Part shown: positions 1 through 64,000 of the stretch, piece by piece
Numbering within the stretch: the first letter of the stretch is position 1
Layout of the letters: each line of letters opens with the position of its first letter
Assembly (NCBI GenBank): GCA_963727485.1
Contig: CAVSGM010000003.1
Span: 448,001-512,000, forward strand
Length of the DNA: 64,000 nt
DNA from: an uncultured delta proteobacterium
GTDB taxonomy: Bacteria > Myxococcota > Myxococcia > SLRQ01
Direction: 5' to 3'
Made by a program: the position numbers and the translations under genes
The notes under the pieces: generated by a model
The model's database searches: none
What the model saw: only the letters and a program-made list of their open reading frames with translations
What the model was told of the DNA's origin: nothing

Positions 1-46
1 CAGGCCCGCGCCGGCCGCTGACGCCCCGCCCGGAGCCAGGGCGCCC

Positions 47-733
47 CTAGAAGTGACTCGCGGTCCAGGTCAGGGCCAGGTAGCCGGTGCACGGGAACCC
101 CTGGGCGCAGAAGACGTCGACCTCGGGCAGGAGGTGGCCGTGGGTCCCGGTGTCGATGTCGAGGCCGACGGTGAGCTGCGGCGCCAGGTAGGCGAGCCGC
201 GCGGGCCCAGAGCCCACGACCCGCGGCGAGAAGAAGACGTAGGTCGTCAGCTGCGGGGCGACCACCAGCTCCTCGTCCCCGAGGCGGATCCCGAGGAGCA
301 CCGGGAGGTGGAGGCGCACCGGGTCGATGGAGCTGCCGTTGACAATCCCCGGGGCGGGGCTCAGGAACCCGGTGGGGACCCCCAGGCCCACCCCCGGCGC
401 CACCGAGAGGTCGAAGGCGGGGCTCCTCACCGCCTGCCACTTGAGGTCGATGCGCCCGCCGGCCTGCACCAGCCACAGGCGGCCCCCGAGCTCGAGGTTG
501 TCGGTGAGCCCCTGGCGGACCGAGGCCTCGAGGTCCGGGTAGACGTGGAACACCTGCTTCCCCGAGCTGTCGGGGGCGGTCATGGCCTCGGCGCCCGCGG
601 TGATGCCCCACTCCAGGTGGCCGGCGGGGACGGTGGGCACCCGCTCCAGGAGGCCCGCGGTGGGGTAGCAGCCGGCGGCGAGGAGGAGGACGGCGGGGAC
701 GACGAGGCGGGGCAGGGCGCGGCGCGGGGGCAT
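47..733 (-). CDS. Putative lipoprotein with beta-strand-rich, outer-membrane-like body
   Basis: Basic N-terminus, hydrophobic stretch and lipobox LAAGC; amphipathic strands ending in C-terminal Phe. Confidence 0.6.
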   Translation of the reverse strand: MPPRRALPRLVVPAVLLLAAGCYPTAGLLERVPTVPAGHLEWGITAGAEAMTAPDSSGKQVFHVYPDLEASVRQGLTDNLELGGRLWLVQAGGRIDLKWQAVRSPAFDLSVAPGVGLGVPTGFLSPAPGIVNGSSIDPVRLHLPVLLGIRLGDEELVVAPQLTTYVFFSPRVVGSGPARLAYLAPQLTVGLDIDTGTHGHLLPEVDVFCAQGFPCTGYLALTWTASHF

Positions 734-774
734 GCCTTCTCCCTAGCACCGGGCCCGGGGGTCGCGCCTCGGGC

Positions 775-817
775 GGTTGGACGGGCGCCTACAGGTTGGA
801 CGGGCGCCTACATGTAG
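775..817. repeat. Perfect 19-bp tandem duplication overlapping a 10-bp palindrome, in a divergent intergenic region
   Basis: GGTTGGACGGGCGCCTACA at 775-793 and 794-812; CTACATGTAG palindrome at 808-817. Confidence 0.85.
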
Positions 818-925
818 TTGAGTGGCATACTCGTGAACCTGCACGTATCCGCTTGCGGCCAGCCCGTCATGGGGCTAGAAATGGGCCCGCCTGGGGTCAC
901 ACTAAACCTAGCAAAAGAGTCGTAA

Positions 926-1447
926 ATGCTTCACGCCCTCGCCGCCCCCTGGCCCTGGTACCTCGGCGCCCTCGCCGTGGCCGGGGTCTCCATCGCGCTG
1001 GTCGCCTTCGAGGGCCGGACCCTCGGGGTCTCCGGCGGCGTCAGCGCCGCCCTGGGCCTGCCCCCGGTCGAGGGGGGCACCTGCGGCGCCGACGGCGTCC
1101 AGCCCGGCGCCGCGGCCGGCGCGGGGCCCGGCGCCAACCGCTGGCGCGCCTTCTTCCTCCTGGGCCTGCCGCTGGGCGGTGTCCTCAGCCATCTCCTCGG
1201 CGGCGGCGGCCACGGCCTCGCCACCCTGGTCACCTGGACCGGCTCGCCCCTGGGCGCGGCGGCGCTCCTCCTCGGCGGCGGCGTCCTCATCGGCTGGGGC
1301 ACCCGGCAGGCCGGCGGGTGCACCTCGGGGCACGCCATCGTGGGCTGCGCCCTGGCCCGGCCGGCGAGCCTCCTGGTCACCGCGACCTTCTTCGCCACCG
1401 GCGTCCTCGCCGCCAACCTCCTCGCCCACCTCGGAGGTGTCCGATGA
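926..1447 (+). CDS. YeeE/YedE family sulfur-compound transporter, first subunit
   Basis: WPWY N-terminus, LGVSG and GGCTSGH motifs, about 4 TM helices. Confidence 0.85.
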   Translation: MLHALAAPWPWYLGALAVAGVSIALVAFEGRTLGVSGGVSAALGLPPVEGGTCGADGVQPGAAAGAGPGANRWRAFFLLGLPLGGVLSHLLGGGGHGLATLVTWTGSPLGAAALLLGGGVLIGWGTRQAGGCTSGHAIVGCALARPASLLVTATFFATGVLAANLLAHLGGVR

Positions 1448-1905
1448 GGTCCGGCCTGCGCTTCGCCCTCTGGGGCACCGGCTTCGGCTTCGTCCTCTCC
1501 CGGGCCGGGGCCACCGACTTCGACCTGATGAGCGGCATGTTCCGCTTCACCGACCTCCACCTCATCGGGGTCATCGGTGGCGCCGTGGCCCTGGGCGCGG
1601 TGGGCCTGCGCCTCGCCGCCCGTCTCCGCCTCCGCACCGGCCGCCCGGTGAGCCTCCCCAGGCCCCGGACCTCCACCCCGGCCCTGGCCGGCGCCGCGGT
1701 CTTCGGCCTCGGCTGGGGGCTGACCGGCGCCTGCCCGGGAACCTCGCTGGTGCAGCTGGGCGAGGGCACCTGGCTCGCCGGGTTCACCGTCGCCGGCATC
1801 TTCCTCGGCGCCCTGGCCCACGCGGCGATCACCCACTGGCTGGCGCGCCGCCGCACCCTCCGGGCCCTCCAGGGCGTGCGTGGTCTCCAGACCCAGCTGC
1901 GCTGA
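1444..1905 (+). CDS. YeeE/YedE family transporter, second subunit
   Basis: ATG at 1444 overlaps the previous stop (ATGA); FGFVL, MFRF and GWGLTGACPG motifs. Confidence 0.85.
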   Translation: MRSGLRFALWGTGFGFVLSRAGATDFDLMSGMFRFTDLHLIGVIGGAVALGAVGLRLAARLRLRTGRPVSLPRPRTSTPALAGAAVFGLGWGLTGACPGTSLVQLGEGTWLAGFTVAGIFLGALAHAAITHWLARRRTLRALQGVRGLQTQLR

Positions 1906-1965
1906 TCCCCGTCCTCCCGTCGGCGGATGCCAGCACCGCGCCGGTCGTGATACGACGCTTGAGCC

Positions 1966-4821
1966 ATGCGTAGGGGGATCCTCATCGTCGTCGCCCTCGG
2001 CACCCTCGCAGGGTGCCGGGACTTCCAGGTCCCGCCCCTGGGCTACCAGGGGCCGCTGAAGGTGGTCCCGGCGACCCTGGCGGTGGCGCCCCAGGAGGCC
2101 GCCACCTTCCAGGTCGAGGGCGGCACCCCGCCCTATACGGTCGGCCCCGCGCCGGGGAGCACCACCGGGAGCACCGGGGGCACCGACTACCTCGCCTTCC
2201 CCCTCACCGCCAACGGCGGCTCCGGGGGCTTCGCCGCCGTCAACGGCGCCCAGGTCGACTACGCCGCCGGCACCGGCGACACCACCGCCGGCCAGCACAC
2301 CCGGGACAGCTTCGTGGTCCGGGACGCCAAGGGCGCCACGGTCACCGTCCACGTGGACATCGGCCCCCCGGTGGCCGTGGACTTCGGCAACGCCGGCAAG
2401 CCCCTCTCCGTGCCGCCAGGGGGCACCCTCTTCCTCGGTGCCACCGGCGGCAAGGGGCCCTACCTCTTCGGGCTGGCCAGCGCGCCCTCCGACGGTCTGG
2501 CCGATGCGGTCACCGGCCGCTACCGGGCTGGGGACCTCGGCTGCGTCACCGACACCCTCGTGGTCCGGGACGACGTGGGCGCCACCGACGCGGACACGGT
2601 GAACGTCCAGTGCCCGCGCATGCCAGGGAGCCCCGCCGACGTGGTGGCTGCCCGCGCCCTGGACCTGGGCAGCACCACCAACCGCGTCTTCTACTTCACC
2701 ACCCGCAACGGGGGTGATCTGGAGCTGCCCATCTACGGCGGCGCGCCCTACCAGGTGAGCCTCCCGGGCCCGGTGGTCGCGGTCACCGCACCCCGCCACG
2801 CCCCCGGGGTGGTGGTGGCGGTGCGCGAGTTCGACGGGATCCACCTCCTCTCCGCCAACGGCCAGCCGGGGGCCTTCGTGGACCTGGTGGCCACCGGTCC
2901 CAACTACCCCATCCCCCTCGGCTCGACCCTCCGCCTCACCAGCGCCGAGAACTTCACCAGCACCACCTCGCCGGAAGCCGAGGCCAGCTGGACCACGCCC
3001 ACCGGGGGCGGCTTCGCCGCGCACCTCGCCGTGGGCCAGTCGACCGGCGCCGCGGTCAGCGTCCCCGGCCAGCCTGCCGCGGTCACCGGCTTCCCCGCCA
3101 CCCTCCACGACTTCCTCAACGGCCGCACCGACTTCGTCCAGCTCTACCTGCCGCAGGCCGGGGGTCAGGTGGCGGCGGTGGTCGACATCGGCGGCGGCCT
3201 CGGCGGCCAGACGCCCGTCACCGTGCCCGTGACCTTCCAGACGCTCCTCGACGCCGCCGGGAGCGATGGCAGCGACGTGGCCCTCCTCGGGACCGACGCC
3301 AGCGGCAACCGCGTGCTCGCCCTGGTCTCGTTGAACACCAGCACCGGGGCCTTCAGCCTCCAGGGTGGACCGGTGCCGGTGCAAGGCGACGCCGACCGCG
3401 TGGTCTTCGGTCACCTGCGCAGCCTGGGCTCCGAGGACTACGTCGTGGCCGGCGCCGCCGGCGAGGTGCGCCTGGTCCACCCCGACGGGAACGGGGCCCT
3501 GAAGGTCGAGAACACCTCCTGGTTCCTGCCCGCGGGGATCACCGACCTCGCCGCCGGGGACGTCGACGGGGACGGCCTCGACGAGCTCCTCGCCAGCGGT
3601 GACCCCGCCGGCAATCCGGCGATCTACGTGAACCCCTCGGCGCTCCCCCTGCAGGCGCCCCCGTCGCGGGGCGTCTATGGCCATGGTGCCCTCCAGGCCA
3701 CCTCCGTGGGCAAGGTGGTGCAGCCCCAGGAGGTCCCCACGGTCCTGGCACTCGACCAGGGGCGCTTCGCCGACGGCAGCGATTCCCAAACGAAAGCCGG
3801 TGAGCTCGTCCTGCTCCCCGGGGGGGCCGACGTCGGCACGCCGGTGCAGCTGAAGCTGCCGGTCACCGGGGGCAGCGTGGTGCAGGTGATCACCGCGCCC
3901 CTGAGCCAGAACACCCTCGGCCTCGACTACAACCCCCCTGCCATCGTGGCCCTGGTCGACGACGGGACCGGCAGCGAGTCGGTGTGGGTCGTGAGCTACC
4001 CCCAGCCGGGGCAGGCGCCGACGGTGGAGGCCGTGGGCGGCAAGCAGAGCCCCACCCCGTTCTCAAGGGCCCGCCTCGCCGCGCTCCCCGTCCCCGGGGC
4101 CAGCCCGGCGCTGGACCTGGGGGTGATCGTCGACGACCAGGGCCTCTGGGCCCTCACCCTGGACGCCAAGGGGACGCCCAGCGTCGCCCCGGTCCACCGG
4201 GGCACGTACGGCTGGCCGACGGCCGACCTCGGCGACACCAAGACCCACACCCTCCTGGCCCTGGAGCGGACGTCGCCCAAGAGCCTGAGCCTCTCCCGGA
4301 TCGGCGTCGACGCCGCGGGCACCGACCTCGTGGTCACCCCGGTTCCGGATCCCTCCGGCTCGGGCCCGGTGGTCCTCCAGCCCCCGCCCACCGTCGACCT
4401 CAACGCGACCCTCCATGCGCCCGTGATCGCCCAGGACACCTCCTTGACCGGCCCGGAGGTGGCGCTGGTCACCGGGGGGAAGATCCTGGAGCTGGGCACC
4501 GCGGACCTGGGCGTGTGCCTCCTCAACCTCCCGGGGACGGTGACCGACCTGGCCCTCATCGGGGCCGACTCCGACGGAACCGCGCGGGTCGCCGTCCTCG
4601 ACACCCCCGACCACCTCCTGGAGACGGTGCGGCTGTTCAACTACCAGGAGGGCGTCCTCGACCGGACGGTGCTCCAGGGGTCGCCGACCTCGGTGCGCGT
4701 GGGGGACGTGGTGGGCAACGACGGAGTCCCCGACATCGTCGTCGGTGGCACCCCGCTGACCATCCTCCCCGGCCTCCAGGGCGCCATCCAGACCGTGCGC
4801 CAGACGCTCACCTGCCAGTAG
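1966..4821 (+). CDS. Large lipoprotein with Ig-like segments and FG-GAP/VCBS-like repeats
   Basis: Lipobox LAGC; GGTPPY and GGKGPY segments; AGDVDGDGLDEL and GDVVGNDGVPDIVV motifs. Confidence 0.7.
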   Translation: MRRGILIVVALGTLAGCRDFQVPPLGYQGPLKVVPATLAVAPQEAATFQVEGGTPPYTVGPAPGSTTGSTGGTDYLAFPLTANGGSGGFAAVNGAQVDYAAGTGDTTAGQHTRDSFVVRDAKGATVTVHVDIGPPVAVDFGNAGKPLSVPPGGTLFLGATGGKGPYLFGLASAPSDGLADAVTGRYRAGDLGCVTDTLVVRDDVGATDADTVNVQCPRMPGSPADVVAARALDLGSTTNRVFYFTTRNGGDLELPIYGGAPYQVSLPGPVVAVTAPRHAPGVVVAVREFDGIHLLSANGQPGAFVDLVATGPNYPIPLGSTLRLTSAENFTSTTSPEAEASWTTPTGGGFAAHLAVGQSTGAAVSVPGQPAAVTGFPATLHDFLNGRTDFVQLYLPQAGGQVAAVVDIGGGLGGQTPVTVPVTFQTLLDAAGSDGSDVALLGTDASGNRVLALVSLNTSTGAFSLQGGPVPVQGDADRVVFGHLRSLGSEDYVVAGAAGEVRLVHPDGNGALKVENTSWFLPAGITDLAAGDVDGDGLDELLASGDPAGNPAIYVNPSALPLQAPPSRGVYGHGALQATSVGKVVQPQEVPTVLALDQGRFADGSDSQTKAGELVLLPGGADVGTPVQLKLPVTGGSVVQVITAPLSQNTLGLDYNPPAIVALVDDGTGSESVWVVSYPQPGQAPTVEAVGGKQSPTPFSRARLAALPVPGASPALDLGVIVDDQGLWALTLDAKGTPSVAPVHRGTYGWPTADLGDTKTHTLLALERTSPKSLSLSRIGVDAAGTDLVVTPVPDPSGSGPVVLQPPPTVDLNATLHAPVIAQDTSLTGPEVALVTGGKILELGTADLGVCLLNLPGTVTDLALIGADSDGTARVAVLDTPDHLLETVRLFNYQEGVLDRTVLQGSPTSVRVGDVVGNDGVPDIVVGGTPLTILPGLQGAIQTVRQTLTCQ

Positions 4822-4833
4822 CGCCCGGCCGGC

Positions 4834-5865
4834 TCACCCCTCGCCGGCCCCGGTGGTCAGCAGCACCTTCCCGAAGTTCTTCCGGTCCTGGAGCCAGGCG
4901 TGGGCGGCGCCGGTCTCCTCCAGGGGGAAGGTCCGGTCCACCACCGGGTCCAGGTCGCCTGCGGCCACCCGCGCGAGGATGGCCTCGAGGCTCTCGCGCA
5001 ACAGCGCCACCTCGTCCCAGAGGTGGCCGAGGTTCACCCCGAACACGCCCACGTTCCGGTCCATGAGCTTGAGCGGGTGGAACCGGGGCATGGCGAGGAC
5101 CGTGCCCCCGGCGGTGATCAGGTTGCGCTTCTTGCCGGTGGCCATGGAGGCGTTGCCGAAGAGGAAGAGCCGACCCATGGGGGCCAGCAGCGCGTAGCTC
5201 TTCTTGAACGAGCTCCCGCCGATGGGGTCGAGGACCACGTGGACCCCCCGCCCGCCGGTGAGCCGGCGCGCCTCGGCCTCGAAGTCCTGGGTGCGGTAGT
5301 CGATGGCGTGGTCGAGGCCCAGGGAAAGGAGCCGCTCGTGCTTCCCGGCGCTGGCCGTGCCCAGGAGCGTGGCCCCGCGCCACCTGGCGATCTGGAGGGC
5401 GGCGAGGCCCACCCCGCCCCCGGCGCCGTGGATCAGCACCGTCTCCGAGGCCTGGAGGTTTCCCAGGCGGACCAGCATCAGCCAGGCGGTGAGGTAGTTC
5501 ACCGGGAGCGCCGCCGCCTTCTCGAAGGAGAGCGCGTCGGGGATCCGGTGGACCTGGGTGGCCTGGACCACCGCGCAGTCGGTGTAGCCCCCGAAGCGGG
5601 TCACCGAGAGCACCCGGTCGCCCACCGAGAAGGCGCTGACCTCGGGGCCCACCGCGTCCACCGTCCCCGACACCTCGTAGCCCACCACCGTGGGGAGCTT
5701 GGGCGCGTCGGGGTAGAGACCCATCCGGGCCATGCAGTCGGCGAAGTTCACGCCGGCGGCGGCGACCCGGATGCGCACGTAGCCGGGGCCCGGCACCGGG
5801 TCCGGGGCCTCACGGACCTCGAGCACCTCCGGCCCACCGATCTTCGGGATCCACACCTGCCGCAT
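4834..5865 (-). CDS. Medium-chain dehydrogenase/reductase, VAT-1/quinone oxidoreductase-like
   Basis: GVNFAD, GYEVSG, HGAGGGVG nucleotide-binding motif, KNFGKVLL end. Confidence 0.9.
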   Translation of the reverse strand: MRQVWIPKIGGPEVLEVREAPDPVPGPGYVRIRVAAAGVNFADCMARMGLYPDAPKLPTVVGYEVSGTVDAVGPEVSAFSVGDRVLSVTRFGGYTDCAVVQATQVHRIPDALSFEKAAALPVNYLTAWLMLVRLGNLQASETVLIHGAGGGVGLAALQIARWRGATLLGTASAGKHERLLSLGLDHAIDYRTQDFEAEARRLTGGRGVHVVLDPIGGSSFKKSYALLAPMGRLFLFGNASMATGKKRNLITAGGTVLAMPRFHPLKLMDRNVGVFGVNLGHLWDEVALLRESLEAILARVAAGDLDPVVDRTFPLEETGAAHAWLQDRKNFGKVLLTTGAGEG

Positions 5866-5931
5866 CGGTCCCCCTCCCAGGGCCGGGCCGGCGTGGCCCG
5901 AGCCTGTGGGGGATATAGCCCGCTGGCGGCG

Positions 5932-6876
5932 TCAGTCGAAGGTGTACTGGAGAAACCCGATGAGGGTCGGACCGAGGTGCTGGACCCCGTTGAGCTTCGT
6001 GGCCATGGGGATCTGGGCCCGGAGGTGGAACCACAGCTTGTCCACCACCCTGAGCATCGCCCCCGGCGAGGCGTCGAGGACGAACCCCCCGGTGTTGACC
6101 TGCGCCGCGCCGCCCGCCGTGTCCTGGCCGTTGTAGCGCCCGTCGATCCCGAGCTCGAGGGCCGCCCAATCGACCGGGCGGTACTCCCCGCGCACGGTCC
6201 AGAGCAGGGCCGAGGCGTAGTGGTAGCCGAAGCGGTTCACCGTGTGCACCCTGCCGCTGACGCTGGTGAACAGGTTCCAGGGATCCCGGTGGTAGGCGTA
6301 CTGGAGGCCGGCGTAGGGCCCGAAGGCGCCGGTGCCGAGCTGGGCGTGGTCGTCGATGCGCTGGCCGGCGACCTGGGTGTCGTCGGGCCCGGTGGGCAGG
6401 GAGGTGCCGGCGAAGACGGCGAGGTTCTGCCGGGACATCGCCTTCCAGTCGCTGTGCTGCCAGAGGAAGTACCGGGCCCCGAGGGAGACGTCGCCCAGGC
6501 CCATGCCGGTGTGGCGCTCCGCGGAGGCGTCGCCGGCGGTCAGGTACCAGGCCTTCCGGGTCAGCGGCACCTGGAGCACCAGGTTGAGGCGGGACAGGGG
6601 GCTCCACACCACGACCGGCTGGAGGGTGGTCTGGGTGAGGCCCTCGGTCTGGGTGGGGTCGTCGTCGTTGCGCGCCGAGGCGGTGAGCGTGGTCAGGGAG
6701 AGCGAGAGGCTCACCCGGCCGGCGACGGGCTGGGACGAGGCCGCGTCGACCAGGGGGTCGCCGCAGCCGCAGACGGAGCAGGCGTGGGCCGGGGCGGGGA
6801 GGACGGCGAGGACGGTGGCCGCGAGGGCGCCGAGGACGCCGCCGATCTGGACGCGGGCGGGGGTGGGGGGCTTCAT
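5932..6876 (-). CDS. Outer-membrane beta-barrel transporter-like protein with an N-terminal CxxCxC motif
   Basis: Signal peptide ending AHA, then CSVCGCGD; GLGDVSLGARY, SLPTG and QLGTG motifs; C-terminal QYTFD. Confidence 0.7.
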   Translation of the reverse strand: MKPPTPARVQIGGVLGALAATVLAVLPAPAHACSVCGCGDPLVDAASSQPVAGRVSLSLSLTTLTASARNDDDPTQTEGLTQTTLQPVVVWSPLSRLNLVLQVPLTRKAWYLTAGDASAERHTGMGLGDVSLGARYFLWQHSDWKAMSRQNLAVFAGTSLPTGPDDTQVAGQRIDDHAQLGTGAFGPYAGLQYAYHRDPWNLFTSVSGRVHTVNRFGYHYASALLWTVRGEYRPVDWAALELGIDGRYNGQDTAGGAAQVNTGGFVLDASPGAMLRVVDKLWFHLRAQIPMATKLNGVQHLGPTLIGFLQYTFD

Positions 6877-6913
6877 GGACCCGGAGGCTAGAGAAGGACC
6901 CCGGGGTCCACAA

Positions 6914-6947
6914 TGCGGCAAGTCGTCGCATGCGGCACGATGTCGCA
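6914..6947. promoter_or_regulatory. Two tandem RegA/RegR-type boxes (GCGGC-N5-GTCGC)
   Basis: TGCGGCAAGTCGTCGCA (6914-6930) followed directly by TGCGGCACGATGTCGCA (6931-6947), between the beta-barrel gene and regB. Confidence 0.75.
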
Positions 6948-7009
6948 GGGGTGCCCCCGACGGGGTCGCCGCCCTTTCCCCCCGCCGCCGAATGCGGTAG
7001 CGCGGACGG

Positions 7010-8344
7010 GTGCCCGGCCCCGACCAGCCCCTCCTCGGCGGCGACGCCCAGGCCCACGCCCACGACCTGGCGTGGCTGGTGCGCCTGCGCTGGGTGGCCG
7101 TGGCCGGGCAGCTCGCCACCATCGGCGCCGTCTCCCGGCTCCCGGGCTTTCGCCACCTGCCCTACGGGGCGCTCCTGGCGGTGGTGGCGGTGGCGGCGGC
7201 GACCAACGCGGTGCTGGCCCTCTGGAGCCGCCGGGCCGAGGCGGTAGACGAGTGGGTCCTCGCCGCGGTCATGGGCCTCGACGTCACCCTGCTCACGGCG
7301 CTGCTCTGGCTCGCCGGCGGGCCCTACAACCCCTTCAGCTTCCTCTACCTCATCCACATCGCCCTGGCGGCGGTGACCCTCCGGCCGGCGTGGACCTGGG
7401 CGCTGGTGGCGGCCTCGGCGGCGGCCTACGGGGCGCTGTTCCTGGTGCACGAGCCGGTCCACCTCGCCGGGGCCGACGCGGCGGTGCACCTGCGCCTCCA
7501 CCTCGAGGGGATGTGGGTGGCCTTCGGGGTGGCGGCGGTGCTCATCACCTTCTTCGTGGGCCGGGTGCGCCGGGCCCTGGTGGATCGGGAGCGGGCCCTC
7601 TCGGCGATCCGGGCCCGGAGCGAGCGGGCCGAGCGGCTGGCCGCCCTGGGGACGCTCGCCGCCGGCGCCGCCCACGAGCTGTCCACCCCGCTGGCCACCA
7701 TCGCGGTGGTGGCCCGGGAGCTCGAGCGCCACCTCGACGGCGGGGGTGGGGCCGGGCGAGCCCCGAGCGACGACGCCGCCGACGACGCCCGGCTCATCCG
7801 CCAGCAGGTCGACCGGTGCCGCGACGTCCTCGACCGCCTGGTCTCCGACGCCGGGGAGCAGGCCGGCGAGCCCTTCTCCGCCCTGACCCCCGGCGCCGTC
7901 GCCGAGGCCGCCCTCGCCGCCTCCCGGGCCGCCGGCCGGGGCCGCCTGGAGGTGGTGGGCGAGGCCCCGGCGATCCCCGTGCCCCCCCGGGCCCTCGAGG
8001 GTGCGCTCCGGGGGCTGCTCGACAACGCCGCCGATGCCGCCGGGCCCGAGGGGCACGTGACGCTGCGCGCCGGTGCCGAGGACGGCCGGGTGCTCTGGGA
8101 GATCGTCGACGACGGCCCGGGGATGACCGAGGCGGTCCTGGGCCGGGCCGGTGAGCCCTTCTTCACCACCAAGGCGCCGGGCCGCGGCATGGGACTGGGC
8201 CTCTTCCTCGCCCGGAACCTCGCCGAGCGCCTCGGGGGCCGCCTCGACCTCGACACCGCCCCGGGGCGGGGCACCACCGTGCGCTTCAGCCTCCCGGCCC
8301 CGGCGCGGCGCCTTGACCGGGACGCGGCGGCGGCGGGAGGCTAG
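7010..8344 (+). CDS. regB: RegB/PrrB-family sensor histidine kinase
   Basis: LVRLRWVA start, GGPYNPF membrane motif, H-box AAHELSTPL, DDGPG and GMGLGL boxes. Confidence 0.85.
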   Translation: MPGPDQPLLGGDAQAHAHDLAWLVRLRWVAVAGQLATIGAVSRLPGFRHLPYGALLAVVAVAAATNAVLALWSRRAEAVDEWVLAAVMGLDVTLLTALLWLAGGPYNPFSFLYLIHIALAAVTLRPAWTWALVAASAAAYGALFLVHEPVHLAGADAAVHLRLHLEGMWVAFGVAAVLITFFVGRVRRALVDRERALSAIRARSERAERLAALGTLAAGAAHELSTPLATIAVVARELERHLDGGGGAGRAPSDDAADDARLIRQQVDRCRDVLDRLVSDAGEQAGEPFSALTPGAVAEAALAASRAAGRGRLEVVGEAPAIPVPPRALEGALRGLLDNAADAAGPEGHVTLRAGAEDGRVLWEIVDDGPGMTEAVLGRAGEPFFTTKAPGRGMGLGLFLARNLAERLGGRLDLDTAPGRGTTVRFSLPAPARRLDRDAAAAGG

Positions 8345-8350
8345 ATCGCC

Positions 8351-8893
8351 GTGGGCGAGTCGATCCTGGTGGTGGACGATGACGAGGTGCTCCGGCGCCG
8401 GCTGGTAAGGGCCCTGCGCGAGCGGGGCTTCGACGCCGAGGGCGCCGAGGGCTGCGCCACCGCCCGGGCCCGCGCGGTCGAGCGCGACTTCGACCGGGCG
8501 CTGGTGGACCTGCGGATGCCCGACGGCTCGGGCCTCGACCTGGTCGGCGACCTGAAGGCCGCCTGCGCCACCACCCGGATCGTGGTCCTCACCGGCTACG
8601 GTTCCATCGCCACCGCGGTGGAGGCCATGCGCCTGGGGGCCGTGAGCTACCTCCCCAAGCCCGCCGACGCCGACGAGGTCCTCCTGGCCTTCGACCGGGC
8701 CGAGTCGCCCCCGGACGCCGCCGCCGCCGAGGCCGAGTCGCCCCCGGCCCCGTCGCTCGCCCGGGCGGAGTGGGAGCACCTCAACCGCGTGCTGGCCGAC
8801 TGCGGGGGGAACATCTCCGAGGCGGCGCGCCGCCTGGGGATCCACCGGCGCTCGCTGCAGCGCAAGCTGCAGAAGTACCCGCCGGCGAAGTAG
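8351..8893 (+). CDS. regA: RegA/PrrA-family response regulator
   Basis: Receiver domain (VVDDD, DLRMP, LTGYGSIATAVEA) plus Fis-type HTH WEHLNRVL...NISEAARRLGIHRRSLQRKL. Confidence 0.9.
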   Translation: MGESILVVDDDEVLRRRLVRALRERGFDAEGAEGCATARARAVERDFDRALVDLRMPDGSGLDLVGDLKAACATTRIVVLTGYGSIATAVEAMRLGAVSYLPKPADADEVLLAFDRAESPPDAAAAEAESPPAPSLARAEWEHLNRVLADCGGNISEAARRLGIHRRSLQRKLQKYPPAK

Positions 8894-8923
8894 CCGGCAC
8901 CGCCGGGGCCCGGCGCCGCGCCG

Positions 8924-9553
8924 TCAGTCGCCGAGCTGGATCTTCTCCATCACGTCGGCGTCCTTGACCAGCTTGGGGTGGGGCAGGGTCGCCAGCGTCG
9001 CCCGGAGGAGGTGGAAGCTCGCCGGCACGTAGGGGCGCACCGCCTCGCCCATCTGCGCCACGTAGGTCTGGGTGAGGTCCTTGATCTCGGGGTCGGCCAA
9101 AGGCCAGGTGCCCTTGGCGTCGGCGGCCCAGATCGGCTTCCCGTCCGAGCAGCGCACCAGGGTGGCGTGGACCTTGGCGGTGACCCGGTCCCCGGCGCGC
9201 ACCAGGGTCGGCCGGAGGTGGAGGACGCCGTCGAGGTCGTCGTGGCAGGGGTGGGCGGGCATCGCCTGGGCCTCGGTGGGGTCCTTGGTGATGAAGTCCC
9301 GGTGCTGGTTCATCCACCGCGTCGCGATGACGCTCCACAGCTTGCCCAGGTCCTGCTGGCCGGCCGGGAGCGGGGCGGTGACCACCGCCACCCGCAGGGT
9401 CTTGAGGCGGTCGACCCGGTGGTAGTCCTGGCGGATCCAGGCGCCCCGGACCACCGGGGTGCAGCCGGCGGCCATGAGGGCCAGGGCGGCGAGGGCGGCG
9501 AGGGCCCGCGCCGGGAACTGCGGGCGGGCGGCGTCAGGCAGCGGCCTGCTCAT
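8924..9553 (-). CDS. Lipoprotein encoded with the MMPL transporter (resembles the MXAN_6521/LA_1396 family)
   Basis: Lipobox AAGC; NQHRDF motif; overlaps the end of the MMPL gene. Confidence 0.6.
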   Translation of the reverse strand: MSRPLPDAARPQFPARALAALAALALMAAGCTPVVRGAWIRQDYHRVDRLKTLRVAVVTAPLPAGQQDLGKLWSVIATRWMNQHRDFITKDPTEAQAMPAHPCHDDLDGVLHLRPTLVRAGDRVTAKVHATLVRCSDGKPIWAADAKGTWPLADPEIKDLTQTYVAQMGEAVRPYVPASFHLLRATLATLPHPKLVKDADVMEKIQLGD

Positions 9554-12053
9554 CTTCCGGATTCTTCTTCCCGCTGCCGCCCTTGCCCCCGGTGCGGCGA
9601 TCGTGGAGGAGCTGGAGGACGGCGGGCATCACGGTGAAGGAGACGACGAGGGTCGCGGTCATCCCCAGGCAGGCGAGGATGCCCATGGTCTGGAGGCCCC
9701 GGTGCGCCGCGGCGAGGAGCGCCGCCCACCCGGCGAGGGTGGTGAGGGTCGAGGCGGCGACGGCCTTGCCCACCGACCTCAGGGCCGCCCGGGGGCTGGT
9801 GCCCTCGTTGAACCGGTGCATCAGGTAGACGCCGTGGCTCACCCCGTAGCCGAGTACGATGGGGAAGACCACGATGTTCATGAAGTTGAGGCTCTCCCCG
9901 AAGAGCGTCATCGCCCCGAGCATCATCCCCACGCCCAGGACCAGCGGCAACAGCGCCACCATGGCCCCGGTGAACGAGCGCAGGTCGAGGAGCAGGATCA
10001 CCAGGAGCAGCACCGCGGTGATCGCCACCGCCACCTCGGCGTCGTGGAGCACGATGGTGGCGAGCTTGGCGTAGAGGATGATGAGCCCGGCGGTGTGGTA
10101 GGTCTCGTGGGGCCCGACCTGGAGGTTCTCCGCCTCGTGGGCGAAGTGGAGGATCTGCTTGCCGTCCCAGATGTTCACCGTGGGGTAGACGAAGGTCAGC
10201 CACCCATGGTTCTCGGGCTTGGCGCTGGGCAGGGCCTGGAAGCGCTGGAGGATGTAGTCGGGGAGGTCGTGGACGGTGTAGGGGTGCACGTCCAGGTACG
10301 AGAGGGCCTCGTGCCAGCGCTTCTGGATCTTCTCCGGGAGGATCGAGGGATTGATCTTGGCGAGCTCGGCCTTCCACTGCTCGATGATCTTGTAGTTGGC
10401 CGCCTGCTGCTTCGCCGGGGGCACGAAGGTGTAGACCGAGACCACCTGGTCGATGGCGTCGTACTTCCCGTCCTCGAGCTTGTCGTAGACCTTCTTCGCC
10501 GCCGTGAGCGTGGGGGTGAAGATCGCCGCCGGGTCGCTGGAGACCCCGAAGCGGTCGGAGATCATGTCGTTGAGCTCGATGGAGGCCTGGTGCTCCACCG
10601 CCAGGGTGCGGGTGTTGTAGTCGAAGCTCACCTTGGGGGCGAAGAGCGCGATGCCCACCGCCACCGTGAGGCTCAAGCCCAGGAGGAGCCGGGGGCGGGG
10701 GATGCGGTCGCTCTTGGCGGCGGCGGCCTCGGCGGCCGGGTCGAGGGTGCCCACCAGCTTGGCCGCCGTCCCCGGCTTCCACCGCTCCAGGACCAGGATC
10801 GCCGCGGGGATCCACACGTAGATGGCCACGCCGATGAGGAAGGTCCCGGCGCCGGCCAGAAGTCCGAACTGCGAGAACCCCCGGAAGCTGGAGAAGAGCA
10901 GGGAGAAGAAGGCGACGCCGATGCCCGCGGCGGAGATGAACGACGCCGGGCCCTGGTGGGTGACGGTCTGGTAGACCGCCTCGCGCACCGTGGGTTGGGT
11001 CGCGAGCTCCTCGCGCAACCGGTAGACCGCGTGGATCCCGAAGTCGATCCCGAGGCCCATGAGGATGCCGGCGAGCATCGAGGTGACCATGTTCAGCTCG
11101 CCCACCGCCAGGAAGGCGAAGCCGAAGGAGAGGGCCACGCCGAACATCAGCCCCAGGAGCACCAGGACCACCGCGCCCACCCGCCGGCGGAAGAACGCCA
11201 GCATCACCAGCACCACCCCGAGGAGCGCCAGGCCGCTCACCGGGATCAGCGAGCGTTTGATCTCGAACTGCTCGTCGTAGCCGAGCTTGTAGGAGCCGGT
11301 GAAGCCGTAGTCGATCCTGGCCTGGGTGGTGGGGTCGGCCTTGCCGTAGTCCTCGACCAGCTTCACCCCGTGGGCGTTGTCCTTGGAGTAGGCGGCGAAC
11401 TCGGCCCGGAGCTTCTTCACGAAGGCCCCGGTCTTGTTGAGGTCGGTGGAGTCCCACATGGGCTTCACCACCAGGATCAGCATCTTCTTGTCGTCGCTGA
11501 TCCAGTAGGGGTCGCTGATGTCCTTCTTGGCGACCTTCTTGTACTTGTCGATCAGGTCCTGGAGGTGGAGCTCGACGGGCTGGGTCTTCTTGATCTCGAA
11601 GTAGAAGGGATCGGCGCGGCGGATCCGGTCCTGGAGATAGGACATGACCCGGTGGTGGAGGGTCTCGAGGTCCTGGGTCTTCATGAACAGCAGCGCCCGC
11701 TTGCGCACGTAGCTGGAGTTCACCTTGTAGGTGACGTCGCGGACGTCCTGCTTGTCGGCCTCGAGCTTGCCGGCGAGATTGTCGGCGACGGCCTTGAGGG
11801 TCTTCTCGTCGGATCCGCGCAGGCCGATGATGAAGTGGCCGGCGCCGCCGACCATGTCCACCACCCGCTTGACGTCCTTGACCTCCCGGAGGCTCGGGTC
11901 GAGGAGCTGGAGCTGGTCGGCGTTGATGCGCAGCTTCGTGGCCAGGCCCAGGGAGCCGGCCACGACGGCGAGGAGGACGATGAGGGAGATGCCCGGCCGC
12001 CGCGACACGAGGTGCGCGAAGACCGAGGCCACGCGGGTCTCGAGGTTCTTCAT
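9534..12053 (-). CDS. MMPL/RND family transporter (HpnN-like)
   Basis: 839 aa, two multi-TM halves with large periplasmic loops; GLGIDFGIH and GYGVSHGVYL motifs. Confidence 0.85.
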   Translation of the reverse strand: MKNLETRVASVFAHLVSRRPGISLIVLLAVVAGSLGLATKLRINADQLQLLDPSLREVKDVKRVVDMVGGAGHFIIGLRGSDEKTLKAVADNLAGKLEADKQDVRDVTYKVNSSYVRKRALLFMKTQDLETLHHRVMSYLQDRIRRADPFYFEIKKTQPVELHLQDLIDKYKKVAKKDISDPYWISDDKKMLILVVKPMWDSTDLNKTGAFVKKLRAEFAAYSKDNAHGVKLVEDYGKADPTTQARIDYGFTGSYKLGYDEQFEIKRSLIPVSGLALLGVVLVMLAFFRRRVGAVVLVLLGLMFGVALSFGFAFLAVGELNMVTSMLAGILMGLGIDFGIHAVYRLREELATQPTVREAVYQTVTHQGPASFISAAGIGVAFFSLLFSSFRGFSQFGLLAGAGTFLIGVAIYVWIPAAILVLERWKPGTAAKLVGTLDPAAEAAAAKSDRIPRPRLLLGLSLTVAVGIALFAPKVSFDYNTRTLAVEHQASIELNDMISDRFGVSSDPAAIFTPTLTAAKKVYDKLEDGKYDAIDQVVSVYTFVPPAKQQAANYKIIEQWKAELAKINPSILPEKIQKRWHEALSYLDVHPYTVHDLPDYILQRFQALPSAKPENHGWLTFVYPTVNIWDGKQILHFAHEAENLQVGPHETYHTAGLIILYAKLATIVLHDAEVAVAITAVLLLVILLLDLRSFTGAMVALLPLVLGVGMMLGAMTLFGESLNFMNIVVFPIVLGYGVSHGVYLMHRFNEGTSPRAALRSVGKAVAASTLTTLAGWAALLAAAHRGLQTMGILACLGMTATLVVSFTVMPAVLQLLHDRRTGGKGGSGKKNPEDEQAAA

Positions 12054-12075
12054 CGGTGTACCGCGCCGGTGGGCG

Positions 12076-12669
12076 CTACTTCTTGGCGCCCTGCACTTCG
12101 GCGAGGCGCTTCTTCATGAGATCGAGGAGGTGGCTCATGCCGCCTTCGGCGAGGATGGGCTTGACCTGGTGATCGCGGATGTTGGTGAGCATCGACTCCC
12201 CCCCGGTGCCGAGCACCGTGACGTCCAGGACCTTCCACGCGCCGTGCACCTTCGTCAGGTCGTAGCGGACCTTGAGCTCCTCCTTCTTCAGGGGATTGAG
12301 GATCACGAGGGTGGAGTCGAGGGTCGCGGTGTCGCCCTTCACCTTGGGGGCGTCGTAGACGATGGTGGACAGGTACTTGAAGTTCGCCCGGATCTTGGGG
12401 AAGGCGATGGCGGCGAAGAGGTCGTGGAAGAGCTTCACGAACTGCTTCTGCTGCGCCGGCGTGGCCTTGTTCCAGGCGTCTCCGAGGAGGAACCGGCCCT
12501 CGGCGGGCCCGGCGAGGAACTTCACCGCCAGGGCGTCCTTCTTGTAGCGCACCGCGCCGATGAGGGTGCGCACCGGCTTCTCCACGGCCTTGTCGGCCTT
12601 GGCACTGGCCGCGACCGGGGTGAGGAGCAGGGCGGAAAGTACAAAGAAAACCGGAAGCTTGCGCGTCAT
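12076..12669 (-). CDS. MlaC/Ttg2D/HpnM-like periplasmic lipid-binding protein
   Basis: Signal peptide; WNKATPAQQKQFVKLF and WKVLDV motifs; first gene of the MMPL operon. Confidence 0.75.
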   Translation of the reverse strand: MTRKLPVFFVLSALLLTPVAASAKADKAVEKPVRTLIGAVRYKKDALAVKFLAGPAEGRFLLGDAWNKATPAQQKQFVKLFHDLFAAIAFPKIRANFKYLSTIVYDAPKVKGDTATLDSTLVILNPLKKEELKVRYDLTKVHGAWKVLDVTVLGTGGESMLTNIRDHQVKPILAEGGMSHLLDLMKKRLAEVQGAKK

Positions 12670-13092
12670 CTCGGGCTCCGTGGGAGAGCGGTGTCGGGGT
12701 AACCTAGCAGGATCGGCGCCGGCCGCAACAGCAACCAGCGTGGGACCCGGGCTTCGACGGCGCCCGCGGCAGAGGCTTCAATCAGACGCCAGCGCCTGCC
12801 TCGGTGCCACGCGGGTGCGCAGGTGTAGGCAGCGCCCGCACAGCGCCGCATGATGCATCGACCCCGCTTGTCGCCTACCTCGCGGCAGGTGGTAGCGTCG
12901 CGGCCCAGTAGCACAACGGGCGGGCCTCGGTTGGCCCGTCCCCGAACGCGCGGACGCTGGTGCCCACCCCCGCGTCCCCCCCTGACTGGGACCCTCGTGG
13001 GTCCCGACGCACGGGGCCGACGCCCGCGCAGAACGGCCGGAACCCCCGGCGCTCCATGCGCCCGCGGCTCCGGACCGCGATGGGAGAGTTAC

Positions 13093-14902
13093 ATGCGACA
13101 CGTGATCCAGACCCTGATGCTCGGAGCGGTCCTGGTGGCCGCGGGATGCAACCAGACGGTCCCCGGGCCGGTCAGCGGCGGGACCGGTGGCGGGACCGGT
13201 GGCGGGACCACCGGCGGCACGGTGACCGACGGCGGGACCGGTGGCAACACCGGCGGAGGCTCGGGCGGAGGCTCGGGCTCGGGCGGTGGCAGCGGCTCCG
13301 GCGGCGCCACCGACGGCGGGAGCACCGGCGGGACCGGCTCCGGCGGCGGGACCGGCTCCGGCGGCGGGACCGGCTCCGGCGGCGGGACCGGCTCCGGCGG
13401 CGGGACCGGCTCGGGTTCGGGCGGGGCCACCGGACCGGCGGCACGTCGGCACCGGCGGCACCGGCACTGGCGGCACCGGCACCGGCGGCACCGGCACTGG
13501 CGGCACCGGCACCGGCGGCACCGGCGGCTCCACGCCGGGCGCCAACGGCTGCGCCGACCTCCAGGTCACCCCGGACGTGAACCTCAACGGCTTCCAGAGC
13601 GACACCTACGCCTGGTACGACGCGAGCTGCCAGCTCCGCGAGGCGTGGATGGTCCACAACACCGTCCAGGACCCCTCCGGCCACTGGGGCGGCTACCTGC
13701 GCCGGCTGACCTACGTCGCCGACGGCCAGACCCGCACCTGCGACGGCTCGACCTCGAGCCAGCCGGGCTGGGGCTACACGGTGAACCACTTCGGCTCGAG
13801 CTCCACCAGCTCCCGCAAGGTGAAGGGCACCGCCGACCAGACGGTCTTCTCGGGCCACAACCACGCCATCCAGCAGTACACCTGGACCTTCCCCATCGAC
13901 GGGGGCCCGGTGACGGTGACCGTGGACTGGCTCTTCGCCACCGGCCGCGACAGCCCGGTGTGGGCGGTCACCTTCGACAGCTCGGCGGCGGCGGCCAACA
14001 GCATCAAGGCCGACACCCGCGCGCCCTACGGCGACCTCCAGTGGGACTACGGCCAGAACGCCGACGTGAGCGGCGTGGGCTGGGGCGACCGCTACAAGTT
14101 CGTCACCACCTCGACGCCGCTCTCGATGCAGAGCGGCTGGGACTACAGCCAGCCGAACACGGTCCCCTATGTGATCGAGTGGGCCGACTCGGTCGACGCG
14201 GAGATGGGCTCGGTCCAGACGGTGCCCTACACCCTCCACGACGCCGGCGGGTACTGGGACTACTCGAGCTGGGGCCAGACCAGCGCCAGCGGCCCCATGC
14301 CCCAGGACTGGAACTGGACCTACCAGCTCGACCAGTACGAGCTGCCCTTCACCCTCAAGAGCAAGCGCCTCGCCTGGGGCACCAACTACGGGGCGGTGGG
14401 CCAGACCGCGTACCCCGTGTACGGCGACGACGCCACCGCCGTCGGCTACCCGTACCAGAGCTACTCGGTCTACATGGTGCTGGGGAAGCACACCGACCAC
14501 CCGGTGGCCGGCAAGGTCGCCCAGGTGGAGGCCAGCCAGGACACCGCGCTCACCGCGACCGTGGGCCAGGTGGTGACCAAGGGCCCGGCGGGCCTCGCCC
14601 GGCCGGACACGGTGACCTACACCCCGGCCGGCTATGACCCGATCTTCGGCACCTGGAACCTCGACGCCGCCTCGAACCAGGTGGACGCGACCTTCGACGC
14701 CGGGACCGGCACCCTCAAGGCGCCGATCTTCGTCATCCACGGCTACACCGGGGCCGCCGGCTCCGAGACCGTGGAGGTCGACGGCAAGGCGCTGACCGCC
14801 GAGACCGGCTACTACGCCAGCGTCGACCCGGCCAAGCAGCTCCTGTGGATCACCCTGCCCGGGTCGTTCACCGGGAGCCACCACCTGCGCGTCGGCTTCT
14901 GA
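13093..14902 (+). CDS. Lipoprotein with a long Gly/Thr/Ser linker and an aromatic-rich beta domain (frameshift near 13435)
   Basis: MRHVIQTLMLGAVLVAAGC lipobox at 13093; G/T repeats continue in the frame of ORF 13241..14902. Confidence 0.65.
13175..13530 (+). repeat. Low-complexity coding repeats (GGTGSG and GTGGT units)
   Basis: Tandem GGCGGGACCGGCTCCGGC 18-mers and GGCACCGGCGGCACC-type 15-mers. Confidence 0.85.
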
Positions 14903-16335
14903 CGCCGGCGGCGGGCGGCTGCTGTGCCGGCCGCGGCGGCGCCTCGACCGGGGGCGCCGCCGCGTAGTGGGAGAGGATCTCCCCGAGCTGCCGGTCGTGG
15001 ACGGTGCGGTCGTACGCGGCCGCGTCGAGGAAGCCGCCGAGGGCCCGTTCGGCCCCGGCGGCTTCCGGCGTCCGTCCGTCCCCGTCGACCAGGTGGCTCA
15101 TCAGCTTCAGGAACGCCGCCGGCGGGTGGATGGCGTTGAGCGCCGGGTACTTCCCGGGCGCCTGCTTCCAGGTCCACATCGCCCACCCGGCGAGCCACCC
15201 GGGGCGCGCCGTGAAGCGCTCCAGGGTCCCGGCGACCATGGCGTAGGTGTTCTGCCCGAACTCCCCGCACCAGAAGGGCACGCCCTGGGCGCGGGCGATC
15301 CGGGCGTAGCGGTCGAGGTCGGCGCGGCGCCGGTCCCCCAGCCAGCTGTACAGGTGGAAGCTGTAGGCGGCGTTCGGGTCCAGGGGCTCGGTGAACATCG
15401 AGAAGTCCGTGGCGAAGCCCGACCCCTCGAGGATCACCAGGTGGCCTCGGTCCACCTCCCGGATCCCGTGGACGATCCGCCGGTAGAGGGCCACCAGCGC
15501 CTCCCCCGACGGCGGGTCCGGCTCGTTGAGGAGGTCGTAGCCCGCCACCACCGGGCTCGACGCGTACCGCGCGGCCAGCGCCCGCCAGAATCGCGACCGT
15601 CCGGTCCTGCGCCCTCTTCGACGCCCACAGCCGCTTCGGCCCGGTGGGATCCGAGGTGAAGATGGCGCTCTGCCCCCCGGGCGCCGCGTGGAGGTCGAGG
15701 ATCACGTACACGTGGTGGCGCCCGCACCAGCGGACGAGCGCGTCGAGGCGCGCCCACCCCGGCGCCTCCGGGCAGTCGAGGGCCCGGTAGTTGATGGGCA
15801 CCCGGACCACGTTGAGCCCCAGGGCGGCGATGGCGGCGACGTCGTCCTCGGTGACGAAGCGCCGGTACACCTGCCGCTGGAAGGCGCACGCCCGCCCCGC
15901 CCCGACGATCTGCGAGAGCCCGTCCCCGATGGCGCTCTGGGACTCGGTGGTCAGGTGCAGCACGCTCATCCGCGCCCCCCACGCCCACCCCTCCCACAGG
16001 AGCCACGCCCCGAGGTTCACCCCCCGCAGGGCCAGCGGCTTGCCGTCCGGGCCCACCAGGTGGGTGCCCACCCGGTGCACCACGGCGACGTGCGGCGCCC
16101 GCGGCTTCCCGTTCGGCGTGGTCGTCGTGTGGGGCGTGGTCGTCGTGTGCGGCGCTGGCGCCGTCGGCCCGGTGGTGCAGTGCGCCGGGCACACCCAGCT
16201 CTTCGGCAGTCGCGGGGCGCAGCCTCCAGCGCCTGCGCCGAGCCCTGCGGCGAGTGCCATGGTGAGGGCAAGGGCGCGGCCGGCCGCGGGGCGGCGGCAC
16301 CCTGGGTCGTGCGGTTCAAGGCGGTGGGGGGCCAT
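14868..16335 (-). CDS. Glycoside hydrolase family 5 lipoprotein (frameshift near 15590)
   Basis: LRGVNLGAWL, NVVRVPINY and LDLHAAPGGQ in one frame; catalytic DLLNEP, SFHLY and CGEFG in the next. Confidence 0.85.
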
Positions 16336-16452
16336 GGGGCGACACGTTAACCAGGTTCACCGCTGCGTGAGGACCGCCCGGGGACGGAGGCCCCTGGGGC
16401 GGCTAATTCAGCAGTGCTGTATTTCGGGCCGAGGGGGGCATCGGGACGAAGG

Positions 16453-19337
16453 TCACCCGGCGGCCCGGCGCAGGCGGCACAGGGCGCTCTTGAACTCGGG
16501 GGCGCCGCTGTTGGGCTCCACCACGTCGTGGGTGAGCACGTTGGCGATGGGGCCGGGGTGGGGCCGGGCGTCGCCCCAGGCCCAGTGGACGCTGACCACC
16601 TCCACCGGGCGGCCGTCGACGGTGAGCGGCGGGATGCGGCCGGTGACCACGGCCGGGAGGGTCACCTGGCCCCGGGCGGTCTCCACCACCACCGTCTCGC
16701 CGCCGCGGATGCCCAGGGCGTCGCCGAGGTGGCGGCTCACCTCCACGAAGGGGCCGGAGATGGCCTCGAAGAGGGGCGGGACGCGGGTGGTCACCGTCCC
16801 CGAGAGCCAGTGCTCGACCACGTCGTGGGTGGTGAGGACGTGGGGGTAGTCGGCGACGCGTCCCGCCTCGCGGACCACCCGCACCAAAGGCGAGATGGCG
16901 CGCTCGGGGTGGAGGAGGTTCCCGGCCGGGGACTCCACGGGCTCGTAGTGCTCGGGGAGGGGGCCGTCGAGGAGGACCTTGTCGACCACGGTGCCGTCGG
17001 GGGCGCGGTAGGGGCCCACGAAGAGGCGCGCGACCTGCTCGGCGAGGCGCTTGAAGACGACGGAGCCGGCGGGGGTGCCAGGGCCCTGGGTGGGGTCGGG
17101 GACGTCGGGGACGTCGACGCCGGTCCAGCGGCCCGCCTCGGCGTCCCACCACACGTAGGGGCGCTCGGCGTCGAGGGGCCGGCCCTCGGCGTCGGCGGTG
17201 GCGCGGTTGTAGAGGATGCGGATGTTGTCGGGCCAGGCGAAGGCCCATCCGGCGTGGGGGCCGGAGGCGTCTGCGGGAGGATCGGCGTCGCGGCGCTTCG
17301 TCCGGTTCTCGCCGCCGCCGAAGACGCCGGCGTAGAGCCACTGGCCGCAGGCGACCTGGCCCTCGGGCAGCCGCGCCACCTCCGCCGTCGATTCCAGGAG
17401 CCGGCCGGTCGAGAGGTCGGTGCCGTTGATCTCCTGGAGCACCCGCTCCTCGTCGACCCCCGGGTGGGCGGGCGAGGCGTAGTCCCAGGGGGCCTCGAGG
17501 AGGGGGCGGTCCTTCGGCTCGGGGCTCCCGGCGTAGGCGCGCTGCACCGCCCGGTGGAGGCCGTCGACGATCTCGGCGTCGCTGCGCGCCTCGCCGGGCG
17601 GGTCGATGGCCTGCTCGCCCCACTGGATCCACCGGCCGGAGTTGGTGATGGAGCCCTGCTTCTCGGCGCCGTAGGCCCCGGGGAGCAGGATCACCTCGGT
17701 GTCGACGGTCGACGGGTCGACGCCGGGGCGCTTCCAGAAGGCGGCGGTCTCGGTCTCGAAGAGGTCGATGACCACCAGGGTCTTCAGCCGCGCCAGCGCC
17801 GCGTGGATCGCCGAGGCGTTGGCGGCGCTCACCGCCGGGTTCTCGGCCAGCACCAGGTAGAGGTCGAAGTCGCCCTCCCCCATGCGCGCGAAGGTGTCGG
17901 GCCAGGAGTACTCGGCCGCCGGGCGGTCGATGCGGGGCAACCGATCGTAGCCTGCCGGCGAGCCGTACCAGGCGGTGCACAGCGCGGCGAGGCGCCGGCG
18001 CATCAGGGTGCCGTGGGCCTTTGCGTAGTCGTCGAGGGTGGCGAGGGCCTCGGTGGGCATCGCCAGGTAGCCGGGGAGGATGTGGGGCAGGGCGGCGAGG
18101 TCGGAGATCCCTGGACGTTGCTCTCGCCCCGGCAGGCGTTGAGGCCCCCGCCGGGCCGGCCCACGTTGCCCAGGAGGAGCTGGAGGATGGCGTAGCAGCG
18201 GATGGCCTGGGAGCCGGTGGTGTGCTGGGTCATGCCCAGGGCGTAGAGGATGGTGCCCGGGCGGTTCGCGACGAGCAGCTCGGCGATCTCCTGGATCTTC
18301 GCCGCGGGGATGCCGGTGATGCGCTCGGCCAGCTCGAAGGTGTAGCGGGCGAAGTGGGCGCGCATGGCGGCGAGCACCGTGCCGCCCGCCTCCAGGTCCT
18401 CGGCCCGCTCCGGGGTGCCGTCGGCGGCGAGGCGGTAGCCCCAGGTCTCGGTGTCGTAGCGGCCGGTGGCCCCGGCGTGCTCGGGCTCACGCCACCCGGT
18501 GAACAGTCCGTCGGCGAACCCGAAGCCGTCGTGGAGGCGGAAGGTCGCGTTGGTGTGGCCGGTGACGAAGTCGGCGTCGTAGGCCCGGGTCTCCAGGACG
18601 TGGCGGATGATGGCCCCGAGGTAGACGAGGTCGGTGCCCGGGCGGATCTGGGCGTAGGTCGTGGCCATGGCCGCGGTGCGGGTGAAGCGCGGGTCGACGC
18701 AGACGAGCTTCGCTCCGCCCTCGACCGCCCGCATCACGTGGCGGAAGCCCAGGGGGTGGTTCTCCGCCGGGTTGCCGCCGCCGACGAGGATCACCTTGGC
18801 ATTGGCGATGTCGGTCCAGTGGTCGGACATGGCCCCGAGGCCGAACGTGGGCGCCACACTGGCGACCGTGGGGCTGTGTCATATGGACGCCTGGTGCTGC
18901 AGGTGGTGGATGCCCCACAGCCGGAGGAGCTTGACCCAGAGGTAGACCTCCTCGTTCTCCACCGTGGCCGAGCCAAACGCCACCACCCGCTCGCACCGGC
19001 GCAGGGCCTCGCTCCAGGAGGCGTCGCGGACCTCGCGCAGGCGCGCGGCGACCTTCCCCAGGGCCTCGTCCCAGGTGAGGGTCCGCCACTCGGCGCTCCC
19101 GGGGGCGCGGTAGAGGGGCCGGGTGACCCGGTCGGGGGCGCGGTTCACCTCGGCGCTGGTCATGCCCTTGGGGCACAGCCGCCCGCCGTTGACCGGGTGC
19201 GCCGGGTCGCCGTCGAGGTAGACGAGGCGCCCGGCGTCGTCGACGTGGGCCTCGAGGCCGCAGCCCACCGAGCAGTAGTGGCAGCGGATGGGGACGGCGC
19301 GGGTGCCGTCGAGGCGGCCTGGCTGCGGCGGGGGCAC
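16453..19337 (-). CDS. fdnG: Selenocysteine-containing formate dehydrogenase alpha subunit (FdnG/FdhA-like); in-frame UGA at 18879-18881, frameshift near 18110; start approximate
   Basis: CHYCSVGC...LCPKG Fe-S motif; HQASI-UGA-HSPTV-PTFGLGAM matches the Fdh-N Sec site; NPAENHP, RGESNVQG, EKQGSITNSGRWIQW, PEHYEPVESP, PEFK. Confidence 0.9.
18850..18881 (-). promoter_or_regulatory. Candidate SECIS element of the fdh gene
   Basis: Coding strand TGA CAC AGC CCC ACG GT CGCCA GTG TGGCG: a short stem with a G/U loop just downstream of UGA. Confidence 0.7.
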
Positions 19338-19497
19338 GGCGCCGATCGTAGTCCACCGGCCGCCGCGGGGGAACGCCCTGGCCCGAGGCGCCGGGTTGCC
19401 TAACGTCACGGGAGAACGGCGTCGCTCACGGACCGGGGGGACCGGGGGAGGGTGGCGCCCGACGGCGGGCCGCCGGTGCTCGCCGGAGAGGAGAGCC

Positions 19498-21967
19498 ATG
19501 TCCGCTCACGCCAGGTACATCCGCTTCTTCGATGAGATTGGCCTCGACGACCTCCCGCTGGTGGGCGGGAAGAACGCCTCCCTGGGCGAGATGGTCCAGG
19601 CCCTGGTCCCGCGCGGGGTGAAGGTCCCGGGCGGCTTCGCCACCACCGCCGACGCCTGGCGCGCCTTCCTCGCGGCGAACGACCTGGTGCCGCGGCTCCG
19701 CGACGCCCTCGCCGGCCTCGACCCGGACGACACCGACGACCTCGCCCGGCGCGGCGCCCGGTGCCGGGAGCTGGTCTACGAGGCGCCGCTCCCTGGCGAC
19801 CTCTCCCGGGAGATCCACGAAGCCTACGCCCAGCTCAAGGCCGAGTACGGCGAGCGGCTCACGGTGGCGGTGCGCTCGAGCGCCACCGCCGAGGACCTCC
19901 CCGACGTGAGCTTCGCCGGGGCCCACGAGAGCTTCCTCCACGTCCACGGCGAGGGGCCGCTCCTCGACGCGGTCCGCCGCTGCTACGCCAGCCTCTTCAC
20001 CGACCGGGCCATCAGCTACCGCATCCACAACGGCTTCGACCACTTCCAGGTGGCCCTCTCGGTGGGCATCCAGAAGATGGTGCGCTCGGACCTCGCCTCG
20101 AGCGGGGTCATCTTCACCCTCGACACCGAGAGTGGCTTCCGGGACGTGGTCTTCCTCACCGGGAGCTGGGGCCTGGGGGAGAACATCGTCCAGGGCGCGG
20201 TGGATCCCGACGAGTTCTACGTGTTCAAGCCCACCTTCGAGGCGGGGCACCGGGCGGTGCTGCGGCGGAGCCTCGGTTCCAAGAAGGTGAAGATGGTCTA
20301 CGCCGAGCGCGGGGCCGCCGGCGGCACCCGCAACGTGCCGGTGCCCCACGCGGACCAGACGCGCTTCTGCCTCTCCGATGAGGAGGTGCTGAAGCTCACC
20401 GACTACGCCCTCGAGGTGGAGAAGCATTACTCGAAGCGCGCCGGGAAGGACCGCCCCATGGACCTGGAGTGGGCCAAGGACGGCGTCGACGGCGAGCTCT
20501 ACCTGGTGCAGGCGCGGCCGGAGACGGTGATCTCCCAGCGCACCGGGATGGTGCTGGAGCGCTACCGCCTGGACGGCACCGGTGAGGTGCTCACCACCGG
20601 CCGGGCGGTGGGCGAGAAGATCGCCAGCGGCCCGGTGCGGGTGGCCTTGAGCCTCGACGGCCTCGCCGACTTCAAGACCGGCGAGGTCCTGGTCACCGAC
20701 ACCACCACCCCCGACTGGGAGCCGGTGATGAAGCGGGCGGCCGCCATCGTCACCAACCGGGGCGGGCGCACCTGCCACGCGGCGATCGTCGCCCGGGAGC
20801 TGGGGGTCCCGGCGGTGGTCGGCGCCGAGGACGCCACCCGCAGGCTGGAGCACAAGCGGGCGGTGACGGTGAGCTGTGCCGAGGGGGACGAGGGGCGCGT
20901 CTACCAGGGCGAGGTGCCCTTCTCGGTGGACCGCACCGACCTCTCGGGGATCGAGATGCCGAGGACCAAGGTGATGGTGAACCTCGGCAACCCCGACCTC
21001 GCCTTCAAGGTGGGCCAGCTCCCCAGCGACGGGGTGGGCCTGGCGCGGATGGAGTTCATCATCTCCGAGCACATCAAGATCCATCCCATGGCGCTGGTGC
21101 ACCCGGAGCGTGTGGAGGACGAGCTGGAGAAGCTGGAGATCCAGCGGCTCACCGCCGGCTACGACGACCCCACCGAGTACTTCGTGGAGCGCCTCGCCGA
21201 GGGGGTGGGCACCATCGCCGCCGCCTTCCACCCCCGGCCGGTGGTGGTGCGCATGAGCGACTTCAAGACCAACGAGTACGCGAGCCTCCTGGGCGGCGCG
21301 GCCTTCGAGCCCGCCGAGTCGAACCCGATGATCGGCTTCCGGGGCGCCTCGCGCTACACCCACCCCGCCTACGCCGAGGGCTTCGCCATGGAGTGCGCGG
21401 CGATGAAGCGGGTGCGCGAGGACATGGGGTTGACCAACGTGCACCTGATGATCCCCTTCTGCCGCCGGGTGGAGGAGGGGGCCCGGGTGGTCGAGCACAT
21501 GGCGGAGCTGGGGCTCGAGCGGGGGAAGGACGACCTCGCAGATCTACGTGATGTGCGAGATCCCCAACAACGTGATCCAGCTCGACGCCTTCGCCGAGCA
21601 CTTCGACGGGTTCTCCATCGGCTCCAACGACCTCACCCAGCTCACCCTGGGCGTCGATCGCGACTCGGCGCTGGTGGCCTTCGACTACGACGAGCGGGAC
21701 CCGGGGGTGATGGAGATGATCCGCCTCGCGGTCGAGGGGTGCCAGCGCACTGGGCGCCACTCGGGATTCTGCGGCCAGGCGCCGTCCGACTACCCGGAGA
21801 TGGCGGCGTATCTCGTGGAGCTGGGCATCGACTCCATGAGCGTCACCCCGGACACCCTGGTCCAGACCCTGGTCCACGTGGGCGAGGTGGAGAAGCGCCT
21901 GGGGCGGGCGAAGGCGGCGGCGCGCAAGCCGCCGCGCGGGGAGCCTGGGCGGGCGGAGGCGCGGTGA
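19498..21967 (+). CDS. ppsA: Phosphoenolpyruvate synthase (frameshift near 21538)
   Basis: VGGKNASLGEM, AVRSSATAEDLP, GGRTCHAAI, SDFKTNEY; continues as MCEIPNN...FSIGSNDLTQL in the next frame. Confidence 0.95.
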
Positions 21968-22041
21968 CCCTGCGGGGGCGAACCTTGCCGATTGGTCATC
22001 TTTCTCAACCTGGCGCCGGTGCCTCTGTTAGCGTCCGGCCC

Positions 22042-22989
22042 ATGGCGACGATCACCGAAGAGACGCTCGGCGACCGCACCGCGTACACCCTGGCGGTCCC
22101 CGAGGCCCGGCTCGAGGCGCAGGTGGTGCCCTCGTTGGCGATGGTGGTGCCGGCCCTGCGGCATCGCGGGGAGGACCTCCTCGACGCGCGCGACGGCCTC
22201 TCGGCCTACGCCGAGCGCGGGGCGACCCTGGGCGTGCCCCTGCTCTTCCCCTGGGCCAACCGCCTGGGCGGGATGCGTTACCGGGCCGGGGGCGCGGCGG
22301 TGGAGCTGCCCGCCGGCTCGCCGCTGCTGCACCTCGACGGCCACGGGCTGCCGATCCATGGCGCCGGACCCCGGTTCCTGCCCTTCACCGTCGCCGGCAC
22401 CGAGGCCACGGCGGAGGGGGCGTCGGTGCGCGGGGTCTTCGAGAGCGCCTTGCACCCGGAGGTCCACGCCCTCTACCCCTTCGACTACCGGCTCACGGTG
22501 ACGGTGGGCCTCGACGCCCGGGGGCTCTCGGTGGACGCGGTCCTCGAGGCCAAAGGCGACGACCCGGTGCCGGTGAGCTTCGGCTGGCACCCCTACCTCA
22601 CGGTCCCCGGGGCGCCCCGGGAGACCTGGCGCATCGAGATCCCCGCGGGGCGCCACCTCCAGCTCGACGGACGCATGATCCCCACCGGGCTGATGGACCC
22701 CGCGGGCGACCTCGACGGGGCCCTCGGCGACCGGACCTTCGACGATGGGTACACGGCGCTGGTGGCCGGGCGGCCGTTCGCGGTGGCCGGGGGCGGGCGG
22801 CGCCTGGAGGTCCGCTTCGAGGCCGGGTGCCCCTTCGCCCAGGTCTACGCCCCCGAGGCCTCGCGGTTCATCTGCTTCGAGCCGATGACGGCACCCACGG
22901 GCGCCCTGGACAGCGCCTGGGCCCTGCCGATGGTGGCGCCCGGTGAGCGGTACCAGGCCGCCTTCCGGGTCGACGTCTCCGAGACCTGA
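22042..22989 (+). CDS. Aldose 1-epimerase family protein
   Basis: LFPWANRL, IHG, FGWHPY, FDDGY and CFEPMT motifs; own ATG at 22042. Confidence 0.85.
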   Translation: MATITEETLGDRTAYTLAVPEARLEAQVVPSLAMVVPALRHRGEDLLDARDGLSAYAERGATLGVPLLFPWANRLGGMRYRAGGAAVELPAGSPLLHLDGHGLPIHGAGPRFLPFTVAGTEATAEGASVRGVFESALHPEVHALYPFDYRLTVTVGLDARGLSVDAVLEAKGDDPVPVSFGWHPYLTVPGAPRETWRIEIPAGRHLQLDGRMIPTGLMDPAGDLDGALGDRTFDDGYTALVAGRPFAVAGGGRRLEVRFEAGCPFAQVYAPEASRFICFEPMTAPTGALDSAWALPMVAPGERYQAAFRVDVSET

Positions 22990-23033
22990 CGCCGGGCTGG
23001 CGAAGCGGCGCGCGCCGCCTATGCTACCGCCCC

Positions 23034-24017
23034 ATGAACACACGCGAGCTGGGTCGGACGGGCATCGAGATCTCACCCCTGGGCCTGGGGTGCTGGCAGT
23101 TCTCCGAGGGCAAGGGGCTGGTGGGCGGCTTCTGGCCGGCGCTCCCGCCCGACGTGGTGCAAGGCATCGTGCACACCTCGCTTGCGGGCGGGATCACCTG
23201 GTTCGACACCGCCGAGGCCTACGGCGGCGGCAAGTCGGAGGCGGCGCTGGCCCGGGCCCTGAAGGCCGAGGGCAAGGCGCCCGGCTCGGTGGTGGTCGCG
23301 ACCAAGTGGATGCCCTTCGGGCGCACGGCCGGGAACATCGGCAAGACCATCGGCGACCGGCTCCGGTACCTCGACGGCTACCCCATCGACCTCTACCAGG
23401 TGCACCAGGCGATGGGGGCGCTCGCCACCCACGCCGCGGAGATGGACGCCATGGCCGACCTGGTCGAGGCCGCCAAGGTGAAGAGCGTGGGCATCAGCAA
23501 CTTCAACGCCAGCCAGATGCGCACCTGCCACGAGGCGCTGGCGAAGCGGGGGCTGCCGCTGGCGTCGAACCAGATGAAGTACAGCCTCCTCGACCGGCGC
23601 ATCGAGGGCAACGGGGTGATGGACGCGGCCAAGGAGCTGGGGGTGACCATCATCGCCTACTCGCCGCTGGCCCAGGGGCTCCTGTCGGGGAAGTTCCACG
23701 ACGACCCGTCGCTCATCAAGAACCGGCCCGGGCCGCGCAAGTGGATGCCGGCGTTCCGGGACAGCGGGCTCGAGCGCAGCAAGCCGGTGGTCGAGGTGGT
23801 GCGGCGCATCGCCGAGAGGCACGGGGTCACGCCGTCGCAGGTGGCGCTGAACTGGCTGGTGACCTTCCACGGGGACACGGTGGTGGCAATCCCGGGGGCG
23901 TCGAAGGTGAAGCACGCCGAGGAGAACGTGGGGGCGCTCTCGTTCCAGCTCTCCGACGCCGAGCTCGCCGAGATCGACGAGGTGAGCCGCCCGTTCATCG
24001 AGAAGGCCGGGGGCTGA
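23034..24017 (+). CDS. Aldo/keto reductase
   Basis: LGLGCWQ, FDTAEAYG, IDLYQVH, VGISNF, AYSPLAQG. Confidence 0.93.
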   Translation: MNTRELGRTGIEISPLGLGCWQFSEGKGLVGGFWPALPPDVVQGIVHTSLAGGITWFDTAEAYGGGKSEAALARALKAEGKAPGSVVVATKWMPFGRTAGNIGKTIGDRLRYLDGYPIDLYQVHQAMGALATHAAEMDAMADLVEAAKVKSVGISNFNASQMRTCHEALAKRGLPLASNQMKYSLLDRRIEGNGVMDAAKELGVTIIAYSPLAQGLLSGKFHDDPSLIKNRPGPRKWMPAFRDSGLERSKPVVEVVRRIAERHGVTPSQVALNWLVTFHGDTVVAIPGASKVKHAEENVGALSFQLSDAELAEIDEVSRPFIEKAGG

Positions 24018-24031
24018 TAAGGTCCCGGCCC

Positions 24032-25259
24032 ATGTCCGACACCGAAGGGAAGCGCCGGGTCCTGGTCACGGTCACCGGCCGCGACGTCCACGGCATCACC
24101 GCCTCGCTCACCGGCGCCATCGACGAGTCCCACGCCGAGCTCCTCGACCTGGAGCAGGTGGTGGTCCAGGGCCAGCTCACCCTCTGCCTGCTCTTGGAGC
24201 TCGACCCCTCGTCCAAGGCCGGCGAGCCGGTGCTCAAGGACCTCCTGTTCACCGCCAACGCCCGGGGCCTGGACATGCGCTTCGAGGTCCTCGACGGCGA
24301 CGCGCCCCTGGACCCGCCGGGCGAGCGCTTCGCGGTGACGCTGCTTGGGCAACCCGCTGGGCGCCAGCGGGCTCCACCGGGTGGCCGACGTCCTGGCGGC
24401 GCACCAGGCGAACATCGAGCACATCCGCCGCCTCTCCGAGGACCGGCTGACGTCGCTCGAGATCCAGGTGGCGCTGCCGGTGGGGGCCACCGAGTCCTCG
24501 CTCCTCCGGGCGGCGCTCCTGGAGGCGGCGAGCGGGCGGGGCATCGACATCGCGGTGCAGCCCGAGACCCTCACCCGGCGCAGCAAGCGCCTGGTGGTCA
24601 TGGACATGGACTCGACCCTCATCCAGATCGAGGTCATCGACGAGCTGGCGCGCCTCCACGGGGTGGCCGACGAGGTGGCGGCGGTGACGCGCCGGGCGAT
24701 GGCCGGTGAGCTGGACTTCGAGGAGAGCCTCCGGGCGCGGGTGGCCAAGCTCGAGGGCCTGGAGTGGGAGAAGTGCCTGAAGCTCGCCGAGCACCTGCCT
24801 CTGACCGACGGCGCCCGGGAGATGCTGGCGGTGCTCCGGCGCCTCGGGTTCAAGACCGGGGTCATCAGCGGCGGGTTCACCTTCGGCGCCAACGCGCTGA
24901 AGCGCGAGCTGGGCCTGGACTACGCCTACGCCAACGAGCTCGAGGTGCGCGACGGGAAGCTCACGGGCAAGGTGCTCGGGTCCATCGTGGGGGCGCAGCG
25001 CAAGGCGGACCTCCTGGAGGCGGTGGCGCAGCAGGAGGGGATCCCGCTCGACCAGACCATCGCCATCGGCGACGGGGCCAACGACCTGCCGATGCTGGAG
25101 CGGGCGGGGCTGGGGATCGCCTACCGGGCCAAGCCCAAGGTGCGGGCGAGCGCGGACACGGCGGTGAGCGCCGGGGGGCTCGACCGGATCCTCTACCTGC
25201 TGGGGCTGCACGGGCGGGACGTGCGGCGGCTGCTGGATCAGGAGCGGGGCGTGGGCTAG
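24032..25259 (+). CDS. serB: Phosphoserine phosphatase with N-terminal ACT domains (frameshift near 24345)
   Basis: VTVTGRD ACT start; DMDSTL, SGGF and GDGANDL HAD motifs. Confidence 0.92.
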
Positions 25260-25355
25260 GTTCCGGGCCCGAGGTGTGGGTCCTTAGGTTCCTTTACGCC
25301 TACAGGGGGTTATCGCCTACTCTACCGACTGGACCGATCGGCAGAGAGGACGGCG

Positions 25356-28300
25356 ATGACGGGAGGACGGCGCTGGCTCGAGGCGGTGGTGGTGGTGTGC
25401 GCGGCGCTGGCGGCGACCCCCGCCTCGGCCCAGACGGCAACCCAGCGCGGGCTCGACTGGCTGCTGGCGCAGCAGGGGCCGGACGGGAGCTTTGGCGCGT
25501 CGACCGGCGAGAACCCGGTGCTGGCGACGTCGGAGGCGGTCCTGGCGTTGCGGGCCGAGGGGATGGGCGCGAGCGAGCAGGTGCAGGCGGCGGAGCTGTG
25601 GCTGTCGTTTCAGCATCCGGCTGACACGGACCTGGAAGCGCGGCGGTTGTGGGCGCTGCGAGACGGGCCGCTCCTTGACGAGGCGGGGATGGAGGCCCTG
25701 GCGGCCCGGGTCCTGGCGGACGGTCCAACGGGGCCCGATGCCGGGATGCGCACCGGCTGGGTGCCAACGCCGGACGTGCTGTCCCTGGCGCTCCTGGCCC
25801 TGGTTCCGGCCGATGGCTCGCGCGTGTCGTTGCCGTGGCTCCCCGCCGGCGGAGCGGGCGGGGGACCTGAGGCGTTTCAGGATCCAGGGCTCGTCCTCCT
25901 GAACATGGGACGCACCGACGGGTTCGGCCTCGTGGACTCGGCGAGCGATCCCTCGACCACCGGGATGGTCGGGGAGGCGCTCCGGCCCTTTCGCAGAATC
26001 CCTGGTTCCCTGGCCGGATCGATCTCGCGATCAGCGCCGGCGTATTGGCCAAGCAGCAGCCGTCGGGAGAGATCGGCGACGGCGCGCAGCCGGTCCTCGA
26101 CACCGCTCACGGGCTCCTCGCTCTCGCGGGCCTCGATGCCTCACGGTTCACGCAGAGCATTTCCACCGCAGGTGCCCGCGCCGACGGTTTCCTCGAAGGC
26201 GCACAGCGAAACGACGGAAGCTGGGGCGGGGGCGCATACGAGACGGCACTGGTGCTGCGTGCCCTGGGTTCACGGCTCCCCGACTACCGGGCCCCGACGG
26301 ACGAGCTGGGGCAGACCCACATCGCCCTGACCCCGTCAGCGCCCCTCGCCGGGCAGCAGGTGGTCGCCCGCGTCGAGGTGCAGGAGGCATCGACGACGTC
26401 CTCGCCCCCGACGACCGTCCGTCTGGTGGCTACGCCAGCGAATGGCGGCTCCCCCCTCACGCTCGCCGAGGTCCCCCTGGCGGCCCTGGCCGGGGGCACG
26501 AGCACGTATGTGGCGATGCCGTTCACGACCGCCGGGCTCTCGGGTGACTATCGGCTGGCTGCGACGTGCGATCCCGACCACCGGGTGCCGGAGATTCTGG
26601 AGACGAACAACGTCACCACAGGGGAGCTGCATGTCGTGAACACGGTGGATTCGGCGATTCCATCGTCGGATATCCACTTCGCTGACGGCGGCGCAGGTAG
26701 CGTACGGGTGGATGCGACGGTGCACGCCCTTGGGCAAGCCGTCACCACGCCGTTCGACGTGGCATTCTACATGGGCAGCCCGGGGAGCGGTGGCGCGCTC
26801 CTGGGCCGGGTTGCGCTCGCCTCGGTCGCCGCCGGAGGGTCCACCATTGCGTCGGTTACCTGGGACACGTCACACGTGGGCGGACCAACATCCGTGTACG
26901 CGGTCGTGGACCCCGGGCACGCGGTGACGGAGGCCACGACCGCAGACAACCAGGCGTTCCGGATCTACTTCCCAGGCTTGGAGAAGCAGGTGAGCCTGGC
27001 CGTGTACGACACGGACATCGTCCAGACGCCGAGACCGGCGTTCCCGGGAGACACGGTTGGCATCGATGTCCCCGTGCACAATCTCGCATCCAATGACGCC
27101 CAGCGGGTCCAGGTGGCGTTGGAGACGCCCGCGGGGATGCCCTACTCCGAGCTGGAGCTGGACCGCATCCCCGCCGGCGGGGTCGTGCACGCACACTTCA
27201 GCCTTCCGCTCGAGAACAGGACCGATGTGGTGGCGGTGGTGGACCCCGATGGCCTCCAGAATGACGCGACACGGTCCGACAATCGCGCCGCCTACTCGCT
27301 GCTGGTGAGTGATCAGGCTCATCCCATCGACGTCCGGGTCCAGACCCTGCTCTTTGCCAGCGGTGTCTTTCAAACGCCCCAGACCGTCACGGTCTACGCC
27401 GACGAGGCGGGCACCTCGGCCGTGGACACCAGCGTGGCGCTCTTCCGGGGAGATCCGGTCTTCGGTGGGGCCCAGGAGCTGGCGCGCCAGCCGGTACACA
27501 TCAAGGGGATCAAGAGTGGTGTCGCCGGCTCGGTCCGTCTCTCCTTCCCGGGGATCGTGCTCTCCGACGGTGAGACCCTCACCGCGTGCGTCGATCCCGA
27601 CCACACCCTGGCCGATGCCTTTCCTGACGACAACTGCATGAGCGTGACGGGTTCGACGGGCCGCAGCGACGTCGCCATCGACACTCGCGGCATCCAGATC
27701 AATCCAGTGGGTCCAGACGTCGGCGAGCCGATGACCGTGACGGCCGCCGTGCGAGAGCTCAGCGGGCATGACGCCTCGGGGGTCGCGAGGGTGTGGCAGG
27801 GGCGCCCCGGGTTCGAGGGCTCTCGGATCCTGGGGCAGAGGAAGTTCCACGTACCGGGCGGAGGCAAGACGACCCTCTCGTGGCGCCTCCTCCGGCCAAA
27901 GGGTGACTCGAACCTCTGGGTCGCGCTCACGGATGTGAACCCCGTGGACGCCGGCGAGTATCAGGACCTCGGATCCAACAACTTCGCCGTGCGCAACGTG
28001 TACCTCAAGGCCCTGATCGACACCGGACGCCGGTTCGGTCCGAGCAGGCTCATCTGGGCCACGGGGCCCGTGGTCGGCGACATCCAGGGAACCGGGCGTC
28101 CCGCCGTCGTCTTCGGGGAACACGCAGATGACGGAGTGCACGTAACCGCCATGTCCCTGTCCAAGGACGGCACACAGACGGAGCTGTGGAGCACCATCGT
28201 GGGCCCAGCCACCTACTCGGTCAGGACTCCGGTGCTGGCGGACCTGACGGGAGACGGACACCCGGACGTCCTGGTGGCGACCGCTGGCGTGGGAGGCACC

Positions 28301-31300
28301 TCCGCGACCGATTCTCGAGCTCGTACTCCTCGATGGTACCGGGACGGTCCTGTGGCGGCATTCGCTCACGATGGCCAACGCCGCCGCGCTGGATGCCAAG
28401 CGCCTTCCTGGGATTGCCGACGTGAACGGTGATGGAACGCCAGACGTCGTGATCTTCACTTCCGGAACAATCGTGGCGCTGGATGGTGCGACGGGCAATG
28501 AGCTCTGGAGCCGCAAGGCTGCCTTGCCCGGACTCGCCGTCGAGCCCAGCGGCCAGATGAGCATCGCAGACCTGAACGACAGCGGGAGGCCGGACTTCCT
28601 GGTCTCCACCGGCGGGCAGAACCTCGGTGTAGCGTCCCTGGCAGCCTATGGGAACGACGGGCGTCTGATGTGGTCCGGTACCTATCTCGGAGGACCGACC
28701 TCGGACGCGTTTGCCCTCCTGGACCTGGACCTGAATGGCGGGCCCGACGTTCTGGCCTCGGTCTACGATGGCTGGCTGGCTGCGTACACAGGCACGGACG
28801 GGCAGTCGCTCTGGCGACAGAAGTACCCTGCGACCGGTGCGGGAGTCGCTGCAGGCGACCTGCGCCAGGATGGTCTCACCTATCCGGTGGTGTCCACGCT
28901 GGCCAGGCCCGAGACTGCAGCCTTCCGGCCTGACTCTGGCTACCTGTGGCTAACGCAGCTGTCTTCGAGGGTCATCTCATTCAACGGTCAGCAATCGTCG
29001 CTGGCGGATCTCCTCGGGCTGGGCAGGCCCCAGGTCATCGCCGAATCTCTAGGCAGGACTTTCAATCTCCTCGACGGCCGCAATGGAAGGGTCCTGATCT
29101 CGACTGGCGACGTACGTGACGGCAACTACCATATTCCTCCAGTCATCGCCGACGTCGATGGTAACGGCCACGGCGACATCCTCGAGGCAGACGGAACCGT
29201 TGGCTCCTGGACGGGCTTCGACCCCTCAAACGACAACCGGTTCAGTCCTGCGGCGGTGGACGTCTTCTCCAGCGTTCACTGGAAGAAGATGCCAACCGTG
29301 TGGAACCGCGCCTTCTACGTGAAAGGCGAGGTCGACGAGCACCTGCACTTCCTCGGGGACTACCAGCCGTGGAAGACGCACAACACGTGGTTGGACCAGT
29401 TCTCGGGGAGCTCGCCGGCGAAGCTGCTGGCCGACCTGACGGTCGGGACCAAGGACATCGTGCTGGCGCCGGTGCAGCCGGCGGCGGGCGACACGGCGCA
29501 GGTGCAGGTGACGGTGCACAACGTGGGCGGGCTGCCGGCGTCCAACGTGGGCGTCGAGGTCTGGGACGGGGATCCCAAGGACGGCGGTCGCAAGATCGGG
29601 ACGGCAACGGCCGCGGGGCCGCTCCCGGTGCGGGGCGGCTCGGCGACGGTGTCGGTGCCCTGGACCGCGTACCCCGAGGGCGAGCATCACCTCTACGCGG
29701 TGGTCAACCCGGCGCACACCATCGAGGAGTCGGGGTACGAGAACAACGAGGCCCACGGGATCGAGCTGGTGGCGCCGGGGACGAACCTGGCGGACCTGGC
29801 GGTGACGGGGGCGGAAATGGCGGTGTCGCCGCCGGCGCCGGTGGCGGGGAACGCGACGACGATCTCCACCGCGGTGAGCAACAAGGGGGTCCGGGTGTCG
29901 GGGCCGTTCACGGTGGCGTGGTACGACGGGGTGCCGCGGCCGGGGCTGGCGCCCTTGGCGATGGCGCCGGCGCCGAGTCTCGCGGCGGGGAGCGCCGAGG
30001 TGGTGACGGCGCCGGTGGTGCTGGGGCCAGGGGGGCACGAGCTCTACGTGGTCGCCGACCCGGAGCAGGTGACGCCGGACGCCGACCGGTCGAACAACGT
30101 GGCGTGGCTGCCGGTGACGGTGCAGGTGCCGGCGGAGCCGGAGCTGACGGTGGCGGTGACCGCGGCACCGGCGACGGTGGTCGAGGGTCGGACCGCGACC
30201 CTCACGGCCACCGTGGCCAACCTGGGGCAGGCGGTCGCGAGCCCGGTGGTGCGCTTCTACCTCGGGGACCCCAAGGCCGGGGGCCAGGCGCTCGGCGACG
30301 TGCGGATCCGGGGGCTGGTGGGCACGGGGCAGACGGCGACGGCCACGGCGACGCTCGATACCCATGGCCTCGCCGGGTCACGGGCGGTGTACGCGGTGGT
30401 GGACCCGGACAACGTGATTGCCGAGTCCCGCGAGGACGACAACACCGCGACCACCACGGTGACGGTCACGGCGCCGCCGGTGACGCTCACGGTGGCTGCG
30501 GACCGCGCGACCTACGGCGCGAACACGGCGGCGACGCTCTCCGCCACGGTGGCCGAGCACACCGGGACGGCCCGGGACGTGAAGGTCGACGTGCGGATCG
30601 AGCGGCCCGACGGCAGCCTGGTGGCGGTTCCGGGGCAGGGCCTGGACGCGGTGGTGGCGGCGAACGGGACCTGGCCGGTGACGGCGACGTGGGGCACGGG
30701 GACCACGCCGGCGGGGGACTACGTGGTGCACGCGGTGGCGAGCGACGCCACCGGGGTGCTGGCCGAGGCGCGCACGGGCCTGACCATCCTCCCCGACGGG
30801 GGCCTCTTCGCGAGGGTGACGCTGGACAAGACGAGCTACCTGCCCGGGGACACGGCGCTGGTGACGACGCTCTTGCGCGACGACGGGGTGAACGCACCGG
30901 TGGGGCCGTTCACCTCGGTGGTGACGATCACCGGCGGCGGGGTGCGGTGGCAGGCAACCCGCCAGGTGCCGTCGCTCTCGCCGGGCGAGGACCGGACGGC
31001 GCTGGACGCGTACCCGGTGAGCCCGGACCTGGCGCCGGGGACCTATCAGGTGAGCCTGGCGGTCATGGACAGCGCCGGCGCGCCGGTGACCACCGAGGCC
31101 ACGCAGCTGGTGGTCGAGGCCACGACGCCGGCGACGGGGCTGTCGGCGAGCGTGGTGGCGACGCCGTCGCAGCCGGCGCCGGGCATGACGGTGGACGTGG
31201 CGGTGACCTTCACCAACCATGGCAACACCCAGGTCACGGGCGCGCCGGTGACCCTCGCGATCCGGGACGCGCAGACCCTGGCGGTGATCGCGACGGTGAC

Positions 31301-33974
31301 CGGGACGGTAACGGTGGCGCCGCGGCTCATGGCGGTGGTGAGCCTGCCCTGGCGGGTAACCGGGGTGACGCCGCCGGCGGACGTGCTGGCCACCGTGGAG
31401 GTCGGCGGCTCGATCCTGGCGAAGACGGTGATCCACGTGATCCACCAGGTGGACACCACGCCGCCGGTGGTGACGGTCACCGGGGTCTCGGACGGCGAGG
31501 TCACCTCGAAGGACGTGACGCCGGGGATCACGGCCACGGATGCGAGCCCGTTCACCATGGCGGTGAGCCTCGACGGCCTCGCCTACACCCAGGGGACGGC
31601 CATCAAGACCGAGGGCGACCACCTGCTCGCCATCGTGGCCACCGACATCTACGGCAACCGGACGAAGCTGAACCTCGCGTTTTCCATCGACCACACGCCG
31701 CCCAAGGTGTCGCTCACGGGCGTCGCCGAGGGTGAGGTGACGAACTCACCGCAGGTGACGGTCACCGCGGACGCGAGCGACGTGCACCTGGCCTCGGCAC
31801 TGCTCAAGGTCGACGGCACCATCGCCGACTCGGTCACGGGCCTCGCGGGCAAGCCGTATCACCACGACCTGGCCCTCGCCGCCGAGGGGGACTACACGGT
31901 GTACCTCTCGGCTCGGGACGAGGCGCAGCTCGGGGCCGAGGTCACCCGGCACTTCGCCATCGACCGGACGCCGCCGGCGGTGTCGCTGACGGGGATCGCC
32001 GACGGCAAGGTGGTCAACGCGGCGTCGGTGACGGTGCATGCGACCGCGAGCGACCTCCACTTCGCGAGCGCGACCCTCGAGCTCGACGGCGCGGTCGCGG
32101 CCACGGGGACGGCGCCGGGCCCGTTTGCCCACGACGTCACCGAGACGGCGGAAGGGGACTACACGGTGGACCTCTCGGCGGCGGACGCGGCGGGGAACAC
32201 GGCGTCGGCGCATCTCGGGTACGCCATCGACCGGACGCCGCCGACGATCACCATCACCGGGATCCCGGCGCGGTACACGCCGCTGGACGTGACGCCGGAG
32301 GTGAAGGTCAGCGACGCGCACCTCGATCCCAAGAGCGTGGTCATCACGATGAACGGGGCGCCGTTCACCCCGGGGACCCTGCTGCACGATGAGGGCGACT
32401 ACCACCTGGCGGTCCAGGCGGCCGACCTCGCGGGGAACACGGCGACGGCGACGGCGGACTTCACCATCGACCGGACGCCGCCTTCAATCACCACCACCGG
32501 GGTCACCGAGGGCGAGCTGTCGATGAACGTGGTCACGCCGCAGGTCACGGTGACCGATCGGAACCTCGACCCGGCGGCGGTGTCGGTGACCCTGAACGGC
32601 GTGGCCTACGTGAGCGGGACGCCCATCGGGGCGGACGGGGTGTACGCGCTGGCGGTGCACGCGGCGGACCTCGCGGGGAACACGTCCCGCGCCGAGGTCC
32701 ACTTCGAGGTCTTCCAGGTCCACGTGACGCTCACCAGCGGGCCGCGGGTGGGCAACGCGCTCATCCTCAGCTCCTGTGGCCAGTGCTCGTGCCCGGCGCC
32801 GGCGGTGCTGGCCGGGGCCCTGAAGGACGCGGGGCTGCCCGGCACGGTGGTGGCCTCGGAGGGCCAGTGGCAGGGCGCGGTGCGCACGGGGCTCTATGAC
32901 GTGCTGGTGCTCTACCGCAGCGACGCCGGCGAGGACGACCTCGACGACGAGGTGGTGGAGCTGGTGCGCCAGGGCGTGGGCCTGGTGGTGGTCAGCGGGG
33001 ACCACGCCTGCGACGACGAGTCGCACCTCGCCGAGGCGCTGGGGTCGCGGACCCGGGGGAAGGTCCAGGGCGCCACGACGCTGGCGATCACCAAGAGCAA
33101 CCTGGGCCCGGCCGAGACCCTGGCCTTTGCGGGCGACGCCACGGCCCAGAAGCTCGACGGGGCCACGGCCGTGGGCACGGCGGGGGGCGAGGTGGTGCTC
33201 TCCACGAACACCCTGGGCGCGGGCAAGGTCGCCTATCTCACCTTCGACCCGGAGGCGGCGCCGTCGCCCGACGCGATGTCGGCGCTCCTGGGGCGGGTGC
33301 TCACCTGGGTCCGCCCGGGGAAGCTCCTCGACCGGGTGCCGGATCAGGGCGTGGTCCTGGACCACACGGTGGACAACACGGGCCCGGCCCGCGACTACAC
33401 CCTGACCCAGGGAATCCCCACGGGGACGGTGGTGCTCTCGGCGCCGAAGTCCTCGGCGCTGACCCCGGCGGTCACCTGGCCGCTCTCGCTGAAGCAGGGC
33501 GAGACGGCGCTGCGCTTCAGCGCCATGCGCCTCCCGGACGCGGCAGGCACCTCGGCATTCCCCACGGACCTCGACGTGGTCCACCCGGTGCGCGGGCCGC
33601 TGCCGGTGGGGCACTCGTTGACCAAGGTCACGGTGCCCGTGGACCTGGCGACGCTGACCCAGGCGGCCAAGGACGCGGTGGCGGCGCTGCCGGGGCAGTG
33701 CCACGACCACGACGCCGAGGCGGCGGAGCTGCTGGCGCACCTGGCGTCGTCGCCGTCGACGCGCGAGGAGGCGGCGGAGACCCTGGAGAAGCTGGTCCAC
33801 GCCGCCGAGGCGCTGGGCAAGCTGGGGGCGCAGGGCGCGGCGGCCCGGGACGCGGTGGACCGGCTCATCCGGGCCTGGGAGGCGCAGTGGAGCGCGCTCC
33901 CGCCGGACAAGGACGATCACGGTAAGGACGACGACGCGGCCTGCGAGACCAAGGGCGGAGAGGCACACGAATGA
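25356..33974 (+). CDS. Giant secreted protein (~2,870 aa when joined): prenyltransferase-like alpha/alpha repeats, multiple CARDB domains, FG-GAP propeller, Ig-like repeats (frameshifts near 26010 and 28310)
   Basis: Signal peptide ending ASA; GLDWLLAQQGPDGSFG and AQRNDGSWGG; repeated VVDPxxxxxExxxxNN; ADLTGDG, ADVNGDG, ADVDGNG; repeated IDRTPP and DLAGN units. Confidence 0.75.
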
Positions 33975-36900
33975 GTCGGCGAGACCTCGGGGACGGCCAG
34001 TGGAGCTTCGGCGGTGGGTACCGGGCGCGGCCCGAGGATGCGCTGCCGCCGCGGTACGGGTGGAAGCTGCGGCTGGTCAGCGCGCTGGTGCTGGTGCCCT
34101 CGGTGGCGCTCTTCGGCGGCGGGCCGGCGTACGCGCGGGAGGCGGTGCGGCGGAGGGCGTCGTGACCCGGGCCGACGCCATCGCGTCGCGCGGGCACTTC
34201 GACCGGAAGATCGATCCTGGACCCCAAGGGGTGGCGAGCGGACCGGGCGGCGAAGGCCGAGGCAAAGCGGAAGGCCGAGGTGGCCGACATGCGCAAGCGC
34301 CTGGGGCCCGACCCCAAGAAGCTGGCGGCGCTCCACGCGGAGGTGAAGGCGATCCGGGCGGCGGCGCCGGACCCGGCGCCGGCGGCGTTGGCCCGAGGGC
34401 TCGACGCGGTGGCGCGGATGGCGGCCCGGGGAAAGCGGCCCCCGGCGTCGATGGTGAAGGCGCTGGCGATGGTGGCCAAGGAGGCCCGGCAGACGGCGGG
34501 GCGGCACAGTGCGGTGCTGCGCGCGCACGTGGACCGGGCGGTGCGGAGCATCCGGGGCCTGCGGCGGCTCCACGGCCTGTCGCTCAAGCGTGCCGGGCAC
34601 GCGGATCGAGGCGACGACGCCGCGGGTGAAGCCGTCGACGGGGCCCAAGAGTCCCACCTTCCACCCCATCAAGCTGAAGCGCCCGCGGACGCTCCCCAAG
34701 CACGCGGCGCTCTCGCCGTCGCTGGAGGACCTCTACGCCCGGTCGTCGGGCGCCTGGGTCGAGGGGGCCTGGGGCACCATCCCGGCGACCGAGCTGGCGG
34801 CGGTGGGGAGCACGGACGAGCTGTGGCTCCAGAGCAACCCCAAGGGGGTCGAGCTGGCCATGGCCGGCGGGCCGCTCCCGGTGCTCTCGGGCCTGCCCAC
34901 CTTCGCCCTGGCGGCGCCCACGGCGGCGGACACCCAGCCGTCGGTGGCGGCTCAGGTCACGCCGGAGATCCAGGCGCTCGCCGACAGGCTGGGCCACGAC
35001 CCGCTCACCCTCTACAACTACGTCCACGACCACATCCGCACCACGCTGTACTACGGCTCGGCCAAGGGCGCGGACGGGACGCTCCAGGAGATGGCGGGGA
35101 ACGACGCGGACCAGGCGTCGCTGTTGGTGGCGCTCCTGCGCGCCAGCGGGGTCCCGGCGCGCTACGAGTACGCCAACGTCACCCTCACCGGTGAGCAGGT
35201 CCGCTCGATGCTCGGCTTCGAGACGGCGCAGGCAGCGGTGGATGCCCTGGCGTACGTGGGCTACCGGGTGAAGTACGAGGTGAAGCCGGTGGCCACCACG
35301 CTCCCGGACGGCACCCAGGTGACCCAGGAGCAGGTGGCCCTGGTGCACATGGAGCGGGTCTTCGTGCGCGCCTACGTGCCCTACGGGGACTACCGGGGCA
35401 CGGGGCCGGGTACCGGTCGGCACATCTGGGTACGACTGGATCCCGCGGTGAAGCGGACGGTGTCCCATCGCACCGCGAACCTCCGCGGACTCCACGACCT
35501 CGACCAGCAGGCCTACCTCTCGAAGCTGGAGACCGAGGAGCCGGAGCAGGTGTGGGAGGACGGGCTCCTGGCGGCGGCCAAGCAGAAGAACGTGTGCACC
35601 ACGCTGGCCAGCGGCCTGTGGGCGCCGACACCGGTGAAGGAGCACTTCCAGCTCCTGCCCGCCGAGCACCCGGGGCACGTGGACTCGACGCTGATGGTCT
35701 TCGACGCCATGCCCCAGTCGCTGCAGCAGCGGGTGACGGTGACGGTGCCGGGGGGGACGCGGACGGTGCCCGCGGTGGACCTCTACGGCCAGGCGCTGCA
35801 CCTGACGTTCCCGGGCGCCACGGCTGCGGACCGGACGGCCATCGGCGACGACATCACCAAGGTGAAGCCGTACCTGGTGCAGGTGAAGCCCACGGTGACC
35901 GTCGGCGGCACGACGTGGCTGACGGGCGACGCGACGACGCCGGGGACGGCCATGGACCTGGGCGTGACCCTGCGGCTCCCCGCGGGCGTCCTGGTACCGG
36001 TGCACCACCACCTCACGGCGGGTGGCGTCTTCGTGGTCCGGCTGTCCACGGGGACGATGCCCCTGGGCCGGGTGGCCGGCGCCGACAAGGCCCTCGAGAA
36101 GCTCGGCACCGCGGCTGGGCGGGACGCGAAGGACCTGGGCCGCCTGGATGCCGTGGTGACGCGCTACATCCACAACGTGGAGACGAGCGCCGAGCACGCC
36201 TACGGCCTGGAGCGGTACGCCACGGTCAAGGACATGGTGGAGGCGATGGGCGGCCGGCCGGTGCAGGCGCAGTACCTCTACGGCCTGCCGGTGAGCCTGA
36301 CGCGAGGGGCCTACACCCTGGACGTGGCGCGGGAGTCCTCGTCGCCGCTCGCCGTGGACGGCGACGCCTCCCAGCGGGTGAAGCTGGGCGAGCTCATCGG
36401 GCTCGAGGGCAGCGATCTGGAGCACCGGTCGATGGAGGAGGTCCTGGACGGTACGGCGGTCAGCGCGGTCCGGACCATCGAGCTGGCGTACAGCCAGGGT
36501 ATCCCAGTCGAGACCATCACCAGCGCCGATGCGGCGAACATCGGAAGCCTGGTGGGGTACGACGACGGGACGCTGGCGGAGATGCGGAACGGGGTCGCGG
36601 CCGGCGAGACGCTGACGGCACCGGCGCGCACGGTGGACTACGGGGGGTTCACGGGGATCGAGGGGTACACGCTGGTGGACCCGCAGACGGGTGACGGGCT
36701 GTACCGGCTGGGGGCGAGCCTGAATGGGGCCAAGAGCAAGCCGGGCGCCCGGCAAGGAACCGGCGGGGCCTGCCAGTGCGGTGGGGGCGCCCCCGACGTG
36801 CCCGGGCCCAGCACGGGGCGCTTGAGCAACGGCGACATGACCGAGGCGCGCACGGACCTGCAGCTCCCGGCCGTCGGCATCCCCATCGTGCTCTCGCGCA

Positions 36901-39900
36901 CCTACCGGAGCGGCTCACCCACAGGCACCGCCATGGGCACCAAGTGGGGCTTCAGCTACGGGATGCGGATCGAGGCCAGCCCCGATGGGTCGCTGACGTA
37001 CTACACGGGCTCCCTGCAGGCGCTGCCGTTCACCAAGGCGGGCACCGGGAGCTGGAGCCCGCCGCCGGGGTGGCACCAGACCATCACGACGACGGCGAGC
37101 GGTGGGTACGCCATGCGGTTCAAGCATGGCAACGTCTTCACCTTTGACGACACTGGGCGGCTGGTCTCGGAGGCGGACGCCAACGGGAACACGGTCACCC
37201 TCCAGTACGATGCCACCGGCCAGCTGCACACGGTCACCGACGCGACAGGCCGCGTGGTGCTCACCTTCGGCTTCGACCAGGCTGGTCTCATCGCCTCGGT
37301 GACCGACGTCGCGGGCCGTACCGTCACCTTCGGGCACACCGGAACCGACCTCACCTCGGCGACTGACGTCCTGGGTCACACCGAGACCTACGGCTACGAC
37401 ACCCGGCACCTGATGACGAGCCATACCAGCAAGCTGGGGGCGACGGTCGCCGAGCTCTACGACGCGGACGGCTGGTGGAACGGCTGGGTGGATGCGCTCG
37501 GGGACCGGGGCCAGGTGATCTACGACGTGCCGGCGCACCAGGCGGTGAGCATCGACCCCCTGGGCAACGAGACGGTCTACCAGTGGAACGACCTGGGGAG
37601 CACCGTGAAGGTCATCGCCGCCGACGGAGAGGTGACCACCAACACCTGGGACGCCGACCGGAACAAGCTCTCGACCACGGACAGCCGGGGCAACACCACG
37701 GCGTACACCTACGACACCAAGGGCAACATGCTCACCCGGACCGACGCGCTGGGCGAGAAGACGCGCTACACTTACGACCCGATCTTCAGCCAGCTGAAGA
37801 CCCGGCGGAGCCCCGACGGGTCCTACGAGCTGAACCAGTACGACACCGCGGGGAATCTCATCTCCTCGAGGGACCCCCAGGGCAACACCACGACCTACAC
37901 CTACGACGGTACGGGGCAGCTCGAGACCGTGACCCAGCCGGGCGGGGCGATCACGACGCTGGGGTACAACGGCACTGGCAACGTCACCACGATGACCGAC
38001 GCCACCGGGGCGACCACGACGCTGGGCTACGACGGCGCCGGGCACATGACCAAGATGACCGACGCCAACGGCCACGCGCGGACCATGGCCGTCGACGCCG
38101 CGGGGCGCATCACCTCGATGACCGACGCCCTGGGCCACACCTCGAGCTTCACCTACGACGCCGCGGGGAACCGGCTGACCTCGACCGACGCGACGGGTGC
38201 CACCTCGAGCTACACCTACGACGTGCTGGGGCGAGAGATCGCCACCAAGGACGCCTTGGGCCACACGACCCACACGGAGTACGATGCAGACGGCCGGGTG
38301 GAGGCGACGGTGGACGCGCGGGGCGCCCGGACGGAGAGGACCTACGACGCCGTGGGACGTCTCATCGCGACGAAGATGGCCGACGGGGGCACCACCGGCT
38401 ACGCCTACTGCGCGGACGAGCCGGGCTCGGCGCCGTGCGAGGTCGTGGACCCCATGGGCCGGGTCACCACCATGAAGCACGACGCCCTGGGTCGCCAGAG
38501 CTCGGTCACCGACGCCCTGGGTGACACGACCACCACCGCCTACGACAAGATGGGCCGGCGCTCGGCGGTCACCGACCCCAACGGGCACACCTCCAGGTAC
38601 ACCTACGACTACGACGGCCGGCTCCGCCAGGTGATGAGCCCGCTGTCGAGCTTCACCGCCCAGGTCACGTACGCCTACGACGCCCGCGGCAACCGCACCA
38701 AGGTCACCGACGGCCTCGGCCACGCGACGACGTTCACCTACGACATGGCGAACCACCTGCTCACCGAGACCACGCCCATCGGGACCACGACCAGCTACAC
38801 CTACGACCCCACGGGCAACCGGGCGACCCGGACCGACGCCTCGAGCCGGACGACGACCTACACCTACGACCCGAACCACGAGCTGCTGGAGAAGCACTTC
38901 GCCGACGGGGTGGTGCATCGGTTCCAGTACGACAGCCGGGGCAACCGGACCTACGAGGCGGACCCGGCGGTGGCGAGGACGCGGGTCTACGACGCGATCA
39001 GCCGGCTGGCATCGGTGACCGACCACGCGCTGAACAAGACCATCGACTACCGCTACGACGCCAACGGGAACCGGACGAGGCTGACCTGGGACGGGAAGGA
39101 GATCCGGTACCAGTACGACCAGCTGAACCGGCTGGTGGAGGTGGTGGACCCCGAGGGCGGCATCGCGCGGCTGACCTACGACCGGTCGGGGAAGCGGACG
39201 AGCCTCACGTACGCCAACGGGATCCTGGCGAGCTACCGGTACGACGGGGCGGGGCGGCTCACGGACATCGTGTACACGAGGCCCGACGGGATGGTGGTGG
39301 AGAGCTTCCACTACGACCTGGACCGGGCGGGGAACCGGCTGACCAAGGGCTTCGCGGACGGGACGCGGGAGGTGTACACGTACGACGCGGCGAACCGGCT
39401 GACCGGGGTGACCTACGGCGACGGGCGGCACGTGGCGTACAGCCTGGACCTGGTGGGCAACCGGCAGGCGCTGCGGGAGACCAACCCGGACGGCTCGGTG
39501 GCCCGGGACGAGACCTACCGGTACAACGCGTTCAACCAGCTGACGACGCGGACGATCTCGACCGGGTACCCGAACCGCACGGTGGAGACCTACGGGTACG
39601 ACCCCCAGGGGGCGATGACGAGCAAGGTGGCGCAAATCACGACCAGCGCCGGTACCACAACCGAGACGACTAGCTACACCTACAACACGAATCATCGACT
39701 AGCTGACGTCAGCCTGCCAACTGGAGCGAATGAGACATACGCATACGACCCGGACGGGCTTCGTGTGGAAAGCGTTGTCGCGGGTAACACAAGGCTAGAC
39801 TTGGCTACCGGAGCAAGCCCTCTCGCCGTCTTCGACGCCAGAGGGCGGCTTGTTCGCACATACACTACAAGTCCGATCAAAGTCGATAGCCTCTACTCGA

Positions 39901-40706
39901 TGTCGGACTCGTCCGGCACCGCATATCCGGTCGTTGATGCGCTCGGTTCGGCTTACAGATTTCTTGGGCCGGACGGGCGAACCATAGCCAAGGTTGCCTA
40001 CAGAGCCTTCGGCGGCTTGGCGACGACGGCAGTCCCCGCGAGAGGCGTCCCAGCATACGTCGGCCGCCCGTACGCTGCGCAGTCGACATTGGTGTACATG
40101 CGAAAGAGGTATCTTCGCACGGCGACCGGACGATGGAATAGGCCTGACCCAGCAAGGCGTGTTGGGCTGCCAAATAGGCTTGGGTCGGCCTGGAATGTGT
40201 ACGCATATGTCCTTGAGCGGCCGACTGGCCTCGTTGATCCGTTTGGCCTGAGGGCGGACCTGTCAGGCGCGGACTGGGCGGACAGACCAATCCAGCGAGC
40301 AAGGGTGCTTCATTTGTATGCGTTGCTAGATGGGATCCCTGCAGTTCATGCGTGGTTCGCGAAATGGGGACGTCCAGATCCCTTCATGAGCGTTCAGAAG
40401 TTCAATACGCAGGATATGCTAACATTTCAGACCATAATGTTCTATCTATCCAGCAAGGACTTCAGAAATGGCGACATGCTGGCAAACACAAATCCCTTCA
40501 CGGGCGAGATAACCATTACGGATGCTGGTCTTGCTCTCGGGGACCGCCGCCTTGCGGACAACATCATGCATGAGCTCAACAATTGGTCCTTTGTTGTGGA
40601 GTTCAGGTGGCCACACGACGCCACAGATTCAGGCGATGACAACTCGTACAACGCAGAGAACCCTGTGGATGAGTTCTTCTTCCATGGAGGAGGTGTCTGC
40701 CAGTGA
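33971..40706 (+). CDS. rhs: Rhs polymorphic toxin: signal-like N-terminus, transglutaminase-like domain, DUF6531-like region, YD repeats, Rhs core and CT (frameshifts near 34150, 34220 and 34590)
   Basis: ATGA overlap with the upstream gene; GNDADQASLLVALLRASGVPARY; TDLQLPAVGIPIVLSRTY...GTKWGFSY; many YD repeats; GRWNRPDP...YAYVLERPTGLVDPFGL. Confidence 0.88.
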
Positions 40707-41044
40707 GGAGCCCCCACGGTCTGCTGCCATCGCGGCGGTCGCCTTCGTTTGGAGCACGGGTTGCTGCTTTGTCGAGCGTGGCGTTTTCGGGCTGGTCAAT
40801 ATGGTGCAGTCGCCTGGTCACGTCCATTCATGCTGCAGAGAGTAGAATCTGGCACACGTGTCCGTCGGCCCTGAGGGGAGCTCCTGCTGGCGGTGTATTC
40901 TCCACAGTGGAGGCACTTAGGTTTCTGTCTCTCTTTGGCCTCGCCTTTGCGGGGATGGCTCTCACTGGCCGCCCACGGTGGATCGGGGCGACCGCCCTGC
41001 TGTTTGCGGTGGCGTCGGTTCTTGCGTCCTTCGTCATCCAGTGA
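40703..41044 (+). CDS. Putative membrane immunity protein for the main Rhs CT
   Basis: GTGA overlap with the toxin stop; small, about 3 hydrophobic segments, lower GC. Confidence 0.65.
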   Translation: MRSPHGLLPSRRSPSFGARVAALSSVAFSGWSIWCSRLVTSIHAAESRIWHTCPSALRGAPAGGVFSTVEALRFLSLFGLAFAGMALTGRPRWIGATALLFAVASVLASFVIQ

Positions 41045-41179
41045 GCGGTGCTCCCACGTCTCACGGTGGGTTCGCATCCAGCGGTATGTGGACGAGCAGA
41101 TGCACCTTGGCGGGATAGGGAAGGTGTTCGATCGTTCCTCGCCCGGCGAGGCGGCGCCATAGCAGACATGGCGCATTGG

Positions 41180-43678
41180 CACGGAGTACGATGGGGACGG
41201 CCGGGTGGCGGCGACGGTGGACGCGCGGGGCGCCCGGACGGAGAGGACCTACGACGCCGTGGGACGTCTCATCGCGACGAAGATGGCCGACGGGGGCACC
41301 ACCGGGTACGCGTACTGCGCCGACGAGCCGGGCTCGGCGCCGTGCGAGGTCGTGGACCCCATGGGCCGGGTCACCAAGATGACCTACGACGCCCTGGGCC
41401 GCCAGAGCTCGGTCACCGACGCCCTGGGCGACACGAGCACCACCACCTACGACAACATGGGCCGGCGCTCCGCGGTCACCGGCCCCAACGGCCACACCAC
41501 CCGGTACACCTACGACCACGACGGCCGGCTGCACCAGGTGATGAGCCCGCTGTCGAGCTTCACCGCCCAGGTCACCTACGGCTACGACGCCCGCGGCAAC
41601 CGCACCAAGGTCACCGACGGCCTCGGCCACGCGACGACGTTCACCTACGACCTGGCGAACCACCTGCTGACCGAGACCACGCCCATCGGGACCACGACGA
41701 GCTACACCTACGACCCCACGGGCAACCGGGCGACCCGGACCGACGCCTCGAGCCGGACGACGACCTACACCTACGACCCGAACCACGAGCTCCTGGAGAA
41801 GCACTTCGCCGACGGGGTGGTGCACCGGTTCCAGTACGACAGCCGGGGCAACCGGACCTACGAGGAGGACCCGGCGGTGGCGAGGACGCGGGTCTACGAC
41901 GCCATCAGCCGGCTGAAGTCGGTGACCGACCACGCGCTGAACAAGACCATCGACTACCGCTACGACGCCAACGGGAACCGGACGAGACTGACCTGGGACG
42001 GGAAGGTGATCCGGTACCAGTACGACCAGATGAACCGGCTGGTGGAGGTGGTGGACCCGGAGGGCGGCATCGCGCGGCTGACCTACGACCGGTCGGGGAA
42101 GCGGACGAGCCTCACCTACGCGAACGGGATCGTGGCGAGCTACCGGTACGACGGGGCGGGGCGGCTCACGGACATCGTGTACACGAAGCCCGACGGGATG
42201 GTGGTGGAGAGCTTCCACTACGACCTGGACCGAGCGGGGAACCGGCTGACCAAGGGCTTCGCGGACGGGACGCGGGAGGTGTACACGTACGACGCGGCGA
42301 ACCGGCTGACCGGGGTGACCTACGGGGACGGGCGGCACGTGGACTACAGCCTGGACCTGGTGGGCAACCGGCAGGCGCTACGGGAGACCAACCCGGACGG
42401 CTCGGTGGCCCGGGACGAGACCTACCGGTACAACGCGTTCAACCAGCTGACGACGCGGACGATCTCGACCGGGTACCCGAACCGGACGGTCGAGACGTAC
42501 AGGTACGATCCGCAGGGCGCGATGACCAGCAAGGTGGCCCAGGTCACCACCAGCGCGGGCGCCACGGCAGAGACGACGACGTACACGTACAATACGAGTG
42601 AGCGGCTCGCGGCCGTCAATCTGCCTAGCGGAACAACTGACGCCTACGAGTATGACCCCGACGGGCTTCGCGTCGAGGAGTCAAAGGGGGCTCGTGTCAC
42701 AAGATACCTGCTGGACCGGTGGTCTGCGCTTGCGCTGTACTCAGCAGACGGTACTCCCGATGGACAGCAGATTGAGAATCCTACGGTTCCAGATGAACGC
42801 TTCAAGATCAGCGACGCCGGAGGAGGGGCCTATCCCTTGGTCGACGCGCTTGGGAGTCTGTATGGGTTGACCACGGCGACACGAACGGTTGAGCAACAGT
42901 TCAGCTACGATGTCTACGGGAGACAGACCCCGAACCTCCCAAACGCTCATTTGGCATTTGGCTTCCAGGGAAGACCAACGACTTCTGGTGCTCTCGCCTA
43001 CTTTAGAGACCGGTACCTCCAAGTGGATACGGCCATGTGGAATCGGCCAGACCGAACGCTCTGGGGTAGGGCTATGGGATCTCTAGTTGGAGAGTTGTAT
43101 CCGCATGAATTCACGATTCTGGATCTTGTCCACATGTCTGGAGCTGATCGTTATGGGGTCATGAGACATAATCCAGTTGCGATTTTGGATCCCTCAGGGA
43201 CTTGCCTGTCCTGAAATTCGGCCCTGACGCGATCGACCACGTGGTGGCCTCGCTGGGTCTGAACTTCGCTCTGTTTGGTCTAATCCAGGGCTTGGCTACT
43301 TCTCTAGGGGGAGGTGGCTGGGCGTTCGCGCAGACCGTCGGAGCGAAGACAGCGGCGATTGTCGCCTCTACAGCCCTCTTTACGGCCATTGCGGGGGTCC
43401 TTGTTGAGCACTTCCCGGGGAACACCTTCGACTGGGCGGACATTGCGTCGGATATGGTTGGAGTCGTGGTGGGGACCGTGCTGCTGGCTTTCCTTGCACT
43501 CATCACGCCCGTGGCATCTGTCCAGGTAGCGGCCATCCTTATGGCTCTTGGAGACTTTGGAGTCGGCTTGGCCCTCTGGATGCGACACAGACGGGTGGAG
43601 CTTCATGAGCACGGGCATGTTCTTCTTAGGGTTGATTTCAGCAAGGTCCTGTCCTGCGGGCAGGGGTTGGGCGAGTGA
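41180..43678 (+). pseudogene. Orphan rhs cassette 1 with a hydrophobic CT (frameshift near 43200, just after DPSG)
   Basis: Near-identical to the main gene from 38273 onward; HNPVAILDPSG; CT continues in ORF 43202..43678. Confidence 0.8.
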
Positions 43679-43725
43679 GGTTACCGGTGTCCCGTGATTA
43701 GAAGTTCCAGACAGTCGTCATTGCT

Positions 43726-43992
43726 TTGTCCGCGGCTGCATGGATGTGGGTCATTGCCCTTTTCCATGTGGCAAGCACTGTTTGGCGAGTTGGCTTGGCC
43801 GCATATCTTTTTGGCGACGTCCTTGTGCTTGCTCTGGCACTCGGCAGGGAGTGGCCTGATGGCCCGCCGGGCGAAGAAGCCAAGCCCCCTCGCCTTCTAA
43901 CTCTCCTGTCCCTTGTGGGCTTTGCTCTGGCCGCGGTCATCGTCCTGGGGCTTGTGGTCCAGTGGCATATGCCTGGACTCCTGTCCGGCTAG
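43726..43992 (+). CDS. Putative membrane immunity protein for the orphan 1 CT (true start may be near 43694)
   Basis: About 3 TM segments; directly after the CT. Confidence 0.6.
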   Translation: MSAAAWMWVIALFHVASTVWRVGLAAYLFGDVLVLALALGREWPDGPPGEEAKPPRLLTLLSLVGFALAAVIVLGLVVQWHMPGLLSG

Positions 43993-44049
43993 CGCCGGGA
44001 GTTGCCTGGCACTCTGGGTGCGACGTGGATCCTGGGCCCGTTCCGCCTT

Positions 44050-46582
44050 GGTGGACGCCCTTGGGGACCGGGCCACGGCAAGCTACGACGTGCTGGGCCG
44101 GCAGATGTCCACCAAGGACGCCTTGGGCCACACGACCCACACGGAGTACGATGCAGACGGCCGGGTGGAGGCGACGGTGGACGCGCGGGGCGCCCGGACG
44201 GAGAGGACCTACGACGCCGTGGGACGTCTCATCGCGACGAAGATGGCCGACGGGGGTACCACCGGGTACGCGTACTGCGCGGACGAGCCGGGGTCGGCGC
44301 CGTGCGAGGTGGTGGACCCCATGGGCCGGGTCACCACCATGAAGCACGATGCCCTGGGCCGCCAGAGCTCGGTCACCGACGCCCTGGGCGACACGAGCAC
44401 CACCACCTACGACAAGATGGGCCGGCGGTCCTCGGTCACCGACCCCAACGGCCACACGACGAAGTACAGCTACGACCACGACGGCCGGCTGTTCAACGTG
44501 ATGAGCCCGCTGTCGGCCTACAACGCCTCGGTGACCTACGCCTACGACGCCCGGGGCAACCGGACCAAGGTCACCGACGCCCTCGGTCACGCGACAACCT
44601 TCGCCTACGACCTGGCGAACCACCTGCTGACCGAGACCACGCCCATCGGGACCACGACCAGCTACACCTACGACCCCACGGGCAACCGGGCGACGCGGAC
44701 CGACGCCTCGAGCCGGACGACGACCTACACCTACGACCCGAACCACGAGCTGCTGGAGAAGCACTTCGCCGACGGGGTGGTGCACACGTTCAAGTACGAC
44801 AGCCGGGGCAACCGGACCTACGAGGAGGACCCGGCGGTGGCGAGGACGCGGGTCTACGACGCGATCAGCCGGCTGAAGTCGGTGACCGACCACGCGCTGA
44901 ACAAGACCATCGACTACCGCTACGACGCCAACGGGAACCGGACGAGGCTGACCTGGGACGGGAAGGTGATCCGGTACCAGTACGACCAGATGAACCGGCT
45001 GGTGGAGGTGGTGGACCCGGAGGGCGGGATCGCGCGGCTGACCTACGACCGGTCGGGGAAGCGGACGAGCCTCACCTACGCGAACGGGATCCTGGCGAGC
45101 TACCGGTATGACGGGGCGGGGCGGCTCACGGACATCGTGTACACCAAGCCCGACGGGACGGTGGTGGAGAGCTTCCACTACGACCTGGACCGAGCGGGGA
45201 ACCGGCTGACCAAGGGCTTCGCGGACGGGACGCGGGAGGTGTACACGTACGACGCGGCGAACCGGCTGACCGGGGTGACCTACGGCGACGGGCGGCACGT
45301 GAGCTACAACCTGGACCTGGTGGGCAACCGGCAGGCGCTCCGGGAGACCAACCCGAACGGCTCGGTGGCCCGGGACGAGACCTACCGGTACAACGCGTTC
45401 AACCAGCTGACGACGCGGACGATCTCGACCGGGTACCCGAACCGCACGGTGGAGACCTACGGGTACGACCCCCAGGGGGCGATGACGAGCAAGGTGGCGC
45501 AGGTCACGACCAGCGCCGGTACCACAACCGAGACGACGACCTACAGCTACAACAGCAACGAGCGAATGACGGCCGTCGTTCTGCCAGATGGAGCAACAAA
45601 CTCCTTCGCTTACGACGCCGCCGGGCGCAGGGTGTACCGCCAGACAACATCGGTCCGTACCAGTTATCTGGAAAGTGACGGGAAGGTTCTGGCTGCCTAC
45701 GGCTCCGGCTCGGCTTCTTCGGAGGTGCTCGTTTGGGATCCGGACCGTAGGGCCGGCCTTGTAGAAGTGGCAGACCCCTCCGGTGTGGTCACCCCCCTGG
45801 CCGACGCGCTGGGCAGCCCGTATCGGTACCTGACTTCAGACCGGGACTACTCCGCATCCTACACTGCCTATGGGGCCTCCAATGTGCTTGCCGACCCTGC
45901 GTACCTCGATTGGTCGTTCGCGGGCCTGCAACTCGATAGACAGGCCCACCTTCTGTACGGGCACAACCGGTACCTGATCTCGGGGATTGGTCGATGGAAC
46001 AGGCTCGATCCGGATGGTCATGGCTACCTGTACGTTCGCGACAATCCGGTGATGTGGATCGACCCAGAGGGTCTCTACCGAGTAGGTAATGATGTTGCTC
46101 CGATTGGCATCGACGCGATGACGATTGAAAGCGCCTATTATAGCATTCTTCTCAACCTGGCATCAGGCAAGCCTTGTTCGACGTGCGAGGCATACTTCAG
46201 CGAGCTCGGGATGGAGTTCAAGCCACAGCAGGAGAAGGTGTGGGGCTTCGTGACGATGTATCAACAGCTCGATATCGTTGCGATCAATGTGGCCACCCTT
46301 GAGACGAAGCAGCCGGAAATTGCATTGAGGCTCAGAAGCGGAGACCTCAACGACCTGAACAATGGTTACTCGGTGCCGGGAAAGCCAGCGATGTGGCTGC
46401 TGAAGGAGACTCTCACGTACGCTCCCATGTGTTCTATCGAACACACGATTGTCCACGAACTGGCGCACACCATGGGTCTTCGGGATGAGGCTCGCGCCTA
46501 TCTTGAGGTCCCGGGTGCTTGTGGATTCTTCAAGCCAGACTGCTACTACGTTCCCCTTGGCATTGGGCCGTGGCATGAGTAG
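44050..46582 (+). pseudogene. Orphan rhs cassette 2 with an HExxH metallopeptidase-like CT
   Basis: Core copy; DNPVMWIDPEGL; TIVHELAHTMGLRDEARAY. Confidence 0.82.
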
Positions 46583-47027
46583 GCGCGTCTTCGTCTTGGC
46601 GATCCTTGGGGTCCTATCTTGCAGAGCGAGGGGTGCGCCAGGGGAGGTGTCCTCCGGTGACGCCTCACAACACCAGGCGGCCATGGCATGCTCTAAGGTG
46701 ACGCTGCATCCCCTAGAACAGTACTGGGCCGACGCCTATGGGAAGCCTGGTCACGTAGTAGAACAACCATGGACAGCGATCCCGGCCTTTTCCGGGTCGC
46801 GCCCGTTGGGCTTCAAGGTCGTGCGGCTTCGCCAAGGGTGGTCTCACCGTTTGAAGATACGCCCGGGAGATATCATTGTGAGCGTAGCCGGAAGACCGAC
46901 AGTCAACCCGGATCAGATGCTGGCCGTCATGGACAAGATCAAGGCAAGCCATCCAGCGACGGTGAGGGTCTACATGTTGCGCGGTGGTCACCGGGTATGC
47001 AGCGACTACCAGTTGGTATGGCGCTAG
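46575..47027 (+). CDS. PDZ-domain lipoprotein, putative immunity protein of orphan 2
   Basis: MSRRVFVLAILGVLSC lipobox; GFKVV...IRPGDIIVSVAG...RGG PDZ pattern; overlaps the CT stop. Confidence 0.7.
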   Translation: MSRRVFVLAILGVLSCRARGAPGEVSSGDASQHQAAMACSKVTLHPLEQYWADAYGKPGHVVEQPWTAIPAFSGSRPLGFKVVRLRQGWSHRLKIRPGDIIVSVAGRPTVNPDQMLAVMDKIKASHPATVRVYMLRGGHRVCSDYQLVWR

Positions 47028-47037
47028 AGCCAACGGT

Positions 47038-49600
47038 CGCCTTGGGCCACACGACCCACACGGAGTACGATGGGGACGGCCGGGTGGCGGCGACGGTGGA
47101 CGCGCGGGGCGCCCGGACGGAGAGGACCTACGACGCCGTGGGACGTCTCATCGCGACGAAGATGGCCGACGGGGGCACCACCGGCTACGCGTACTGCGCC
47201 GACGAGCCGGGGTCGGCGCCGTGCGAGGTCGTGGACCCCATGGGCCGGGTGACCACCATGAAGCACGACGCCCTGGGCCGCCAGAGCTCGGTCACCGACG
47301 CGCTGGGCGACACGACCACCACCGCCTACGACAACATGGGCCGGCGCTCGGCGGTCACAGACCCCAACGGCCACACCACCAGGTACACCTACGACTACGA
47401 CGGCCGACTCCGTCAGGTGATGGGCCCGCTGTCGGCCTACAACGCCGAGGTGGCTTACCGGTACGACGCCCGCGGCAACCGCACCAAGGTCACCGACGGC
47501 CTCGGCCACGCGACGACGTTCACCTACGACCTGGCGAACCACCTGCTCTCCGAGACCACGCCCATCGGGACCACCACCAGCTACACCTACGACCCCACGG
47601 GCAACCGGGCGACGAGGACCGACGCCTCGAGCCGGACGACGACCTACACCTACGACCCGAACCACGAGCTCCTGGAGAAGCACTTCGCCGACGGGGTGGT
47701 GCACCGGTTCCAGTACGACAGCCGGGGCAACCGGACCTACGAGGAGGACCCGGCGGTGGCGAGGATGCGGGTCTACGACGCCATCAGCCGGCTGAAGTCG
47801 GTGACCGACCACGCGCTGAACAAGACCATCGACTACCGCTACGACGCCAACGGGAACCGGACGAGGCTGACCTGGGACGGGAAGGTGATCCGGTACCACT
47901 ACGACCAGATGAACCGGCTGGTGGAGGTGGTGGACCCGGAGGGCGGGATCGCGCGGCTGGCCTACGACCGGTCGGGGAAGCGGACGAGCCTCACGTACGC
48001 CAACGGGATCCTGGCGAGCTACCGGTACGACGGGGCCGGGCGGCTCACGGACATCGTGTACACCAAGCCCGACGGGACGGTGGTGGAGAGCTTCCACTAC
48101 GACCTGGACCGCGCAGGGAACCGGCTGACGAAGGGCTTCGCGGACGGGACGCGGGAGGTGTACACCTACGACGCGGCGAACCGGCTGACCGGGGTGACCT
48201 ACGGCGACGGGCGGCACGTGGACTACGGCCTGGACCTGGTGGGCAACCGGCAGGCGCTGCGGGAGACCAACCCGGACGGCAGCGTGGCCCGGGACGAGAC
48301 CTACCGGTACAACGCGTTCAGCCAGCTGACGACGCGGACGATCGCGGCGTACGGCGCCGCTGGCACGACGCGGACAACCGAGACCTACGGGTATGACCCG
48401 CAGGGGGCGATGACGAGCAAGGTGGCGCAGGTGACCACCAGCGCGGGCAGCACGACCGAGACTACGATCTACGCCTACAACACAGATGACCGTCTGATCC
48501 AGGCGACCCTGCCCAGTGGAACCAAGGAGGAGTATTCCTACGGGCCGAATGGACTTCGTGTCACTTGGAAAAGCCCCCAGGGTTTGCGCCAATACGTAAT
48601 GGATAGGTCGACGGTCCTCGAAGCGGTGGGCGACTCTGCCATGGGATCCTATGTTCTCACAGAGAATCCAGAACGTTCGGATGAGACGCTCACAGCGCTA
48701 GTAGTTGCCGCGGATCGCCCGGCAACACGCCGGCCGGTCTATCCAGTCACCGACGCCCTTGGTAGCTGGTACGGAGTCACGGACAGCTCCGGCGCACCTG
48801 AGCTTGGCGCCTCGTATGACGCCTACGGTCGCCCCACTCCGATGTCGAGCCCCGGCTTGCCTGTGGCCTTTCAAGGGCGCACTATCGATGAAAGTGGCCT
48901 CCTCTATGCGCGGTCGCGGTACCTTGACCCAGTGCTAGGTTTGTGGCTGCGGCCAGATCCCCTTTCGGAGTCCAGGCTGCGCGGCGACCCGGAATACGCA
49001 TTCTCTGACTTGGGTGCGCGGACGAATCCAGAGTCGCCGCCGCGTGCCGCTAGTCAAACCTATGTATTTGCGCATCGGAGTCCGACCATGTGGGTCGACC
49101 CCACCGGGCTGCGGGCGGACCTGTCAAGTTCAGAATGGCTCAGATGGCCAATTACAAAGGTGAGGGTGTTGTATCTGTATCGAATGCTCGCGTCAGACTC
49201 ACGCGCCCATGCATGGTTTGCCAAGTGGGGACGGCCAGATCCGTTCTTCAACGTTGAGACGTTCTACATGGAATTCCATCATTACTTGATGTCTGCTTTC
49301 ATTGGTGTTCAGGAGTTGATCGACGGAATGGGAAACGTGCTCTCTGACACTGGGACTTGGACGCATGACATTTACATTACAGAGGCTGGAGCAGAGCTGC
49401 CTGACGCCAATCTAATGGCCCAGGTGATAATGCATGAGCTGAACAACTGGTCATTCCTTGCGGAGTATGAACTCCCGCATGACAACAGCTTGCCGGATGG
49501 ATCCTACACGGCTGAGAATACAGCATATGATATATACTATGACGTCATGTCGGATCACAGCGCTGCCTGCGGTGACAGACCGATCCATGCCCCTGAGTGA
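47038..49600 (+). pseudogene. Orphan rhs cassette 3 with an HELNN-type CT, paralogous to the main CT
   Basis: Core copy; SPTMWVDPTGL; shares HAWFAKWGRPDPF and IMHELNNWSF with the main CT. Confidence 0.85.
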
Positions 49601-49659
49601 AGTGCTTGGTGTGTCTGTCCAGGGGCGTTGCTTGAAGGCGGTCGCTGGGAGTGCTTGAT

Positions 49660-49971
49660 ATGAAAGAACGAATTGGGGGTGTTTACGTCTACCTCGCCGC
49701 GTGTGCCGGCAGCTTTGGCCTGTCCCTGACTTCCCTGATTGTTTCGGGCGTGGCTGCAAGGCTCAATGGCGCCATGCGCGGGCTTCCACGCGGACTCGTG
49801 ATCAGCTCTGGGCTGGCCCAGGCGGCAGCGCCCCTGGACTGGTTCCGTCTACTTGCTCCCGTTGCGCTCCTGCTGGCGTTGCCTTGCGCGGTGAGGCCGA
49901 TGCGGGTGCTTGGGGTCATTGCCTTGGCTACTGCGGTAATCGCAGTCGGCTGTGCCGGGCTGTTCCCCTGA
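49660..49971 (+). CDS. Putative membrane immunity protein for orphan 3, distantly similar to 40703..41044
   Basis: About 3 TM segments; AMRGLPRGLVIS versus ALRGAPAGGVFS. Confidence 0.65.
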   Translation: MKERIGGVYVYLAACAGSFGLSLTSLIVSGVAARLNGAMRGLPRGLVISSGLAQAAAPLDWFRLLAPVALLLALPCAVRPMRVLGVIALATAVIAVGCAGLFP

Positions 49972-50071
49972 GTGCACGCAGAATGCAGCACCTATTGCGA
50001 GGTACACCTAGGAGCCGCTTCACTGGACAGAAGCCTGCTGGGCACCTCGGGTCCAAGGCCAAACGGAACGA

Positions 50072-50854
50072 ACGGAGTACGATGCAGACGGCCGGGTGGA
50101 GGCGACGGTGGACGCACGGGGCGCCCGGACGGAGAGGACCTACGACGCCGTGGGACGTCTCATCGCGACGAAGATGGCCGACGGGGGCACCACCGGGTAC
50201 GCCTACTGCGCGGACGAGCCGGGCTCGGCGCCGTGTGAGGTGGTGGCGGATCACATGGGCCCGCGGTCCTCGGTCACCGACCCCAAGGGCCACACCACCA
50301 GTAACACCTACGACTACGACGGCCGGCTCCGCCAGGTGATGGGCCCGCTGTCGGTCTACAACGCCGAGGTGGCCTACCGGTACGACGCCCGCGGCAACCG
50401 CACCAAGGTCACCGACGGCAATGGCCACGCGACGACGTTCACCTACGACCTGGCGAACCACCTCCTGTCCGAGACCACGCCCATCGGGACCACGACCAGC
50501 TACACCTACGACCCCACGGGCAACCGGGCGACCCGGACCGACGCCTCGAGCCGGACGACGACCTACACCTACGACCCGAACCACGAGCTGCTGGAGAAGC
50601 ACTTCGCCGACGGGGTGGTGCCTCTGTGCGAGGAGGACCCGGCGGTGGCGAGAACGCGGGTCTACGACGCGACCAGCCGGCTGAACTCGGTGACCGACCA
50701 CGCGCTGAACAAGACCATCGACTGCCGCTACGACGCCAACGGCAACCGGACGAGGCTGACCTGGGACGGAAAGATGTTTCGGTACCGGTACGACCAGCGG
50801 CTGCTCAGACTGTCGCTTGGCGTCTGTGGAAACGACGTGGATGCACTGACATGA
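50072..50854 (+). pseudogene. Degenerate orphan rhs fragment 4: internal deletions, Rhs core and CT lost
   Basis: Starts at the same ACGGAGTACGA junction; deletions after PCEVV and DGVV; homology ends near 50795. Confidence 0.8.
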
Positions 50855-51069
50855 ACCGGACGCCGACGCCTGCGGACTTGGACGTCGATGGGCTCCCGGG
50901 GTGGACCTTTGACCTGGACGAGATATCAGCCGGCGGCTTCCGCATCCGCGCGGAGGATGCGGCAGGGCGTACGGTGGAGCTGACGGGTACCGATCCGGGC
51001 GCCCTCGTCGAAGACTGCAAGGCCGCAGTGAAGGGTCTGCTGGGACCCCCGCCGGGTGTCGAGGACTGA
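50851..51069 (+). CDS. Small acidic protein, candidate orphan immunity protein
   Basis: ATGA overlap with the fragment 4 stop; 72 aa, LPGWTFDLDEISAGGFRIRAED. Confidence 0.55.
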   Translation: MNRTPTPADLDVDGLPGWTFDLDEISAGGFRIRAEDAAGRTVELTGTDPGALVEDCKAAVKGLLGPPPGVED

Positions 51070-51090
51070 CCGCGTTTGGGGATCGTCTAC

Positions 51091-51396
51091 ATGGTGAGCC
51101 TGTGGGACCTGCTCTCCCTGCTTGTCGGGTGCGCGGCCGCCGGGGGCGGCTGCGCGGCGGTGTCGATCTACCGTGGCAGCGGCCTGCGGGAGATCGTGGC
51201 TTTGGTGATTGTTGCCGGTATCGCGATCGCGTCGGTGCCGGCAGTTCGTGCCGTGGGCCATCTGGTGGTCAAGCGAGCCGGTGCGTCGCCCTCGAGGCGG
51301 CGTTTCGTGGCCCCCTATGCGGTTGAGCTCGTGGGCATCGTGATCTTGCCGATGGTCGCCTTCCTCCTGGTTCGCCTCGTCCTGGGGGGCAGATGA
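51091..51396 (+). CDS. Small 3-TM protein, candidate immunity protein; paralog of 52716..53027
   Basis: MVSLWDLLSLLVG...VGIVILPMVAFLLVRLVL. Confidence 0.6.
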   Translation: MVSLWDLLSLLVGCAAAGGGCAAVSIYRGSGLREIVALVIVAGIAIASVPAVRAVGHLVVKRAGASPSRRRFVAPYAVELVGIVILPMVAFLLVRLVLGGR

Positions 51397-51431
51397 GTCG
51401 GCCACCCGAGCCGGCGCGAAAGGAGTAGCGC

Positions 51432-52038
51432 ATGGGCTGGTGGGAAGAGGCGGATGGCGCGCGCGTCGGGGACGAGGTCCTCGACGAACTCGACGACGTG
51501 CTCGACCAGGTGGGCGCCGCCTTGGCGCAGGAGCGAGGTGACCCGCCCACCGCAGCCGACATCTCGGCCATCCTCGCGGCGGCGCTGGAGACGCTGCGCG
51601 GCGAGCCAGTGGAGGTGGCCATCGAGCTGGAGCCCACCAGGCGGCCGAAGCGGCGCGCACCACGGCCCCCGGGCATCGAGCCTCGAGCCGGCGAATCTCC
51701 TGTGCCTCACGCTTGGGGACGGCAGGCACGGGCTGGCGCGCGTGCTTCGCGTCGAAGGCGCCGACTACCTGGTGGAGGCGATCGAGGGCGTCTACGCGAC
51801 GCCGCCGGCGCTGGGCGAGATCACCACGCTGGCGCCTCTTCGTGCCCCCGGCGCCGGTGGGGACGCGAGCGTCTTCCCGGTCCTCGTCGTCGATCCCCCG
51901 CCGGCCTCGGCCACCATGGTCGGCACCGTGCCCCCAACCCCGGCCGAGCGGCGGCGCGAGCCGCAGGCGCTGCAGGACTGGGACGGCCTGGCCGCGGCCA
52001 TCCTCGAGGACTCGCAGTCGCCGCGGGGTCCCGCATGA
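51432..52038 (+). CDS. Imm26-like immunity protein (frameshift near 51690)
   Basis: AAGGAG RBS; AG(N)LLCLTLGDGRHGLARVL...VEAIEGVYATPP; paralog of the next gene. Confidence 0.55.
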
Positions 52039-52622
52039 GCCAGGCGGCCATCGACCTCATCGAGGAGGCATTGAACCGGTGCACGCGGGCGTACCAGCAG
52101 GCGTTCGACGCGCCGCCCACGGTCGCCGACCTCTCGGCGCTGCTCTCGGCGGCGGTGGGCACCTTCTTCGACGCGCCGGCCCGCGTGACCCTGCACCCCC
52201 CGGGTCAAGGCCCTGCGGCGCCGCGCCCGGCATCGCAGCGGTCGCCCCCACCGGAGCTGGAGGTGCAGCCCGCGCGCGTGGGCGACGTCCTGGCGCTCGA
52301 GCTCGACGACGGCCGGCTCGGCGTGGCCCGCATCCTCCAGGTGGCCCGGCGCGGCTACGTGGTCGAGGCCCTCGACGGCGTCTTCGAGGCACCGCCGACC
52401 CTCGACCAGGTGCGCGCCCTCGAGCGCCTCCGGGAGCACGGCGGCCCGTTCGCGGGGCAGGCGCTCGTCCGCCACGTCGATGGCGAGCCTCCGGCCTCGG
52501 CGCGCCTGCTGGGCCGCCTCCTCCCGACCGTGGCCCAGTACCGCGAGGCGCCGCGGATTTACGAGGAGTGGTCGAGCGTCACCGGCGACATCCTCCGGAG
52601 CACGTCGAGCCGGCGGCAGTGA
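52035..52622 (+). CDS. Imm26-like immunity protein
   Basis: ATGA overlap; VGDVLALELDDGRLGVARIL...VEALDGVFEAPPTL. Confidence 0.6.
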   Translation: MSQAAIDLIEEALNRCTRAYQQAFDAPPTVADLSALLSAAVGTFFDAPARVTLHPPGQGPAAPRPASQRSPPPELEVQPARVGDVLALELDDGRLGVARILQVARRGYVVEALDGVFEAPPTLDQVRALERLREHGGPFAGQALVRHVDGEPPASARLLGRLLPTVAQYREAPRIYEEWSSVTGDILRSTSSRRQ

Positions 52623-52715
52623 CTTGACCGGTTCCGGAGGCCAGCACTCCGGAGTTTCGGGTCTCCCACTCGCCATCTGGGCCCAAGTTGACGCAACATC
52701 CCGACCATAGGGGGT

Positions 52716-53027
52716 GTGCCCATGGCGAGTCTGTTGGAAGTGTTCTCGCTGCTGGTGGGTGGCGGGACGATCGCGGGTGGCCTGGCGGCGCCGTCACTTG
52801 GCCGCGCCAGCGTGCTGGCTGGGTTCCTCGTCTCGGCGCTCATCGTCGGCATGGCCTTCGGGGCGGTGCGGCTGGTGCGCATGGCCTGCCGCCGGATCAT
52901 GGCGCGCGCAGGCGACGCGCCTCGGGGTCCGCTGGTGGTGGTGCCCTGCGTGATCCAGCTCGCGTCGATCGGGATCATGCCGGTGGTCACCTTCTTCGTG
53001 GTCCAGCTGGTCCTGACCAAGGGCTGA
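52716..53027 (+). CDS. Small 3-TM protein; paralog of 51091..51396
   Basis: MASLLEVFSLLVG...ASIGIMPVVTFFVVQLVL. Confidence 0.6.
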   Translation: MPMASLLEVFSLLVGGGTIAGGLAAPSLGRASVLAGFLVSALIVGMAFGAVRLVRMACRRIMARAGDAPRGPLVVVPCVIQLASIGIMPVVTFFVVQLVLTKG

Positions 53028-53091
53028 CGCGGCTGGCAGCGCCGACGCACCCGGGTTGCCACGGCGGCCGCCCGGCGTAGACAGTCAGGCC

Positions 53092-54106
53092 ATGGCCCAG
53101 CCCAGCTCCCCGTCGCGTCCCCTGTCCCTCCTGGTCCTCGGCGGCACCCGCTTCGTCGGGCGCCACCTGGTCGACGCCGCGGTGGCGCGTGGCCACACGG
53201 TCACGCTGTTCAACCGCGGCCAGAGCGACGACTCGCTCTTCCCCGACCTGGAGCACCTCCACGGCGACCGCGACGGCGGGCTCGGCGTCCTCGAGGGGCG
53301 CACCTGGGACGCCGTCGTCGACACCTGCGGCTACGTGCCCCGGATCGTCGGCCAGTCCGTGGACGCGCTGAAGGGCGCGGTGGGCCGATACCTCTTCGTC
53401 TCCACCATCTCGGTCTACGACGAGCCCATGGTCGCCGGCGCCGGCGAGGACGCGCCGCTCAAGACCCTGGACGACCCTGGCGTCGAGACCGTCACCCCGG
53501 AGACCTACGGCGGCCTCAAGGTCCTCTGCGAGCAGCGCGTCACCGGGGCCTTCGGCGACCGCGCCACCGTGGTGCGCCCGGGGATGATTGTCGGGCCCCA
53601 CGACCCCACCGATCGCTACACCTGGTGGGCGGTGCGCGTGCGCCAGGGCGGCGAGGTGCTGGTGCCGGGCACCGCCGAGCGCCCGGTCCAGTTCATCGAC
53701 GCCCGGGACCTCGGCGCCTTCATGGTCGCGCTCCTGGAGCAGGACACGCCCGGGGTGTTCAACGCCACCGGGCCCGGGGCGCCGCTGGCCTGGGGCGCGT
53801 GGATGTCGGGGCTTCGCGAGGCCGCCGGCGCGGAGGCGACGCTGCGCTGGGTCGACGACGCGTTCCTCGAGGCCCAGGGCGTCACCGGCGCCGAGCTGCC
53901 CTTCTGGGTCCCGCCGCCGGACGAGCAGATCTTCGGCGTCAGCATCCAGCGGGCCGTCGAGCAGGGCCTCACGTTCCGCCCGGCCCTCGAGACCGCGCGC
54001 GACACCCTGGCCTGGCGGGCCGACGCGAGCGTGGCGGACCTCGCCGTCGGCCTCGACCCGGCGCGCGAGGCGAAGCTCCTCGCCCAGGCAGCCCGCCGCC
54101 AAATAG
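53092..54106 (+). CDS. NAD-dependent epimerase/dehydratase (atypical SDR); probable stop is TAG at 54104-54106 after an indel
   Basis: VLGGTRFVG, WDAVVDTCGY, FVSTISVY, YGGLK, QFIDARDL. Confidence 0.85.
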
Positions 54107-54140
54107 AAACGGGGCCCGAGGGCTCGCGCCCCAGGCCCCG
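54101..54140 (-). terminator. Rho-independent terminator
   Basis: Minus strand CGGGGCCTGGGGC-GCGA-GCCCTCGGGCCCCG followed by TTTCTATTT, just past the stop at 54162. Confidence 0.7.
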
Positions 54141-54161
54141 CGGATCACGCAGCGACCTCGC

Positions 54162-55988
54162 CTACTGCACCACGAAGTCGCTCCCGAGCCCGCTGATCGC
54201 CGTCCACGACCCCGAGCCCAGGTACTGCAGCTCCAGGGCGTCGCCGACGCCGGCGGTCACCGAGCCGGCGGTGCCCACCGTGGTCATGCCGGACATGCTT
54301 GGCGTGGACAGGGACTGCTCCACGAACACGGCCGAGGTGCCGTTGTTGGCGCCGAGGTACACCGGTGAGAGCGACCGGGATCCCGCGATGGAGTTCGGGG
54401 TGGCGTCGGTGGTGTGCGCGGTCCAGGTGTGGCCCGCGTCGTTGGAGACGACCACCCGGGCCTGGCTGGGGTCGGCCACCACGATGCGCCGGCCGTCGGC
54501 CGAGACCGCCGCCGGGCGCGCGTTGGTGGTGAAGGCGCCCGAGTTGCGCCAGGTCGCCCCGCCGTCGTTGGAGAGGAAGATCGGGTACTTCTCGCCGTAG
54601 TCCACCACCACCTCGTTGCCGCTCGGCGAGACGCTGACCAGGGCGCTGCGGTCGCCGATGGGGGTGCCCGTGCCCGAGGTCACCGTCCAGGTCTGGCCGC
54701 CGTCCGGGCTGATGAAGATGCCCACCGCCGGGCAGCTCCCGTTGCCGTTGGCGGCGGCGGCGAGGGTCTTGCCGTCATACGAGGCGGCGACGCTCTCCCA
54801 GCAGGGCCCGGTCGGGGCGCCGGTCATGGTCTGCTGGGTCCAGGTCTGGCCGTAGTCCTTGGACAGCCAGATGCCCGGCGTGGCGCCGCCCTGGCCCACG
54901 AAGGCCAGCACCCCGCCGCCGTTGAACGGCGCGAACCGGCCGCTGTCGTTCAGGGTGGTCACGTTCACCAGGGGTCCGCCGTTCTGCGACATGAAGAACC
55001 CCGCCGGGCCGTAGGCCCCGACGTAGATCGTCTTCCCGTCGGGCGACACCGCGGGGAAGCCCACCTTCTGGCTGCTGAAGCCGCTGGGCAGGGGCATGTT
55101 GGTGAAGGTCTGGCCGCCGTCGTAGGAGACCAGGACGGTGGAGTACCACTCCACCACCGCCACCACGACCTGCCCGTCCGCCGACGTCGCGACGGAGTAG
55201 CCGCCCTGCTGGCTGCCAGGCACCCCGAGGTGGGTGAAGCTCGTGCCCGAGAGCGCGGAGTAGGGCGACAGGCCCGCGAGGCTCACCGACTGGCCGGCGT
55301 TCTGGGCGACCGTGTAGCCGGGTCCCGCGGCGCCGGTGAAGCGGACGATGTCACCGACCGCCGGGCTCGCCGGCAGGGTGAAGGTGACCTGGGAGCTGGC
55401 GTTGTTGTCGATGTAGCCGGTGTTCACCGCCGTCTGCACCGCGGTGTCGGTGGTCACGTTGACCCAGGAGAGCCCCGGGCCGTTGCACACGTAGGCGGTG
55501 TCCGTGATCTCGCTGGGGTCGAGGGTGCCGTTGCCGTTGGTGTCGAGGCCCGAGTCGACCCGGGTGCCGCCGTACTGGCAGTTGGCGCCGGCGGGCTCGG
55601 GGGTGGTGCTCACCAGCGCCGTGGTGCCGTCGGCGCCGGTGGCGCCGGTCGCACCCGTGGCACCGGTCGCGCCGTCGGCGCCATTGCATACGTACTCGGT
55701 GTCGGTGATCTCGCTGGGGTCGAGGGTGCCGTTGCCGTTGGTGTCCAGGCCGGTGTCGACCCGGACGCCGCCGTTGGCGCAGTTGGCGCCGGCGGCCTCG
55801 GGGGTGGTGGTGATCAGCGCGTTCGTGCCGTCGGCGCCCGTGGCGCCCGCGGCGCCGGCGTCACCCTTGGGGCCGGCGGGGCCGGTGGGACCCGTCACCC
55901 CGGCCGGGCCGGTGGGGCCGGCGCAGGCGGCGAGGGCCAGGAAGGCCGAGGGGATCACAACCATGGAAAGCCGTCGAAGTGCGTGCAT
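54162..55988 (-). CDS. Lipoprotein with collagen-like Gly-X-Y stretches, a duplicated Cys-containing module and a BNR/Asp-box beta-propeller
   Basis: Lipobox LAAC; GPTGPAG and GATGAT runs; two [30 protein letters not shown] units; SxDGGxTW/F repeats. Confidence 0.75.
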
Positions 55989-56130
55989 GCAGAAGACCTC
56001 GTGGTGTCGTTCGGTGTGTTGAGTCAAAACCGGCCAGACTCCCAGCAAGGTACACGAGTATCCATGATCCAGAATGGGTATTCTGTGACGCTTCTCGGGT
56101 CATCCCGGACCCGGATCCCGCGCCCCCGGG

Positions 56131-56739
56131 CTACCCGCGCCCGGCCGCCCGCCGCACCACCGCCGCGAGCTGCGACACCGGCACACATCCGACCACCCGC
56201 TCATCGCCGATGAACCAGGTCGGGATGCCCGTGACCCCCCGCGCCGACGCCTCCGCCCGCATCGCGTCGACCCGAGCCTGCATCGCCGGATCGTCCGTGG
56301 CCGCGATCGCCGCCTCGGGGTCGAGCCCGGCGGTCTCGGCGATCACCCGGAGGTCCGCGTCGGCCTCGAGATCGCGCCCCTCACGCCAGTGGGCGTCGAA
56401 GGCCGCCGCGCGAAACGCCGGGAGCACCCCCTCGTCCCGCGCCAGCTCGGCGATCGCCAGCACCCGCCGGGTGTTGGGCAGGTGCGTCGGCGGCTGCATC
56501 CCCGTGACCCCGAAGCCCGCGGCGAAGTCCACCAGGTAGGCGTGCATCGCCTCGGCCCGCGCCGGCCCGAAGAGCGCCGACAGCGGCATCCCGCCCCGGG
56601 GCGTCTCCGGGTGCAGCTCGAAGCCGCGCCACTCGACCCCCACGTCGTGCTCCTCCTGCAGCCTGACCAGGCTGCCCGCTTCGGCGACGAAGCAGAAGGG
56701 TCAGACGAAGTCTGAGTAGAGGCGGATGATCACGGACAT
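56131..56739 (-). CDS. DsbA/FrnE-like thioredoxin-fold selenoprotein (UPFC); in-frame UGA at 56701-56703
   Basis: GGAGG RBS; MSVIIRLYSDFV-UGA-PFCF is in frame with EWRGFELHPETP...GVTGIPTW. Confidence 0.88.
56658..56675 (-). promoter_or_regulatory. Candidate SECIS hairpin of the DsbA-like gene
   Basis: Perfect stem GCAGCCT-GGTC-AGGCTGC about 25 nt downstream of UGA. Confidence 0.7.
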
Positions 56740-56789
56740 GGTGGTTCCTCCGGGGTCGAAGGACAGCGTGTCCCCGGCCGCCCGCGCCG

Positions 56790-57311
56790 TCAACCGGCCG
56801 CCCGCGCCCCGGCCGCCGCCCCATGCGCCCGGAGGAAGCGCGCCAGGTGGTCGTCGAGGAACGCGCCCACGTCCAGCGGCCGGCACCGCGCCCCGAAGAG
56901 GCTCTCCTGGTGGAGCAGCGCCAGGACCACCGGCGCCACCAGCTCCAGGGCCGCGTGACGCGCGTCGCAGGGCCCGAGCTCGCCGCCCGCGACGTGGCGC
57001 GCCAGCCGGGCCTCCGCCGCCTGGAGGGTCGGCTCCAGGACCTCGTCCACGTAGGCGGGGCCCAGCACCTCGTCCCGGAGCCCGGCGGCGACCCCCAGGG
57101 TGTGGATCTCGCCGACCCGGAACCGGGTCCACGCCGCCCACAGCGACTCCAGGAGCCACCGCAGGGACGGCGCCACCGGCCCGTGGTCGTCGTCCGCGGC
57201 CGCCTCGAGGAACGGCCGCGCCCCCCGCCGGGCCTCCTCGAGGACCGCGCGGGCCAGCTGCGCCCGGATCTCGGCGTACCCGGCGTTGTGGCTGCCACGG
57301 GGACGTCCCAT
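56790..57311 (-). CDS. TetR/AcrR-family protein, C-terminal ligand-binding domain; HTH appears absent
   Basis: MGRPRGS start; LEPTLQAAEARL...GEL...DARHAALELVAPVVL; divergent from a Rieske gene. Confidence 0.65.
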   Translation of the reverse strand: MGRPRGSHNAGYAEIRAQLARAVLEEARRGARPFLEAAADDDHGPVAPSLRWLLESLWAAWTRFRVGEIHTLGVAAGLRDEVLGPAYVDEVLEPTLQAAEARLARHVAGGELGPCDARHAALELVAPVVLALLHQESLFGARCRPLDVGAFLDDHLARFLRAHGAAAGARAAG

Positions 57312-57317
57312 GTCCCC

Positions 57318-57368
57318 TATGTATAACCTGAATACATACTTGCAAAGACATTATACAGACCTATATAT
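57318..57368. promoter_or_regulatory. AT-rich divergent promoter with an inverted-repeat operator
   Basis: TATGTAT-N7-ATACATA at 57318-57338; TTGCAA...TATATA hexamers facing the Rieske gene. Confidence 0.6.
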
Positions 57369-57404
57369 CGACTGGTACAGGAAATCCCAGCCCGGAGACC
57401 CGCC

Positions 57405-58442
57405 ATGTTCGAAGGCTTCGCCCACGTCTGGACCCCCGTCGGCCTCTCCCAGGAGGTGGGGCGCGGCCGCGCCGCGTCGTTCACCGTCGCCGGCGAGCGC
57501 GTCGCCGTCTTCCGCGACCGCCAGGGCCAGGTGAAGGCCCTCATCGATCGCTGCCCCCACCGGGGCGTGAAGCTCTCCTTGGGCAAGGTCACCGCCGACG
57601 GCTGCCTCGAGTGCCCCTTCCACGGCTGGACCTTCCAGGGCGACGGCGCCTGCGTGCGCGTCCCCTTCAACGACCTCGCCGCCGACAAGCGCCGCAACCT
57701 CGATGCCACCGCGCTCCCCGTCCGCGACCTCGGCGGCCTCCTCTGGATCTACACCGCCCCGGGCGCCGAGGCCCCCACCGAACCGGTGGTCCCGGGCACC
57801 CTGGTGGACCCCGCCTTCCACAGCTACTTCACCGTCAAGCTCTGGGACGCCCACTGGACGAGGGCCATGGAGAACATGCTCGACGCCCCGCACCTCCCCT
57901 TCGTCCACCGGCGCACCATCGGCCGGGGCCTGGCGAAGAAGCTCGCCGAGAATCCCGGCGCGGTGATGACCATCCGCACCGAGGAGGTCCCGCACGGCCT
58001 CGAGACCCACTGGGACCTCGACGGCGAGCCGTCGGGGGGCAAGCTGGCGTGGACCCGGCCCAACCGCATGACCCTGCTCATCCCCATCCCGGGCAAGCGC
58101 CTCGACCTCATGGTCTGGTGCGTCCCCGTCGACGCCGACCACACCCGGATGATCGTCGCCGGCGCCCGGAACTTCGGCCGCTACAACCCGGTGGTGAAGC
58201 TCTTCGACCAGGTGAACCACCTCATCATCCGCGAGGACAAGGCCGTGGTGGAGAGCTCGTCGCCCAAGGTCGTCCCCGAGCCCGCCGCCGAGAAGAGCGT
58301 CGCCTCCGACCGGATGACCCTGGCCTTCCGCAGGTGGTACCTCGATCACCTCGCCGGGAGCCGGGCCGGCGACGGCGATCGCGACCGCGGCCGCGCCGGC
58401 GACCCTGGGCAGGCCGCGCCCGCGAGCCTGCGGATCGTGTGA
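57405..58442 (+). CDS. Rieske non-heme iron oxygenase (VanA/KshA-like)
   Basis: DRCPHRG...LECPFHGW; ENMLDAPHLPFVH; EDKAVVE. Confidence 0.9.
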   Translation: MFEGFAHVWTPVGLSQEVGRGRAASFTVAGERVAVFRDRQGQVKALIDRCPHRGVKLSLGKVTADGCLECPFHGWTFQGDGACVRVPFNDLAADKRRNLDATALPVRDLGGLLWIYTAPGAEAPTEPVVPGTLVDPAFHSYFTVKLWDAHWTRAMENMLDAPHLPFVHRRTIGRGLAKKLAENPGAVMTIRTEEVPHGLETHWDLDGEPSGGKLAWTRPNRMTLLIPIPGKRLDLMVWCVPVDADHTRMIVAGARNFGRYNPVVKLFDQVNHLIIREDKAVVESSSPKVVPEPAAEKSVASDRMTLAFRRWYLDHLAGSRAGDGDRDRGRAGDPGQAAPASLRIV

Positions 58443-58524
58443 CCTGGGCGGCGCGCCGTCGACAGCGCGGTGGCCCGGCGCCCCCCGGAGACCTAGGTGA
58501 TATCCGGGAGGCCCGCTTCGCCCC

Positions 58525-59541
58525 ATGTCCTACCGCCTCATCGAGGTCTACGTCCCCGACCACGCCGGCGAGCGCCTCGGCGCGGCGGTGGCGGCCACCG
58601 AGATCAAGCCGGCCTGGCTCGGCCACTTCGGCGGCGGGCCCCACTTCGCCCGGCTCCTCGTCGAGGCCGAGCAGAGCCAGCGCGTCCTCGATCTCCTCCA
58701 GGAGAACCTCGTCGGCGTGGACGACCTGCGCATCGCCGTCCTCGCCGTGGAGGCCGTCCTCCCCACCCCGGAGGAGATCGAGGAGAACGGCGAGGAGGCC
58801 CCGGCCGAGGAGGAGCCCGAGAAGGAGGAGCACGGCCCCCAGGTCAGCCGCGAGGAGCTCAACGCCGCGGTCCACGACAGCGCCCAGGTGAGCTGGATCT
58901 ACCTCATCACCGTGGCCCTCGCGACCGTCGTCGCCGCCATCGGGCTCATCCGCGGCGACGTCGCCGTGGTCATCGGCGCCATGGTCATCGCGCCGCTCCT
59001 CGGCCCCAACATCGGCCTGTCCTTCGGGGCCACCCTCGGCGACCTCGCCCTCATCCGGCGCAGCCTCCTCGCCCTCGGCCTCGGCCTCGCCGTGGCCCTG
59101 GCGCTGGCGGCCGGCATCGGCTTCGCCCTCCACGTGGACCCGTCCCTGCCGGGCATGGCGGCCCGCACCCAGGTCGGCCTCGGTGACGTCGCCCTGGCCC
59201 TGGTCGCCGGGGTCGCCGGGGCCCTGGCGTTCACCACCGGCGTCTCCGCCGCCCTCATCGGCGTCATGGTCGCCGTGGCCCTGCTGCCGCCGCTGGTCAC
59301 CCTGGGCCTCCTCCTCGGCGGAGGTCACCCCCTCGCCGCGGCCGGCGCCGGGATCCTGGTGCTGGTGAACATCGCCGCCATCAACCTGGCCTCGGTGGTC
59401 ACCTTCGTGGCCCAGGGCATCCGGCCGCGGTCCTGGTGGGAGGCCGACCGGGCCAAGCGGGCCCGGCGCATCGCCATCGCGCTCTGGGGCGGGCTGCTGG
59501 TGCTCCTCGCCGCCGGCATCTTCCTCGCCGGGCGGCTCTAG
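58525..59541 (+). CDS. TIGR00341/DUF389 family membrane protein
   Basis: VIGAMVIAPLLGP and GVMVAVALLPP motifs. Confidence 0.85.
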   Translation: MSYRLIEVYVPDHAGERLGAAVAATEIKPAWLGHFGGGPHFARLLVEAEQSQRVLDLLQENLVGVDDLRIAVLAVEAVLPTPEEIEENGEEAPAEEEPEKEEHGPQVSREELNAAVHDSAQVSWIYLITVALATVVAAIGLIRGDVAVVIGAMVIAPLLGPNIGLSFGATLGDLALIRRSLLALGLGLAVALALAAGIGFALHVDPSLPGMAARTQVGLGDVALALVAGVAGALAFTTGVSAALIGVMVAVALLPPLVTLGLLLGGGHPLAAAGAGILVLVNIAAINLASVVTFVAQGIRPRSWWEADRAKRARRIAIALWGGLLVLLAAGIFLAGRL

Positions 59542-60029
59542 CGGGAGGCGGCCCGGAGGATCGCCTGGGCGGTCTTCGGCTCCAGGTGCTTGAGGATCGC
59601 CCACTCCAGCGCCCGGCTCCGGGGCGGATCCTCGAAGGGCGGGACCTTGTAGGCGGCGTTGTCGAGGCGCGCCACGATCCGCGCGTGACCGGCGCCCGCC
59701 GGCCGCACCTCCACGAAGGCCCGGCCGCCGCGCTGGGACCAGTCGGTCTCCACCCGGGTCCACCGCCCCGGCTGCACCGCCCGCACCGGGAACCCGATGC
59801 CGTTCAGGTAGGCCTCCACCTGGCGGGTGAGGGTGGGGACGTCCTCGGCGTAGAGGTGGTGGGCCGCGCGATCGAGGACGAAGGCCCGGGGGCTCCCGGC
59901 GGCGGCGACGGTGGGCGCCCGGGGCGCGGTGGCGCAGGCCGGGGCGAGGACGGCGCCGAGGATGACCACGGAGACGGCGGCGGCCCGGGCGAGGCGGCCC
60001 GAGGGGGCGGGGCGGCGAGAGGAGAGCAT
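59538..60029 (-). CDS. Hypothetical lipoprotein
   Basis: AAGGAG RBS; hydrophobic signal ending LAPAC. Confidence 0.55.
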   Translation of the reverse strand: MLSSRRPAPSGRLARAAAVSVVILGAVLAPACATAPRAPTVAAAGSPRAFVLDRAAHHLYAEDVPTLTRQVEAYLNGIGFPVRAVQPGRWTRVETDWSQRGGRAFVEVRPAGAGHARIVARLDNAAYKVPPFEDPPRSRALEWAILKHLEPKTAQAILRAASR

Positions 60030-60139
60030 CGCGAGCTCCTTTCGGGCCGGACGTCGGCCCGCGCTCCAGTCTAGCAACCGGCGACCGCGCCCTTCCAGGC
60101 GGCACCCTCCCCAAGCGGGGAGGTCCCCGGTACAGTCCC

Positions 60140-60709
60140 GTGGTGACCGAGCCCGACCTCACCGCCCGGGTCCTCGAGACCCCGCGCCTGCGCCTGCGCC
60201 CCTTCGCCTACGCCGACGCCGCCGACGTCCAGCGCCTCGCCGGCGACGCCGCCGTCGCCGACACCACCCTCCTGGTGCCCCACCCCTACGCCGACGGGCT
60301 GGCCGAGGAGTGGATCCTCGGGCAGGCCGGCGCCCTGGCCGCCGGGGAGAGCCTGACCCTGGCCCTCACCCGCCGGGACGACGGGGCGCTGGTGGGCGCC
60401 ATGGGCCTGGAGCTGGTCCTGGCCCACGCCCGGGGCACCCTCGGCTACTGGGTGGGCGTGCCCTTCTGGGGCCGGGGCTACGCCACCGAGGCCGCCGAGG
60501 CGGTCCTGGCCCACGCCTTCGGGGCGCTGGGGCTTCATCGGGTGCAGGCGACGCACCTGACCCGCAACCCCGCCTCGTGCCGGGTGATGGAGAAGCTGGG
60601 GATGCGCGTGGAGGGCGTCGAGCGCGACCAGGTGCTCAAGCACGGGCGCTTCGAGGACCTGGAGCTGCACGCGATCCTCGTGGACGAGTGGCGCGCGCGC
60701 GGGCGCTAG
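60140..60709 (+). CDS. GNAT N-acetyltransferase, RimJ/RimL family
   Basis: LETPRLRLRP, LGYW...WGRGYATEA, NPASCRVMEKLG. Confidence 0.9.
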   Translation: MVTEPDLTARVLETPRLRLRPFAYADAADVQRLAGDAAVADTTLLVPHPYADGLAEEWILGQAGALAAGESLTLALTRRDDGALVGAMGLELVLAHARGTLGYWVGVPFWGRGYATEAAEAVLAHAFGALGLHRVQATHLTRNPASCRVMEKLGMRVEGVERDQVLKHGRFEDLELHAILVDEWRARGR

Positions 60710-60855
60710 CTGCGGGATGCCGACACGTTGGTCATGCTGCCCGGCTAGGCGGCCGGTGGGGGGGTGTCCAGCCGAAACTCAACACCGTTAGGTTGCGTGC
60801 CGAGGTGGTCGGGCCAAGTGCGATCGGGCCGCCAGCCGCACCAGCCGCGGCGGAG

Positions 60856-61362
60856 CTACTTGCCGGAGCCGATCCTCTTGCGGGGCGCTGCCTTCTTCCC
60901 GGCCCCGGCCTTCTTCCCGGCCCCGGCCTTCTTCCGGACGCCGGCCTTCTTCCCCCGCGCCGCCTTCGCCTTCTTCTTCGCCGGCACCGCCGGCGCCTCC
61001 CCCAGCGCCGCCATCAGCTTCTCCAGCGCCCGCTTCAGCCCCCGGAGCCGCGTGCCCACCACCCGCTCCGCGGTCCCCGGCATGTCCTCGGTGTGCTCGA
61101 AGTACCACCGCAGGTCCGAGAGCTCCTCGTAGAACGCCGCCGCGGCCGCCTGCTGCGCCACCTCGAGCAGCACCAGCTCGTCGAAGCGCGCGCTGTCGAA
61201 CCAGGAGTGGATCACCGAGAGGAGCGCCCGCCGGTCGCGCTTCCTCGAGAAGCTGGCGATCATCTCGGCCCGGCGGCTCTCCAGCCGCCGCATCACCCCC
61301 TGGGCGTCCAGGGCGACGAGGCTGCGGACCCGGGCGGCGGCGTCGTCGGAAGCGCGAGGCAT
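60856..61362 (-). CDS. Hypothetical helical protein with a histone H1-like Lys/Ala tail
   Basis: LRWYFEHTEDMP core; KKAGAG 18-bp repeats at about 60890-60955. Confidence 0.6.
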   Translation of the reverse strand: MPRASDDAAARVRSLVALDAQGVMRRLESRRAEMIASFSRKRDRRALLSVIHSWFDSARFDELVLLEVAQQAAAAAFYEELSDLRWYFEHTEDMPGTAERVVGTRLRGLKRALEKLMAALGEAPAVPAKKKAKAARGKKAGVRKKAGAGKKAGAGKKAAPRKRIGSGK

Positions 61363-61451
61363 TCCGCGAGGGTAGCCCACCCAGGGCCCCAAGGTAAGCC
61401 GCGTCCCGGGGGGCCAGGGGCTATCCTCCCCGGCCGACCCGGAGGTCCGTC

Positions 61452-62696
61452 ATGCGCCGCGCGCCCATCCTCGTCCTCACCGCCCTCTTCCTCGTCACCG
61501 CCGCCTGCAACGCCAGCGACGCCGGCGGCGCCACCCCCGACGGGGGCACCACCGACGGCGGCTCGGGCTCCGGCGGGGGCGGCGGCGGGCAGACCGACGG
61601 CGGCAGCGGCGGCGGGGGAGGCGGCGGGGTCGGCAACTGCGTCAACGGCCAGACCCGGTGCAACGGCGACACCTACGAGAGCTGCGAGAACCAGACCTGG
61701 ACCACCGTGACCCAGTGCGCCGCGCCCCAGGTCTGCGTCCAGAAGCTCTCCGGCTGCGCCGACTGCAACCCCCTGCACCCCACCGCCTGCCAGGGCAACG
61801 ACGTCCACAGCTGCAACTCCGACGGCACCCTCGGCGGCGTCACCCAGAGCTGCGGCTCCCAGACCTGCCAGAACGGCGCCTGCGTCAGCAGCACCGGCGG
61901 CGGCGGGAACAACTGCGCCTCGGGCACCCAGCTCATCTACGTGGTCGACGACGCCAACGACCTGCTCTCCTTCGACCCCCAGCACAACAACACCCTCACC
62001 AAGATCGGCACCTTGAGCTGCAACGCGAGCACCGCCTGGCCGGGCTTCGGTGGGGGCCAGGCCTTCCCCTTCTCCATGTCGGTGGACCGCGCGGGCAACG
62101 CCTGGGTCCTCTACTCCTCGGGTCAGATCTTCAAGGTGCCCGTGTCGAACCCCAGCCAGTGCACCAACTCGGGCTTCACCCCGGGCGCCAGCGGGTACCA
62201 GCTCATGGGCATGGGCTTCGTGGCCACCAGCCCCGGCGCCCAGACCGAGCACCTCTACATCGCCGGCGGCACCGCGGGCCGCTCCAACGCCAGCGGCAAC
62301 CTCGGCTACATCGATCCGAGCACCCTCCAGGTGACCACCGTCGGGACCTTCACCGCCCAGACCTACGGGCCCGAGCTCACCGGCACCGGCGACGCCAAGC
62401 TCTACGGCTACTTCCCGGACACCAGCAACACCCGGGTGGTGCAGATCGACCCGGCCACCGGCGCCGAGGGCCAGAGCTGGTCCCTGCCGGCGCTCTCGGG
62501 CTCGGTGAACGCCTGGGCCTTCGCCCACTGGGGCGGCCGCTTCTACATCTTCGTGACCGTGGGCGGGAACAGCCAGATCCTGATGCTCGACCCCACCAAC
62601 AACGGCGCGGTCACCACCATCGCGCAGAACCTCAAGTACACCATCGTCGGCGCCGGGGTCTCCACCTGCGCCCCCACGACCGTCCCGCCTCCGTGA
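61452..62696 (+). CDS. Cys-rich lipoprotein with a C-terminal beta-propeller (myxobacterial type)
   Basis: GGAGG RBS; lipobox TAAC; Gly linker; Cys repeats; PFSMSVDR, ELTGTGD, WAFAHWGG, IVGAGVSTCAP. Confidence 0.75.
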   Translation: MRRAPILVLTALFLVTAACNASDAGGATPDGGTTDGGSGSGGGGGGQTDGGSGGGGGGGVGNCVNGQTRCNGDTYESCENQTWTTVTQCAAPQVCVQKLSGCADCNPLHPTACQGNDVHSCNSDGTLGGVTQSCGSQTCQNGACVSSTGGGGNNCASGTQLIYVVDDANDLLSFDPQHNNTLTKIGTLSCNASTAWPGFGGGQAFPFSMSVDRAGNAWVLYSSGQIFKVPVSNPSQCTNSGFTPGASGYQLMGMGFVATSPGAQTEHLYIAGGTAGRSNASGNLGYIDPSTLQVTTVGTFTAQTYGPELTGTGDAKLYGYFPDTSNTRVVQIDPATGAEGQSWSLPALSGSVNAWAFAHWGGRFYIFVTVGGNSQILMLDPTNNGAVTTIAQNLKYTIVGAGVSTCAPTTVPPP

Positions 62697-62724
62697 TCCC
62701 GGGCGCGCGGCGCCGCACCGCCCG

Positions 62725-64000
62725 TCAGACCGCGGCGGCCACCGTCGGCGCCGCCCAGTGCGCCAGGCCGTAGAGGGTCTCCGAGGGGTTCACGCCCAGC
62801 GCGGTGGGGAGCACCGAGCCGTCGACCACGAAGAGGTTGTCGAGGTGGTGGTGCTTGAGGTGCGGGTCGACCACGGAGGTGGCCGGGTCGGCGCCCATGG
62901 CCGCCCCGCCCATGAGGTGGGCGGTGAACACCGGGAAGCGCAGGGGCTCCCACCGGGCGTGGTCGAGGGCCGAGAGGTCGCCGGGCCCGGCGAGGGTCAC
63001 CGGCGGGTCGTGGAGGCTCGAGACCTCGGTGGCCCCGGCGGCGAAGTGGATCCGGGCCAGGGCCTTCATCCCCGCCCGGAACGCCTCCAGGTGCAGGGGC
63101 GTCAGGGGGTAGTCGAGGCGCGGGGCGCCGGCGGGGCTCAGGGTGACCGTGCCCCCGGTCTCCTGGGGGAGCAGCCCGTCGACGGCCAGGGCGATGAGCG
63201 AGCCCGCGTGGGGCAGCGTCTCCATGTTCTTCTCGTGGGCGGCGCCGTAGCCCCCGAGCGAGAGGGCGGCGAGCATCGGGTGCAGGGGCGCCGCCTCGAA
63301 GAAGAGCCCCAGGCGCCCGGGCCCCCGGTCGATGAGCTCATGGGAGTGCACCGACTGGGGCGCGCCGTAGTAGGCCTCGATCTCCTGGTCGTAGGTGGCG
63401 CCCATGGCCACCACCGGGTGGATGAAGGTGCGCTTGCCGGCGCGGCCGTTGGGGTCGAGGCCCGAGCGCAACAGCAGCGCCGGGGTGTTCAGGGCCCCGC
63501 CGCACACCGCGACCACCTTGGCCTTCACCGTGACCTTGGGCCCCGCAGGGCGCTTGGTGGCCGGGTCGAGGATGACGCCGTGGACCGTGGTCGCCTTCCG
63601 GCCCGCGGTCTCGAGGCGCACCACCTCGCAGTCCGCCTGGACCACCGTCCCCCGGGCCACCGCGTCGGCGAGGTAGGTCAGCCGCATGTCCTGCTTGGCG
63701 TCCACCGGGCAGCCCATGCCGCAGTAGCCGGTGGACAGGCACCCCTTCACGTTCCGGCGGATGACGTCCTTGTGCCACCCGAGCTTCTCGCAGCCGCGCC
63801 ACAGCAGATCGTTGTTGGGGTTGACCTTCTCCACCGGCCAGCGGTGGATGTTCAGGCGCCGCTCCACCGCCTCGAAGTGGGGCGCGAGGACCTCGGGGGT
63901 GAGGGTGTCGACGCCGTGGTGGGTCGCCCAGTGCTTCAGGATCCGCTCGGGGGTGCGGAACGAGGTGGTCCAGTTGACCACGGTGCTCCCGCCCACGCAC
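62725..64000 (-). CDS. GMC-family oxidoreductase (N-terminus lies outside the window)
   Basis: VGGSTVVN, CGMGCP, GGALNTPALL, AHLMGG, NLFVVDGSVLPT...NP. Confidence 0.9.
   Translation of the reverse strand, partial: CVGGSTVVNWTTSFRTPERILKHWATHHGVDTLTPEVLAPHFEAVERRLNIHRWPVEKVNPNNDLLWRGCEKLGWHKDVIRRNVKGCLSTGYCGMGCPVDAKQDMRLTYLADAVARGTVVQADCEVVRLETAGRKATTVHGVILDPATKRPAGPKVTVKAKVVAVCGGALNTPALLLRSGLDPNGRAGKRTFIHPVVAMGATYDQEIEAYYGAPQSVHSHELIDRGPGRLGLFFEAAPLHPMLAALSLGGYGAAHEKNMETLPHAGSLIALAVDGLLPQETGGTVTLSPAGAPRLDYPLTPLHLEAFRAGMKALARIHFAAGATEVSSLHDPPVTLAGPGDLSALDHARWEPLRFPVFTAHLMGGAAMGADPATSVVDPHLKHHHLDNLFVVDGSVLPTALGVNPSETLYGLAHWAAPTVAAAV

Follow-up and report, generated by a model that had tools for sequence, protein, structure and literature searches.

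A toroid-headed partner gene overlaps an inactive-transglutaminase Rhs toxin carrier in a myxobacterial genome: a putative Sec-exported, two-protein polymorphic toxin system

The window analysed is a stretch of 64,000 nucleotides (positions 448001-512000 of contig CAVSGM010000003.1) from an uncultured member of the Myxococcota, the assembly of which amounts to 5.55 Mb in 14 contigs with 73% GC and is 93% complete. Two large genes were delineated in it from their open reading frames, Pfam matches and homologues; both are on the forward (+) strand, like all the features of the locus described here. Gene A (25356-33974; 2,873 codons) encodes a toroid-headed partner protein of about 2,870 aa, and gene B (33971-40706; about 2,245 codons) encodes a carrier-toxin of about 2,240 aa. 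The ATGA at 33971-33974 joins the stop codon of gene A to the ATG of gene B. All the parts named in a preliminary description of this DNA are present, namely the overlapping pair of this size, an immunity-like gene behind it, the rhs cassettes and a tail of five ORFs. The locus is flanked by a serB-like gene (24345-25259) on one side and by an oppositely oriented gene on the other.

The N-terminus of the gene A product (25356-25430), as read from the sequence and its hydrophobicity, resembles a signal peptide, being basic, then hydrophobic, and ending in ASA. It leads into an alpha/alpha toroid of squalene-cyclase/prenyltransferase/TED-like repeats (25422-26290), identified with a family profile, which is the conserved core of the partner; profile positions 3-179 and 193-270 match in two frames, as the first of the frame breaks discussed below splits the toroid. 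A first set of CARDB/Ig-like repeats (26320-28000; Pfam PF07705), an FG-GAP repeat region (28000-29380), a second set of CARDB repeats (29400-30480), an MG2-like Ig module common to many partners (30537-31262) and Big_13/Big_3 repeats with an unassigned C-terminal region (31450-33974) follow in this order. Pfam recognises the CARDB, FG-GAP and Big_13/Big_3 domains, the squalene-cyclase and MG2 matches being weak; the MG2-like module scores 143 bits with our own profile and lies below the Pfam cut-off. The hydrophobicity of the protein reveals no clear membrane anchor. The FG-GAP region is the least conserved part of gene A and has its lowest GC3 in the window (0.77-0.84 versus 0.96-0.98 downstream), and a search of the loci with the corresponding part of an intact homologue (L017) recovers no locus but its own. 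This region is a candidate for the specificity region of the protein.

The gene B product also begins with a signal-peptide-like stretch (33971-34135), which ends in AYA as judged by eye and by hydrophobicity; the hydrophobic N-terminus noted previously is indeed hydrophobic, and its description is corrected accordingly. A conserved module of about 620 aa (34872-36740), delimited by profile and structure prediction, precedes DUF6531, a YD-repeat cage and an Rhs core ending in DPxG (36825-40247; Pfam and sequence comparison). Transglut_core (PF01841, over its cut-off), DUF6531 and RHS_repeat are the Pfam matches of the protein. The module is predicted to fold with a pLDDT of 89, and its front half matches the transglutaminase-like structure 3isr (Z 13.2, rmsd 3.4, 152 aligned residues). 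The back half of about 350 aa reaches a pLDDT of 95 when folded alone; no chain with Z of at least 5 was found for it among 48,161 (best 4.6), nor any Foldseek match at E ≤ 0.001 in PDB or BFVD. The predicted back half is possibly a new fold, although a missing structural match does not prove novelty.

The position of the catalytic Cys is occupied by Asp in gene B, and Cys is present in 0 of the 140 proteins matching the motif pattern, which had not been fetched by that motif (the other 48 of the 188 lack the pattern). The position of the catalytic His is Arg in gene B and His in 48 of 65 alignment rows. Active transglutaminase cross-linking was rejected as an explanation.

Searched against 1.84 billion representatives, the module profile retrieves 4,488 clusters (50% identity) at E ≤ 1e-30. 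A motif scan of species genomes gave 295 module loci, 80 of which were kept; these come from Myxococcota, Bacillota, Nitrospirota, Desulfobacterota, Verrucomicrobiota, Gamma- and Betaproteobacteria, Acidobacteriota, Chloroflexota and Actinomycetota, along with one Paceibacterota record. By motif count, a YD array is present in 11 of the 55 complete carriers, the remaining 44 having the toxin fused directly without Rhs; among the best 150 module representatives, a selection skewed by the profile itself, one has such an array. With Rhs missing from 44 of the 55 complete carriers, docking of the Rhs cage by the transglutaminase-like domain, as suggested earlier, cannot be the general role of that domain.

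The toxin tip of gene B (tip 0; 40248-40706; 152 aa) is zincin-like on sequence comparison and in the Atlas, with HELNN in place of HExxH. It has no Pfam match; in the Atlas, Tox-MPTase3 clusters appear at 0.92 with 141-147 shared features, as compared to the 170 typical of true family matches. Immunity-like ORF 0 (40703-41044), placed by position and hydrophobicity, encodes a small membrane protein. The cassettes were delimited by sequence comparison. Cassette 1 (41180-43678) has the shared YD block, its own core end and a hydrophobic, four-helix tip (43202-43678) that is out of frame with the core, and is followed by immunity-like ORF 1 with two hydrophobic helices (43726-43992; hydrophobicity). 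Cassette 2 (44083-46582) ends in a zincin-like tip with an HExxH motif, HELAH (46073-46582; Peptidase_M57 and Zincin_1 below cut-off), and immunity-like ORF 2 (46575-47027) has a lipoprotein-like N-terminus (LSC) and a PDZ-like domain, as evident from domain search and hydrophobicity. Cassette 3 (47030-49600) ends in a tip (49109-49600) that is 44% identical to tip 0, both carrying HELNN, in which the second His of HExxH is missing; immunity-like ORF 3 (49651-49971) encodes a small protein recognised by its hydrophobicity. Cassette 4 (50057-50854) is an internally deleted remnant without core or tip.

The five-ORF tail (50851-53027), characterised by sequence comparison and hydrophobicity, comprises a small ORF (50851-51069), two membrane proteins 38% identical to each other (51076-51396 and 52716-53027) and another pair with 37% mutual identity (51432-52038, in two frames, and 52035-52622), for which Imm26 is a lead only. 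The four cassettes and the tail described earlier are thus found, with the difference that cassette 4 is tipless and that cassettes 1-3 each have an immunity-like ORF of their own. A block of about 1.45 kb (gene B bases 38216-39763) recurs in the cassettes at 93-95% identity (87-95% in cassette 4). GC3 is 0.96-0.98 in the shared block and falls to 0.60-0.66 in the tips, a drop that would be expected if the tips had been imported.

None of the tips in the window reaches the cut-off of a curated toxin family, and none of its immunity-like ORFs has a family match over cut-off. On sequence grounds two or three of the tips are zincin-like and one is hydrophobic, and their target is probably the envelope of rival bacteria, as suggested by the small membrane or lipoprotein-like proteins encoded next to them. 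In the relatives, in a survey resting partly on 41 of the best 150 module representatives, the tips comprise nucleases, peptidoglycan hydrolases, HINT-linked toxins and lipase-like domains, the matches including AHH, WHH, REase-5/7, CDI-EC869, Ntox15/16, deaminases, NlpC/P60, M23, amidase and DUF900, and the genes downstream often encode CdiI, SMI1/KNR4, Tdi1 or DMP19; most tips and downstream genes in the relatives have no Pfam match. A conserved N-terminus is thus combined with diverse tips across the homologues, which is the mark of a polymorphic toxin.

The likely export route was examined in the genome and in the wider set of homologues. Among their first 70 residues, 79 of the 95 carriers and 54 of the 58 partners have a hydrophobic stretch, as compared to one in each set of control windows. 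VgrG, Hcp, TssC and PAAR were not found on searching the whole 93%-complete genome, the control profiles being matched; PAAR, VgrG and Hcp had previously been noted as not visible in the window. Two sets of other carrier genomes, with one genome common to both, contain TssC in 6 of 38 and in 1 of 5 genomes, respectively. A search of the genome for TpsB gave no match, and its control likewise gave none. The genome carries a gspC-D-E-F-G-like operon on contig C2, and a divergent carrier of Methylomonas adjoins type II secretion genes. Delivery by the T6SS was rejected, there being no PAAR or VgrG on the toxin and no T6SS marker in the genome. Tc-type (TcB/TcC) delivery was also rejected; two SpvB matches lie on contig C2 and none at the locus. 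The reading of the pair as Sec-exported and T6SS-independent is supported by the signal-peptide-like N-termini of both proteins and the lack of T6SS markers in the genome.

We consider it probable that the locus encodes a two-protein, T6SS-independent, Sec-exported polymorphic toxin system, in which a toroid serves as the docking head of a variable display or targeting stalk. Judging from their N-termini, both proteins would leave the cytoplasm via Sec, and in this diderm host the outer membrane would probably be crossed by a type II system. Protein B would be the carrier, its dead transglutaminase and the second domain together making up the conserved module that bears a swappable toxin. Rhs proteins are known to cleave themselves, and the toxin of gene B may lie packed inside the Rhs cage until cleavage at the DPxG site sets it free. 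Protein A would bind the module through its N-terminal toroid, and its variable chain (Ig-like, propeller, lectin or vWA) may display the toxin or aim it at the target cell; a stalk or receptor-binding role for gene A is putative. The silent cassettes could exchange the tip by recombination via the shared 1.45-kb block, following the rhs model.

What the partners of different phyla have in common is their N-terminal alpha/alpha toroid, frequently accompanied by the MG2-like module, and the remainder varies freely (CARDB, FG-GAP, Big, vWA, carboxypeptidase-regulatory, discoidin, PKD and dockerin domains), the length ranging from about 550 to about 6,000 aa. CARDB and FG-GAP, by which the partner was initially characterised, are therefore not its defining part. 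The toroid alone is common to nearly all partners, and the shortest of them (545-590 aa; L087, L134 and L141) contain little beyond it, as would suit an export chaperone or adaptor whose task is to keep the module stable while it is secreted and to release it afterwards, with no role in display or aiming. Most partners have long variable adhesin-like domains, and some end in surface-sorting signals (IPTL-CTERM in L099; PKTG followed by hydrophobic and basic residues in L037, by eye). Since such parts would be superfluous in a pure chaperone, this explanation is considered unlikely, and a role in display or targeting is favoured.

The association of partner and module was assessed from gene neighbourhoods and across genomes. 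Toroid or MG-module profile matches were obtained at 62 of the 80 loci, in many phyla, and at 45 of the 52 loci whose available sequence extends 5 kb or more upstream; the partner is encoded up- or downstream of the carrier, on the same strand except at L102. As the toroid and MG profiles had been trained on some of the counted loci, a two-way test was carried out across 301 Myxococcota genomes, 37 of which have the module. A full-length toroid (at least 100 bits) is present in 34 of the 37 module-bearing genomes as compared to 2 of the 264 others, figures to which at least seven genomes had supplied alignment rows, in which kin are not independent, and for which 4-8 candidates were scored per genome. 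The cut-off of 100 bits was set after viewing the list, in which full-length toroids score at least 107 and partial cyclase-type matches at most 81. The three module-bearing genomes without a toroid at this cut-off are the genome of the window itself (G000), whose toroid is frame-split, and G084 and G166, each with a partial module; G166 enters only the 37-genome tally. The 40 toroid matches of at least 100 bits lie in 36 genomes: 30 have a module gene no more than 20 kb away (in 29 cases on the same strand), eight are on other contigs of module-bearing, fragmented genomes, and two, both at contig ends, are in genomes without a module match. In one distant protein (P0037) the module and the toroid are fused; none of the 120 toroid proteins listed, of lengths up to 2,000 aa, and none of the loci shows such a fusion.

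These observations bear on the explanation that gene B acts by itself, as a Sec-exported Rhs toxin of the type described in 2012, and that gene A is an adhesin merely residing on the same island. Both genes are patchy in the manner of island genes, being absent from all four same-family genomes searched, and partnerless module copies do exist, so that the partner is not universal. Two loci (L131 and L132) have lone module-toxin genes, with a linked pair elsewhere in the same genomes, and in the DNA examined no toroid gene accompanies the divergent module-Rhs genes of two plasmids (L139 and L140) and of a viral contig (L138). The co-occurrence holds in both directions, however, linkage is kept across phyla despite changes in gene order, and one fusion is known, all of which makes an independent toxin quite improbable. 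The expectation that the pair would be found together in other genomes is thus borne out.

The toroid profile resembles squalene cyclases, prenyltransferase beta subunits and the thioester domains of TEP/complement proteins, and an MG2-like domain is often present, which raises the possibility of a prenyltransferase/cyclase-like or thioester-like enzyme, or a lipid-binding domain, by which either the toxin or the envelope of the target would be modified. CxEQ is the thioester motif and DxDD the catalytic motif of class II terpene cyclases. CxEQ is found in 0 of 51 toroid rows and DxDD in 1 of 51, and the alignment has no invariant column; the probability of such an activity is accordingly regarded as slight, a little below that of an independent toxin. 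On the same counts the partner was rejected as an A2M/TEP thioester protein and as a class II terpene cyclase. It resembles alpha-2-macroglobulin, TEP and complement proteins in combining a TED-like toroid with MG2-like Ig domains in one secreted chain, and differs from A2M/TEP in that the toroid is N-terminal, the thioester motif is missing and the matches are below Pfam cut-offs. The relation is a resemblance of parts and not membership.

Docking of the module by the toroid was modelled with the intact pair of L017. The predicted complex scores 0.44 as compared to 0.00 for the best control, with an agreement between runs of at least 59% of the contacts and a partner pLDDT of at least 74. Of 157 solved complexes, 116 attained the support mark, as did 2 of 215 mismatches; only 18 of the 157 solved complexes reached it at 0.60 or under, and both mismatches did so. 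The modelling proposed at the outset thus yields a toroid-module contact, whose score falls in the range that holds both mismatches, and lends weak support to binding of the module by the toroid. It raises the odds only modestly, as binding was already likely beforehand.

Gene A is spread over three frames in this assembly (ORFs 25356-26330, 26045-28432 and 28371-33974), with breaks near 26000 and near 28340, and gene B has a stop at 34163-34165 (break zone 34140-34215) and a frame change near 34600. Intact homologues of similar length (L017, 2,873 aa; L015, 2,659 aa; L027, 2,718 aa) span the breaks of gene A in alignment and have the same domain order. Contigs of other public runs, aligned at 85% likeness and with a depth of only 2-3, show single-base gaps at the second break of gene A (one over 28241-28392) and at both breaks of gene B (two over 34142-34292 and one over 34492-34643); the gap at 34212 was found in two runs. 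These rows reach three of the four breaks, the one near 26000 being beyond them. Frame changes also occur in 11 of 79 conserved genes elsewhere in the genome, on comparison with a same-family genome. The gaps at three of the four breaks and this background indicate that the four breaks are most likely assembly errors. That the pair is a decaying pseudogene pair, for which the four breaks, further ones in the cassettes and tail, and a density above the genome background could be cited, is the least probable of the explanations, given those gaps (at depth 2-3), the shifted genes elsewhere and a GC3 that stays at 0.95-0.98 across most of both genes.

In the WapA-type Rhs proteins of Bacillus subtilis, Sec export is combined with a YD cage, a DPxG end and toxin-immunity pairs, and rhs orphan-cassette arrays hold silent cassettes with shared core sequence. 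Gene B is similar to both in its Sec-type start, YD cage, DPxG end and silent cassettes sharing the core. To our knowledge WapA has neither a transglutaminase module nor a toroid partner.

A class of Sec/T2SS toxins with a signal peptide or TM helix, a triad-deficient transglutaminase, RHS and a variable C-terminal toxin was described by Zhang et al. in 2012 (PMC3482391), in the available text of which the inactive transglutaminase is suggested to hold the toxin on the surface through peptide binding and RHS repeats are said to come after the transglutaminase domain. Gene B agrees with these toxins in its signal-peptide-like start, inactive transglutaminase, RHS array and variable C-terminal domain, and by the features tested it belongs to the inactive-transglutaminase polymorphic toxins. 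Most module carriers found here are without RHS repeats, unlike those of that text. The main text of that paper, taken apart from its neighbourhood supplement, makes no mention of toroid, CARDB, FG-GAP, macroglobulin, prenyltransferase or squalene in what was available of it. The full-text literature searched, from mostly outside the subscription journals, yielded no account of the toroid partner, of the extent of the module of about 620 aa or of the Rhs-free majority. Of the claim that the system is undescribed, the part concerning the layout of gene B falls, as the available text of the 2012 paper already contains it, and the part concerning the toroid partner stands as far as the searched literature goes.

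There is a fair chance that the pair represents a distinct delivery platform. More tentatively, the toroid partner and the pseudo-transglutaminase module may constitute an unrecognised, self-contained display-and-targeting machine, spread over thousands of families (4,488 clusters) in diderms and monoderms, with a carrier half that is possibly a new fold, an interchangeable targeting subunit made of complement-like parts, and Rhs as one optional payload. A fixed docking head on a variable body would offer a testable answer to how large Sec-exported toxins are displayed and aimed without T6SS or TpsB, and the near-constant partner points to an overlooked delivery system common to many bacterial groups. 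The toroid partners form a large unannotated protein family, and the system offers many uncharacterised toxin tips.

If correct, such a machine may account for the way in which the Rhs toxins that serve myxobacterial kin discrimination without a T6SS arrive at their targets. Rhs4 and Rhs5 of M. xanthus are described as signal-bearing, T6SS-independent Rhs toxins of about 4,000 aa (PMC10433427, PMC10047993) that are used in kin discrimination (PMC10433427, in which WapA is also named). Module-Rhs frames of about 3,900-4,070 aa are present in several Myxococcota genomes; they are comparable to Rhs4/Rhs5 as described (PMC10433427) in being very large and putatively signal-sequence-bearing, T6SS-independent Rhs proteins of myxobacteria. 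Rhs4/Rhs5 are located, on the same account, on the Mx-alpha prophage, whereas the two loci of about 4,000 aa inspected here lie among chromosomal genes and IS elements. A short transglutaminase match was all that the phage records yielded, and phage carriage is accordingly not supported; viral contigs yielded no locus with a single query and one with an alignment. Among cultured, harmless isolates in which it could be studied, the pair also occurs in Ruminiclostridium hungatei and Pelotomaculum propionicicum, and on plasmid pA of Spartinivicinus ruber a prenyltransferase-repeat gene lies directly before the module-Rhs gene.

At the related locus L135 (3284-19999), two tandem genes for carriers, the proteins bearing the inactive-transglutaminase module (2,004 aa and more than 3,276 aa), follow a single gene for the toroid-containing partner, an arrangement which suggests that several carriers are served by one partner. 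The gene order is reversed at L038, L056, L068, L070 and L088, where the carrier gene is followed by beta-propeller genes and then by the partner gene; the carrier tips at these loci are NlpC/P60 or unknown.

The carriers of a gut-associated clade, each of about 950 aa (L037, L052, L053, L055, L060, L100 and L104), display short tails in which no Pfam toxin match was recorded, and an obvious immunity gene was not found for them. These loci possibly encode surface complexes without a toxin. A sortase-like signal is present at the end of the L037 partner.

The carrier/partner pair is also present at L077, whose source record bears the label Candidatus Paceibacterota and whose genome measures 0.7 Mb. 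A toroid gene of 545 aa (L134:8782-10416) stands alone close to the end of its contig, and no match to the module was obtained in that genome.

Two further Rhs loci of the genome under study, at C2:~841900-846800 and C2:~1866700-1874400 (with C3:23-112), carry SpvB-type N-termini and are unrelated to the carrier/partner locus of the window. Elsewhere in the window, a 1,233-aa ORF (19288-22989) combines PPDK-type domains with a C-terminal aldose 1-epimerase domain, and may be either a real fusion or an assembly join. Shortly past the immunity tail, the five small ORFs ending the locus (50851-53027), a gene on the minus strand (54162-56048) encodes a protein of 628 aa that contains DUF7151, collagen and BNR propeller repeats.

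Follow-up and report, generated by a model that had tools for sequence, protein, structure and literature searches.

Introduction

Zincins are recognized by the HExxH rule, and a lost His is read as the mark of a dead enzyme. Asn seldom serves as a zinc ligand, and zincins mutated at the second His are usually inactive. Small zincin domains at the C termini of Rhs proteins include Tox-MPTase1-5 and other polymorphic-toxin tips, all of them listed with HExxH or HEELH (PMC3482391). The same paper describes Rhs proteins with an inactive transglutaminase domain as Sec-exported; such toxins combine a signal-peptide-like start, a dead transglutaminase domain, RHS repeats, a variable tip, orphan cassettes, and an Ig-type neighbor (PMC3482391). 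VgrG2b/Tpe1 and the Salmonella Rhs-M91 protein SED_RS06335 are zincin toxins with an adjacent envelope immunity gene, and for M91 and VgrG2b the reported site of action is the periplasm, with immunity proteins in the envelope (PMC13556075, PMC6899460). T6EC12, an M35 protein, has HExxH together with a downstream Asp and Glu, and alanine changes in its HExxH center lower toxicity (bioRxiv 10.64898/2026.09.28.754971). VgrG2b/Tpe1, Rhs-M91, and T6EC12 all carry canonical HExxH and are delivered by a T6SS.

Here, we describe two Rhs tips in which this motif reads HELNN, with Asn at the second-His position. They lie in a window of 64,000 nucleotides, by which we mean the whole stretch of DNA analyzed.

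Two HELNN Tips in a Cluster of Rhs Cassettes

All genes of the cluster lie on the forward strand. A giant surface-protein gene with CARDB, FG-GAP, and Ig-like domains (25356..33974; Pfam CARDB, FG-GAP_3, and Big_3 on ORFs) has its coding spread over three reading frames, and its stop overlaps the start of the main Rhs toxin gene (33971..40706; Pfam/NCBIfam and three-frame translation). The long ORF of the latter (34509-40706) encodes an inactive transglutaminase-like domain, DUF6531, RHS repeats, and the core; its 5' part contains frameshifts, which may be genuine. Sequence hallmarks of Rhs polymorphic toxins are present, namely PF05593 (E 1.5e-117), TIGR03696, the DPFG and DPTG motifs, and a variable tip, and by arrangement the cluster also has putative immunity genes and orphan cassettes.

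The main C-terminal domain (40248..40706), HExxN and aspzincin-like, comprises 152 residues after DPFG, and residues are numbered from the Leu that follows this motif. HELNN (40569..40583) contributes His108, Glu109, Asn111, and Asn112 on predicted helix 99-119. Downstream are the invariant Asp124 (40617..40619), which from its conservation is likely the third metal ligand, and S-Y-x-A-E (40644..40658), which opens the last predicted helix and holds Tyr134 and Glu137. The putative immunity gene (40703..41044) overlaps the toxin stop with its start and encodes 113 residues with two predicted membrane segments and no Pfam family at E<0.5.

Downstream lie Rhs core copies (87-95% identical), and each tip is followed by a small coupled ORF. 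Orphan 1 (41205..43678; 94% DNA identity) has a hydrophobic tip (43202-43678) with four predicted membrane segments, in a reading frame different from that of the core, and a putative immunity gene with three predicted membrane segments (43726..43992). Orphan 2 (43913..46582) ends in a zincin tip that has the canonical motif HELAH (46454-46468) and weak Pfam matches to Peptidase_M57 and Zincin_1; its putative immunity gene (46575..47027) has a lipoprotein-like start and a weak PDZ domain (PDZ_6, E 1.6e-4, below cut-off). Orphan 3 (47030..49600; 93% DNA identity) carries the second HExxN tip (49109..49600; HELNN 49433-49447, Asp 49481-49483, SYTAE 49502-49516), followed by a putative immunity gene for 106 residues with three predicted membrane segments (49651..49971). 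Orphan 4 (50057..50854) is a truncated core remnant with no recognizable tip.

As the earlier note had proposed, the main and orphan 3 tips are diverged paralogs (BLASTP 67/150 identical, 45%, E 6e-41), and translations place the start of both directly after the DPxG Rhs cleavage motif. Every sequence block that it had listed as shared is present, with one correction: the first reads LRADLS-x3-W, the spacing of two having been wrong. One copy encodes the Asn as AAT and the other as AAC, with synonymous differences in neighboring codons, and six members from outside the window also carry it; a sequencing error, including a base-call error shared by the two copies, is thus rejected. The sequence runs comprise four low-depth soil-metagenome contig sets from one study, with no RNA set listed, and the pieces listed miss both the HELNN codons and the 5' frameshifts.

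No further copy of the domain was found in the genome. A six-frame scan for HE[LM]NN gave six occurrences, four of them as HE[LM]NNPL, which we take to be histidine-kinase H-boxes; the five letters by themselves are not diagnostic of the domain. Orphan 2 was considered as the canonical parent of the HELNN tips and rejected: its tip has no BLAST match to them, scores -0.2 bits with the HExxN profile, and sits on a long branch.

Asn Is Fixed in a Family of Rhs Tips

We found at least eight HExxN members including the two window tips, and hence at least six from elsewhere, mostly 23-42% identical; the metagenome pattern scan listed at least 118 stretches, so that the member count is a lower bound. 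P0005, P0009, and P0010 are orphan 3 copies in assemblies of the same or a near-identical organism and were left out of the counts, and L049 and P0011 are identical to L010. P0008, from the search of representatives, was a low-complexity match without the motif and was dropped.

All eight members keep M-H-E-x-N-N, an Asp 7-11 residues on, and S-Y-x-A-E; Asn is thus fixed where zincins have the second His. Five of these eight came from searches with profiles of HELNN rows, three were selected for S/T-Y-x-A-E, and the DNA pattern that yielded three allowed His as well as Asn at the second-His position.

Searches elsewhere added no members. Neither window tip matched Pfam, NCBIfam, or PDB sequences, which on this point supports the possible new family of the earlier note. 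A search for proteins of near-equal length to the tips and one for related loci in three collections were empty; no HExxN member lay among the 4 stretches from viral contigs or the 94 from species genomes that pattern scans returned; in two samples of other phyla none of 301 and none of 201 genomes matched, and of further entries 0 of 5; and in a class-wide search 9 of 368 matched, adding nothing new. A literature search of main texts, mostly outside subscription journals, found no HExxN or Asn-ligand zincin, and its motif-string matches were unrelated.

The nearest relatives are eight Rhs tips from eight genomes of the same class (family f2; L220-L222, L226-L230) with canonical HExxH followed by (T)xD. 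When 400 other genomes of the phylum were searched with a profile from HExxN rows only, three yielded HExxH Rhs tips (E 2.5e-7 to 1.5e-5), and the profiles of the two groups match each other at 97.9% (E 4.9e-13). The groups have in common L..V..WF...DPF, A.TN..T..T, the Asp, and the Rhs context, and hydrophobic ORFs, judged by eye, lie downstream of six of the eight HExxH tips. The latter are 16-30% identical to HExxN members and differ in having HEL[SA]H where the latter have HE[LM]NN, Cys in place of Tyr134, and Thr two residues before the Asp (8/8).

In trees, HExxN members fall on one side with weak support (54/31). With M35 outgroups included and the motif columns removed, the HExxH relatives form one clade (97/95), while an HExxN clade is neither shown nor rejected (p-AU 0.44). 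The direction of change therefore rests on HExxH being general; all eight HExxN members may descend from a single substitution.

The Tips Have a Predicted M35 Aspzincin-Like Fold

The AlphaFold model has a pTM of 0.81 and a pLDDT of 82, the loop that holds Asp124 (residues 121-130) being the weaker part at 65. Consistent with the zincin fold anticipated in the earlier note, the top matches of the model among 48,161 chains are zincins, with Z up to 9.8, and the predicted helix 99-119 carries HExx as zincin active-site helices do. The best three are M35 enzymes, i.e., deuterolysin (1eb6; Z 9.8; rmsd 3.2, 127 aligned), AsaP1 (2x3a; 9.7; 2.8, 120), and the Grifola peptidyl-Lys metalloendopeptidase GfMEP (1g12; 8.7; 3.1, 120), and a first model built from HExxN rows only had the same top two (Z 8.2 and 8.1). 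M1 aminopeptidases rank fourth and lower. Foldseek with the models gave no match at E<=0.001.

The match to M35 aspzincins (PF14521) spans nearly the whole domain. Shared features are the HExx helix with an Asp about 8 residues on, a conserved WF in the N-terminal half, and an acidic start of the last helix. Aspzincins place their Asp third ligand about 8-10 residues past the second one. By sequence, the Asp follows the second-His position at 7-8 residues in the HExxH relatives and 7-11 in HExxN members; in GfMEP, the His-to-Asp spacing is 8 (His121, Asp130) (PMC3268031). HExxN tips differ from M35 proteins in having Asn for the second His in 8/8 members, S-Y-x-A-E rather than NADxHE, and no GTxDxxYG, of which the Thr and the Tyr-Gly are not conserved in HExxN members and TxD occurs only in the HExxH relatives. 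They also ride on Rhs proteins without a prodomain, and structural identity is 9-14%. At the profile level, Pfam Aspzincin_M35 is matched by 2 of 16 rows (best E 4.8e-5, 24.3 bits vs. a cut-off of 30) and by no HExxN member; PF14521 has no match in the genome or in either window tip. Compared directly, the HExxN and M35 profiles show no significant match (1.9%, E 0.026); by way of the HExxH relatives, the link is moderate (58.9%, E 9.4e-5).

In a language-model search, Tox-MPTase3 (PF15639) clusters scored 0.86 with the main tip and 0.93 with a homolog. However, 16 rows gave no Pfam match to this family at E<=0.1, hhalign against two members (a thin profile) gave 0.3%, and of its K, HExxH, and F[DE] motifs the HExxH is absent.

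The fold matches, the kinship to HExxH Rhs tips, and the weak M35 Pfam match together suggest that the HELNN domains belong to a lineage of aspzincin-like toxins, as its HExxN+Asp variant, and are not a new fold. The claim of a new family thus holds for a variant branch and does not extend beyond the M35-aspzincin-like Rhs toxin lineage.

Other fold matches are YbeY (Z 7.9), alpha-ketoglutarate HExxH oxygenases (Z 5.9-6.1), and VgrG2b (Z 5.5). Zincin folds thus host other reactions, and the tips could be Fe/Mn-dependent or metal-free hydrolases or transferases acting on a non-peptide envelope substrate, the H-E-x-x-N helix working like the His/acid/Asn motif that functions in the H-box of HisKA kinases. 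Asn111, Asn112, and Tyr134, three site residues, change together relative to the HExxH relatives, and the HE[LM]NN string recurs four times in kinase-like H-boxes of the same genome, as such a change of chemistry might lead one to expect. We nevertheless consider it quite improbable, because peptidases provide the best structural links and all those at the sequence level, and the H-box likeness amounts to five letters on an unrelated fold.

Candidate Ligands and Activity of the HExxN Site

All 16 sequences (8 HExxN and 8 HExxH relatives), at ∼20-40% identity, keep the first His, the Glu that acts as general base in zincins, and the Asp. The earlier note had offered the His of PHD or the Glu of AEN as the residue completing the site. 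The former is rejected, since a His precedes the Asp in three of eight HExxN members and in none of the eight HExxH relatives, and the idea of a zincin fold with a fixed Asn outside the described profiles stands without it. The Asp of PHD, passed over in that note, is likely the third ligand given its invariance. The Glu of AEN (Glu137) is conserved in 8/8 members and lies at the start of the last predicted helix, where it might serve as the downstream-helix Glu ligand of a gluzincin, but it aligns with acidic residues of the M35 NADSHE helix that do not bind the metal, which makes it the second-choice ligand.

On that second choice, the enzyme would be an active metallopeptidase rewired to His108 and Asp124 with Glu137 or Tyr134, Asn112 being a second-shell or water-positioning residue. 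Tyr134 and Glu137 are invariant in 8/8 members, the Tyr standing where all eight HExxH relatives have Cys; the spacing of ∼18-26 residues from Asn to Glu resembles gluzincins, M1 aminopeptidases being among the fold matches; and T6EC12 requires both its downstream Asp and Glu (bioRxiv 10.64898/2026.09.28.754971). Against this, the HExxH relatives also have an acidic residue at the position of Glu137, which aligns with the NADSHE helix, and the selection of three members for S/T-Y-x-A-E bears on its apparent invariance. Position i+4 of the active-site helix, moreover, points to the metal in zincins. In GfMEP, the Asp of the NADSHE helix is a second-shell residue (Asp154-His117) (PMC3268031). 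We judge such a rewired site unlikely.

That all eight members have Asn where zincins have a zinc-holding His likely points to a protease that remains active despite an unusual site for its metal. One canonical ligand is gone in every member, and TAF2, Pra1, and the binding domain of lethal factor, zincin folds without an enzyme role, are among the fold matches, as might be seen if the tips were pseudopeptidases that bind a target or chelate metal without catalysis, or decoys. The pattern of conservation speaks against this: base Glu, first His, and Asp are kept and the substitute is always Asn. Catalogued pseudopeptidases show scattered changes with the general base often among them (PMC11266112). 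All five HExxN tips with known context also keep a coupled downstream envelope gene, and we regard loss of catalysis as very unlikely.

We give about an even chance to the reading that the HELNN tips are active metallopeptidases with His/Asn/Asp ligands on the predicted M35-aspzincin-like fold, cutting a target in the envelope of rivals. The metal would be bound by His108, Asp124, and the side-chain oxygen of Asn112, with Glu109 as general base; the co-fixed Asn111, Tyr134, and Glu137 would support the site, and so oxygen-rich a site may favor Mn or Fe over Zn.

Export and Partner Genes

The carrier itself is ordinary. Its start (33971-34165) is hydrophobic, AxA-ending, and signal-peptide-like by eye in the frameshifted 5' part; its transglutaminase domain is recognizable (PF01841, E 1.3e-9), and, by eye against the known motif, D and R occupy the places of its catalytic Cys and His. 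It thus has the features of the inactive-transglutaminase Rhs toxins and differs only in tip family. This genome, 93% complete, shows no T6SS sheath gene.

The genes downstream of HExxN tips have predicted membrane segments in four of five cases, and one of these four also contains a Sel1 repeat (E 4.5e-7). The remaining gene looks lipoprotein-like by eye and matches Sel1 weakly. The immunity candidates of the two window tips are 29% alike (MAFFT), which is not significant by BLAST (E 0.11). A complex prediction for the homologous L010 tip with its Sel1 neighbor and Zn scored 0.02, which speaks neither for nor against their binding. Together with the signal-peptide-like start and dead transglutaminase, the membrane or Sel1 downstream genes suggest Sec export and an envelope target for carrier and tip. 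On this model, the carrier would leave the cell by the Sec route, the tip would be freed at DPxG and cut its target in the rival's envelope, and the downstream membrane proteins would neutralize the toxin. Recombination across the near-identical Rhs cores could swap the orphan 3 tip into the main gene.

Implications

That Asn is fixed at ∼30% similarity while the base, first His, and third ligand are kept suggests a working exception to the HExxH rule, and suggests that motif-based annotation would miss active toxins. With their HExxH sister clade and two in-genome paralogs that have their own partner genes, the tips form a clean, small (150 residues) system that could probe the tolerance of the zincin site for an oxygen ligand and the metal then used. 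In its strongest form, to which we give somewhat less than an even chance, the proposal is of a natural clade, the "asn-zincins," with a catalytically active HExxN+Asp site remodeled with a second Asn and a Tyr, working on Mn or Fe or performing a new envelope-attacking reaction. If true, this would break the HExxH rule used to call zincins active or dead.

Two diverged Rhs tips define a HExxN family

The window encodes a main Rhs gene, a long ORF at 34509-40706, followed by four cassettes (orphans 1-4) whose cores are 87-95% identical to the main core. Two C-terminal domains, the main tip (40248-40706, directly after DPFG) and the orphan 3 tip (49109-49600, directly after DPTG), are diverged paralogs with 45% identity across 150 residues (E 6e-41), as an earlier note on this DNA had proposed, and all sequence blocks that it named are present in both. 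Both also have Asn at the position of the second His, with the codon AAT in one tip and AAC in its paralog. GC content is 51-53% in these tips versus 69% in the Rhs core, a gap that is usual for exchanged tips. Neither tip matched Pfam, NCBIfam or PDB sequences, and no third copy of the domain was found in the source genome. For the organism, 73% GC and same-class genomes of 9-14 Mb point to a myxobacterial class. Seven more Rhs core matches on three contigs of this genome (C1, C2 and C4) carry unrelated tips, 0/7 with HExxN. Several frame changes in long genes at 25356-34650 and 51432-52622 (a surface protein, the Rhs 5' part and a downstream repeat gene) suggest assembly indel errors; in a copy of orphan 3 from another assembly (P0005), the frame at the 3' end differs from that in the window.

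Profile searches returned two remote proteins, the Rhs carrier P0006 (E 5.6e-4) and the non-Rhs P0007 (E 6e-5), and the last protein search added P0012. In metagenomes, at least 118 stretches fit the nucleotide-level pattern M-H-E-hydrophobic-x-[N or H]...[S/T]-Y-x-A-E, as did 94 in genomes and 4 in viral contigs; among the 216 new loci listed, four stand out at 60-87 bits against the family profile (L067, L019, L010 and its duplicate L049), and the next-best reaches only 17.6 bits. The family thus comprises at least eight distinct sequences; these share 23-42% identity, save P0007 and P0012 at 81%. M-H-E-[LM]-N-N is common to all eight, with an Asp 7-11 residues on and then S-Y-x-A-E; in the three pattern-found members, the M-H-E and Y-x-A-E parts were pre-selected, and the His that the pattern allowed is absent. 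Because a His precedes the Asp in just 3/8 members, the PHD His, previously considered a conserved ligand candidate, is not a feature of the family.

P0007 and P0012 share a 301-aa non-Rhs carrier, which shows the domain to be mobile between delivery systems. This carrier has an unclassified N-terminal domain ending in a stretch that is LysM-like by eye, and a Pro-rich linker. Downstream of the L067 member (L067:1838-2215) lies an Rhs fragment resembling the Rhs core of the window, then an IS66-like element (by eye).

Relation to M35 and the predicted metal site

Among 400 other genomes of the phylum, three have Rhs tips that match the HExxN-only profile; a wider profile matched tips in 8 of 208 genomes of their family, and extending the search to 368 genomes across the class brought no further HExxH relatives. 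Each of the eight relatives carries HEL[SA]H followed by T-x-D at a spacing of 7-8, with Cys in place of the Tyr of the HExxN group. The two groups match by profile (97.9%, E 4.9e-13), and just four residues are invariant over the full set of 16 rows: the first His, the Glu, the Asp and one Ala. In trees, the HExxN members group on one side with weak support (54/31); with M35 outgroups and the motif columns left out, the HExxH relatives form a clade (97/95), and a HExxN clade is neither supported nor rejected (p-AU 0.44). By profile, the relatives match 24 M35 members (58.9%, E 9.4e-5), the HExxN group by itself gives no match (1.9%), and 2/16 rows match Pfam Aspzincin_M35 under the cut-off (best E 4.8e-5). 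The end of an Rhs protein from another family of the phylum (L243:1-1941) is a genuine M35 domain, which scores 43.5 bits and exceeds the cut-off; thus, M35 tips occur on Rhs carriers. A language-model search pointed to Tox-MPTase3 (scores 0.86 and 0.93); profile comparison gave no match, and the tips fall outside that family.

The suspected zincin fold is supported by modelling. AlphaFold2 (pTM 0.73 with 4 alignment rows, 0.81 with 11) places H-E-L-N-N on predicted helix 99-119, and Glu137 opens the last predicted helix. For the second model, the top three of 48,161 chains are M35 enzymes (Z 9.8, 9.7 and 8.7). Behind them come M1 aminopeptidases, YbeY, Wss1 and mini-zincins; of the 50 top rows, nearly all are presumably zincin-fold proteins, and the first model gave a similar outcome. 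In Foldseek searches, which the earlier note had proposed, zincins lead and no match is significant.

The GfMEP ligands are described as His117, His121 and Asp130, with Asp154 bonding to His117 (PMC3268031). By order and spacing, His108, Asn112 and Asp124 would correspond to these ligands and Glu109 to the general base. The AEN Glu (Glu137), also proposed as a ligand, aligns with the M35 NADSHE helix in two possible registers three residues apart; in neither is its M35 counterpart a direct ligand. The third ligand is therefore likely Asp124, with Glu137 or Tyr134 retained as the alternative. A metal site rewired in some such way is rather unlikely. Asn111, Asn112 and Tyr134 versus Ser/Ala, His and Cys segregate together, eight against eight; this joint change reads as a remodelled, maintained site and may be one evolutionary event. 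The pseudopeptidases listed in PMC11266112 show varied substitutions and an often changed general base; unlike them, the HExxN family lacks varied substitutions and keeps its general base, and non-catalytic tips seem improbable. Other chemistry on the zincin-like fold is unlikely. The closest tested site layout that we found described is HExxH plus downstream Asp and Glu in the M35 effector T6EC12 (bioRxiv 10.64898/2026.09.28.754971). The reading that we favour, at about even odds, is that the tips are active metallopeptidases with a predicted His/Asn/Asp site. They would work like an M35-type antibacterial metallopeptidase tip while lying outside M35 by profile, HExxH and GTxDxxYG.

Carrier, partner genes and target

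The Rhs carrier opens at 33971 with a hydrophobic stretch that ends in AxA. It also contains a transglutaminase-like domain, altered at its Cys and His positions, together with DUF6531 and RHS repeats, and is preceded by a giant CARDB/FG-GAP/Ig gene. This layout agrees with the Sec-exported inactive-transglutaminase Rhs type as described in PMC3482391, export being predicted here. The source genome, which is 93% complete, yielded no T6SS sheath gene.

Beyond the HExxN tips, in the stretch 43913-47027, orphan 2 has a canonical, Cys-rich HELAH zincin tip unrelated to them, bringing zincin-like tips at the locus to 3/4. It is followed by its putative immunity partner, a lipoprotein-like gene product whose PDZ domain is weak; such a role is, to our knowledge, unusual for a PDZ protein. 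In the stretch 43114-43992, orphan 1 changes frame at the DPxG motif; its tip, read in the next frame, is pore-former-like, with four predicted membrane segments, and precedes a three-segment membrane gene. Past the last orphan, a cluster of small genes without Pfam matches (50866-53027) is possibly an immunity island; it includes two similar membrane proteins (51076-51396 and 52716-53027), and a gene with two repeats (51432-52622) seems, by eye, to resemble Imm26-type immunity proteins.

A small coupled gene lies downstream in 5/5 HExxN members with DNA context. Partners of both window tips and of L067 have two or three predicted membrane segments, the L010 partner has an anchor and a Sel1 repeat (E 4.5e-7), and the L019 partner is a lipoprotein-like Sel1 protein with a weak Sel1 match. 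The latter two (L010:2093-2440 and L019:198-689) are related, Cys-rich Sel1-repeat proteins with an N-terminal anchor, 32% identical. With two Sel1-repeat and three small multi-pass membrane proteins, the partners of the tips fall into two or more unrelated types. Zincin toxins that have been tested and have partners of this kind are described as acting in the periplasm (PMC13556075, PMC6899460, PMC10673891), and from this analogy and the envelope-type partners, we infer that the target lies in the envelope. Our literature search, which covered few subscription journals, returned nothing relevant on a HExxN zincin. Altogether, the HExxN tips are real and rare and apparently represent an undescribed variant within an M35-like lineage of Rhs tips.
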